NCBI GenBank assembly: GCA_000697335.1
Contig: JNEM01010760.1
Location: forward strand, 1-59,569
Length of the DNA stretch: 59,569 nt
Direction of reading: 5' to 3'
DNA from: Conidiobolus incongruus B7586
Lineage: Eukaryota
The notes under the pieces were generated by a model. That model worked only from the letters and a program-made list of their open reading frames with translations, searched no databases and was not told the DNA's origin. A program made the position numbers and the translations under genes. Within the stretch, counting starts at the first letter, position 1, and each line of letters begins with the position of its first letter. Below are positions 1 through 59,569 of this stretch, piece by piece.

Positions 1-1191
1 ATATAAATTTAAAAATATAAATAATTCTATTAATATCTTGATTCATTCTAAGTTAAATAATATTATATTAAGCTTTGTAATTAATATATATTTTTTATTT
101 ATAATATAATATATAGAGTTAAATTTAATTAATTATTAATTGATATATCAAAATTGAAAATATATCTAAAATAAGCTATAAATTTGTTGGTTTTAATATT
201 GATAGAAAAATTAATATCTAATATATCATCTTTTTATTTTTTAACCTATTTAAGTTTATAAGGTAAAAAATTAATTAGCTTCTTATATTAAATAAAACTA
301 ATATTATTCTAAGCTTCTTAAATATATTTTTAAAGTTAATTTAAATTTTTTATTAGGGGGAAAGCTTTAATTAATTATTTTAATTAATCTTAAATATATT
401 TAATTAAATTAAAATTAAAAAATTAAAGAGATTATTTTATTATAATTATTTTGTTATTTTTAAGCTATTTAATAATAAAATTTAAAATATAATAAAAGAT
501 ATTATCTTATTAAAAAATAATATTTAATTTATTTAACTTATATTATTCAATAGTTTTTTTCCATTTATTATTTAAATAATATTAATATATCTTAAAATTA
601 ATTCTTTTATCAACCTTATAAAAATACTTTATATTTAAAGATAATATATATCCCTAAATTATAATTAACTTATTATAATATTTTTAGGTTTTAAAAATAT
701 AATAATTACAAAATAATTTTTTATCTTTTTTAAAATATTTAACTTTTTTATTAAATTTATTAAAATATATTTTTTCTTATTAAATTAAAAAACTTTATAT
801 TAATTAATTTTAATTTAACTTTAATGATGATATTTAAACTTTTATTTTACTTTATAATTGGATTTTTTTAATTAAAGGTATTTTTTCTTAAAATGTAAAT
901 AATATTTATTTTAATATAAAATATATATAATAGTAATAATACTAACTAATATTCTTATATAATCTTATAATTCTTGTTATACTTTTATAATAATATTATA
1001 TTTACCTATATTATTTAATCTATAATTATATTTTTAATTATATTTATCTATAATTTTAATATATTTAAGTTTTAATTAAAGTGTTGTTTAATTTTGCTTT
1101 TAATAACTTTAGTTATAATAGATTAACTAATATTAATAGTTTTAATAGTCTTATAAATTGATTTATTTTTATTATGAAGTTAATTAATATA

Positions 1192-1587
1192 CACTGACCC
1201 ACAAAAGTGAGTCATAAAATCAAAAACACCTATATTTTTACTAATAACTTGATTAATATTTAATAAAATAAACCAAAATTAAATAATTAAAATCTATTAT
1301 ATTTATTAGTTATATATATCATTAAATGAGGATATTTAGCTATTAATTGGCTAAAATATACCCTTATCTCAAAAACCCACAAATTTATGACTCACCTTGG
1401 TTAAATATTAAGGGTTAATATTTTTGCTAATAGTTTACTAAATATATCTAAATATATTTATTTATTATTAAATAATATACCTTAATTATATATTATAGTT
1501 TCAAGTAATCTAATATATACAATTGTTTTAGTTATTAATTAAAATATATATATTTTTGATTTTATGACTCACTTTTGTGGGTTAGTG
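1192..1587. mobile_element. 396-bp Tc1-derived MITE / internal deletion derivative
   Basis: TIRs CACTGACCCACAAAAGTGAGTCATAAAATCAAAAA (1192) and its reverse complement ending at 1587 (1 mismatch). TA flanks both ends (1190-91, 1588-89). The body is the two ends of the full-length element joined at about 1360. Confidence 0.92.
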
Positions 1588-1671
1588 TATAAGTAAATTT
1601 TCTAAAAGAGAGATTTAAATATTATAATATTAATTTTAAAATTATCACTTAATAATTTTATATTATATATA

Positions 1672-3243
1672 CACTAACCTGCAAAAATAAGTTATAAAAT
1701 CAAAAATATATATATTTTAATTAATAACTAAAACAATTGTATATTTAGATTACTTAAAACTATAATATATAATTAAGATATATTATTTAATAATAAATAA
1801 ATATATTTAGATATATTTAGTAAACTATTAGCAAAAATATTAACCTTTAATATTTAACTAAGGTGAGTTATAAATTTGTGGGTTTTTGAGATAAAAGGAT
1901 ATATTTAACAATATATAACTATATCTTTTTTCTCTTTTTGCTATTATTTTATATAATATTTTACAGTTATACTTAATTTTTTTTATTAGTATTATTATAT
2001 TTAAATCCCTCTCTAAAAAAATCTACTTGTATATTAATCAACTTTATAAAAAAAATAAATTAACTTATGATATTGCTAGAATTACTAGTGTTAGCTAGTT
2101 TATTATAGCTAAAGTTGTTAAGAATAATAATAAAGAAACATTAAAACTTAAACTTAAGTATATTAAAATTATAGATAAAGATAATAAGAAGTGTATTTAT
2201 AGGTTAATTAATATAGGTAAGTGTGGTACTTTTGTAGAAATATAGCAAGAATTATAAAACTATATAAGAATATTAGTTAACACTAATACTATTATATATA
2301 CTTTATATTAGTATAGATATTGCTTACAATTTAAGAAAAAACACCCCCAACTAAAAAAATCCTATTACAAAACTAGGTAGGAGTTTAAATATCACTACTA
2401 ATGTTGAATTAAAACTAATTAGAGTAAGGTTATTTAGTTTAATAAAACAAAAATATATTTTAGTAGATTTGATAGAAAAGCTAGATACTTCAAAAAAAAT
2501 ACAAAACTACTTTATAACCATCATGTTAATTTTACCTAAAAGTATAATAGTAGGTTAATTATTGTTTAGGGATATATATTGTTTTTAAGTATAAAGTATC
2601 TTTATAAAGTTAATAAGGGAATTAATGTTAAAATATACTAAAGTATTCTAAACAATGAATTGAAAAAAACTATTGAATAATATAGGTTAAACAAATCTAA
2701 TGTTATTTTCTAGTGAGATAATGCTTTTTGTTATATTATAGCTTTTACTACTAAATAGCTTAAAAATAATAAGATAATAGTTATAAAATAGCTTCTTTAA
2801 TCTTTTAATTTTAATCTAATTAAATACCTTTGGGATTAGTTAAAAAAAGTTATTAAAGTTTTCCCCCCAATAAAAAATTTAAATCAACTTTAAAAATATA
2901 TTTAAGAAGTATAAAATAAAATTAACCTTTCTTAATATAAGAAGTTAGTTGATTTTATACCACACATACTTAAAAAAGTTAGAAAAGTTAAAAGTAAATA
3001 CACTAGGTTTTAATTTTTTTTTATCACCAAAAACCTACAAATTTATAACTCACCTTAGGTAAAATTTAAGGATTTATATTTTAGCTAATTAATAACTAAA
3101 TATCATTATTTAATGATATATATAACTAATAAATATAATAGATTTTAATTATTTAATTTTGGTTTATTTTATTAAATATTAATCAAGTTATTAGTAAAAA
3201 TATAAGTGTTTTTGATTTTATGACTTATTTTTATAGGTTAGTG
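1672..3243 (+). mobile_element. Full-length Tc1/mariner (DD34E) DNA transposon, transposase destroyed by transitions
   Basis: TIRs CACTAACCTGCAAAAATAAGTTATAAAATC...GATTTTATGACTTATTTTTATAGGTTAGTG with TA flanks, 1572 bp. The relic ORF (about 1997-3013) reads N*SKVI*FNKTK (=DWSKVIWSDETK), KYNSRLIIV*GY (=KHGGGSIxVWGC), F**DNA (=FQ[Q/R]DNA) and *LL*SFNFNLIKYLW (=WPPQSPDLNPIEHLW), with 34 codons between the second D and the E position. Confidence 0.93.
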
Positions 3244-3520
3244 TAATATAACAAAAGAAAAAAAAGATATATTTAAATCTTATTATTTATATTTTTTTAA
3301 CTTATAAACCTATAAATTTATAACTTATTTTAGTTAAATTTTCAGTTTTAATGTATTAACCAATAATTAATAAAATATAATCAAATATAGCTCATTATAA
3401 CTAATTATAATAGATAAATTATATATTTTAATTTAAATTTATTTAATTAAGAATTATTTAAGATATATGTAAATATATAAGTAATTTTAATTTTATAACT
3501 TATTTTTGTAGGTTAGTATA

Positions 3521-3782
3521 TATATATTTAATTTAATAAAAAAATTTAAGTAATTTTTGTTTTATATATTTTTTTAATTTATAAACCAATAAATTTATAA
3601 CTTATCTTATTTTAAATTGAAGATTTAATATATTAAATAATAATATATTAAATATAATTAAATATAACCTATTATAATCAAGTAATATATTTTAATTTAA
3701 ATTAATTTAGTTAAGAATTATTTAAATTTTAGGTATATATATAAGTCATTTTTATTTTATAACTTATTTTCACAAGTTAATA
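3521..3782 (-). mobile_element. Terminal ~260 bp of a further, more decayed Tc1-family copy
   Basis: 3565-3782 resembles 3288-3518, including the inner repeat 'aaatttataacttatctt' and a terminal TIR 'attttataacttattttcacaagttaata' followed by TA. Confidence 0.7.
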
Positions 3783-6346
3783 TATAATATATGATATTAA
3801 ATAAAAAGAAATTCAATTAAAGGAAAACCCATTAGAATATTATTTCATCATATAGATAATTTACTCAATTCTATATTATTTAATCATTTTAAGTAAATAA
3901 TTGATTTATATTATAGTTTTAGAGATATTAAATTAAATTTGACTTGGTTTTATTTAAAACACTTATCCATAAAATATTGAGCTTATTATATAAACTATTG
4001 TACATTTCATTTAGATACTATATACAAATTTATTTATTATTTAGATGTTTGATAATTATATAGATGAGCTTTGAAGTTATTTGATTTGGTACAAACTCAA
4101 AATATGGATAGATATAAGATAAAAAAACTTATTTATTTAATTTTTTTATAAATTTTTATATTGAAATAAACAAAAATGTAAATTCTTTTACCATATCAAA
4201 CTTATTTTTTAGTAAAAATTTATGGAATAAATGAAGTACAAGAAAATAAGAAAATAAATTTGATTATGGTATATAATCAAATTCTGAAAGACAAATCATT
4301 ATATAAAAACTTGAATAAGATTTTTAATATATAAATTGATACAGATAGAGTGCCATTTAAGACCAAATGATTTATGTATTTTGCATTTAATATTTTTATA
4401 ATAAGAAACAGGCAATAAAATTGATTTTTAATCAAATCACATTTATAGATGGTATTATGATTTACCATTATTTTCATACGTTATAAAAAGATATGCTGTA
4501 GAAATAATATCATATTCAAGTTTCATTATTATCATTTTAATTATACACCTAAGCAAAGCAGTTTAAATACAAGATAAACAAATAATTCTTCCTGAGAATC
4601 AAGCTGAGTTTACAGGATTCAAAGTCCTGAGCACTAACTATTACACCAGCGGAGATAATTGAAAATTTGATAAATCAAATATTGAATATACAATCAACCT
4701 AATACATTTGTCTATTTTTTCTAAGTTAATAAATTGTCATATTGAATTTATTTTCTATCATTTCATTTTTCCCCATTATTTCTTTAAAGTTAATATTCTA
4801 TGATAAATTTTCAAAAGAATATCCCTTTTTGTTAAATAATTATCTGTATTAAAATTTTAATAAAAAATGTATCATATATATAATAAAAATATAATTAAAA
4901 TATTTATAAAAATTTTAGTCCTATCTTTCACTATATTAAAAATATAAAAATATTTTATGAAAATAACAAATAATTATAAAATTGGTGAATTCGATATAAG
5001 ATTTGAGATTGATTGATATCGTACTATTGATGCATATCGGATTAAATTATAATTGATTACATATAAACATGAATATATATATATATATATAATATGGAAA
5101 ATATTAAATTAAATTTTAATGAATTACTTAAATATTTCATGACATATTTTAATTAAATATATATAATCATCAATTATCAAATTATCATAAACTTATGATT
5201 ATAATAATTCATTGATCACCGAAATTAATTCAAATTTATGTTAGAAAAATTGAAAATTGTAAAATATGTTTTGTTTTATTATTAAAGAATATGTAATAAA
5301 TATATATTATTATTAAATAATGGATTAGGTATTCCATGTATTTAAATATGTGAAATTCAAATTTTTTTTGTTCACGAAAGAAGTATAATAATTTGAATAA
5401 TTTCAAATTAAATTCATAAAATAATATATTACATAATTACAGGTATATTATTAATTGATCATTATCCAAATAAATACTAATTTTAGAGTATTATTTAGGT
5501 ATTCGTCCATTAATTATGCGCTAAATATAAGAATAAATAAGTATAGTATATTATAATAGTTAATAGATTAGATAAAATAGTTCAATTTTAAAACTACATA
5601 TTGATAATATTAACTTTAAAATTAGGTACACAAATATAATCGTGCCTCGAAATTCAAATAAGTAAAATCTGAAAATGGTTGATATCTTGATACATAATTG
5701 AAATAAAAATTTTCATTTGAATTTTTTAGTGTAAATAGTTTGTGTTTAATTAATATTTTATTAGTCATGATATTTCAACACCAAATATAAGATCTAATAA
5801 CTTTTATTTTAAATTTTTGATAATTACTATAATGTAAAAAGGAAAAATATTTCATTTGTTTAGTTAGAACTCCAAGGTTTTTTGATTTTGTTGATTATAA
5901 TCTACCTAGATTCTTTATAGAAAAATATACCAGCAAGTATATTTTACCTTAATATATAATTTGTTTTTAATACTACTTTTAATTAATATAATATAACATA
6001 ATAATCAAAATCCATGCTATGTTTCAAGAATATTGTATTAAAGCATTAATATAGTATCATGATAAATGCTTAATTTGGTAGCTGTTGTGTTTTATGATAT
6101 GCTTTGTAAATAAAGATTATTGTAGGAATAGTACTTGTAATACCATTTAGTAAATTATTTATTAATCATGCTCTTTAATATATTAGGGCTAAATGTCTTA
6201 AAGCTAGCTTACTGTTGAGATATTGTAGCAGAATATTCAGAAAAAACCTCCTCTTTTTTCTTTACTATATCTAGGTTTAAATGGTTAATTCAGTGGATGA
6301 CATAGATTTGGTTAAAATCTAACAGAGAGAATAAATAGAACAAAGA

Positions 6347-6437
6347 ATATCCTTTAATTATAGACTAACAAATCCACTATAAATGAGGGGTAATATAAAC
6401 TTAACTATTGAATTGAGACAGGCAGGTATTTTTAAAA
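6347..6437 (+). repeat. ~90-bp dispersed repeat, copy 1 (copy 2 at 55311-55401)
   Basis: Shared blocks atatcctttaatt / ccactataaatgag / acttaactattgaattgaga / caggtatttt in the same order and spacing. Confidence 0.75.
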
Positions 6438-7730
6438 TACAATAATAGGTATAAATATTATCAAAATTTACTATTTCATCTATTAAACTAATTTATCAGT
6501 AATCAATAAACAATTTATATAATATAATTGATAAAAACTTTATAATTCTCAATATTAGTATATTTAAGATTATATAGCTATTATATTCAACAATTTTCCA
6601 ATCAACAAATTGAAAATTCAAAAATTTCCATTAGTATAATGGAATTATTACTGCCAAAAATAATTTATGGCAATTAACTTGTATTATAGGAATGCGAAAC
6701 TTAAAACTGCAAAATGCAGCCATTACAATTTTCATTCAAAATATGTAACAAATAAAAAATTTTAATATCCTAATCTTCAAAAATGATACCAGTTTATGAG
6801 GAATATATATTACTACATATGACTTGAGATCACAACAATTTTATTAATTTATAAACCCTGAGAATAACTTTTGAAGTGTAAATTGATAAGGATTACTAAA
6901 TTGGGTAATTATTAATAACCTCAATTTTTATATTATTTTCTTTTATCAGAAAAAATTATTGTTATTATTTTTAATTGATAATGGCATTAAATAATTTAAC
7001 TTTTATTATAGATTATTATCAAAAAAATTATTTTATTTAATATATTAATTTAATTAATTATAATATAGTAAATTATTATAAATGTTAAATAATTATGATA
7101 CAAAGAAAATCGTTTCATATTATTCAAAATTAAAAGAAAATTATCTGATCATTGAAGGAATTTAAACTGTGAATATTTTGAAAAAATGTAAGGTGACAGT
7201 CATGGACAAATTTAAATTTGGAGACTGCGCCCCTTTGTAGGTGATAAAATTTAGTTGAATTGTAACATCTGCTTGTTAGAATTGATGTTTTTCATTATAT
7301 TAATTAAGATTATATATTAAGCATGGTTTTGAAAATATATTGGTATTAATATGTATAACTCAATAATACCAATATAAATTCACTGTATTAGCGGAGTATT
7401 TCTAAATTATCTGAATGGTAGGTATCAGAAAATGTTAAATATCAAGATTAGCAGATTTAGGAAAAATTAGATAAGGCATATTTAACAATGATTGGTTAAA
7501 TCTTTAGTCCCTTATAATTCTCTTAATCAAATTTAAAATTACCTATAAAAACCCTTTTCATTTAGTATTTTGCTACAAATCTTTAATCTTTTGTACTTTA
7601 TTAACCTTTTTATATAAATAATATATACAAACAAAAAAACTAATATTTACCTCCGTTAAAAAATTTAAATATATATATATATATAATTTATCGTCTATAA
7701 TAATTTTGTATTGATAGTAAGTAAATAACC

Positions 7731-8927
7731 ATGACTAATAGTTTTTCCAAATATACGCTTTTCCTCATAGCAGGGATGTTGATAACGGGTACCGCTAATA
7801 CCTTGTTGAACAAATTGCAAGATAGACAGTGTGTTGGCGATTGTGATACCCCTCAGCCCAAGTTGTTTGAACAACCTGTATGGCAAACCCTTATTATGTT
7901 CTTTGGTGAATTTGGGTGTATTTTAGGTCCTATTGTCGCACATCTCCAAACTAAAGTCAACAAGTACACTTCTGTCGGCACAGACAGTAGTGAGCTTGTC
8001 TTTGAGCCTACACATGAGAACCCCCACGTTAAGCCTATGACAGGTAAAAGAAAGCTGCTAATGTGGCTCCCCACCCTCTGCGATATTTGTGGTACCACAT
8101 TGATGAATGTGGGTTTGATTTATACTTCGGCATCCATTTACCAAATGCTTAGAGGTGCTATTGTTTTGTTTGTCGCCATCTTTTCCGTCATCTTTTTGAA
8201 TAGGAGACTTCAACTCTATCAGTGGGGAAGTTTGGTTAGCATTGTGTTGGGTGTAAGTTTGGTTGGTTTGAGTAGTATCTTTAAGACTAGCCCTCCTAGC
8301 CCCAAAGATTTGACTAACACTGCCAATGAAGGCATGGCTGCGCTTGGTGTTTTCATGGTCTTATTTGCCCAAATGTTTACTGCTACTCAATTCGTTGTCG
8401 AAGAAAAAATTCTTTCACGCTACACTATTGGTCCTATTGAAGCTGTATATTTGGAAGGCTTCTTTGGAATTATTACCGTATCCTTCGCCATTTTGGTCGG
8501 TCACTACCAATATGGTCAATACCACCCTGGCTCCTACTTCGATGCCGTTACTGCCTATCACCAAATCTTTGACAACTTTGGTGTTTGGTCGACTGGAGTA
8601 GCCATCGCCATCTCAATTGGTTTCTTCAACTTCTTCGGCTTGTCCGTCACCAGAACCGTCTCTGCCACCTCAAGAAGTACCATTGATACCAGTAGAACTC
8701 TCTTCATTTGGATGTTCAGTTTGTTGTTGGGCTGGGAAACCTTTTCCTTCTTGCAAGTTATCGGTTTCATGCTCTTGGTGTATGGAACCTTCTTGTTCAA
8801 CGGTGTTATCGACCCTCCTGCCTGCCTCGTCACTCCTACTCAGCCTGTGATCAGCGTGCAGTCAAGTGCTGGTGGTTCTCAGCCAGCTGCCGCTGCAGTT
8901 GACGAAACCAGTCCCTTGATTGGCTAA
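7731..8927 (+). CDS. SLC35F6-like nucleotide-sugar/drug-metabolite transporter (DMT superfamily), 398 aa, intronless
   Basis: About 10 hydrophobic segments. Motifs FEQPVWQT..MFFGE, CDICGTTLMNVGL, SIYQMLRG, QFVVEEK and SATSRSTID are typical of the SLC35F6/C2orf18 family. Confidence 0.9.
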   Translation: MTNSFSKYTLFLIAGMLITGTANTLLNKLQDRQCVGDCDTPQPKLFEQPVWQTLIMFFGEFGCILGPIVAHLQTKVNKYTSVGTDSSELVFEPTHENPHVKPMTGKRKLLMWLPTLCDICGTTLMNVGLIYTSASIYQMLRGAIVLFVAIFSVIFLNRRLQLYQWGSLVSIVLGVSLVGLSSIFKTSPPSPKDLTNTANEGMAALGVFMVLFAQMFTATQFVVEEKILSRYTIGPIEAVYLEGFFGIITVSFAILVGHYQYGQYHPGSYFDAVTAYHQIFDNFGVWSTGVAIAISIGFFNFFGLSVTRTVSATSRSTIDTSRTLFIWMFSLLLGWETFSFLQVIGFMLLVYGTFLFNGVIDPPACLVTPTQPVISVQSSAGGSQPAAAAVDETSPLIG

Positions 8928-9764
8928 TTCTTTTGATGTGAGAATAAATCACTGGTAATTTTGTAATATTATTCATCAAATTTTATCATAATTACAAATT
9001 ATATATCATCTTGTTATTTTATTCACAAATTAGGAATAATTTTGTTTAATTTGCAATATTAAAATTATTACAGGTTTAATGAGATATTTGTAAGTGATAT
9101 TATTCTTGGTTAATCATATAAAGTTCTTATTAAGTAGTATTAATTGTGTAATCTCATTGTAATTTTTTTTCAAGCTTTTTGTTGTAATTAAGAAACTGAA
9201 AAATGCAAAAATTTTAATTTATGACAGAATATTTAGAATATAATTAATTAAAGGTTACTGATATTTTTAAGTGATATAATTATATTCAACATTACTGTTA
9301 ATTCAATATGATAAATATCAATTAATTTTGATAAAATTATATATTTTGTTAATTATTGAAAAATGGTCAATTTGATGAAATATTATTGTTTTTATATTCA
9401 ATGATCTTGAATAAAATAGTTTAATTCAATAATAATTTATATTTTATATTTTATAGATTATAAAAAAATGAAAATTGATATTTATTATAGAATTATTGAT
9501 AATAATGAAAATTAGAGTAATAAAATTGATATTAATTAATATATTTGTCCATTAAATATTATTAAAAATGCTTTTCCAATGAGTCAATTAGAAATAATTT
9601 GAATAAATTAGCTTAGTTAATCAGTATTTTAAAAAAGAGAGGATAAAATTATATATTTAAAATTAATTCTTGTGTTGAAACTATATAAATATTGAATTAA
9701 GGAACTTGTAAGTTTGAAATTGATATAGAAATATAATGATTTAAAAATATAATTAAATTAAACC

Positions 9765-9837
9765 CACCCCTACTGGGGATCGAACCCAGAATCCCCGGAT
9801 TAGAAGTCCGATGCCTTATCCATTGGGCCATAGGGGC
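9765..9837 (-). tRNA. tRNA-Arg (anticodon UCU), intronless
   Basis: The reverse complement GCCCCTATGGCCCAATGGATAAGGCATCGGACTTCTAATCCGGGGATTCTGGGTTCGATCCCCAGTAGGGGTG folds as a 73-nt cloverleaf with T-loop GTTCGAT and anticodon loop CT-TCT-AA. Confidence 0.96.
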
Positions 9838-10499
9838 TTGTTCTCAATGAAATGAGTAAATAATTAATTGGTTTAATTAATTGATAGGTAAGTTGATTGT
9901 ATTTAATATTTTCATTTTTTATTTTCCATTTTTTAATTAATACTCTTATATATATAATCTATTAAACTTTTATTTATCTTGCCATATTATTCAGACTGTT
10001 TATTTTTCAAAAATCACACTCCATTTTTAATACATCGTTTAATATTTTCAATACTTTTCCATTTTATTATTGTATATATGTATTTCATTAAATTAATCTC
10101 GAATATTAGTTAATAATCAGCTTTAATATTCAATTTAACTAATAGAATAAATATATTTATTTTAGAATCTAAATTTCTTTGATTATTTTATAGTTTTTAA
10201 TGGAATATAGTATAATACAATTTAATTTTTATAAATTGTGTATTTTTACATTTTAGAAAATATTGTTAAGGTTTTAATTATCAGTACTATATGGTATTTT
10301 ATTGTAAAATATAATCATTCATTGCTCTGATACTAGACCATGTCCAATTTGCTATTACTCATTAATTGTCTATGTTTATTATTTTACAAGAATAAATAAA
10401 TTCAAATTATTGTTCTTGGTAATTGAGTTTTGGTGGATAATTCTTTAAAGGTTCTCTAAAACAAAATTAATATATAATTAAATACTAAATAAATCACTA

Positions 10500-10911
10500 T
10501 TACTTTCTCAATTCCCAAACATCTAAACTAGAACGGTCAGAATCTCTCTTTTGAACTCGACTCTTTTCAAAATTCAAAATAGCGTCCTATAAAGTAAATG
10601 ATTAATAATTTTATATAATAATAAAAATTTATTACAATTTTTTCTTGTTCGTTTTTAACTGATAAACTTAAAGTGAATTTAAATTTATCCCACTGCCAAC
10701 TGCAATCTTTTCTCTCACCGTATCGATAGTAATGCAGAGCCATATGGCCTAAAGCTACAACAAACAGATTTAATTATTATTTTTCTATATTCTATTGTGT
10801 ATTACTATAACATCTAAATAAATCGTCAAAACTTCTATTAACACTGTAAGGTAGTAATATCGTTTCATTTGATAAGCCGTTAGTTTGATTTGATTTAAAT
10901 TTGTTGTCCAT
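10500..10911 (-). CDS. EMI1: Emi1-family (DUF3128-like) small protein, 103 aa, 3 exons; absent from the ORF track
   Basis: Exons 10806-10911, 10636-10754 and 10500-10586 (GT-AG, 312 nt in frame) give ...FDDLFRCYTLGHMALHYYRYGERKDCSWQWDKFKFTL...SSLDVWELRK. HYYRYG and SSxDVW are Emi1 hallmarks. Confidence 0.85.
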
Positions 10912-12760
10912 TTTGAATTGATATATCTATAATAGATATTATAGATTTTAATATAACAATATATTGAATAACTGACTGAATGAATGAATTAACGTTTTTA
11001 TATTAACTTTAAAACTTTTATGGGATATTAAATTGAATTTAGTAATTTTGATCCAAAAAAGGTAAAGTTTAGAATTTGAAACTTATGAGAGTGAAAGAAA
11101 GTTTTGTTATTCAAATTATCATTATAATATTATATAATAATTACTTAAGTTTAATAGATTATCTATATAATTGATAATATTAATCCAAAACATTGAAAGA
11201 ATAAAAATGAATATTAATATTATTTTAATTTGAGAAAAGGTTTAAAATTTATTTAAAAAAATAACCAAATGTGATAATATTAATTGAACTGAGAATGAGT
11301 AAATTATAATATTCAAAATCATTCAATATTATTAATGAAAACTATTATTAATATCTTCAAGTTTGGATTTATTATTGAAATAATTATTAATGTTTTAAAA
11401 GATGAGTTTAAAAATAATCATTAATATGTGAGTAATTCTAAGATATTCCAGTTAATAAATTTTTGAATTCCAATTAATGAAATAACATATAAGTCATTAT
11501 AAATAAAGGAATCAAGATTTTAATAATTATATATATATATATCATGGATAGACAAATCACATAATATAGTTTATCGGTACTATAAAAATACCATACTCGA
11601 ATGGAAATTTGAAATAAAGCTTTATCTCACTATTTCATTCAGTTTAAAAATTGGAAATACCTATATAAAATCACTCTTATTTTGAAAATTATTTTTATAT
11701 GTTTTTATAATTAGTGTTAATAACTATATATATTATTTTTAATAAAAAAAATGAATAAGATTATATCTTTATATATGTATCCTGAATAGATACCAATATC
11801 AATATATTTTTAGGACAATTAATATTGAATAATAATATATTTCAATATATAGCTATCAAAAAAATAGTATTTTTGTTTTAACATAAAGACTGTATTTTTT
11901 TGGGGTAAATATTAGAAGAATTTTGTAGTATTCATAATATAAAATGTCTTATAACACTATAATTAGTTTTAAGTATATATTTACTAACTCCATTCATTAA
12001 AGATTACTTTTAATAAACATGAATACATTATGTGTTTGAAAAATTGAGTTTAATATAATATAATCTTATTGCTAATATATTTTTAATCATTATACTGGAA
12101 TATATAGATTTCAATATCAAAGTAATAATCTCAGATATGGATTACTATTCAATATCATCGACATGCTATGATGAACTATATTAGAACTTTATGTATTATT
12201 AATCATTATGATGATTATGATTAAAATTTTAATATAGCTATTCCATAGGGATTTTTGTCATTTCAATGAGTATAATATAGACATATTAAATCTATTTTAT
12301 TATTATTATAACCAAATTGGATTTTTATACCATAGCATTCTATAAAATGACAGAGAATAAGTAAATAAATATATAGTTAATATTTTCTTTAAAATTTAAT
12401 TTTAGAGTTGGAAATTAAATAATAGTATTTTTTTAAATTAAATTTAAATATAATTTTTAATATAAAATATAATAAAATAAATATATAATATTAAATCAAT
12501 ATATTATTTTATTTTTGATAATTTCTCACTATATTTTTAGCAAGCTTTTTTACTTAAAAAATATCCTCTTTTATTAAGTTTGAAATTTAATACTATATAA
12601 CCTTAGTTAATTTACTTCTTGAATTTATTTTTTTATATGCTTATTTTTTAATTGCCTAGTGTAATTATAATTACAAAAGTTATAATCTAATGAATATATT
12701 AAATATAGTAGCTTTTACCAGTTGATTTTATTAAAAAAGTTTTTATAGCTTTAACTTATA

Positions 12761-14334
12761 TACTAACCTACAAAAGTAAGTTATAAAATCAAAAACATTT
12801 ATATTTTTACTAATAACTTAATTAATATTTAATGAAATAAACTTAAATTAAATAGTTAAAATCTAATATATTTATTAATTATATATATCATTAAATAATA
12901 ATATTTAGCTATTAATTAGCTAAAATATAAATCTTTAAATTTTACCTAAGGTGAGTTATAAATTTATAGGTTTTTGGTGATAAAAAAAAAATTAAAATTT
13001 AATATATCTATCTTTAACTTTTTTAACTTCTTTAAGTTTATAGGGTATAAAATCAATTAACTTCTTATATCAAAAAGGGTTAATCTTGTTTTATACTTCT
13101 TAAACATATTTTTAAAATTAATTTAAATTTTTTATTAAGGGGAAAACTTTAATAGCTTTTTTTAACTAATCTTAAAGGTGTTTAATTAGATTAAGGTTAA
13201 AAAATTAAAAAAGCTACTTTATAACTATTATCTTGTTATTTTTAAGTTATTTAAAAATAAAAGTTATAATATAATAAAAAGTACTATCTTACTAGAAAAT
13301 AACATTAGATTTATTTAACCTATATTATTTAATTGTTTTTTTTTCAATTTATTGTTTAGAATACTTTAGTATATTTTAGTATTAATTCCCTTATTAACTT
13401 TATAAAAATACCTTATACCTAAAAATAACATATATCCTTAAATAATAAATAACCTATTATTATATTTTTAGGTAAAATTAACATAATAGTTATAAAATAA
13501 TTTTATATTTTTTTTTAAAACATTTAACTTTTTTATTAAATCTACTAAAATATATTTTTATTTTATTAAACTAAATAACTTTATTCTAAATAATTTTAGT
13601 TTAATATTATTAGTAATATTTAAACTCCTACTTAATTTTATAATAAGATTTCTTTAATTAAAAGTGTTTTTTCTTAAAATATAAATGGTATCTATATTAA
13701 TATAGAGTATATATAATAGTATTAATGTTAACTAATATTCTTATATTATTTTATAGTTCCTATTATATTTCTATAATAATATTATATTTACTTATATTAA
13801 CTAACCTATAAATATATTTCTTATTATATTTATTTATAATTTTAACACATTTAAATTTAAGTTTAAATGTTTTTTTATTATTATTCTTAATAACTTTAAC
13901 TATAGTAAACTAACTAATATTAGTAATTCTAATAATATTATAAATTGATTTACCTACTTTATAAAGTTGATTAATATATAAATAAATTTTTTTAGAGAGG
14001 GATTTAAGTATAAAAATATTAATAAAAAAATTTAATATATCTATAAAATATTATATAAAATAATAACAAAAAGAGAAAAAAAATATAGTTATATATTGTT
14101 AAATATATCCTTTTATCTCAAAAACCCACAAATTTATAATTTACCTTAGTTAAATATTAAAAGTTAATATTTTTGCTAATAGTTTATTAAATATATTTAA
14201 ATATATTTATTTATTATTAAATAATATACTTTAATTATATATTATAGTTTTAAGTAATTTAATATATACAATTGTTTTAGTTATTAATTAATATATATAT
14301 TTTTGATTTTAGAACTTACTTTTGTAGATTAATG
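12761..14334 (-). mobile_element. Full-length Tc1 (DD34E) copy, hypermutated
   Basis: TA-flanked TIRs TACTAACCTACAAAAGTAAGTTATAAAATC...GATTTTAGAACTTACTTTTGTAGATTAATG, 1574 bp, a colinear reverse complement of 1672-3243. Confidence 0.93.
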
Positions 14335-14336
14335 TA

Positions 14337-15100
14337 TGATTTATAATTATTATTCATTAGAACTTGTTTTTATATTAAAAATTAAAATCACTATTTAAAA
14401 ATTTTATTAGTTAAAAAATCTATATACTTTATTGGTAACTTTTTAACTTTTAAGAACTAAATTAAAACCTTTATACTATTATAATCTATTATAATAATTA
14501 ATATTTTTGATATAAAATATTCTTTGTTTGAATTTAAGAAGAGGTTTGTTTTAGTTTAACCTAGCATTTTAATTTTTGTATAAAGAAATATACACCAAAA
14601 TCTAAGATTCATTTATTTTCATGATATATTATAAAAGCTCAAGCTCCTATTTATATTCTTATAAGCTATTTTATAACTATAGATAACCTAGATTTTTTCT
14701 AAATATATGTCAAAATATATGATAATTATTTTATATTTTTCTTAATTAAACTAAGATTAAATTTTGATATATAATATACTTATAGAATAAATTTTAAAGT
14801 TTTTTGGAAATTTTGTTAATAAAATAAAAAGATAGTTTTTAATATATTTTTTATTTTCTAATAATTAGAATAATAACAGCAGAAAATATATTATCAAATT
14901 TTATCAAACTTTGGATAATTTGTTTTCTAGCTTTAAAATTACAAATCAAGCACTAGTATAGAGTTTCAGATAATATTTCATCTATAAAAGCTGAATATAT
15001 ATATTTTGAAGGATTTTAAAGGGTTTGTTGTTTAGTTTTAATAATATTCAAATATAAAACTTTTGATAATTGATCTTTATCTTAATTATGTATAAATTTA
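14337..15100 (+). mobile_element. Probable Ty3/gypsy pol (RT) relic into which the Tc1 at 12761 inserted; may continue upstream at about 12400-12760
   Basis: Decayed RT-like motifs in the expected order: KSLFK/ILLVKKS (about 14385-14420, cf. SP[WF]ASP.LLVKK), NLRRGLF* (14531-14554, cf. DL.SG[YF].Q) and QAP (14640). CpG-free and heavily frameshifted. Confidence 0.4.
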
Positions 15101-16476
15101 AGTTCTAAATTTTTGAATCAAAAATATAATAATAATAAATATAATGATATAAATTTATTTTAATTATAATTTGATATTCAAAACTTTTAATATATTTAAA
15201 TAATCAGAATTCCAAAGAGTTTCATTTTTTATTTTCTGACCTTATAAACCAAATTTACAATAATAATTTTAATAAAAAATGATAATTAATAAAAAGTTAT
15301 CCATAATTTATCAAATATATATTTATAAATTGGGTTATTATGAGTTTAAATTAATTATAATATAAAAAAGGAATTCATAATTAAAGATAATATATTGCAA
15401 TTTTGTGAAAATTTATTAATATATGGTATGTATATTTAGGGTAAAAATTTATTATAATTCTAATTAAAAATTAATTTGTTGTTCTTTGGAAATGTGAATA
15501 TGATTAAAGTATTATACCTTTTGAAAATCAAATCAATGAAAAAAGTTACAATAATGTTATAAACTACAATCAGTAGCAGTATAACTTTAATATGAATGCG
15601 TCAAAAAAATGAGCATTGATGGAATAAAAATATGTGAATATGAAATATAATCATCTATAAAATTTATTTATTTTCATAATACCTCTATACAAATAATTCA
15701 TTTCAATATCTCAAAAATACTTCTCAAACATTTCTCATAAATTTTTATTCGAAATTTGAAAATTAAATTTGAATTCCATTAGATAACTACTCATAATACA
15801 TAAAATTACCAAATATAGTAATTGATAAATAATTGAAATTTTCAAATTATAATCCATATACTATTTTTAAATTTTTTATAATTAAATTTATTTTGGGGAT
15901 AAAAATTTTCAATATAAACGGTAATATTATTGATCAATATTACTGATTATCATAAACACAAATCCAAATTTAGCTCTCAAATATATTAAAAAGGTACTAT
16001 AAAGTTATTCTTACTTGACATTAATCAAATATTTTTGTAATTAAATAATAAATATTAATATTGAGTGAAAAATCGAAGGAATCTTGAAATTTTACAATAA
16101 ATTTGTTGGGAAAAATTGGATCATGTATATTCAAATAACTGTTTCAATATCTATAATACTCAAATTATACTAAAAATCAGAATAATATATTATTAACTTT
16201 GGACAAATTGCAATAATTTTCAATTATTTTACTTAACAATAAATGCAAATAAGAAATTTTAAAAAATTTGATATTTAATATAATTAATAAAGTTAATAAA
16301 CATATCCTATAAAGATTAAATATTAATTATTATAAAATATTTCCAAATAGATGATATCATAAATATCAATATCAATACCAAAATAAAAATAGTTGAATAT
16401 TGATATGGTTAAAAAACTTTCATTTCAAAATATTGGTAATATGAAAAGGAAAATCTAATAATAGTTACAGAGTGTT

Positions 16477-16478
<2 letters not shown>

Positions 16479-16508
<30 letters not shown>
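16479..16508. repeat. (AT)15 microsatellite
   Basis: Uninterrupted AT dinucleotide run. Confidence 0.9.
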
Positions 16509-16510
<2 letters not shown>

Positions 16511-16888
16511 ATAGATTCAGATTAGTGAATCCATTGTGTGGTATTAAGAAGTTGTCACTTTAGAATGAGAGTAATCAAGGAGATTTATTTGTTCTGATAT
16601 CTGATTATATCATTGTTGAATGATAGATTTTATAAAGGTCAAGCTAGATATAAATCGAGTTAGGGTATATTCTAGCGTTGACAAAATACATATTTAAGAT
16701 GACGATTGCAATATAAATAGGTTTTCGAGTGGAGTTTTACAATATAGGATGATTGGTTTGAATTAATTAAATTCAATGGTAGCTGTACTCATGTTCGGAA
16801 GAGGTCGAGATTTAGTAATATTGATTTCATTTTACAATTGGATTTTTTTTTGAGTTCGATCTCTTTATATTTAATATAAAGAGCTTGG

Positions 16889-17747
16889 TTAAATTCTTGC
16901 ATTGATGATAGAATCCCTTAGTCTCTCCATCTGACTAACACTCTTGTGATCGCGAGGATTTACAGCTCTGGGGTCAATCGTAGGTAGTATGGGAATCAAG
17001 GGTACATTCAACGAAGGCAGAGTCTTATAAAAGACATTGGAACTTTGGCATAGGGTTTGAATTGCTTGATTCATCATGATGCGACTACGTTCGTCCAGGA
17101 CTTCCAATTGTTCTGGCTATCATAAAGTTTGATTAGTTCGTATTTTGAAGAAACATATTTGAGGAATAGTATTACCATTATGGGCTGTGTCCAATCAACT
17201 CCAGTTAAATCGGTTTGATATGGGTTTAAAATGACAATTGGATGAAATGGATTGAAATTCCTAAACAATTACACAAATTACTTAGTATGATTGGCCTATC
17301 GGGTTAATTAAACAAAATAAATGAAAATGATTGACTGATTTGTTTGGTTCGGATAATTAAGACACAATATATTTGTGAGTACCTTGAATTAAAATGATTT
17401 GACTGATTCTTGAGTGTATTGGGGTGATGAGGATGCGGTTGGTGTTGAAAATTCCTTGTATTGGCTCCATTCTCTCTAAAGTGAGTATTAGAGGAATTGG
17501 GATCTTTGTTTTTGAAGTGATGGGGGTGATGGTGGCTGCTATGTTGCTGATTATTATGTGGTCGTTGGTGATTTTCCTCAAAGTTTTTATTGCTTGTGGT
17601 GTTATTAAAATTTTGTCTTGGCTGTGTTCTTCTATTATAATGAGCCTCATTGTAAGGTCTCTTTTTATCGTCTCTAAAATTATTTGAGTGCATCCCTCTA
17701 TTTGGATATCCCCCTCCATTGGGACGTCTATTATTTCTAGTGCTCAT
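16889..17747 (-). CDS. Hypothetical protein, ~225 aa, with an N/H/Q/R-rich low-complexity N-terminal half; 3 exons
   Basis: Exons 17383-17747, 17176-17260 and 16889-17116 join in frame (678 nt) through GT-AG introns with CTAAG/CTAAT branch sites, uniting three ORF-track fragments. Confidence 0.7.
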
Positions 17748-18700
17748 AATATTTTTTTATAATAATAAAGGGTTTTTGCTATGATATATTTTTTAAATAG
17801 AATATAATATTTGAATATTTTTCAATTCTATTTGATTATAAAGAATTGAAAGGTTTTTTTATAACCAAAGACCGAATGAAAAACTAATCACTTTCAATTG
17901 GAGAAGTGAAAATTGATTTGAAATATGCGCTCGGAAAAAAAGTGTGAATGAAATTTGAATAATTTAATTCTAAAATAAGAAAATGAATGGGATAAGTTAA
18001 TAAATTTATAATTCAATTGGGTTAAATTCATTATTAACATAATTATGGGAAATACTTTGAATTTTTGAAAGTTCAAATATGACATCATGTCATCTGATTA
18101 ATTGAATATTTAGCTTGATGACTATTTATCAGTATTAGGTATAATTTCCTTTTTGATCAATATATTGATAATTAATAGAGTGCAAATAGAATATTAATAT
18201 AATTGATATACAGATCTTCATCGTTGCTCATTTTCTCAAATATTTTATTATCTTATCACCTGTTTTTCAATATATTTTTAAAACATCATTATATAATAAA
18301 ATAATAAACTAAACTCAATTTAGAATAAGCATATGAATAATAATTAGAAATGATATTTAATAAGGGTACATAATCATCATTATACAATCATTAAATTAAA
18401 TTAAATCAAATTTTACTTAAAAAGATTGAGGTGAAAAAACTAAAGCAAATCCCATAATGAAAATATATCGAAATTTTAAATTATAAAATAGGTGGATTGA
18501 GGGACTGCAAATAATCTTAAAAAATCCAGTCAAATGAACAAATAACATTAATTAGGTAAATCAAATTATTAATTAATAAATAATCCAGAAACTTTAATAT
18601 TTTTGATAAGTTCTTTAAGTAATTCATTTAATATCACTTGATATTTATCCCAAATGATTTAATTTGTTAGATCATTTTCAATTTTGTTTTATTAATCAAT

Positions 18701-19759
18701 ATGCAATCTTCAAAATATCCTCCTCCACCACCTCCTGCGCCTCCGACAGCGACTCAAGGGATTATTTATGATTTAAATGATCAGCTGGATTTTTTAGATA
18801 AGATGATTGATATGAATCAATCAACATTAAATCAAATTAACGAATTAACTAATACGATACAATCCAATCCAGGTAAATCGACTGAATTGGAGAGTAATTA
18901 TTAAATTAACCTTAAATTAGAATATAACCCAACTCAAGGAAGGAGTTTATTAAATCATTATAGCGAAGCTATTGTACATAATTCTATTACCAAAGAGTAA
19001 CCGTCTAATGTTTTTAATTTAACGAATTTTACATATTAATCCATATGTAGCTATGTAACTAAATCTCTTGAATTGTTAAATAATTTAATCGATATTCATT
19101 ACCCTAATGATCCTTTCTTTACCTCACAATTGACTCAGAAAAAGAAATTGGCTGAACCATTTGAAATCAATAATACTCATACACCTCAAGTTAAAAAAAC
19201 TAAAACGTAATCTTCTTTATTTATAGTATCATATAAGATTATTAATAGATGTTCAATTTAGTTCTAAACCAAAAGCTCAGCCTATTAAACCTCAAATACC
19301 TCTTGTTAAAGGAACTAGAGTAATTATTGACATTAAATCCATTGACAATCAAACAATTAATTGTTAAATTAGGTTGCTTCATTACCAAAAGGAAATGAAG
19401 AATCCCAAGAATGGATTTTGTCTACAGTGATTAAATGCTTTTCAGACCGAAATCGTATTGATGTAGAAGACGCTGAAGAAGCTGAAGATGGCGGCAAAAA
19501 ACAAGTTTATTCAGTGAGCAAAACCCAAGTGATTCCATTGCCATTAAGAACTTTTCCACCACCCAGATATCCTGCAAACTCCACAGTTCTTGCTCTTTAC
19601 CCCAATACCACTTGTTTCTATAAGGCTACCGTGATTAAACCTGTGAATGATCCCGATATTCCCAATTTGAATGAGTGTTTGTTAAAGTTTGAGGATGATG
19701 AAGATAATCAACATTTTGTAGATGGTTATTATGTGTTAGAATATCCTAATAATAAATAA
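18701..19759 (+). CDS. SGF29: SAGA-associated factor 29 (tandem Tudor), 282 aa, 5 exons
   Basis: Exons 18701-18872, 18921-18996, 19051-19206, 19262-19319 and 19373-19759 are in frame (849 nt). The C-terminus has EWILSTV, DVEDAE, VLALYPNTTCFYKATV and LKFEDDE. Confidence 0.92.
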
Positions 19760-20096
19760 TAAATAAAAATAAAATGAAATCAATTAGAAATAAAATATAT
19801 CACGCTAAGTTTTGTATGAGAATTCATTTGCTCGGATATTATTAATTTAACCTAATTTAATATTTGTTAATAATTTAAATTCAATTTTAGAATGTTTTTA
19901 TATTTATTGGAGTATTACTCTTTTTATATTAGTCAAAATGATTTTTTTCTTAGAATTTCAATTTAGTATTTTTCTACAATATATATTATGTATTTACCAG
20001 AAAGTAATTAATAGTATGTATCTATTACGCTAAACAAAATAGAACTTATTGGTGTACGATGTAAGAAAGGAAATGCTATTAAAATATATTCTGGTA

Positions 20097-21914
20097 TTAT
20101 TGTGCTTCAAAAGCTTTCGCCAAGTCCCAATAATGGTCACCTTTACCCTTGCCCAAAAATTCCTTGGCAATTGCATCAGTGGGACATTTCTTAAATCTGA
20201 ATCCTTTGAAAATAGGATTGGAAATTTGTCCTTCCCAAACTAAATGACAGTAATTACCGTCCTTGGCTTCTTTCTCTCCGGATTGAGACCCTTGTTCTTC
20301 ATCTACTGACATGTCATCTTCATCATCCTCATTATTGTCGTTGCCGTTTGACCATTTGATACGCCTGAGCATTAACTTTTTATAGGCTTTGATTGATTTG
20401 GGACTTCCCTCGACAATAACAAGAGAGAATGGTTCTGCTTGAATGACTACACCAGATAAATGTAATTGCTGGGCATTCTTATCAACCTTGAATTTGAATT
20501 TTGGATGCGTCAAATCACCCACTTTATATACTGTACAATGGTATCCGTAGTATTTGAGTTCTTCTGCAAGTTTTCTTTCTGCTTTTTCGCGACGTTGATC
20601 TGGAGTGAGTTTTCTATCTTGATTTTGTTGCTCATGTGCTTGTTTCCTTAGAGCAACATCTCTCCTGACTTTGGCTTCGATTTTAGTTGGATCTTGTACC
20701 GATTCGTTGGCTAGAACTCTCATCAAATTGGATAACTTCACCTTGGGTTCTTCTGGAGGTAATAATCCAAGTCGAATCTTTTCACGTTTTTCATTGAGGT
20801 CGTGTTGACGTCTCTGTCTTCTCAACTTTTTCTGTTCTTTCTTAGTTAGCATCATTGGTTTAGCGGGGAGAGGGGCTGTAACTGATGCTGGTTTAATGGC
20901 GACAGGGTGATGGATGTAATTGGTTAGTCCAGCCTGTTCGGATAAGTTAATACGATTGGAGTCAATATCAGTATATGTCTGACTTGGCAGGAATGGCGAA
21001 TCCCACCATTCTACCACTGGTGGAGGGTCACGTTTCAATGATTGGTCTCCAGTAATCAAATCTAGTTTATCCTCGAGACCAGATCGCTTAGCAGTGTTAA
21101 GAATTTGTTCTTTGAGTTGCTGGGCCTTCAATTCTGCACGCATTTGATTTCCTTGGGCAATAAATTTACCTTTAGGATTGAATCTTAAACTGCGTGGTGC
21201 ACGGGGTTTTGGTGCTAGAGTTTCAGTACCTAAAGTGGGATCATAGTATGGATTTTCCGTTGGGTCTGGCTCTTTTTCTTCTTTTTTGGCTTCTTTCTTT
21301 GCGGGTTTCACAGCAATTTTTTGATTAACCTATATAAACAGATAAGTTAGTACTGAATTTTACTTGAAGTCCATAATGAATAACTTTAGCGGTAGCAAAA
21401 TTGGGTTTTGGAATAAATGAATTTTGATTTTCATCAGCTTTTCCATTTAATGATGCGAGCATAGGATGAAGCTGGGAATTTAAACCTCCTGTAATTTTAG
21501 GTGTTTGAACTGTGGCCATTGGATTTCTGGGCGCTAAGTTAGCTGCTTGAATTCGATTCTAAAATCAAATGTTTAGTTAAGTCCAATTAAATATAATTTA
21601 AAATCAATCATCACCTGTGTTTCCAAAATTCTTCTTTGTAAATCACTCACGGATCGGTTACTTGAAGGGGGTCGAATTTGGGGACGAAAACCCGGAGGTT
21701 GATATGTAACATTATTTTGTGCTGAATTATTAGAAATTTGAGTCGTAGGAGCTGGCGGCCTTACTGCTCCTCTCCCATTTGTCATGGACGCTAATTTCTG
21801 CTGTAGCTCTCTCTTTTTTTGCTCCAAGAGTGCAGCCTAAAAAGAGTTGTAAATTAAAAACAAAATTAAATGCTTGAATGAATTTACAGTATCGTTAGAA
21901 TTAGGTGGGTTCAT
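20097..21914 (-). CDS. PRP3: U4/U6 snRNP protein Prp3, 551 aa, 4 exons
   Basis: Exons 21888-21914, 21615-21836, 21385-21558 and 20097-21329 are in frame (1656 nt). Motifs NPYYDP, PPPVVEWWD, LTKKEQKKLRRQRR, PKVKLSNLMRVL and YKKLMLRRIKW. Confidence 0.95.
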
Positions 21915-22291
21915 TATATTTTTAGAATATTTTATTGATTTTGGGGAATTAATTTGAATAATAAATTAATAATATATTATTTGTTTGAGTGATTTGACAA
22001 CTATCAATTCTGTAATGAATGAGAATCAACTTTATATTCCATGCAATTAGATGATTCAATTATGGGATTGAGGTTATATAAATCAACCTTGAATTTATTA
22101 AATGTAACAATATTATCAATATAGCGAAACTTGAATAAAAATAAACAATTAATTTTTTTAGAATAGCGTGACATGAGATTTTATTGTATTAATTAGTCTA
22201 AATTAATATTCACAAAGTAAATCTAGTTGATTATTTTATAGTGAAAATATTTAAAAATACAGTGTAAGGAATACGCGATTGAAATGATAGT

Positions 22292-23419
22292 TTAGACTGA
22301 AGAAACTTCTACAGGATTAGTCGGCTTAGGGTTCAACTGGATGAGCTTATTAAAAAGACAAGATCCCAAAATAATTAAGATAAATCCTCCGACTTGAAGC
22401 CATTGAAATGTTTCCCACCCTAGTCCCATTGCAACAATCCAAACAGTGACAGTTCTAGTTACATCAATAGTAGATCTTGAGGTAGCAGAGATGGATTGAG
22501 TAACAATAAGTCCGAAAATATTAAACAATCCCAAGGACAGAGAGAAGATAATAACAATGATCATTAAATTAAAATTACTCAGTACCTGAATGAATCCGAT
22601 CGACATGTCATAAAACGATCCAGGTCGAGATACTCCTATGAAAAGATGTGTGCAAATTATAAAGATAGAAGTGGTAATCAAACCAAATCCACCTTCCATC
22701 CAAACCAAATCAAGTGGATGAATTTCGAACATACTCATAATTTTCTCTTGAGCCACGAACTGAAGGGCTGCGAAAAATTGTGCAGAAATCACAAGAAGAA
22801 TACCAATAATCCCAGTCAATAAATCAGTGTTACCAGAAGAAGTTTGCAAGTTGTTAGAACGGAGACTGTTACTAATACCCACAATGACCACACCAATAAA
22901 TATACTGTTTAGTCCACTCCACTGGTTTCTTTCGAGGCGTCTCTTCAAGAGAGTAACGGATAGCAGCCCTACGAAAAGAACCATAGAGCCCTTGAGCATC
23001 TGGAAAACAGAAACAGGAATTAATAATAGACCCATGGACATAAGGACTGTGGCAATAAGATCAAATGTGCTGGGAAACCAGACCAAAAATCTGTAGTTTC
23101 CTTTCAGCAATGGTTTGGTATCCTTTGGGACAAGAGGTGTTGTTTCATTCTTGGTTGTGGAGTTGGAAGAAGGTACTATATTTAAAGCTTTGAAAACAAA
23201 GCAAAAGAGTTCACCACAAAAAACCATAATTGTTTGCCATATAGGTTGAGAAAATTTAATGTGGTTGTTAGGATCAGGGTCAGAGCAGTTTCCAACACAC
23301 TGCTCATTCATCAATTTGATAGATAAAGTCACAATAGTTCCTAGAAGAAGCATCATGAAAACCTTGAAAGCCATCCCAAGTTTTGCGTTAACATTTTGTA
23401 TACAATTATTATTTGACAT
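22292..23419 (-). CDS. Second SLC35F6-like transporter paralog, 375 aa, intronless
   Basis: QCVGNC, FSQPIWQT..FCGE, SVFQMLKG, QFVAQEK and SATSRSTID are colinear with 7731-8927. Confidence 0.88.
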   Translation of the reverse strand: MSNNNCIQNVNAKLGMAFKVFMMLLLGTIVTLSIKLMNEQCVGNCSDPDPNNHIKFSQPIWQTIMVFCGELFCFVFKALNIVPSSNSTTKNETTPLVPKDTKPLLKGNYRFLVWFPSTFDLIATVLMSMGLLLIPVSVFQMLKGSMVLFVGLLSVTLLKRRLERNQWSGLNSIFIGVVIVGISNSLRSNNLQTSSGNTDLLTGIIGILLVISAQFFAALQFVAQEKIMSMFEIHPLDLVWMEGGFGLITTSIFIICTHLFIGVSRPGSFYDMSIGFIQVLSNFNLMIIVIIFSLSLGLFNIFGLIVTQSISATSRSTIDVTRTVTVWIVAMGLGWETFQWLQVGGFILIILGSCLFNKLIQLNPKPTNPVEVSSV

Positions 23420-26400
23420 ATTGAAATGATAGTAATGTTTAATGGTATATAATGGAGGATAAAAGTATTAATTAAATTAGACAAAAAGGGAACGAATATT
23501 TATAAAAAAGAATATATTAAATTCATACGACTAAGGGTTTATATATAAAAATTTTAAAGAATGTGAAATCTCCACTCAGCTTAAATCAGGATATCCTGAT
23601 TAGGTAATATTCAAGAGAATCTGAATGTGACATTAATTTTCATTATAAAGGAGTGAATTTTCAATTGATTTTATTGGTGATTTTAAAGTTTAGAAATTTT
23701 AGTAAGATTTATTGTTGTAATGAAAAATGGAATGACTTTTAAATAGATTGTAACTGATTAAAATGTAATAGTGGAAATATTATGAAAAATTAAGATTATT
23801 CAAGGATTACAATGAGTATATAATGATGACATCAAGCTTCAGTTCTCATAATTTGTCATAATATTAAAGTTTAAATTGGATTAAATATTTAATTAAGTGT
23901 GAAGATTTAATTCAAAACTATGGCTGATTTCAGTTTACTAGTAAGCAAATGATACTATCAACGCAACATCAGAATCAAGTGATACTTTGGTATCAGCTAT
24001 TGTCACCAATTACAACAGATAGTGTGATATAAAGTTTATATTAAATAGATTAAAAATCTGTTTTAACAAACTAATTGTTATTATAAATATAAATAATCTA
24101 TTTAGAATTAATGTGTAATTTGAAGTTTAAATAATTTAACTAAAAAGGGGCGATTACCAATTTAGGAATCTCATACACCTCAACTTTTTCATGTGATTAG
24201 TCAATTGACAAACCATATAATTCCAAATTTGGTATCGTAATAATTCGATTAGCATTTTCAAAACAAGTAGCGGTCTTGAATAAACTTGAAAGAGTTTATA
24301 TTCAGGAAAAATTAAAGGATAATTGATAATTTTTCAATATTTGTTTAAAAGTAATTAATAATCTGGGTGTAATTATTCATCACTCTAATTAATACATGAA
24401 TTACACAAGCTTACTTCAATATGCTCAATGGTAATTGGTTAAAATTCTATATTTGATTAATTCTCATAATAATTATTTTCAAAGTATAAATTTGAAAAAT
24501 TATATTGTTAGATGAATATGTTTGTGTATAAATGCAGTTAATATGATTTTGGCTTAATACAATACCTCTTAAAATAATGAAATATTTATCATTTATATTC
24601 TCAATATTTTAAACTATAAAATTAACATTGATTAACATTTATCAATCCAAAATTAATTATAAAAAACCTGAAAATTTTAAAATATATATGATTTTCTAAG
24701 GCTTTAGTGGAATATATTTTATCTTTTTTATTATTATTTGATTTGTTAATTACACTATATATCTGTATTTTAACTTTATAATTCAAATTTAATAGTAAAT
24801 TATTAAAAAATAAACAGTGCTAATGAAAAGTGATAATGATCATGTAACCTATTATATTAGATAATGGTAAAAATATAAAAACTTTTCAATTCTAGTATCA
24901 GATTATTTCAGCACAGAATCTGATGAATCATTATCCAATATAAAACCTACTCTATGTTCTCGCTACAATTCACCTATCCAGACCTTTTGACAACTCTCTT
25001 GAGTTTCTATCAAAATTTACTCCAACCTTAGCACTCTAATTTAATATTATTTAGAGATCCATTTAGGGACTCTAATAAATTATAAATTTGTAGTTTAATA
25101 AATTTAATTTATTAATTGTCTATATATCAAAGCTGAACTATTGTAATTTAAAATTTGAACGTGATCTTGACTTTATAGGGATTTCAAGTCAACTACGAAT
25201 TGTTATTTGATTACTATTTCAAATTGCTGGGATTATTTTGGTAAATTATGCCAACTTGTTATAAACAATTGCAAATAAATTATGTATATTGGTTTATTTA
25301 ATAAAATCAATATACCTAATTCATACCTCAATTATGAATTTTTTAAGATAAATATTTTTCAAAGTTGATTTATATCTCAAATTTTAAATAATTTGGTAAT
25401 ATAGATAATGAATATTTTGATCGGTTCTAAAAAAATGCTACAAATCAGATATATTTTGTATTCTATATTATACATATAAGGAATGAATACTTCATTAATG
25501 CCTGATATTTCAAATAATATATCCATTATTTTAAACTAAAATAAACCATTCAAAATTCAGTTTTTAAAATATATTAATATGAAATGATTTATTTAAGCAT
25601 TAATTTTAAATATAAAGTTTACCATGGATACCACTTTTATTATTTGCTAGATGAAAAATACTAACAATGTTTTAAGAGCAATTAGAGCAATTTTAGGTAG
25701 TGATTTGACCTTAAGCCTTTTCAATAATAGCATATATTTTACCCTTATCCTTTGCTTCATATTTGCAGAAATTTTATTTCCACTGGCTGAGTATTTTTTT
25801 GATTTTGTGATAAACTACAATTTTAGTCTTTAAAATATTGTACAAGTTGTGTTGCAGAACAAAACTTCAATCAATGATAAGGAATAGCTTAAAATTTGAA
25901 TAGGTCTAAATCATTTATATTGGAAGATGACAGATTGTTTAGAATAGTAAATAGTATCCCATAGCAACGGTAATTGATTGAAATAATATTTTAATTATAG
26001 GATTAGGTAGTGATTCATGAAATAATAAATGAGATAATACTTTATGAGTGAGAAAAACACGAACCAAATTCTTTTAATCTAATTATAATAAATTTTTATA
26101 ATGAATTGGATAAACATGAGATATTGTCACTTAAATAAGTATAAAAATTTATGCTTTATTGAATAATTAATATGTAAGAAACAATGAGCCAAAATATTAC
26201 AGATGTATTCTTTTACTTAATTCGATTGAAAAAATAAAATAGCTGAGTAATGCTTGGAAATAAAAGAACTATATTTATCACAGTTTTTTTATTAATTGGA
26301 TCTTTATTGATTTTACTATTTCATTTTTCTAAAACATTGCTAAAGATATCTATTTTACCCAACTTCTTAATGTTACTCTTAACAAATTCAATTTTTGAAT

Positions 26401-26949
26401 TTGAATTACATAATTCTTTTTTTGTTCGATATATGGTGTGCTTATACTGTTTGAATTTAGCAACTACAAAATTATTTTAAATCTCAAACCTCTCCTGTAA
26501 ATATGAATCTCTCTCTTTCATCCGTTTTGTTATATTTTCCTTTTCAATCCTTATTTCATAATTTGCTTTAATAAGGAAAAATATACTGTCAAAAATATTA
26601 ATTAAATCTTGGCTTCAAAAAAAGTTAACTTATTATTTTTTAAATTTTAATTGAATTTTAATCATTCATGGCTACTGGTTGTTTACCAGTTCTCTTCACA
26701 CATTATCTCAAAATATTAATCTGACCATTAATTATTTTGATATATATTTGAATATTAAAATGTTCATCTAATGGTGGTTTAATATCTTTCAAAGTATTAG
26801 TTTGGAAAGAAATGGTAAATTTCTCAATTTCAGGTTTTTCAAATATATTATTTAATTTAATAAATAAATTTTATCCAAAATATAAAATAGAATCAATTCT
26901 TTGAAATCATATAATTTACTCTAATAATAAATTTCTCATTAAAATATTT

Positions 26950-28200
26950 TTATTTTAAGATTTTATATTGAATTTTATTTTAATTAAATCAAATAATTAT
27001 CATTAAAAGCTTTTTATTCTAATATCACTAAAACTAACCATGAACCTTGTAAAATGATTTAAGATTTGTAAATAGTTGATAAAAATAAAATTTTTTTAAA
27101 TTTATTATTTACTAATATATTTATCACTTTAAAACTAAAAAAGATATTATATAGAATTTATTAAAATTTAAATAATAAATTATAATCAATAATTTTTATT
27201 ATATAAAAATTAACCTATATAATAAACTAAAATAATTTTGACTAATCTAAAGATTATCAAAAAAATTCAATATTAAGTATATTATATATTTTCAATTTTA
27301 AGCCTAGTTTTATTAAAATATAAAATATATATCTATATTTTAATAAATATAGAGAAGAAAATTTAAGTAAAAATAGCTTGATAAAACCTATTAAAAAATA
27401 ACCAAAATTAAAAGTTTTAATATTAAATTATTATAATGAAAAATATTAAGCTTTTTTATATAATCTGTAGCTTAAGGTCAAAACAAAATATTAACTTAAA
27501 ACATTATCTTTTATATATTTTAATATATAAAAACTCAATAAATAAGCAAATACTCATTATTATAATATATTATAATAATATATAAATTTTTAATTTAATT
27601 TTTAATAATAAATTAATTAATACCAAGTTTTATATTTTTTAAATTAAATTATTTTTTAGTATTCTAATATTAAACTAATAATAATTATTAATTTATAGAA
27701 TAATTATAAAATATTATTTATTTAACAGAATTAAACAAACTAACATATCTAATTATATACTAGAATAAATCTTATATAATTATAATTGTTTTAAGTAATT
27801 AAAAAAATACTCTTATAAAAAATTCTTGCAAATAAATTAAATTATTTAATAAAATATTAAATTCAAGTTTTTAATTAAATAAGCTATTTTTTAAATATTA
27901 GAAATATATTAGAAGTATAGCAAATATCTTACTAATAATAAAAAGAGTATTAATTTAATATTATATATTTATTTTTATATATTATATATTAAAGTGCTTA
28001 TTTATTTTTAATTTCAAAAGTATTATTAATGAAAATTTAAAATAATATCAAGAAATAAATGATTATATTTTTAATATATAGCTTTTTTTAGATCATTATT
28101 ATTATGAAAATATAATTATTGATTATACCTTAAAAACATTTACCAAATTCAAGTTAATTAATTGATATTATAATATATTTTTTAAAAGTAATAAAATTAA
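26950..28200 (+). mobile_element. mariner-type transposon relic (boundaries approximate)
   Basis: 26990-27080 is an inverted match to about 46180-46270. A degenerate C-terminal YSPD..P.D region lies at about 27740-27810. Extremely AT-rich and CpG-free. Confidence 0.6.
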
Positions 28201-29533
28201 TTAAATATAAATTATGGATAATATTCTATAATAAGGATAGTGATATTTGATATAATATTTTCTGTCATTTGTACTATATTACATGTTCCAATTGAACATC
28301 TCTGAATTATCATCCTATCAATATCTTTCTTATTCAAGAAAAAAATTAATATGAAAATCAAGTTCATAATTAACAATGATTTATTTTTACAAATTACCTT
28401 AAAATATATTCAAAAGACGAGATTTTTCAATTTTCTTTACAACTGATTTCAATTCTAAATTGTCTTAATAAATACAATATCAAAAATATTTTTCACATTT
28501 TATTGGTAATTACAAATTTGGGAAATAAAAAATTTTGAGATGATAAAATTCTTATGAATTCAATAATATATGTGGTACAGAAAACAATTTCAATTCAAAA
28601 TACATTTTTAGCAAATTACTCTCAATCCAATTTTTTACACATTTTATTCGAAAAATATTTAAACGGTTATTGAAAGCTTCCACAAAAATTTTATCACTTG
28701 AATTTAATAACTTAATAGATCAATATAATTTTTATCTGAAATATCTTTGGCTTCATACCACCAAAAATAAAAGATCTCTATTCATTTTGGATATGGATCA
28801 AATCCTTAATTCTACTAATCTCACAATATATTCCAATTGAATATAGCCTTTAGTAATATGACCAATAAATTTACAGTAATTGGTCGTACAAAAATATTGA
28901 TATGAACTTGTATATGTTTCGAGTGATTTAATTTTTTTATACCTGTATTTAAAATTCAGGATAATATAAACCAAATATTTAGTTAATTCTAAATAATTAT
29001 AGAGTTGATTATGAATATAGAATAAATTTTTAATTGAAATTCAGCTAAAATATAATTGTTTCAGTTAATATCCATATCCAAATCCACAAAATGTAATACT
29101 GCCTTTTCACAAGTTAAATTGATTCTCAAATATTTGGTCATAGTTAGTTTTCTATATTTTAATATATAAAACTTACAGTAATTATATTTTCATCCAAATT
29201 AAAACAATCCATGGCAAAAGTAAAAGACAGAGTTTAATATTTGATCTAAGTTAAAGTATATAGGCTTTTGATTCAAAAAAATTATAACTATTATAAGTAA
29301 TTTTTTTTGGTATTTATATAATTGGATGAGATGATTAATTTTGGTAATATAATGAATATACAAGAAAATCTAATTAATATTTGATGGACTGTAAAATTAA
29401 ACACCAATATGAAATTAAAGGTTATAATTATGAAAAAATTTAACTTGAAGATTTTAATACAAAAAAGTTATTTTATCTTAGAATAGCATTGAAAAATATA
29501 TTATAATAGTATATTGAAAATTCAAATAATAAT

Positions 29534-32500
29534 GGGCCTACTCAAATCTATCCTGATTTTTGATTTTTCTGATTTTTCTTAAAAATATTAAAAATATACT
29601 CAAATATAACCTAAAAAAATTCAGTAAATTTTTTTGATAATTAACTCAAAGTTTTTCTTTCCTTAAACTAAAAAATATATAATATTTATTAAAATCACCT
29701 TATAAGTTTTATTGTTTCTTATGTTTAACATAAAAGAAATAGTAGAGTTCCTTATTACTTTTATTATAATAAACTTTAATAAAAACTCAGATAATTTAGT
29801 AATTTTAAGATTATTATATAAACTAAAAACCTTAAGATATATATCTCTATAATTACTATATATACTATATTTGCTATAATAGTCTATATATAAACTTTTT
29901 TCTGAAGAAAATAATTTTAAAAAATAAATGAAAATGTTAAAAATTAAGTTTTTTTCATTTACTAATATTTTATAATTATATAAAAATTTTAAATCTTTTT
30001 AATAAAGAAAATAAACACTTTTAAAAACTTAATTAATAGTTATACTTTACTAATTAAGTTACAAAAAAACATGTTTAAAAGATATAACAGAAAAGTTTTA
30101 AATAAGAGAAAAAACTATTATTTTATATATTATAAGAGTAATATACTCTATTAAAGAGAAACTAGATGATTAAATAATTTAGTTAGAATATAATCATAAT
30201 ATAGAAAAAGATTATTTAAAATAACTCCTCTTTAATAACTATATTAGTTACTTAGATGGTAATTATATTATATTTAAAGATTAACCTATATTTTATATTT
30301 AGTTATATTATAATAAAAAAACACACATAGTTTTTAATATATAATTGTTATATTATCTTCAAATAAATTTATATATTTTGAGTTTAAGAAACTTAAATTA
30401 TATTATAACTTTAGTATTTTAAAAGCATCTAAATTATTCAATGAGTTAAATAAATATTTTAAACAAAAAAATATATTCTTATAGATAATAATAAACAATA
30501 TAATTGCTTTATATTTAAGTTAATTTATTATCAATAACAAATAAATGTCTTTATTTAATTTTTGTTTTTTATAAGTTATATTAATAATAAATTTATAGTT
30601 ATTTAATTTTAAAGAAATTCAATTAAAGCTATTTTTTTTCTATAAAAAAAATAAAAGAATTTAATATTGCATATAAAAAAAATAATCTATAGTAGAAAAA
30701 ACTTTTAATATCTAAAAAGCTATCTTTATTTGTTTAAGATTATTACTTTACTATATACAAAATATAAAAGCTTATTAATTTATTGTTATATATATATATA
30801 TAACTACTTTCCTTTATAATTTTATTTCTTTTAATAAATAAAATTATAATTAAAAAAAAGAGTTAAAAAAACTAGTGAAAATATTAATATTAATAATAAT
30901 AAATAAAATATAATGAATATAAATAATAACTTTGCTAAATTAAATAAATCATAAGTAGTGATATCATCACAAATTAATACTAAGTTAATTATTTTAAATG
31001 TATTCTTTTGATTATATTTTGTTTTATAATAAAAATTATATAAACTTATTACTTTTTTTAAAACTCCTTTATATTAATTATAAGAGTTTTTTTATTAACA
31101 ATTGTTGTTGTTTTAATATTTATAAATAACATTCTTTTTGTAATTATTATAACTTAATCTATTATCTTGAGATTTCATTTTACTTTTATATACTAACTTG
31201 TAAAAATGAGTTATAAAATCAAAAACACTTATATTTTTACTAATAACTTAATTAATATTTAATGAAATAAACATAAATTAAATAATTAAAATCTATTATA
31301 TTAATTAATTATATATATCATTAAATGATAATATTTAGCTATTAATTAGTTAAAATATAAACTTTTAAATTTTACCTAGGGTAAGTTATAAATTTATAGG
31401 TTTTTAATGATAAAAAAATTAAAACTTAATGTATTTATCTTTAACTTTTCTAACTTCTTTAAGTTTGTAAGGTATAGAATCAACTAACTTCTTATACTAA
31501 AAAAGGTTAATTTTATTCTATACTTCTTAAACATATTTTTAAAATTGATTTAAATTTTTTACTAGGGAAAAACTTTAATAACTTTTTTTAACTAATTTTA
31601 AAGGTGTTTAATTAAATTAAAGTTAAAAAATTAAACAGTTACTTTTTAACTATTATCTTGTTATTTTTAAGTTATTTGGTAATAGAAGTTATAGTATAAC
31701 AAAAAGTATTATTTTACTTGAAAATAATATTAAATTTGTTTAACTTATATTATTTAATGGTTTTTTTCAATTTATTGTTTAGAATACTTTAATATATTTT
31801 AATATTAATTCCCCTATTAATTTTATAAAGATACTTTATATTTAAAAATAATATATATCTTTAAATAATAATTAACCTACTATTATACTTTTAAATAAAA
31901 TTAACATAATAGTTATAAAATAATTTTGTATTTTTTTTAAAGTATCTAGTTTTTTTATTAAATCTACTAAAGTATATTTTTGTTTTATTAAATTAAATAA
32001 CCTTACTCTAATTAGTTTTAGTTTAATATTAATAATAACATTTAAACTCTTGTTTAACTTTATAATAGGATTTTTTTAATTAAAGGTGTTTTTTCTTAAA
32101 ATGTAAGTAGTATCTATATTAACATAAAATATATATAATAATATTAGTATTAACTAATATTCTTATATAATTTTATAATTCCTATTATATTTTTATAATA
32201 ATACTATATTTGCTTGTATTAACTAACTTATAAATATTCTTCTTATTATATTTATTTATAATTTTAATACACTTAAGTTTAAGTTTAAATGTTTTTTTAT
32301 TGTTATTTTTAACAACTTTAACTATAGTAGATTAGCTAACATTAGTAATTCTAACAATATTACAAGTTGATTTACTTTTTTTATAAAGTTAATTAATACA
32401 CAAGTAAATTTTTTTAGAGAGGGATTTAAGTATAATAATACTAATAAAAAAATTTAGTATATTTGTAAAATATTATATAAAATAATAACAAAGAGAGAAA

Positions 32501-33618
32501 AAAGATATAATTATATATTATTAAATATATCCCTTTATCTTAAAAACCTATAAATTTATAATTCACCTTACTTAAATATTAAAGGTTAATATTTTTGCTA
32601 ATAATTTACTAAATATATTTAAATATATTTATTTATTATTAAATAATATACTTTAATTATATATTATAGTTTCAAGTAATTTAATATATATAATTGTTTT
32701 AGTTATTAATTAAAATATATATATATATTTGATTTTATAACTTACTTTTACAGGTTAGTATATATTTTTTTTAATAGCTTTAAGAAAAAGGGAAAATTAA
32801 ATATTTTTTTTCTTATTTTATTATCTTTTATATTTTAAAACTTTTAATTAAAGAAAACAATAAAAGGTAAAAGCTACTACTACTTTATTTTTTATCATTT
32901 AAATAATCTAGTTCCTTATAGTAAAACTAGTTATATAATGAAGAAACTATAAGAGTTATATTAAAGGCTTTAAAAACTAAATTATCTTATGTTATAAAAG
33001 CATTAATTATTATAAACAAAAGGCTATTTTTATTATATTATTTACTTATTAAAACTTGTTCAGCAGTTTTAAATTTAAGAATAAGAGTTTTTATATGATT
33101 AAATATTTTATCAAGCTTCCTTCTTAACTTTATATAATCTACTCCTTTTAAAACAAGGACAAACTTATATATTTGAAAAAAAATATTCAACTTGTTAAAG
33201 CACCAGGATTCATAGTTTTCCTCTTGCCTCAACTAACTGAGTGTAGCTTCTATCAAATGTAGTTCAAGGGAGTCTTTATTATTACTAGTATTAATAGTAG
33301 ATGACATAGGAGAAAAAACAGGATAAACCTTAAAAGTAATGTTCTTGCTAATAGATTTATGTGGTATTTAGCACAAAATAAAAGTTGTTTGATTAATATA
33401 GAATAAAGTCATACTGTTGTGAATTGCAATGATAAATCTTTAGCCTTATTTTTATATTTTATAGGAGAAAACTGGTGGGTTTTATGAATTGAAAAAATTG
33501 GTAAGTGATTTTTTTTGACTAATTTTTTCAATTTTTTTGACTGAGTGACTAATTTTAGTTTTAGAAAAAATCAGTCAAATTGAAAATTGGAAAAAGTGGG
33601 ATAGATTTGAGTAGGCCC
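29534..33618 (+). mobile_element. PIF/Harbinger DNA transposon (~2.5 kb net) carrying a nested Tc1
   Basis: Perfect 20-bp TIR GGGCCTACTCAAATCTATCC / GGATAGATTTGAGTAGGCCC with a 3-bp AAT duplication (29531-33, 33619-21). The decayed DDE transposase on + reads ISYLDGNYI (30243, cf. G.IDG.HI), YNKK..HS (about 30310), KYILIDN (about 30470) and FNIAY...SIVEKTFNI (30660-30712). Confidence 0.88.
31191..32760 (-). mobile_element. Full-length Tc1 (DD34E) copy, hypermutated, nested in the Harbinger element
   Basis: TA-flanked TIRs TACTAACTTGTAAAAATGAGTTATAAAATC...GATTTTATAACTTACTTTTACAGGTTAGTA, 1570 bp, colinear with 12761-14334. Confidence 0.93.
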
Positions 33619-33775
33619 AATATTTTAGTAATTATTTAAAATTTTCACATTGAAACTTTTTTTCTCATATAAAACAAATATTGCTCCAGTCTAAATAATA
33701 AAGATCATATTTTTCCTGGCCACAGACAAGTATATAAAGGTATAATCCCTTATAATTTAATAATTGCTCTTTAAA

Positions 33776-35410
33776 ATGAAATTAAAGTTTAACAAAATAT
33801 ATTAATTATTTTAAATCATGGGGCGTCAGGAACTTTAATCAACCTTGTTCCAATTAATAGTGCAACTATTTTAAATAATAATTTAATGATTTATAATTCA
33901 TTAGATCCTTCAAGTAACAGCGAATTGGTTTATTATCCTTTAATTAATGGCAAGGTATCCTTGCTTGACATGCAAAGAAGGTATTTTTTTTGATCACGCA
34001 AAACAAATGTTTGATTATCAGTTTTTAAATGCATCTGGATCTCTTAAATCTAGAAGCATTACTTATTTGATTGGGTCTATTAGATATAAGTATTTAGATA
34101 TTGCATTTAATAGGAAATATAGATTTACTAAAATTCAAGTGTCTGATGGGAGGTTTCAAGAATCAGAATATCTCAATATGTCAGAGCCATCTTTTGAGAA
34201 TTTTCCAGATTTCGATTATAGCGTAGCTTTGGTAGATCTTCAAAAAAGAAATTCATCAATTGAAGACAGTTTTTATGTTTTTGGAGGTGCCAAATATCTT
34301 CAACAGAAAAAAACAGCGGAAATCATCAAGAGCTTTTGCCGATTTAATTTCTCTTCTAATGAATGGGAAAATTTGTCTCGTTTGCTATCAAAAGATCTCA
34401 AGCCATTTGCTGGACATCAAATGCTTAATATTGATAACCGTAAATTGATTTTTCTTGGAGGTTATAGGACATCTAATTATCCTTTATCACCTCCTTTTTC
34501 TGCTATTATTCTTGAATTAGTTAGTTTTAAAAAAACATTAATATTTGATATTGATAATCAAAGATTTGAGTATAAGGAAACTCAGTTTAGTCAAGACAAT
34601 CCAGGTGTATTAGAATCAACGGGCTATTATTCATTTTCTGCTGTGTATCGTAAAGATAAAATATATGTATAAGGTGGTATTCATATGAATGATAGACAAA
34701 TTGGTTTCCAACCTTATTTGGGCATTCTAGATATTAATACCTGGAATTGGAGATGGAAGAAGATTATGCTCGCAGTACCATCTGATAAGACCATCTATGA
34801 AACACATGCCGATTCTATTTTGAGAGGAAAATATATGATATTAAGCAAAATTTACAGATATTATGGTGACTTAACTGGATTTGTCGCTATTGATTTAGAT
34901 TTGGAGGAGATTGTCGAATATATAATATTTCCAGAATCGGCTTATTCTGAACCTAATCAATATAAAGGTCAGTACATGCTTGATTGGAAATCAGAAGTGG
35001 CCTCACTCATTGCTATCATTGTTTTGAGTTCTCTGCTATCTCTGGCTGTTTCTATCTATATTTTCAGATATTGTTGGAGAAGGAGATCCAAATTTACACC
35101 ATTAAAAAGGCGTCATATACAAGACATTTGGTCAGATCCAAATCCCAATATTGAGAAACAACATTTAAAGGATGCTGGAATAATTAATAATCCACAAATC
35201 AACTCATCGTATACATTGCAACATGTCCAGACTTATTTAATGATGAATTCTCCCAGTTTTCAATATGATACTGATATCAAATTTGAAACTAAAATCCTTT
35301 CCAAATCTAATATTGAGCCTGATCAATTTAGAACAATAATTCAAGTACTAAATTTTGTAGTGAGTATTGACTGTTTATATTTCTTATTTAAACGCCCATA
35401 TATTGAATAA
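33776..35410 (+). pseudogene. Kelch/galactose-oxidase-like beta-propeller, single-pass membrane protein pseudogene
   Basis: Kelch motifs FYVFGG, LIFLGG and IYV*GG (in-frame TAA at 34670-72 joins ORFs 33947 and 34685 in one frame), plus LDINTWNW and a TM segment followed by RRRSK. A signal-peptide-like N-terminus from ATG 33776 is broken by frameshifts near 33790 and in the T-run at 33984-91. TATATAA at 33731. Confidence 0.78.
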
Positions 35411-38400
35411 TCTTTCAAATTCTGTAATTTTATATTATAATAAATATAAAAAATGACTGATTATAAGATGAAGATAATTATATGTTATTTCCAAATTTAT
35501 ATAATTTGGAATATTTGGTATTAAATGTCTTAATAAGTTGAAACTAATTATATAATAATTATATCGATATTTGACAATTAATTATTCCAATTATATAAAT
35601 GATAATATACCATTACAAATTCCTTTGGAAATCTAAATAATAATATTATCCTAAAAAGTATATATTTATCCATATTACTACCTATACGATTTCTTTATAT
35701 TTATATTAAATAATCATTTCAAAGTTATATATATTAATATATTATCATATTGTTATAACTAAAATTTAATCAACATAAAAATTCAAATAGCTTTACTTGA
35801 ATCAATATATCACAAATCATATAGATATTTTATATTAAAGTTAATTTATGATAATAGATTTTTGCGTTATTTTAGAATAAAATTTAAACATCAAACTCAA
35901 TAAATTATGTTTAAAATTATTTCTTATCTAATACCTGATATGATTTATACCTAGTCGTATTTATTCAAAGTCTGAATATGATATTCTACTATATTCATGA
36001 TCCTTCACTAAATTTAATGAATTTATATGTAATCAATATATTCAAAATATATATTTAATTTTGATACCTTTGTAAATTGATTAATCACTGAAATCTATAA
36101 AACTACTAATCTCGATTTGATATATATTATCATATTGTTCTGCAAAATTTACTAGCAATGTATTCAATAATGAATTTTTTATGATAAAATATATATTTAA
36201 AATTTGAACTCATTTATAATTTTATGATATATCTGTTTGGAATATAAAAACTTTTAATTAGTGAACCTTTAAAGAACTGGTAATATATTTGAACTTGATT
36301 TGCTTTTTCAAATTGATCTTGGTCTCTATTATATTAATAAGCAATATATTTTTCAAAATTTGTTCAAACAATAAATATCATTATATATGATTTACAAAGT
36401 TGCGTGATTTTTATGCTGCATTTACAATTGATGAAATATCTGGAAATTTTTATATATAGTCGTTAAGATTGTCTATTCGGTAATGTACTGGACCACGCCT
36501 GACTGGCAAGATCAACTCGCCAAAACTTGCTGACAATGTGGATTGGGAACCAAGTCCTCCGTAAAATTCACACTGTGACTCCCAAAATGATGGATGCATC
36601 TGTGAGTACATAGATTCCAACAAAAGAGCATAAAGTGTCACCAGTGCTAAAAAAGTTAGTTGGATGCTTGATCAAAACTCGGTTATCCAGCTATAGTTCA
36701 ATCATAAAACATCAATAAAATCATTATTAGATACATTTATTTTGAATTAGTTTATTAACTTAATTCACTCAACTTGGTTGAAATAAATTTATGTCAATTT
36801 ATCACTATTGACCCCTGTACAGTAATATATTCTCAACTTTTTCCACCATGCTCGTTACCCAGCTAGCAATATATGCATTTTGGCTCATTCGGCTTGTCTT
36901 GGACATACTTTCCGCTCAAAAAATCAGTGAGCTGACCACTTTGACCCTTTCCAGCATTGCCGAGCACATGACTATATGTAAACAACTATGAGTAAAACAA
37001 AGGGTAAAACGTGAGCTTTGTAACATATTAGTTCTAAAGATTCTTTAATATTTTTTAATAATGTAGACATTGAAAGCTCAATTACTATTGAAATTTTGAA
37101 AATCAAATTTATCATTTATCTGTAATTGAATTTATAATTTAGATCAATAATTTTTTATCTATCCTAATAATGAAAACTCAGAATTAATAATACAATTTTT
37201 TTAATTAGATAGTTCATTAGTATTTTATATTAAATTGCTATCATCAAGTTTCTGAAAAGCTGTTATTTGTTAGATAAATTATATAAATTTGATTTATTTT
37301 TTTCAGCATTATAATGATTAATGGTAATTTTGTCTTAGCTCTCTCACTTTTGCAAATTATTTAAGAAATTTTGAAATGAATTTGGTGTATCATAAATTAC
37401 AAAATATTAAAAATTTCACCACTCTTAAATCCTTTTAATATATTAATTATATGACAAATAAAATACACTACAACCATAATTCAAAGATGGATATTCTTCA
37501 GAATTTAAAATCAGTTTTTTCAACTTAGAACCTATAAACAATTTTAAACAGATTTAATAAAATTGAATCAATTTGAATAATATAAATATTATTGAATTAT
37601 ATATTCGTCATGGTGAAATGCTTATAATGAACTTGAATTTTAATACATGATTTAAAAAATTTTTTAAATATAAAATTATCAAATAGAGGGATAATAATTA
37701 AACATTTAGGGATATTTAACGAATTTTTTAAATTATCATTTAATAGTTCTAAAATAAAAAGTATGCATTTATATGTTTTTAATAATCCTTAATTTGGTCA
37801 TTAATAAAACTTAAATCAATATTCATATTGTTAGGTTTGCAAATATGAAATAGTAACATTATTACTAAGCATACAATTGATGCATGGTTCTAATTGATTC
37901 ATTCTATTCTATATTTCAATAATGTATACACCTAACTACTCAATACAGTAATGGATATAATTACTGATTACAAATCAATTGTTACTCCTTTTTAGCTTCA
38001 ATGCAGTATAAATACCATTCTTATTATTCACTTAATAAACAAGATCAGATTTTACCGAATCCTCATAAACTACTTTTCCAATCCTATAACCTCAAAACTA
38101 ACAATATGATCGTGACTCTTTTCTGATGAGTAAATAAAAGTTTAATAATATACATATTAGAAATGGGATGCAGAAGCTATCGATTAATATCTTAATTCAT
38201 TATTATTTTCATTCCATTGCACTAGGTTCAGAGTTTTAAGTGTCAATATTCTGAATAATCTTTCTGGTTTTCAGAATCGATTCTTTTACAAGGCCATGAA
38301 TTAATATGAATTTTGAAGTATTGCCTGTAAAATTTCATTCATATCAGTGACAACCGCAAATGTAGCAGGAAATAGACTTTTGGATCTCAAATAAGGAATC

Positions 38401-39639
38401 GCCAGTGGTAAATATTAGGGGGAAATTAATGGGTTTCGCCCAATAAGGTGAAAATGGCTTACTGCAAATCGGGTTCTTGTAATGAAGTAAATATTTCCTG
38501 CTTGTAGTAGCTTAATACTATTTGTGATTGTTATAACAAAAACTTAGAGATTGAATTCTTTCGAAATGAAAATAATTAGATACTGTTTATTGGTTCACTC
38601 ATAATAATCTTATATTAGATACTATTGTTGATTTTTGTGGAAAAGGACAGTTCATTGGCGCAAAATAACAGAACCAACTAGTTCATGAAATAGGCGAATT
38701 CCAATATGAGTTCTTGATTCAGTGTGGTAATTATAGTTTCTTGATTGATTGTCAATGTTATTACTTGTCATAAGCATTATAACATATTTTTATGTTATAA
38801 TTTCATTTGCAGAGATAATTTAATAATTTTTTATCATACTTTAAATACAATTTTTAAATTTCTACACATCCTTAGACAAATTTTGTTAAGGGAAAGAGTA
38901 TATTGTCAGATAAACCTGAATTCAGGTTTAATGATAATATTTAATGATGTTTCCAACTCATGCCAAAATGTAAATTGATAATTAATTCAGTATTGGCACA
39001 TCAGGTAAGATTCGCTGGCGATTTTTGTAACAAAAGAACATTTGATGAAAAAAAATTCAAAATATATTAATATTTTATTCCTTGAACAATGAAATATATT
39101 GTTTATACTGTTGCGAATTAGGAGATCCGCTCGCTACTCAACTTAAACCATCGGTCATTATTCCAAATATAATTCACTCACAGGTACTATTCATAATCCT
39201 TGTACAATATGCAATTCAAGAAAACAATTACAATTAGTAATTAGTGTTTCAACATATTGACATAAGGACTGATAACACTATTAACTCATTATTAAGCAAA
39301 TGTTTACTAAAGATCTTTTAAATTAAGGCTAAACTTTACATATTAATATTTTAATAACACTACTTACTATCTTATTAGATATATCCGGCTTGTTTAATTA
39401 AATTTGCTTGATTATTATAATAATACTATTTTTATGAAGACTTGTAAAATCAAACAGCTAGATATAGGGATAGAGATTAAGAAATGGCATTTTTAATTTC
39501 TAATTATCATATATGATATAAGTTCTGGATATTTGAATATACATAAAAATTCATACAGTAAAGCAATATATTAATATTTATATTAATCTGTATTTCGAAT
39601 TGTTATTTTTTAGTTTGAAAATTTAGTGTTAAATTTATA

Positions 39640-40035
39640 TATTGTCAAACCAAAGTGTGCATATTAGAAGTTTTTAATTTGTGTTTCATTAAAACGCATC
39701 TACAAATCCTCTAAAATCCTTCAGAGCTTACAATCAGCTTATGGAAATGATGCACTCTCTGAAATTACAGTTTATAACTGGATTTGTTAGTTTAAAGCTG
39801 GAAGACAAACTAGTTAATATTTGACAAAATCTAGTAAGTCAATCAATGCCATTCTTTTTCCAATTATTAAAAAATAAGAGATTAAATTGAAAGCACCCTT
39901 TTATTTCATTAACAGAATTATCAAAGGATTATTAAATTAAAGTATATTATATATTGAAGTTTACACTTGGTTTGATTAAGAAAAATATATGATGGATATA
40001 TCATATTTTAACAAAAACTCAAACGAAATCTAAAA
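39640..40035 (+). mobile_element. mariner transposase N-terminal fragment
   Basis: ELQSAYGNDALSEITVYNWIC*FKAGRQT (about 39724-39812) and LGLIKKNI*WIYHILT (cf. LG..K...RWVPH.LT) match the mariner HTH and linker. Confidence 0.75.
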
Positions 40036-40613
40036 TAGCTACCATTATAAATCTCATTCATAGTGTTATTTAAATTCGCGCTTACGGTTCTGTCAGCTTG
40101 CAACAGATTATTTTATTTGGTAACATCGGTCGAAAATTTCCAAGTGATATCGTCTTTAATGGCTTCAGCTGATCTAGTCCTCAAAATTTTCATGCCTTCT
40201 AACCAAACAACAGAAATTCTGTCATATTAGAGACCTTGGCTATGTCTCTTCAACGTCAATATCGCCTTTTCAATTTTCTTACCTTTACACTTCATCGGAT
40301 TAATAGTGTCCGATATAAGTTTTGTACTAGCTATTTTTGAATCCTTAACGCATCAGTTTAATTTCACAGTTTGAATTGCGACTTTCAATGCTTTGTACAG
40401 GTAAAACAGCTAGTTCAAATGGGGATTCATAGCCAGACAAGGTTTTGTTAATTTGAGCTCTATTATCACTTACTTCCACAATCTTCATAAACCCTTATAA
40501 GCGGAACTAAAAAATCTTTATTATATTGAATCAAATTGGTATTATAGATCCAAACTAAATAATATAATATCAATTGAATCATTGTTGATCAATAACTTAA
40601 TATTGAGGTTCAT
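40035..40613 (-). pseudogene. Truncated PNGase A pseudogene, tandem paralog of 42173-43981
   Basis: Translates to YESPFELAVLPVQ...NCEIKLM...KCKGKKIEK...*YDRISVVWLEGMKILRTRSAE...DITWKFS...LNNTMNEIYNGS, with several stops and a frameshift. It is colinear with the N-terminal third of the intact gene. Confidence 0.9.
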
Positions 40614-42172
40614 TTTTTTCCTTAGCTTATATACTTCTCACAATAATTAAGATAACTAAAAGGAATTTCACCAACTTAAAGTTTAGGAGTTTGATAATAA
40701 TGAATAGTACGAAAAATCTTCTAGTTATAAGCCAAGAAAAAAGTTGTAACTTATAGACATATTATCATATGGTTTATAAATATTAAATTCTTTAAATATT
40801 ATTAAGTTTAAAAACAATTTTCTGTTACAAATCTTTGACAATTATTCATAATATTTTGAATGACCATATGACTTAATATGATGTATATGAGATTTTCAAA
40901 AAATTTAATTCTGAAGATACTGTTAAAATATAACAAACTATAAAACTATTATAAAAATCTTTCAAATCATGAATATAATATTCAAAGAAATTTTACATAT
41001 GAAATCAATATCATTTTTTTAAATTTATGAATTTTATTGATTAACTAATACTATATCTATTTCCAAAATTTAATGATTTGGTTTATTATTCAAATTTTAA
41101 ATTAGTTTATTGTATTCATATTTAAAGCATATAATTCCCAATATTTTCAATACTGTTCTTAAATATCAAACTATTTCAATCATTGAACCAAATCATATTT
41201 TAAATATTACATCACTTTATAACTTTCTTTAACTGAAATTTTCAAATCTGTAATTAATTTTATTTTCAGAAATATTGAACTAGTAATTAAGGACTTCATA
41301 TAAATGATTCAATTTTAAGACGATCCTGATTATGTGGTTATACAGGATTATAAAAATATAATTTTTTAATAATGACTTTCCTTTTGTATGATTATAATTT
41401 ATTTTATTATATTGAATGCAAAATTTGAACAAAATTATTTTAAAAATCTGGATTTCATCATTGATTAAATGATTGATAATGAGTCAGTATTGAAAATTTT
41501 GTATCCAATAAATTACATAATTAATGGATTATATTCTATCTGTCCCTATAATATATTCGCTAAAATTATATTGCTATCATAATATTTATCTAAATCTCAA
41601 TATAAATCTTAGAACTCAAATCAATACTTTTAAATTGAAAGATTTGATATCAATATATTTTTTATAACGTTAGAATGATCTTATAACATTTATAATAACA
41701 ATATATATTACCTCAAGTCAATTTACAATTCATTAAACTAGTATTATACAAACTGAATGTATAATAACATATATATATGTTATTCACCAAATGAAACAGG
41801 ATTTAATAATATATATCATTAAATGTGTAAATTGATATATTCAAATAATAAATCCAGCACAATACTTTTTAATTTATATTTTTTAACCTGATTTTATAAT
41901 TAGATGAGAATATTAATTTTAGTTCTATTATCCCAATTATAATAAATTAATATCTCAGTATTTAAAATAAATTTTATAACACGTTGAGCAAATAAATCAA
42001 TAGAATAAATAGTTTACATTCATTTTTAAAATTACATAATGATAAATTTCTCAATTAAAAAATTTTGGTTCAAATATTTTGAATTTCAATTTGGTTATTA
42101 AATAATTTAGTGAATAAAATGAATTAGAGTGAAAGATGAAGATTGAAAATATAATGACTGATAAAATATGAT

Positions 42173-43981
42173 CTAATGGCATCTGTCATCGACATTGTTC
42201 TTAGTAATCCAGCCATGTTCCGTTTCGACACTCCTTCTATAGCACTGTTGCTTAGACTCCAACTTATTGAAATAGTTAACACTACCTTTACTACGACCAT
42301 CGACCACAGGAGGTTGGTTAGGTCTTCTACCAAACGTACCAACATTATGCTGAGTTAAGCTCAACTCTTTCATCAGCTTAATACCTACGTAATCTCTGTT
42401 GAACACTTCACCCGTCATTTCAGCATCGATTAAAAAACCTTTGTCAGGATATGATTGGTAGCTCGTTTGACCGTAAAATCGCCATTTGTTTTGGTGAGCT
42501 TCTCTGAAAAGCTCCTTAATCTCGTAGGATTCCTCTTCCTCTTGGAATCGGATACTGTCTGGGAAGAATAAGAATCTGGTTTCTGTGACTATATTGACTG
42601 AGAAGTCGTAGATTTGTTTATCGGTGTTGTTGTAGAATTGGAGGTCGTGATTGAAGATAAGTTTACGAGCAGTTTCGACGCGAATGCGGCCGTTGGGTTG
42701 ATCGATGAATCCCTTTTGAAAGTAGATGCGGTTGACATTAGTTTTGAATCGGTAGATATTGTCATTGAAGGTAGTTTGTACTTTGGGAGTGATAGGGAAT
42801 TTGAGAGTACTGGAACTGATTATTCCCGTGTTATCTCCTATTCCATCATCGTTGTACCACAAGTGCAAGTTACCAGTCACGAACCAATGAGAATCACTGG
42901 GAGAGACCAATAGCTCGATCTCACTGTTTTTCTTTTTGATTAATTCTCCAACAAATTGAGATAGTTCAAATCGAATTGGATCGGTGTTAAATGATCCTAT
43001 ACCACTAATGGGACGCCATAAAGTGGGAGCAACACCACCTGTGAAGACTACAGGGAAAGGCCAACCTACACCAGCTGGAATGCCATTTACAGATACTTGC
43101 ATTTCACGTAATGGGCCATATCTAGGCTGATTGTGATCCTGAGCAAAATCATCAGGAGTATTAAATTGATAAAACTCCTCATTACCATGCCCAGTAATAA
43201 AAACTTCCAATACAGCCCTTTGAACATTTTTAGGAATTTCTGGGAGTTGAAATTTAACAGGTTTGTTATGTTCCATAGTAAACCAAGGTTCAACATTACT
43301 ACCAAATTGCGAAATACCCAAAATCGTATCCGCAGGTCTCTGATAAACCGATTTCTTGGAAGAATTAGGCATTTGCAAATAAATTTCCAACTTTAAATCG
43401 ATTAAAAAGCTTCCAGTATAAACTTCGTTCATCACGTTATTTAAACTCACGGTAACAGTTCTTTCAGATTGCAATAAACTACTATATCGCGTAGCATCCA
43501 CCGAAAATTGCCACGTGATCCCGTCTTCCGTGGGCTCAGCCGTGCTCGTTCTCAAGATTTCGATACCGTCTATCCATACCGCAGAAATTCTGTCGTATTG
43601 GCGGCCTTTGCTATATCCTTTCCAAGTCAGTACTACCTTTTCAATTTTCTTACCTTGACACTTGGCATCTGGCTTATATTGACCTACATATGGCTTATAG
43701 TAACTATTTTGAAATTCGTGATGCATCAGATCAATTTCGCAGTCCGGCTTACGACCTTCTGGCCTCTGTACTGGAGTGATAGCCAACTCGAAAGGTGATT
43801 CATAACTATATCTAGTTTGGTTACCAGTACCGCTTGTAGCTCCAATGCTATCGGAATTCATTATTGAACTTCCTCCTTCGTAAGCGTACTTATTATAAAT
43901 ATATTCCCTATGATTTTTGGATTGAACCAAATTAATGTGAACTGCTATAATCAATAAATGAAATGATTTTAATAATCTCAT
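42173..43981 (-). CDS. Secreted peptide-N4-(N-acetyl-beta-glucosaminyl)asparagine amidase A (PNGase A family), 602 aa
   Basis: The first ATG is at 43981 (the track starts at a TTG). Signal-peptide-like MRLLKSFHLLIIAVHINLVQS, and family motifs GRQYDR, EILRTSTAEP, GHGNEEFY, GPLRE and PFPVVFTGGVAPTLWRPI. Confidence 0.92.
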   Translation of the reverse strand: MRLLKSFHLLIIAVHINLVQSKNHREYIYNKYAYEGGSSIMNSDSIGATSGTGNQTRYSYESPFELAITPVQRPEGRKPDCEIDLMHHEFQNSYYKPYVGQYKPDAKCQGKKIEKVVLTWKGYSKGRQYDRISAVWIDGIEILRTSTAEPTEDGITWQFSVDATRYSSLLQSERTVTVSLNNVMNEVYTGSFLIDLKLEIYLQMPNSSKKSVYQRPADTILGISQFGSNVEPWFTMEHNKPVKFQLPEIPKNVQRAVLEVFITGHGNEEFYQFNTPDDFAQDHNQPRYGPLREMQVSVNGIPAGVGWPFPVVFTGGVAPTLWRPISGIGSFNTDPIRFELSQFVGELIKKKNSEIELLVSPSDSHWFVTGNLHLWYNDDGIGDNTGIISSSTLKFPITPKVQTTFNDNIYRFKTNVNRIYFQKGFIDQPNGRIRVETARKLIFNHDLQFYNNTDKQIYDFSVNIVTETRFLFFPDSIRFQEEEESYEIKELFREAHQNKWRFYGQTSYQSYPDKGFLIDAEMTGEVFNRDYVGIKLMKELSLTQHNVGTFGRRPNQPPVVDGRSKGSVNYFNKLESKQQCYRRSVETEHGWITKNNVDDRCH

Positions 43982-45049
43982 AATAAATTTCAATTATTTT
44001 TTCATTAAATTTGGGATCAGGAGTAGGTAATTAATGTATATTGGTTTTGATAAGACATTGAAAACATTGTCATCTTTTTATATTGGTTAAATGGAACGGT
44101 CGCTGTTGATTTGAATTATGGAAAATTCATATCTATAATTCAAGATTCTTTTTTAATTCAGTTTAATTAATTTGTTGAGATTTTTAATTTAACTCTTTTG
44201 ACTCTTCAATTACGTTTTAAATTTAATTATTTCTAAGAAATATTTTGCAAAAAATTAATATTTCACATATATTGTAATTATGTTTGTATATGGAGAAATT
44301 TTTTGAAATATATATATATATATATATAGTTACTGAATTGAGTTCTTTTTCAATTTAAAAATTCATTATTAAATTTAAAAAATAATTTAATTTAGATTTA
44401 TAATGGTTTAATAATATATTATATATTTTATATTTTTGATTTAACTCTCGTATTTTAAATAATTTGAATTATTTGTAATTTTTTGGTTTTTTTTATTAGC
44501 TATTGGATTGATATATTCATTGTACCATTAACTAATACTTGAATCAAAAAGAATAATTATGCAATTATTATATATATATATTTAAAGCTGTAAAGATATT
44601 CCAATTGAGATGAATCCAAGTTATAAAAAGATATAAATATTTTCATAGTTTTATCTTTAATAGACACTATTTGTCACTTTTTAAATATTTGAAATCGTTT
44701 TATTTTAACTGATTCAGATTACTAATATTGATTTCTGTGATTATTTAGTTATAATGGTTGAAATTCAATATCACTTAAAATAACCTGATTTTTCTCTGAA
44801 TTAAAAATCATAATTGATAAAATTCACAGACTATTTGTATTTAATATGGACTAGTGATATTATTCAATTTTATAAATTGATATATTAATAAGAGTTATAA
44901 TTCAATATTATCTCACTCAAGTCTTTTTTTAAATGATAATATTAATAATAATAATATTAGAGTTAAAATTTTATTTTATAAAGAATTGAAATATACTTAT
45001 AATTGTTATTATTCAATGGTTATATAGTTTTGGATTATTTATTTTATAT

Positions 45050-46330
45050 TTTAAATTTTTTTAACAAAATATTATAATTTGTGAATATAGTAAAAAGTGG
45101 ATACCTAATGTAAAGTAGTATTAAAAAATATATTAGAACTAATATAACCTAATATTTAACTAAATATTACTTTGTAATTTAAATAATAGGAATTTTTTAT
45201 AATTGAAAAAAATATTTTAATATATAAAAAGTAAAAATAAATATATATTATAAAATTAATAATTTCTTTTATTTTTATTAACTTTTTATTATATTTTTAG
45301 AAAAAGATCTAATACTTAAAAAATAGTTTTTTTATTAAAGATTGAAATTTAATATTATATAAATTAATTATATTTTTTTTCAGAAATTTTCTTTTTTATA
45401 AGCTAATTTTTTAATTACCTAAAATAATTATAATTACATAGGTTATAATCTAAAGAATATATTAGATATGGTATTTTTTTCTAGTTGTTCTTAATTAGAA
45501 AGTTTTTTGCAACTTTAGATTTATATATTTTATAATTATCATATAAAATAATAAGTTTTCTTAGATTATATTAAAAATACTAATTAGAAATAGTTTTATT
45601 TAAAAAACATATAAAGTTTATTATTAATTAATTTTCCTTTAAAAACTAAATAAGAATAGCATATACTATTATAATCTATTACAACAATTAACATTTATTT
45701 ATTAATAAAGTGTTTATTTAAAGGAATTTGTAGAAAAAGTTGATTTCACTTAATCTAACATTTTGATTTATATTTTAACAAAGGATTATACAAAAGAATT
45801 TAAAATTCATCAATTGTAATAATTCATTATAAAAGCTTTGGTTTCTAACTATACCTTAGTAAGTTTTGTTTAACAATAGCTATTCTAACTTTTTTTAAGC
45901 TTTAGTTAAATTATAAGATACTTATTTTATATTTTTATTAATTTAATTTAAACTTTAATATATATATAATACTTATATAATTAATATTAAAGTATCTTAA
46001 TAATTCTTTAACTAAAATAAAAAGGTATTTTTTAATATGTTTTTTTATTTTATTAATAAGTAAAAAAATAATAGTTAAAATTAGTTTTTTAAATTTTAAT
46101 AAGTTTTAAGTAGTTTTTGTTTTATCTTTAAAATAATTTACTTAACAATAAATTGTTCATTTAGATAATATTTTATTATTAAAAGCTACTTATAAATTTT
46201 AAATGATTTTAAAGGGTTTATAGTTAAGTTTTACTAATACTAAAATAAAAAACTTTTGATGGTTATTATTTAATATAAGTATAATTAAATTAAACAATTA
46301 ATTTTAAAAAATTAATTTTTTAATCAAAAA
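45050..46330 (-). mobile_element. mariner-type transposon relic, hypermutated (boundaries approximate)
   Basis: Minus strand reads NL*VAFNNKILSK*TIYC*VNYF (about 46130-46200, =DLQ.AFGDE.LSERTIY.WV..F) and IPYLIYSLDYNLCNYNYFR*LK (45410-45475, cf. HP.YSPD..PCDY..FG.LK). Confidence 0.8.
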
Positions 46331-48266
46331 AATTATTATTATTATATATATATAATTCAAAACTATTTATTTTCCTATTTGTTTTATATATTTTTTTTAT
46401 TTGTAACTAATAATATGTTTGAAAAATCAGAAATTAAAAAATTTCCCATTTTTTTAATTCTATAGTAATATATCTCTCACTTTATTTTTTAGTTATAATT
46501 ATATTTTTGATAAAAGCTTTTTCAAATCTAACTCAATCTTATGATGATCCTTCAATTATCATTTCAAATATTTATTATTAAGCTATTTTAATTTATAATC
46601 AATATCAATATTCACAATCAATATATTCCATCAATATTGGTTAATATTGTTTTCTCCTTTATTTTCATTAACTATTCACATGAACAAAGCCCAATCTACA
46701 CTATAACAAAATCAAGTCAGTTTAATAATTAAGTTAAAGCTCAAAGATAAAATACACAATAATGATCATAATTCTATGTAATTTCTTTTTGATAATATAA
46801 ATCATAATATTTAATTCATAGCATAATTTTGATATTAATACAATTACAAAGTTACAAATTTTCAAATTTTTTAATTCAATAAAAGAATCATTAAATTGAA
46901 ATAGTGACTTTCAATATTAATATTTATTTTTTAAAATTTTACTCTGTTTTGGAAAATTTTAAATTTAAATAAAGAATAATAGTTTAATTTTAATTTGACC
47001 CAAAATAAAATTTAAAAGGCATAGTCAGTTTATATATTTAGTTGTATTTTACTAATTCCAAGATTGAAAAATATATGGCAAGATTAAATAAAAGGTAACT
47101 ACTGGGGGAAACCACGATATATCAATAATATTTTTCCCTACGAGTACTATATTCGACATCAAATTCATTATTAAATCAATGATTATTTCGATGCTTTGTA
47201 TTAAATTAAAAAAATGACACAGGTTAATATATTTATTGTCTTTTCTTTTTATTAGGAAGTATATCAACTAGGTAAAACTCGCGATCATGTTCTAATATAG
47301 AAAAATTTTGGCAACCACTCATTAAATTTAATAGATGGCTATTAATATATGGAGGTTTTACTTGTATAACATTAAAACTAAAAATCCTGAAATTCGTTGA
47401 TCTTTAATAATTTTTACCAACCAAAGTAAATTATTTGTTAACAAGTATTATAGTATTGTTTAAATTGTTATTAATTGATCATCAATATAGTTTATTAACA
47501 AATTTAATTACTTATTAATGCATTGTATACTATTATGTATTATTAATTATATGGACTTAATGTCCTATTTTTTCATCAAATAGTCAAATAATTTTCAAAT
47601 ATTCAAAGCTAAAGATTAAATTTCGAATTTATCTTAATTCATAACTTTATTTGAAAATAATATATTTATACAAGAATAGTTTAATTCGAAATAATTTAAA
47701 TATCAGCAAATAAAATTATATGAAAAAATTTTGATATTTATTAAAAATTCTATTGTATCGTAATATAAGATAATGTGGAATAAAATTATTTCATCATATG
47801 ACATAATTTTCATATATCTCTAAATATATGTATATATGTATATGTTTAAACACCGCATTCACTAAATTAAGCATTATAGAATTAAGAAAATTCTTGAGGG
47901 AATTAAATGTCGTAATTTTAATTTTAAATTTCGATATCTTTAGAATGTTAACAGTATTTCATAATATCCTCTATCTCAATCCAATCAAATAGATTAGAGT
48001 TTGTGACGTAACGAATTTTGTTTAGGATGTCGTGATTCTTTTAAAATTTGGCGTATATTAATTCTTTAAATTGATTAACGATACGTTTGACCGCTTAATA
48101 TTCGCATAAAAGAGAAACTATGTTTTAGAATGACTATATATGACAGTTTTTTTGCCTATTATTCGAAAATATCCCATAAATAGTAAGTCACGAAAAAGTA
48201 TTCAAAGTCATAAGGGTGACCTAAATAAAAAATTCACATTAAAGGGTAATTCATTAATTCATAAAT

Positions 48267-48932
48267 ATGCCTCAAGAACGTCTTCGTTTAGGTTCTGTCG
48301 CCCCCAACTTCGACGCTGAAACTACCATCGGCCACATTAATTTCCACGAATGGTTAGGCAACTCCTGGGGTGTTCTTTTCTCTCACCCTGCCGATTTCAC
48401 TCCTGTCTGTACCACTGAATTAGGTCAAGTTGAAAAGTACAACAAGCAATTTCAAGAACGTGGCGTCAAGGTTCTCGCCGTTAGTGTTGACAGTATTGAA
48501 GACCATTACAAATGGATCAATGATATAAACGAAGTCAATGGTGTTCAAGTTGGCTTCCCTATTATTGCTGACAAGGACCGCAAAGTCTCCACCTTATACG
48601 ATATGTTAGACCACGAAGATCACGATCCAACTAACATTGTCCAAGGTCAGCCTCTTACTGTCAGATCTGTCTTCATCATCGATCCCGCCAAAAAGATTCG
48701 TTTAACTTTCACCTACCCAGCCAGCTGTGGAAGAAACTTTGACGAAATCATCAGAGTTATTGACTCTCTCCAATTGAGTGACAGACATCCTGTTACCACT
48801 CCCGCTAACTGGAAAGTTGGCGACCGTGTCATCGTTCACCCCAAGGTAAGCGATGCTGAAGCTAAACAACAATTCCCTGAGCACGAAGTCTTGAAGCCTT
48901 ACCTCAGACTCACTCCTCAACCCAAGAACTAA
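48267..48932 (+). CDS. PRX1: 1-Cys peroxiredoxin (Prx6/Prx1 type), 221 aa
   Basis: FSHPADFTPVCTTELG active-site motif, YPASCGRNFDEIIRVIDSLQL and TPANW. Confidence 0.96.
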   Translation: MPQERLRLGSVAPNFDAETTIGHINFHEWLGNSWGVLFSHPADFTPVCTTELGQVEKYNKQFQERGVKVLAVSVDSIEDHYKWINDINEVNGVQVGFPIIADKDRKVSTLYDMLDHEDHDPTNIVQGQPLTVRSVFIIDPAKKIRLTFTYPASCGRNFDEIIRVIDSLQLSDRHPVTTPANWKVGDRVIVHPKVSDAEAKQQFPEHEVLKPYLRLTPQPKN

Positions 48933-49847
48933 ACTCTTGCCCACGGTGGTTCATTTAGCATTATAGTTGTTAATAAATCTAACTTATTTTATTAGGATAC
49001 ACATACATTTAATCTTATTACTGATCAAGTATAGCTTAATTGATTATATCTAACATCGTCTAGATACAGGACGATCTGTTAAATTGGGTAATCGTATGAT
49101 AATGTTATATTTTCGAAGTGTTAGGTAAGGAAATACTAATATAATACCTTATCAAATGAATCCAACTTGTCACCTACAATAAAACTTAACATTATCTCAA
49201 CTACACCTCTCAAGAATTTCATTAGATTTGCATGTGGTTTCATATACAAATAATTGATATCTAATTCAATGACGTGATCTATTTCAAAGATTAATCCACT
49301 AGAACCTGTTCAACTATTACAATTTATACTCAACCCATATCTAATCAAGTCAGTTTTCAAAAGATTAATATTCATAGTTAACCAAATTTAAATCAATCAA
49401 ATCTAGCATGTTATATCAAATATTTAATTTCTATTTTACAAAGTTTACGAGTTTGACACAAATATTATAAACATAATGTATATAAAATAGGTTAATATAT
49501 TTCTAATATTGTATAAAATCGAGTATGCCAATAGTTTCATAAAGGAATTTTAAATTTTTCAATTAACATTAAAATTGATACACTGAAATTATGTCAATAA
49601 TGATAATTTATTCTGATTTGAATTAAGATAGCAATATTTTATATATATTATAAAGTTAGTGAAATATTCCTTCAAAAGAGAATCATTTTGAAATTTTATT
49701 TAAAATTTTAATTTAAAAATTAATTATTAAATTATATAAAAATTCAATTAAATATTAAAATACAATTTAATTAATATAATCATTTAAATCATTTAAAAGA
49801 TCCACATTTATTACCAATAGCCATAATTTAACAGAATATTATGATAT

Positions 49848-50165
49848 TGTCATGGGCCGGAGGACCCGTTCGTCCTTAACAATTCAATTCATTCGAGAAC
49901 CCCGTCACAGATCAACCTGCAAAGTGACCACAAAATACACCCGAGCAATGCAATCAATCGTTACATCCGACGTACGGTTCGTACGCTGGGAAGACACGTC
50001 AAGCAAGCTATAAATATGCCGATTACAACCAAGTTATCACGTCGGTCCTCTTCCTAGGGTACAGCCCAATAATCCAGGTTAAACAATAAATTACCCCTTT
50101 TATATCACCAAACAGGTGCCGTCCCGGAAGACGACTATTTACTTAAAAGTTATTGGACACTTGAC
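49848..50165 (+). mobile_element. Solo-LTR-like GC/CpG-rich island (~315 bp)
   Basis: Starts TGTCA and ends ...GGACA(CTTGAC), with internal TATAAATA (about 50009) followed by AATAAA (about 50085) and sharp compositional borders. No target-site duplication was found. Confidence 0.6.
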
Positions 50166-50168
50166 TTC

Positions 50169-50536
50169 TCAGCCAGTGTCAATATTATCTCTCAGGTACT
50201 GAATAACACTCTCATTTTTTACTTCATCGTTTACAATGCCATACAATCCAATGACCAAATTTTGTTTAGCTTTGATACATATAACTTCATCATATTGTTT
50301 ACCAAGGATCATTCTATGATCATTACGTACAAAATCATGTTTGCAGCTGTTAATTTCGATTTCTTGCATATAGAGTCAGTATGGATTGTTGTAAACATTG
50401 TAAATTAATATAGCTTTTTTTGAGAACATTGAAAAATCATTCCTGGATGCTAATACTTACATAGTATTGGTGAAGATTACAACCTTAGAAAATCATTTTT
50501 CCTATTATAGTCTGTAATTTGACTATTATAATCCAT
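50169..50536 (-). pseudogene. Profilin pseudogene
   Basis: MDYN.../FSKVVIF...VLASRNDFS/AILIYNVYNNP...RNDHRMILGKQYDEVICIKAKQNLVIGLY aligns with profilin (cf. 57366). It has stops and frameshifts in the 5' half. Confidence 0.75.
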
Positions 50537-51880
50537 ATTTTACTAAATTTAATCTGTATTAAAATAAATATAATTAACTCTATTGAGCATTAAGTATTAT
50601 TCATAAACCTGTAGCAAAATCTTTTTGATTATAAAAAATGAGGATCATACATATGATTAATCATAAATTTTAAATCAATTCCTCTCAGTTGATTAAAGCT
50701 AATCATATGTTAAAAGATTACAAATATTAACAGGTCAAAAAGAAATATTTAATGAATATAAAAATTAAAAATTATCAATAAATAATTCTCTACTTAAATA
50801 ATTATTTAGTTTATAATCATAATCCTGTTTTAAATAATTCTAGTGTTAATATTTTTAATTAAAGTTAATAATATCAATTTTTTCATTATAGTGCCCAATT
50901 ATTATGGAATCAGAATTATAATTTATATTAATATTAATATATATTATATTTATATTGAATAATTAAATTTATTACTCAAAGTTTATAATAACATATTTTT
51001 TAATATCAATTAATACTCTAAATTTCTTTATAAAATTATAAATTATGGCACATTAATTTTGCACTATTTATCCTGAGCAATTTTAATAAAACTTTTGACA
51101 TTTAACAGTTTACGTGGCATTTATTTCAGCCTGAATGTATTTATTAATAATTGAAAATATTGATAAATGTTTATTTTTGAAATTTTGGATTAAAATTGAA
51201 GTAATTGATTAATTATTATTTCCATTTATATGATGCTGCTATAGTGATGTGATTCAATTTTAAATCGAATATCATATAATCAAATAATATTCTTAAATAC
51301 TATAACAATATTGATGGAAATAATGAAAAATGTCAAAAACCCTAAAATTATCAATTTTTCAGTATATTGGATATGATGATAAAAAATAAAAAATAAAAAA
51401 TAAATTATTAGTATTCAGTATACTTTGAATATATTCCTGCATTAATTAGAATGAACATTTACATTAACTCTTAAAGTCAGTTTACATATCAATAAATATG
51501 CTATCATTATATTGTGAGTTAAATATTTAATATATTTTTCCTTACATTCTAGTTTAATAATCGTTTGTAATTAATTATTAAATACAATCAAATGTAACTA
51601 CGATTATGAAATATTTAGTACCAAGAAATTATTTCTCGTAATAAGGATTAAGTTATTGATATAATATAAATAATTGATGAAAGAATATAATCACAATTAT
51701 TATTATTATAATTATGTCTTTTAAAACTATAGCATAATATTTTTGACTTTTGAACTAAGTTAACTATATTAACCACTATCAATTGAACAAAATTTAAACT
51801 TTTGAAAATATTTATACTGAATTATTTTTTTACTGATAATGTTTTTTATAAATAGCTGGCAAAATATATTCACAATAAAA

Positions 51881-52410
51881 TTAACTCTTATTATCTCCCC
51901 CATTGTGAGAAGGTAACAAACTCCAAAAAAAGCGTCCCAAATAATACAGAACAAAAAAGGTTCCGTCAATGACCAATATCGTTAATAGTAACAATTTGGT
52001 TCTGGGACTCGTTACTACGTTTTTTAATCGATTGTTCGTTCTTGATAAATTGGTGCCAAAATTGTCCATTTGATTTTCCTATTGTATTATTAGTATTGAA
52101 ATTTAATGTTATATATAATGACAATTGAGAGTATTACTGTATCATCTAATAATCTATTTTGACTTCCTACTTCGTCGTGAATATCAATAGTAACCTAAAT
52201 AGCAAAAATTAATTTCTTTAATAAAGAAAAGAAATAATGTAATTACTCTGTGGAGTGCACTAGCTTGCTCAGCCATCTGCTCCAATCTACGATCATTTTG
52301 ACTTTGATAGATACTAGCGTCTGAATTAAAATTATTTCTACCTCTAAAATAATTATTTAATAATTTATTTTTATCATAATATTATTTAATAAAATTTACC
52401 TATTTGACAT
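51881..52410 (-). CDS. Bet1/Sft1-like Qc-SNARE, 120 aa, 4 exons
   Basis: Exons 52400-52410, 52247-52343, 52138-52194 and 51881-52078 are in frame (363 nt): ...SQNDRRLEQMAEQASALHRVTIDIHDEVGSQNRLLDDTENQMDNF... followed by a C-terminal TM anchor. Confidence 0.88.
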
Positions 52411-53940
52411 AATATTTAGATTTTAAATATATTTAAAAAATTAAATGATAGTTAATCTTAGATATATAATTAATATAATTATAAATGAAAAATTGATTGA
52501 ATCAATGATATTATTTAAATTGAGATTCTTAACGGGAATATTTAAATTGTGAATGAGTACTTGTTTTAATACTTTTATTTGAATGAATTGAGATTATGAT
52601 TTATGGGTTTAGTATTTCTTAAAATAAGGGTTTTGTTTAAGAGTAAAATAAAGTTTTTGAATTATGTTAAATCAAATTTTTCTAAAAGTATAGGGGTTAA
52701 ATTTTGCATTAGTTAATTCAAATATTATTATAATTTGGCGAATAAATAAAGTTGAATCTGATCAAAGTCCTTGGAAAATTACAAATATAAACACAATGAG
52801 TGGTATATGAGACAAGTGATAGAAAACCAAGGTTTATTGAGCAATGCGCCTCTCTTGAATTACCTTCTAAAAGTTATTGGACAAGTCAAAAATAAAGACA
52901 TTATTACAGCATTTATATTGATGACTCAAAATATGAAATCGGTATACATCACTGAAAGTAGTGTCACAATAATATATAATTATATAATAAAGTGTAGCAT
53001 GTATAAAATGCGTAGCGCGAGTACCATATTAAATATATCTCGACAGTAAGTGGTTATCGGATTAGCTATCATATAAAATTCAACAATAAAATTGAAAATG
53101 TAAATGCAAAATAGTATATTATGGTTTGGATAAAATGTTGAAGGTTAGTGTTTGTATGATTGATGTATGAGGTTAGGGGTTGGATTGACAAGTTATTATT
53201 TTAATATTCACGCTTAAGATTTGAGTTCGAGACAAGGTTAGAGTGCTCAAATATGATAAAAAATTATGTCCAGAATTAAAGTTGAGAATTAAGAGTTAGG
53301 TCTATGAATATCTGTTTATTGGCTTATTAGAGCTCGGTTGAGTTATAATTAGAAGAGCTGTAAATTTTTAGAATAATTTTATAAATTTTAATTCTATTAT
53401 TCCAGATTTCCATTAATATAGTAATTAATCAGCTCTAACATACCTTGATTTGGAATATTTGAATTAGATTTCATAGATGTTGATAGCTAAACCGGAAAAA
53501 ATCATTTTAAGTCATTCACTAGATACAGTTAAGAACGTGACTGATAATAAGAATATTTAAAAAAATATGAATAGATACAGTAATTTTAACCAATAAAATA
53601 TAAAAACCTGATAAAAATATAGTTTGAATTACAAAAAATAATATAAAACATAATATTATAGAGATAAAATCAAATTGATTTAGAGAAATATGAATTGAAC
53701 GAAGATCATAGAGTATGATCAATTTCCTCAAAGTACTCCAAATCCATGATTTCAATTAACCCCATTAAGCAAATTGGAGAAAATTCATTGTTAATTCTTT
53801 TTGATTTGGAGTAGCCTATAGTGTTTTCTAGGCAGTCTAATTTCATTTTCACTTTTAGTACTCCATTAAATATATAAATAACTGTTAATCTTTAATTGGT
53901 GCATGTTTTTTTAAAAATTGATTGAATTTTGGAATAGTTG

Positions 53941-54912
53941 ATGGCTTCTGCTACTGAAATAACTACTCAAATCAATGCTGTGTTTAAGGTGGGTTTGCGG
54001 CATCCGAATCATGAAGAGGGTAGTTGGTACGATGAGGAGAGCATGATTACACCTAATATTATACCTGAAGACTCTACGATTCTACCGCAATCTCCAATCA
54101 TGGCTATCAACCCTGATTCTCTTAATATGTCTAGCAGCGAACCGACATTACAGACGCAAACACCTATACTCCCTGTAGTTAACCCTGATTCTATTGTGAT
54201 TACAACTGATCAATCTAATTCAATCAGAAATTCAATAGACGATGATAGTAGTAATACATCAAGTATCACTCTAGCGAGACCTGCAGTAAATCCTAATCGT
54301 GATATAAATCCAGTTGGAAACCCCATCAATCAACCGGCGCAAGTGCCAGCATTTCTGGATTCATCATTCTTCATCACTCTGGAGGAAGAGGATAGTAGTG
54401 TTGCAACCAAGCTCAATCTCCCGAGTTGGCAAAAACTGTACTTCACATTCCACTATGATAAGCAGTTGGAATATGTGGTGAATCTGAACACTTGCGTAGC
54501 TACAGTCCAGTTCAAAAAGAATTTAAATGTTGCGAAACGCATGGAAATTATGACCATTCTCCTAATGCTCATGGCAATTGGCTCCAGCTTCCTGTTAAGC
54601 TACTGGTTTTTACCTCCAACGACTTCACTAGTCCTCGAAATTAGCTTGGTATCGATCACATTCACATCACTGATCTTAATCATGTACCGCAGCTGGAAAT
54701 ACAGCTACCGCTGCAGCTACCTTGGTCAGATCCTGAAGGAGCAGGACCACGCTGAGACTTTGCGTGCGAATAACCCCACAACCCTCACACTCCCCACTTA
54801 CCAAAGCGTCTACGAACCACCTCCAAATTACGAACCCAATGCCAACACAATACCAGCCAATCAAAACACGAATTCAAATCAATCATCACCAACGAATTCT
54901 CCATCAGTATAA
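53941..54912 (+). CDS. Hypothetical 2-TM membrane protein with a disordered S/P/N-rich N-terminus and C-terminal PY motifs, 323 aa
   Basis: Long GC-elevated ORF with ATG at 53941, two adjacent hydrophobic helices, LPTY and PPNY motifs, and TATATAAA at 53871. Confidence 0.75.
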   Translation: MASATEITTQINAVFKVGLRHPNHEEGSWYDEESMITPNIIPEDSTILPQSPIMAINPDSLNMSSSEPTLQTQTPILPVVNPDSIVITTDQSNSIRNSIDDDSSNTSSITLARPAVNPNRDINPVGNPINQPAQVPAFLDSSFFITLEEEDSSVATKLNLPSWQKLYFTFHYDKQLEYVVNLNTCVATVQFKKNLNVAKRMEIMTILLMLMAIGSSFLLSYWFLPPTTSLVLEISLVSITFTSLILIMYRSWKYSYRCSYLGQILKEQDHAETLRANNPTTLTLPTYQSVYEPPPNYEPNANTIPANQNTNSNQSSPTNSPSV

Positions 54913-55310
54913 TAACCAATATTAGTTTTATGAAAATCCTTTGCCCATTTTCATTAATTTTTTATAGGATTGATTCTCACTATCATCATTACAATTTCCA
55001 AAAATTTTTCTCCACATTCAAGATTTTAATTACATTCTAAGTGATTTAATTTGATATTTTTTTATAAAAAATATCTTAGGAATTTTTAAATAGTTGTTAA
55101 ATGTGTCAAATGTTAAATTTGATCATTTTATAATATTAACCAAATAAAAATTATTTTAAATTTTATTTTCATCAATTATTAGCAATAATAATTATACAAT
55201 TGTGGTGTTTATAATAAATTTTTTCAATAAAGATGCTTGTTAGAAAAGTACTCGTAATACGATTTAATGTACTATTTATTAATAAGTTCATTTAAATAGT
55301 TGATTCAATG

Positions 55311-55401
55311 ATATCCTTTAATTTCCAACCAACAAAGCCACTATAAATGAGAAATAATAAGGACTTAACTATTGAATTGAGATGGACAGGTATTTTCAAA
55401 T
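55311..55401 (+). repeat. ~90-bp dispersed repeat, copy 2
   Basis: Matches 6347-6437 in direct orientation. Confidence 0.75.
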
Positions 55402-57365
55402 TGCAAAGTAATCTTTAATTTTCATTTTTCATTTTTCATTTTCCAAGATTGAGTTTTGAAAATTAAGTATTAACAACCATTATATGGCAAATTAATAATA
55501 TTAATGACATATATAGAGCTATTGAAATTAAAAAACTATTTATTATAAAATTTTCTAATAAATTATTCTAATTTCTATTACTTAAATTCAATTAAATGCG
55601 ACCAAAAAAATTTAAACAAATATATGAAAAAAAGAATTCTTTATTGAATAGATTATTTGTTTTACCCAATTAGAGTAAATTTCAAATATATATTGAATTT
55701 AATTGTTATATTAAATTTTAATACATTTAATTTTATATATCATTTAATACAGTGTACATAATACCACTGGATTTTTCTAACATACATATCAAAAAGAATT
55801 ATTATAATTTCACAAGATTTAATTTTGATTACTTTATATAGTATTCATTACTAATATTGGTTTTATTATATTTACTATGCAAGATATTTTTTAAATCATC
55901 ATTTCAAAAACCATATCATCTAATAATATCAATATCAATATCAAAACTTATGGTCGATTTTTTATATGCACATATAAAACTCTTTAATTTTGACTAACGA
56001 ATGAAATTAATTTGTTCAAAATCAAAAACAGTCACTTTAGATATAAAACTTAATTTTTAATGATTTGATGGAATAAAATTTCAGTATAATGTATTAATCA
56101 ATTATTTCTTCCTCTTTTTTAGGCATCATTACTTATAAAGTATAAAAATTTAAAATAATCAAATCTGATGAATATATATATATATATATATAGAATTAGG
56201 AATATAAATAATTATTTTGAGTATCTAATCATAGGAGATATAAAAATGAATATATTAAAATCTGTTTTCAACATTATTTAGAAAAGTTCAGGTTTTATGA
56301 TAAACATTAATTTATGGTTTTCAATATTAAATTAAATTAAAAATAAGTATTGAAGTAGTCTAATATTTATTTCTATAAAATACATTATAAATATATGTAA
56401 CAATTAAAATATTTATTAATTTATAGTTTAATTATTATTTAATTTTTTTAATAAGTGATACTTCAATTGAAATGTACAATAATATAGCTTTTAGAATCCG
56501 TATCCAATATTAACCAGGATATAATTAATATCAGTTTTTACTTAAACATATAAATATTAATAGATATTTCAAGATTTTTAAATTTTATATCCTGCATCGT
56601 TTTGATAAACTATTAATTCAGATTTTAAAGGTATATAATTGTATACATATTTAAATAATGAACCTTTAGTAACTAGCAATATTCCTGATATAGTAATAAA
56701 TATCTAGCCATAATTACTTTGGACATGTATTAACAATAAAATAAAATAATAGTAATAAATTGCTGTTATCAATATAAAAACAATCTATATTTATGATGTA
56801 ATCATTTAGTAATTTTCAGTCTAAATGATGCTATTGGTAATTCCAACTTGGAAAGAGTAAATTAATTCATTCTGACTTAATTTTCACTCGATTAAGAGTA
56901 AATACTAAGCGTTATATTCTTGAGATTCTGTAATTATTATGTAACTTTTGAAGATGATTGGTGTTATTACTATAATACATTCCTTAAGGTTTATTGATAC
57001 TTCAAGTTTAATACTTATCATCAAATTACATTTATACATCTTCTTCAAATAATTTTGGTTATTATTTCAAAAAGTGTTGCATTATAATTTACTAATTATG
57101 CAAACAAAAAAAATCAAAATTCCTTAAAATTATGATAATATAAGTGATGCTAAAAATAATTTACCTCATAATTAGAGACTATGTCATCTGAAACTAATTT
57201 AAAAATGATGTAATTCAATGCCAATTTTCACACAAGCAAAAATCTTATCAGACATAAATTGATTTTTTTATTCCAAAATATTAATTGAGTATATAAATTC
57301 AGCCCCTTCCAATCATCTATATTAATTATAAAGTAAAATTTAATATTAAAAAAGGATATTGTAAA

Positions 57366-57746
57366 ATGGATTTTCAAAATTTGATCGATAATGATTTAGT
57401 TGGATCCAAAGCTATTTCTAAAGGAGCCATTATTGGATTCGATGCTTCAGTATGGGCATCTAGCAAAGACTTTTCCATTTCCCAAGAAGAAGCTGAAGCC
57501 ATCACTTACGGTTTCAATGATAACAAAGCCATTATGCAAAGAGGTATCCCTGCCAACGGTAAAGAATTCCATACTATGGGCGATGACCCTACGATTATCC
57601 ATGGCAAAAAGGGTCTTGATGGTATTGTATGTGCTAGGAGCAAGAAGGGTGTCGTCATTGGCACATTCGAAGCGCCCACGGAACTTGAGCAAGCACTTCC
57701 CATTGTTAAGAATTTAGCTGATCATCTATCTGATCAAGGTCATTAA
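57366..57746 (+). CDS. Profilin (divergent paralog), 126 aa, intronless
   Basis: Profilin length and motifs: LVGSKAISKGAIIG.D.SVWASS, IHGKKG.DGIVC and VVIG..E, with a C-terminal LADHL...G. Confidence 0.9.
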   Translation: MDFQNLIDNDLVGSKAISKGAIIGFDASVWASSKDFSISQEEAEAITYGFNDNKAIMQRGIPANGKEFHTMGDDPTIIHGKKGLDGIVCARSKKGVVIGTFEAPTELEQALPIVKNLADHLSDQGH

Positions 57747-59569
57747 TAAAATTTGGTAAAATATTTCTATACTCTATTGGAATTTATAAGGTATTTAATC
57801 TATTAATTTTATATAACACTATCAATTCTTAATTTGACTCTATTATAATTTCTACATACAAAATTAATTTAATAATTTTATGAAAATATTTTCACTTTAA
57901 TTTCGATGGTGATTAATTTGCGTAATATATTTAAATTATTATAACAATATTAAAATATATTTTATACTTAAAATATTTTATCTTTGAATTTCATTCTTTT
58001 TAAACAATTTGCTTATATAATATATACACTTAAATTTTTTAGAAGGAATTAAGAATAATTCCAAATGCTTGTTTATTAAATATATATTATTATTTAAAAA
58101 TTTTTAAACTTCTAATAAAATATATATTAGAATTATATATAATCAATTAATAACATGTAAAAGATATTTTTGTATAAAATACTTTGAGTTCAATCTAAAA
58201 TTGCAAATCATCAATCCTTTGTTTTATTATATATCTCTACTACTTTAGATAATTACCATATTTTATAGTGAAAATACTATATAAAAAATACTTAATTGGC
58301 AATATTTGTTTATTATTAGTTTTGTTAATTGATAAAATTACTTATTGATTCTAATTTATTTTTAATGTCACAGTCACATTTTATTAAGGTAAAATTATCC
58401 AAAAAATTGCTTTATTAAATAATCATAAATTTTAATTAATTGGGATAAATATTTTAACTAATAAAAATATATTCACAATATGTTGATTATTAAACTTTTA
58501 AAAGCTTGATTCTGATATATGATTTTTTTTCTAATAATTGATATGCTAATAAAAGTTTATAATAATAAATGGATTAGAAATCAAATTCCCTAATTATGAG
58601 TAATATGTATTTCTGAACTCTTAAAGTTCAATAATTTAATAAAAATTAATAAATCTATTATTTCATATCCCAATTTTATACAATATCAACAAATAATATC
58701 CTTGGATTGTTTGAATATTTTATATATTATAAATTTAATATCAAAGTAATTATATTCCATTTATATGTTAATTTAAAAAATTTAAATTATAGTTAGAATA
58801 TTTGCTAATATAAAAGACTATTACTTAAATCTTATAAATTTTAGCCAATAATAAGATAAAAATAATATATTATATATGACATATTTAAATATTTAATAGG
58901 AAAAGTTTGTGAATGCTATTTTATTAATAATTAAATAAATTTATAAAAATTCAAATAAATAAACTAATTTAAATTATATACTCAAATATTCAATAGCAAT
59001 ATTTACCTTAATCTCCAATATATATTATATATCAGAATTTAAAATTTTTAATATTAATTAAATATAAGATTAAATTTTATATTGATAATCAACTAGAGGA
59101 TGCAAATAGAATATATAAAGCTATAATTACCATATATGGCATATATTTTTAGATAAGAATAATTAAGTAATATTTTTGCTAGATTAAATAACAATAATTA
59201 TATTTTTTAAATATAAACTTATTTTAAAAGATAAAAATTATTCTTTTAAAAAAAGTTATATTAAAAACAATTATATAAAATAAAAAATTAAAGTTATTTT
59301 ATGTTATAAAAATAATTATTATATTATCACTTTAAATTTAAATTATTTTTGAAATTAATTTTGATATTATTATTAATAAAAATTTTTATCAATATCTTAA
59401 AGGATAGTATTTATAAATAAGATTAATCATAGTGTATAATATGATAAATCTAATATATTTTATCTTGATTTATAATTTTTGAATATATTATCAATTAAGA
59501 ATTTTCTTTTTAAAATATATTTTAAATTGAATATTTTTTTTAATATTAAATATAATACAGATATATATT

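Follow-up and report, generated by a model that had tools for sequence, protein, structure and literature searches.

The question raised by this locus is by which process its transposon copies came to differ almost only by transitions, and whether RIP, or a poorly described or independent genome-defence system, as an earlier note on this DNA had proposed, acts in a fungus outside Dikarya. RIP-like mutagenesis is generally regarded as restricted to Dikarya. The window, i.e., the whole stretch of DNA that was analyzed, comprises 59,569 nt of Conidiobolus incongruus B7586 (contig JNEM01010760.1, assembly GCA_000697335.1) and has a GC content of 22.6%. The apparently non-Dikarya nature of the host was borne out by two markers. 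PRP3 matches Conidiobolus coronatus at 78%, the next named match among those listed being at 53%; a quick tree built with 26 of the 120 listed matches and the window protein gave the Conidiobolus clade a support of 100, and no ascomycete-named PRP3 was found among the matches listed. The PNGase A protein stands at 62-65% to C. coronatus proteins versus ≤36% for most others. The host, whose single-copy genes group with Conidiobolus, adjoins C. coronatus (Entomophthorales) outside Dikarya, and the two markers do not indicate the ascomycete host named earlier as the alternative. A PRP3 scan of contigs for Conidiobolus DNA to compare yielded 70 loci, all at ≤59% identity, which therefore provided no such DNA and were left out.

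The features of the window are collected in Table 1. The lengths reported before for the Tc1 copies A, B and C were confirmed; each of them has TA on each flank, and the Tc1 hallmarks, TA target duplication and terminal inverted repeats (TIRs), are present. Copy A matches the intact transposase P0121 (domains HTH_Tnp_Tc3_2 and DDE_3) with E=1.2e-19, and the alignment to P0121 covers 333 codons, the second D and the E being separated by 34 residues (DD34E spacing), while a Pfam search of the Tc1 relics themselves gave nothing above the cut-off. The copies thus resemble Tc1 (DD34E) transposons in the TA duplication, the TIRs, the length of ~1.6 kb and the homology to 338-aa transposases with these two domains, and differ from them in that every window copy is dead. 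In the 10 TIR copies found, positions 9-10 read TG (4), TA (4) or CA (2), which is the variation noticed earlier. Metagenome contigs scanned with a degenerate TIR pattern returned 0 stretches.

Table 1. Coordinates of repeats, control sequences and marker genes in the window.
Feature	Position	Strand	Remarks
Tc1 copy D, older, related	1..3518	-	collinear pieces 2-1189, 1590-1669, 3248-3517; split by MITE and copy A
Non-autonomous element (MITE), 396 bp	1192..1587	.	TIRs as in Tc1 copies, TA-flanked; fewer mutations than A-C; 0 CG
Tc1 copy A, 1572 bp	1672..3243	+	transposase relic ~2003-3004, 23 stop codons; sits at TA within older copy D
Terminal fragment, further member of the same Tc1 group	3540..3782	-	
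Tc1 copy B, 1574 bp	12761..14334	-	transposase frame with 28 stop codons
Mariner-like relic	14340..15230	.	0 CG
PRP3 main exon	20097..21329	-	taxonomic marker
Mariner-like relic	26806..28079	.	0 CG, GC 11%
Harbinger-like element	29534..33618	.	GC-rich TIRs of 20 bp, matching each other; flanked by duplicated AAT; CA depleted, CG 0
Tc1 copy C, 1570 bp	31191..32760	-	25 stop codons; nested in Harbinger-like element
Mariner-like fragment, isolated, 460 bp	39576..40035	+	control; largely escaped: 3 CG, GC 24%, CA not depleted
PNGase A gene duplicate, old, broken	40036..40450	-	control
PNGase A gene	42173..43993	-	second taxonomic marker
Mariner-like relic	45128..46455	.	0 CG, GC 12%

Over their whole length, the pairs formed by A, B and C differ by 162, 161 and 141 transitions against 19, 17 and 18 transversions (ratio 7.8-9.5), in agreement with the nearly pure transitions described earlier, and the hand counts then given (13 transitions and 3 transversions for 12761-12960 versus 31191-31390, 14 and 1 for 13351-13500 versus 31774-31923) are exact. 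The direction of change, C:G to T:A, is set by intact homologues. With substitutions limited to T>C and A>G, the residue matches to P0121 rose from 116, 95 and 96 to 230, 231 and 232 (of 333, 333 and 331 codons in A, B and C, respectively), with 102-144 under three control maps, and 143 of 163 conserved columns were solved, compared with 35-45 in the controls and 32 without change; the codon runs from which the transposase motifs had been restored in this way indeed face WSDE and WP(A/P)QSPDLNPIE of the intact Tc1 transposase. The highest-GC consensus of the three copies, tried as the ancestor, restored just 1 CG; as it underestimates the loss, ancestral C:G sites (n=179) were inferred by anchoring to intact homologous proteins instead. 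The copies A, B and C have lost 95, 120 and 126 of these 179 sites (53%, 67% and 70%), and transversions against the intact homologues amount to ~0.6% in each. Private transversions (9, 10 and 8 of 1565 columns in A, B and C) place the C:G>T:A change ~175-fold above the per-site transversion rate. The loss was largely independent in each copy (70 sites lost in all three, 57 expected under independence), and the older copy D, in which A is nested, carries the heavier loss (135 of 177 inferred sites versus 95 of 177 in A).

Across the Tc1 family, 37,531 contig pieces gave 388 transition versus 32 transversion places; allele shares in these contigs lean towards the reference and are not copy numbers, hence their qualitative use only. 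The stretch is contained in 4 of the 7 sequencing runs listed, which come from one study, possibly from the source sample, and so are not independent; no RNA run containing it was listed. A sequencing artefact is ruled out by the intact genes of the window, the changes on both strands and the family-wide recurrence in contigs.

The other repeats show a similar bias in composition. The absence of CG seen by eye in 1-4470, 12761-14334 and 29534-33618 was confirmed by counting (0 in each), and ten homology- or TIR-defined elements contain 0 CG versus 64.5 expected. The latter count replaces the figure of 0 CG in 18,522 bp, which is circular, the blocks having been picked for absence of CG. The earlier statement that Harbinger and mariner relics share the bias holds for composition and, for mariner, also against the less mutated fragment at 39576..40035, of whose C:G pairs three mariner relatives have lost 54 of 112, 61 of 108 and 64 of 108, but not for the pairwise mariner alignments (135 transitions/180 transversions), which are too old for a high ratio. 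The names of these elements stand in part: the Harbinger label is based on TIRs and the 3-bp AAT duplication, Pfam having found nothing in 12 frames of this relic, and the mariner label on one weak HTH_48 match (E=0.021, in 1 of 18 frames).

Among the copy-sites of A-C, the loss follows the order CG ~ CA > CT >> CC, being 30/33 (91%) in CG, a class of 11 sites only, 65/78 (83%) in CA, 42/81 (52%) in CT and 57/141 in CC, with CA and CG alike (p=0.38). CpG-only decay in combination with genome-wide AT drift, with repeats simply unselected, would suit the low GC content of the window, the CG-poor state of its distant unique non-coding DNA (O/E 0.68) and the complete CG loss in repeats. However, 224 of 341 losses fall on definite non-CpG sites, so that the changes are not confined to CpG, as the earlier note allowed they might be, and the wider range of contexts it listed (CpG, CpA, CpT) stands. 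In addition, CA O/E is 0.45-0.65 in the Tc1 copies versus 1.13 in the unique DNA, the PNGase pseudogene, although not under selection, has 12 CG where 12.7 are expected and differs from the gene by 66 transitions/55 transversions, the equally old mariner fragment at 39576..40035 keeps the C:G pairs of which its relatives lost many, and an equal-rate simulation yields 26-31 TC haplotypes versus 2 observed. This reading is largely refuted, and we consider it highly improbable. The C:G>T:A loss is restricted to repeats: unique neutral DNA, which might have shown the same spectrum, and the PNGase duplicate retain CG and CA, and the composite RIP index exceeds 0 in 21 of 118 index windows, all of them on transposon blocks. 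In the repeat flanks CG is lost for a few hundred bases and CA is not; these CG-poor flanks could be unrecognized older relics.

Runs of C erode stepwise from the 3' end. In CC pairs the first C was lost in 8/111 cases with the second kept versus 66/145 with the second lost (p=2e-12); CC is thus spared until its 3' neighbour mutates, which points to several rounds of loss. The 3' base is the main determinant of loss. A rate simulation, to be taken as rough, gave CA ~2.0 and CC 0.05-0.2 with CG fixed at 2.5, the best CT value, 0.9, lying at the grid edge. An apparent CHG effect (CTG 0.60 versus CTA 0.42 and CTT 0.34) is confounded with the way G is inferred and is not claimed. C>T occurs together with G>A in every Tc1 copy, both strands being affected, as was read earlier. 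Strand-clustered bursts were not consistently seen, only 1 of 9 tests falling below 0.05 (runs test, copy C, p=0.022); the test is weak, since many rounds would blur clustering.

These results bear on true RIP, in which homology-sensed duplicates would be mutated in bursts at the sexual (zygospore) stage, over many cycles, by a DIM-2 branch or an unrecognized RID-like enzyme. The ~175-fold excess over transversions, the strong CA component, the positive composite index over transposons alone and the escape of the short isolated fragment at 39576..40035, consistent with RIP length thresholds, are in its favour; furthermore, Neurospora DIM-2, according to the accessible part of a preprint (bioRxiv 10.1101/115501), performs RIP without RID, favours CpA and spreads to adjoining single-copy DNA. 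Here, however, the spill-over into flanks concerns CG and not CA, strand clustering is inconsistent, and the linked PNGase duplicate is untouched, although its identity of 71% may be too low for it to be recognized as a duplicate (both it and the 460-bp fragment may lie below RIP thresholds). In the RIP target test CA exceeds CT and CC, but CG is equally high, unlike the RID signature as given in the available portion of PMC4352252. Finally, RID is reported in Pezizomycotina only, as far as the accessible text of PMC5751038 goes, and was not detected in C. coronatus. We regard true RIP as unlikely, and neither strict RIP nor the independent defence system considered earlier is supported, given the missing strand-clustered bursts, the cumulative loss, a relative that possesses DNMT1 together with a DIM-2-clade enzyme and lacks RID, and the index-based signal already described for Entomophthorales.

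This enzyme set is that of the relative C. coronatus, taken from a published survey. The accessible part of the survey (PMC10538959) lists DNMT1 (KXN74494), UHRF1 and KXN73869, with DNMT4 (RID) and DNMT5 not detected; KXN73869 groups with Neurospora Dim2 (support 99.9/97) and stands in a Coemansia row of the table there, bearing a Conidiobolus label in the tree and alignment. We give somewhat better than even credence to a cumulative, methylation-linked C-to-T decay of transposons without RID, akin to the Dim2-dependent mitotic mutator of Zymoseptoria. DNMT1- and DIM-2-type enzymes would methylate the transposon copies again and again, which is likely the reason for the repeated loss, and methylated cytosines would become fixed as T during ordinary growth, RID not being needed, until most CG, CA and CT cytosines had turned into T on both strands in several rounds. 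DNMT1/UHRF1 would presumably cause the CG loss, which also extends into the flanks for some hundreds of bases, and the DIM-2-clade enzyme the CA and CT loss kept inside repeats. Either an enzyme would drive the conversion, as has been suggested for Dim2 of Zymoseptoria, or it would stem from spontaneous deamination left unrepaired, and slow methylcytosine deamination in several contexts may be its source. The narrower proposition, that an active, enzyme-driven and RID-independent defence in Conidiobolus turns transposon C into T by means of a DIM-2-clade methyltransferase and DNMT1, is put forward tentatively, with somewhat less than even confidence.

Polynucleotide deaminases are known to read mainly the 5' base and to act on single strands, in clusters. 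The exclusive C>T change, which affects both strands and several contexts at very high load, would fit direct action of a cytosine deaminase (AID/APOBEC-like or similar) on transposon DNA, with methylation incidental, and some effect of the 5' base exists (fraction lost 0.50 with A, 0.57 with G, 0.68 with T and 0.76 with C as the preceding base). The value after C is, however, explained by the CC/CA structure of the sites, the 3' base dominates, as for C5 methyltransferases, and strand clustering is lacking; such a deaminase seems to us improbable.

The preferred methylation-linked decay has its closest counterpart in Z. tritici, where Dim2 raises repeat C>T in mitosis (PMC8016269). Shared are the restriction of C>T to repeats, the strong CA part, the build-up over time and a DIM-2-type enzyme (here the DIM-2-clade protein of the relative). 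The Zymoseptoria changes are, however, >98% CA with CG spared, while Conidiobolus also loses CG and CT; moreover, Z. tritici is an ascomycete with rid, whereas no rid was detected in the relative, and the Conidiobolus case is read from sequence. This difference in CG (30/33 lost) and CT (42/81 lost) speaks against the preferred explanation. So does methylation in Phycomyces (DNMT1 + DIM2; CG 3.4%, CHG 0.5%, CHH 0.9%), where the non-CG part is low, yet CA loss in C. incongruus is about that of CG. Likewise to be weighed against it are repeated sexual RIP rounds, which also erode stepwise and wipe out strand clustering, the p=0.022 in copy C, the 11-site basis of the CG class and the possibly older origin of the CG-poor flanks. 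A 2025 k-mer screen of 1,239 genomes, also on that side, restricted RIP-like mutagenesis to four classes of ascomycetes and gave C. coronatus the score 'no_rip' (PMC12543289).

With the RID and DIM-2 branches of RIP in Pezizomycotina such as Neurospora crassa the case shares C:G>T:A on both strands in repeats only, CA above CT and CC, AT-rich dead transposons and a positive composite index, and differs from them in CG being hit like CA, inconsistent strand clustering, a relative without RID and an Entomophthorales host. Basidiomycete transposons (Microbotryum, Puccinia, Melampsora) show C>T at CpG only, according to the available portion of PMC4352252; in both cases repeats have lost every CG in a fungus with an enzyme of the DNMT1 type and lacking RID (here as judged from the relative), but two-thirds of the inferred losses in Conidiobolus are definite non-CpG. 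In Entomophthorales a RIP signal at the level of indices has already been published, and it is disputed. Stajich et al. (2024; PMC11105155), in the part of the paper accessible, suggested RIP-like change outside Dikarya for the same order (24.2% of the genome in Zoophthora radicans), with caveats stated; that part relies on dinucleotide indices and names no Conidiobolus value, and its supplements, as far as available, mention no methylase, whereas the present analysis uses aligned copies, a homologue-fixed direction and resolved contexts.

Taken together, the data supply alignment-level, polarized evidence of heavy non-CpG C-to-T loss in the repeats of a Conidiobolus whose relative has DIM-2 and DNMT1 and lacks RID, and make it possible to test the standing question of whether DIM-2 by itself represents an ancient mutator of repeats. 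Should the conversion turn out to be passive, the locus would show a known process in extreme form. If an active RID-independent defence does operate, RIP-like mutagenesis would exist outside Dikarya and the mutator activity of DIM-2 would be older than the RID-based RIP of ascomycetes. The finding may also have a bearing on genome size, which is ~40 Mb in Conidiobolus versus up to 1 Gb in the related Entomophthoraceae, a link that we infer.

The window holds three Tc1 copies (A, B and C) at the positions assigned to them by the earlier note, and the differences among their pairs are predominantly transitions (transitions/transversions 162/19, 161/17 and 141/18). The manual tallies of that note (13/3 and 14/1) were reproduced exactly, and the absence of CG was confirmed in all three stretches which it had described as CG-free. 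An older relative, copy D, is split by copy A and by a 396-bp element whose terminal inverted repeats (TIRs) are those of the Tc1 copies. Copy C is nested in a larger element of 4085 bp whose TIRs match and which carries an AAT duplication, an anatomy in keeping with the Harbinger label proposed earlier; Pfam gave no hits for this element in 12 frames.

Features of the window (O/E, observed/expected dinucleotide count)
Feature	Position	Remarks
Tc1 copy A	1672-3243	1572 bp; TA on both flanks; 0 CG
Tc1 copy B	12761-14334	1574 bp; TA on both flanks; 0 CG
Tc1 copy C	31191-32760	1570 bp; TA on both flanks; 0 CG
Tc1 copy D (fourth, older)	~1-3518	three collinear pieces
Nested Tc1-group stack	1-3782	D with the 396-bp non-autonomous element and A, then another terminal fragment
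Harbinger-like element, right end	32763-33618	TIRs intact, yet 0 CG vs 10.9 expected; GC 22.5%, CA O/E 0.82 (left part 13.5%, 0.69)
CG-free block	57930-59569	GC 13%; 0 CG vs 7.3 expected; CA normal
Short dispersed repeat	6083-6442, 55201-55406	two pieces, ~84 and ~96 bp; 77-81% identity
CG-free, CA-keeping flanks	3840-4478, 15230-15598, 28921-29533, 44697-45127, 46456-47114	
Isolated mariner-like fragment	39576-40035	460 bp; 3 CG; GC 24%
PNGase A gene	42173-43993	
PNGase A duplicate	40036-40450	old, broken, tandem
Match of 104-base contig	2290-2378	depth 65, ~10x neighbours (depth does not give copy number)
Ordinary genes	7725-8927, 19373-19759, 22292-23467, 33944-35410, 48258-48932, 57297-57746	two EamA/nucleotide-sugar transporters, SGF29, kelch-repeat protein, 1-Cys peroxiredoxin, profilin

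The direction of change was established with P0121, an intact Tc1 transposase of 338 aa (domains HTH_Tnp_Tc3_2 and DDE_3), which copy A matches at E=1.2e-19 when translated with X at stops. Over 333 aligned codons, A, B and C share 116, 95 and 96 residues with P0121, and these numbers rise to 230, 231 and 232 once T>C and A>G, but no other changes, are permitted, compared with 102-144 in three control maps; the same changes explain 143 of 163 conserved columns (23 homologues), the controls reaching 35-45. Conserved columns fix 179 ancestral C:G sites, of which A lost 95, B 120 and C 126. Private transversions number 9, 10 and 8, respectively, in 1565 columns, so C:G>T:A change ran at ~175 times the per-site transversion rate. 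The loss was mostly separate in each copy, since 70 sites are lost in all three alike against 57 expected under independent decay. Copy D, which hosts A, lost 135 of 177 sites as compared to 95 in A, and the mutation load thus agrees with the age order given by the nesting.

Contig pieces aligned to copy A (37,531; one DNA run, possibly the window's own source; counts are lower bounds) reveal 388 transition and 32 transversion places, which indicates that the Tc1 family is large and the pattern genome-wide. A 104-base contig departs from copy A in 16 of 89 positions, roughly the number expected of a little-mutated copy, and hints at recently multiplied Tc1 copies. Fourteen intact or near-intact transposases of the P0121 clade occur on contigs of ~1.2 kb; some host carries this clade in intact form.

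Loss depends on the 3' base: it affected 30 of 33 copy-sites at CG, 65/78 at CA, 42/81 at CT and 57/141 at CC, with 87/102 and 60/102 in the ambiguous classes CA/CG and CC/CT. A stricter column set left the picture unchanged (CA 0.89, CG 0.83, CT 0.49, CC 0.41). Loss at CC is mostly secondary, as the first C of a pair was lost in 8 of 111 cases with the second kept vs 66 of 145 with the second lost (p=2e-12), or in 2/33 vs 53/102 where the protein fixes the pair; TC haplotypes were observed twice vs 26-31 in equal-rate simulation. In the contig data, which are reference-biased, five consecutive C preceding an A show loss that climbs from <1% to 3.5, 14 and 33% with proximity to the A; C/G is retained in 29%/6% and 5%/1% at two likely CG sites. 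C runs erode from the 3' end, which requires several successive rounds. Losses of C and of G are balanced, and strand clustering reached p<0.05 in 1 of 9 tests.

These data bear on the RIP-like process proposed in the earlier note. The hypermutation resembles RIP in its outcome, being limited to repeats and reaching beyond CpG, and is at most a putative case of it; no clustering in bursts emerged, and CG is fully targeted here. Premeiotic RIP would produce identical erosion of C runs given many sexual rounds, and in Neurospora RIP can proceed through DIM-2 in the absence of RID (bioRxiv 10.1101/115501); on balance we consider it rather unlikely. Neither the CpG-only basidiomycete pattern (PMC4352252) nor the CA-only pattern of Zymoseptoria (PMC8016269) matches the window, where loss is multi-context and includes CG. 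CpG-only decay combined with AT drift fits more poorly than either methylation-linked mutation without RID or RIP and is highly improbable.

Across ten elements recognised by homology or by their TIRs there are 0 CG vs 64.5 expected, and CA O/E in the Tc1 copies is 0.45-0.65. In unique non-coding DNA >1 kb away, CG O/E is 0.68 and CA O/E 1.13, and the composite RIP index exceeds 0 in 21 of 118 intervals, each over transposon blocks. Beyond nine cluster edges the nearest CG lies at a mean of 356 bp vs 169 (p=0.005), or vs 215 in GC-matched DNA (p=0.022), with CA normal there. CG loss, unlike CA loss, could thus spread slightly beyond repeats, the alternative being unrecognised old relics; the CG-free flanks likewise look as if CG methylation could extend past the repeats, or could be such relics. 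Two sequences escaped: the broken PNGase A duplicate (12 CG vs 12.7 expected; 66 transitions, 55 transversions) and the isolated mariner-like fragment, which has diverged as much as its heavily mutated relatives. Compared with this fragment, three clustered relatives lost C:G at 54/112, 61/108 and 64/108 sites and gained it at 25/359, 24/350 and 16/355. Absence of selection alone is consequently insufficient for the pattern.

The host, which the earlier note placed tentatively outside Dikarya, is not an ascomycete, being a close relative of Conidiobolus coronatus (lineage Entomophthorales) by PRP3 and PNGase A. The PRP3 exon shares 78% identity with C. coronatus, ahead of the next named matches, Basidiobolus (53%), Neoconidiobolus (52%) and Entomophthora (51%). 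A quick 27-row tree joins the window protein to C. coronatus and one further protein (support 100), in a clade that also includes Neoconidiobolus and Entomophthora (support 97). PNGase A agrees (62-65% to C. coronatus proteins). The best named matches of this gene are four C. coronatus proteins; behind them, at <=36%, come mostly plants, with a few Mucoromycota, a patchy distribution for a fungal gene. Taken together, the data demonstrate real multi-context C-to-T hypermutation confined to repeats in a non-Dikarya fungus.

An index-based RIP signal was reported, with caveats, for Entomophthorales by Stajich et al. (2024, PMC11105155). In Badet and Croll (2025, PMC12543289), strong RIP signatures are confined to four ascomycete classes and C. 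coronatus is scored 'no_rip'; chytrids are reported as negative. A literature search, with subscription papers mostly outside its reach, found no alignment-based account of such contexts in Conidiobolus.

The enzyme inventory comes from C. coronatus, standing in for the host. The supplements of PMC10538959 list DNMT1 (KXN74494), UHRF1 and two DNMT2, and score DNMT4 (RID column) and DNMT5 as not detected. In the tree of that paper KXN73869_Conidiobolus groups with Neurospora Dim2 (99.9/97), outside the RID clade, although its table prints KXN73869 in the Coemansia row. A CG enzyme and a non-CG enzyme would fit the two observed tiers. In Zymoseptoria tritici, Dim2 raises C>T in repeats >10-fold in mitosis, at CA (PMC8016269). 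Together with the C. coronatus enzymes, this leads us to favour, with slightly more than even confidence, cumulative methylation-linked C-to-T mutation without RID. Against this reading, the Zymoseptoria process spares CG, and non-CG methylation in Phycomyces is low. A cytosine deaminase as the agent is a poorer fit and appears improbable.

5-Methylcytosine deaminates at ~6e-13 per second at 37°C; if the resulting T:G pairs go unrepaired, each site could be hit once in 1e5-1e6 years, which is compatible with the 0.6% transversions. DNMT1- and DIM-2-type methylation would drive the C-to-T loss in repeats without RID, by a conversion that may be either enzymatic or passive, and is the most likely cause of the hypermutation. 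The bolder reading, that an active RID-independent mutator operates outside Dikarya, may hold, and we regard it with mild scepticism.
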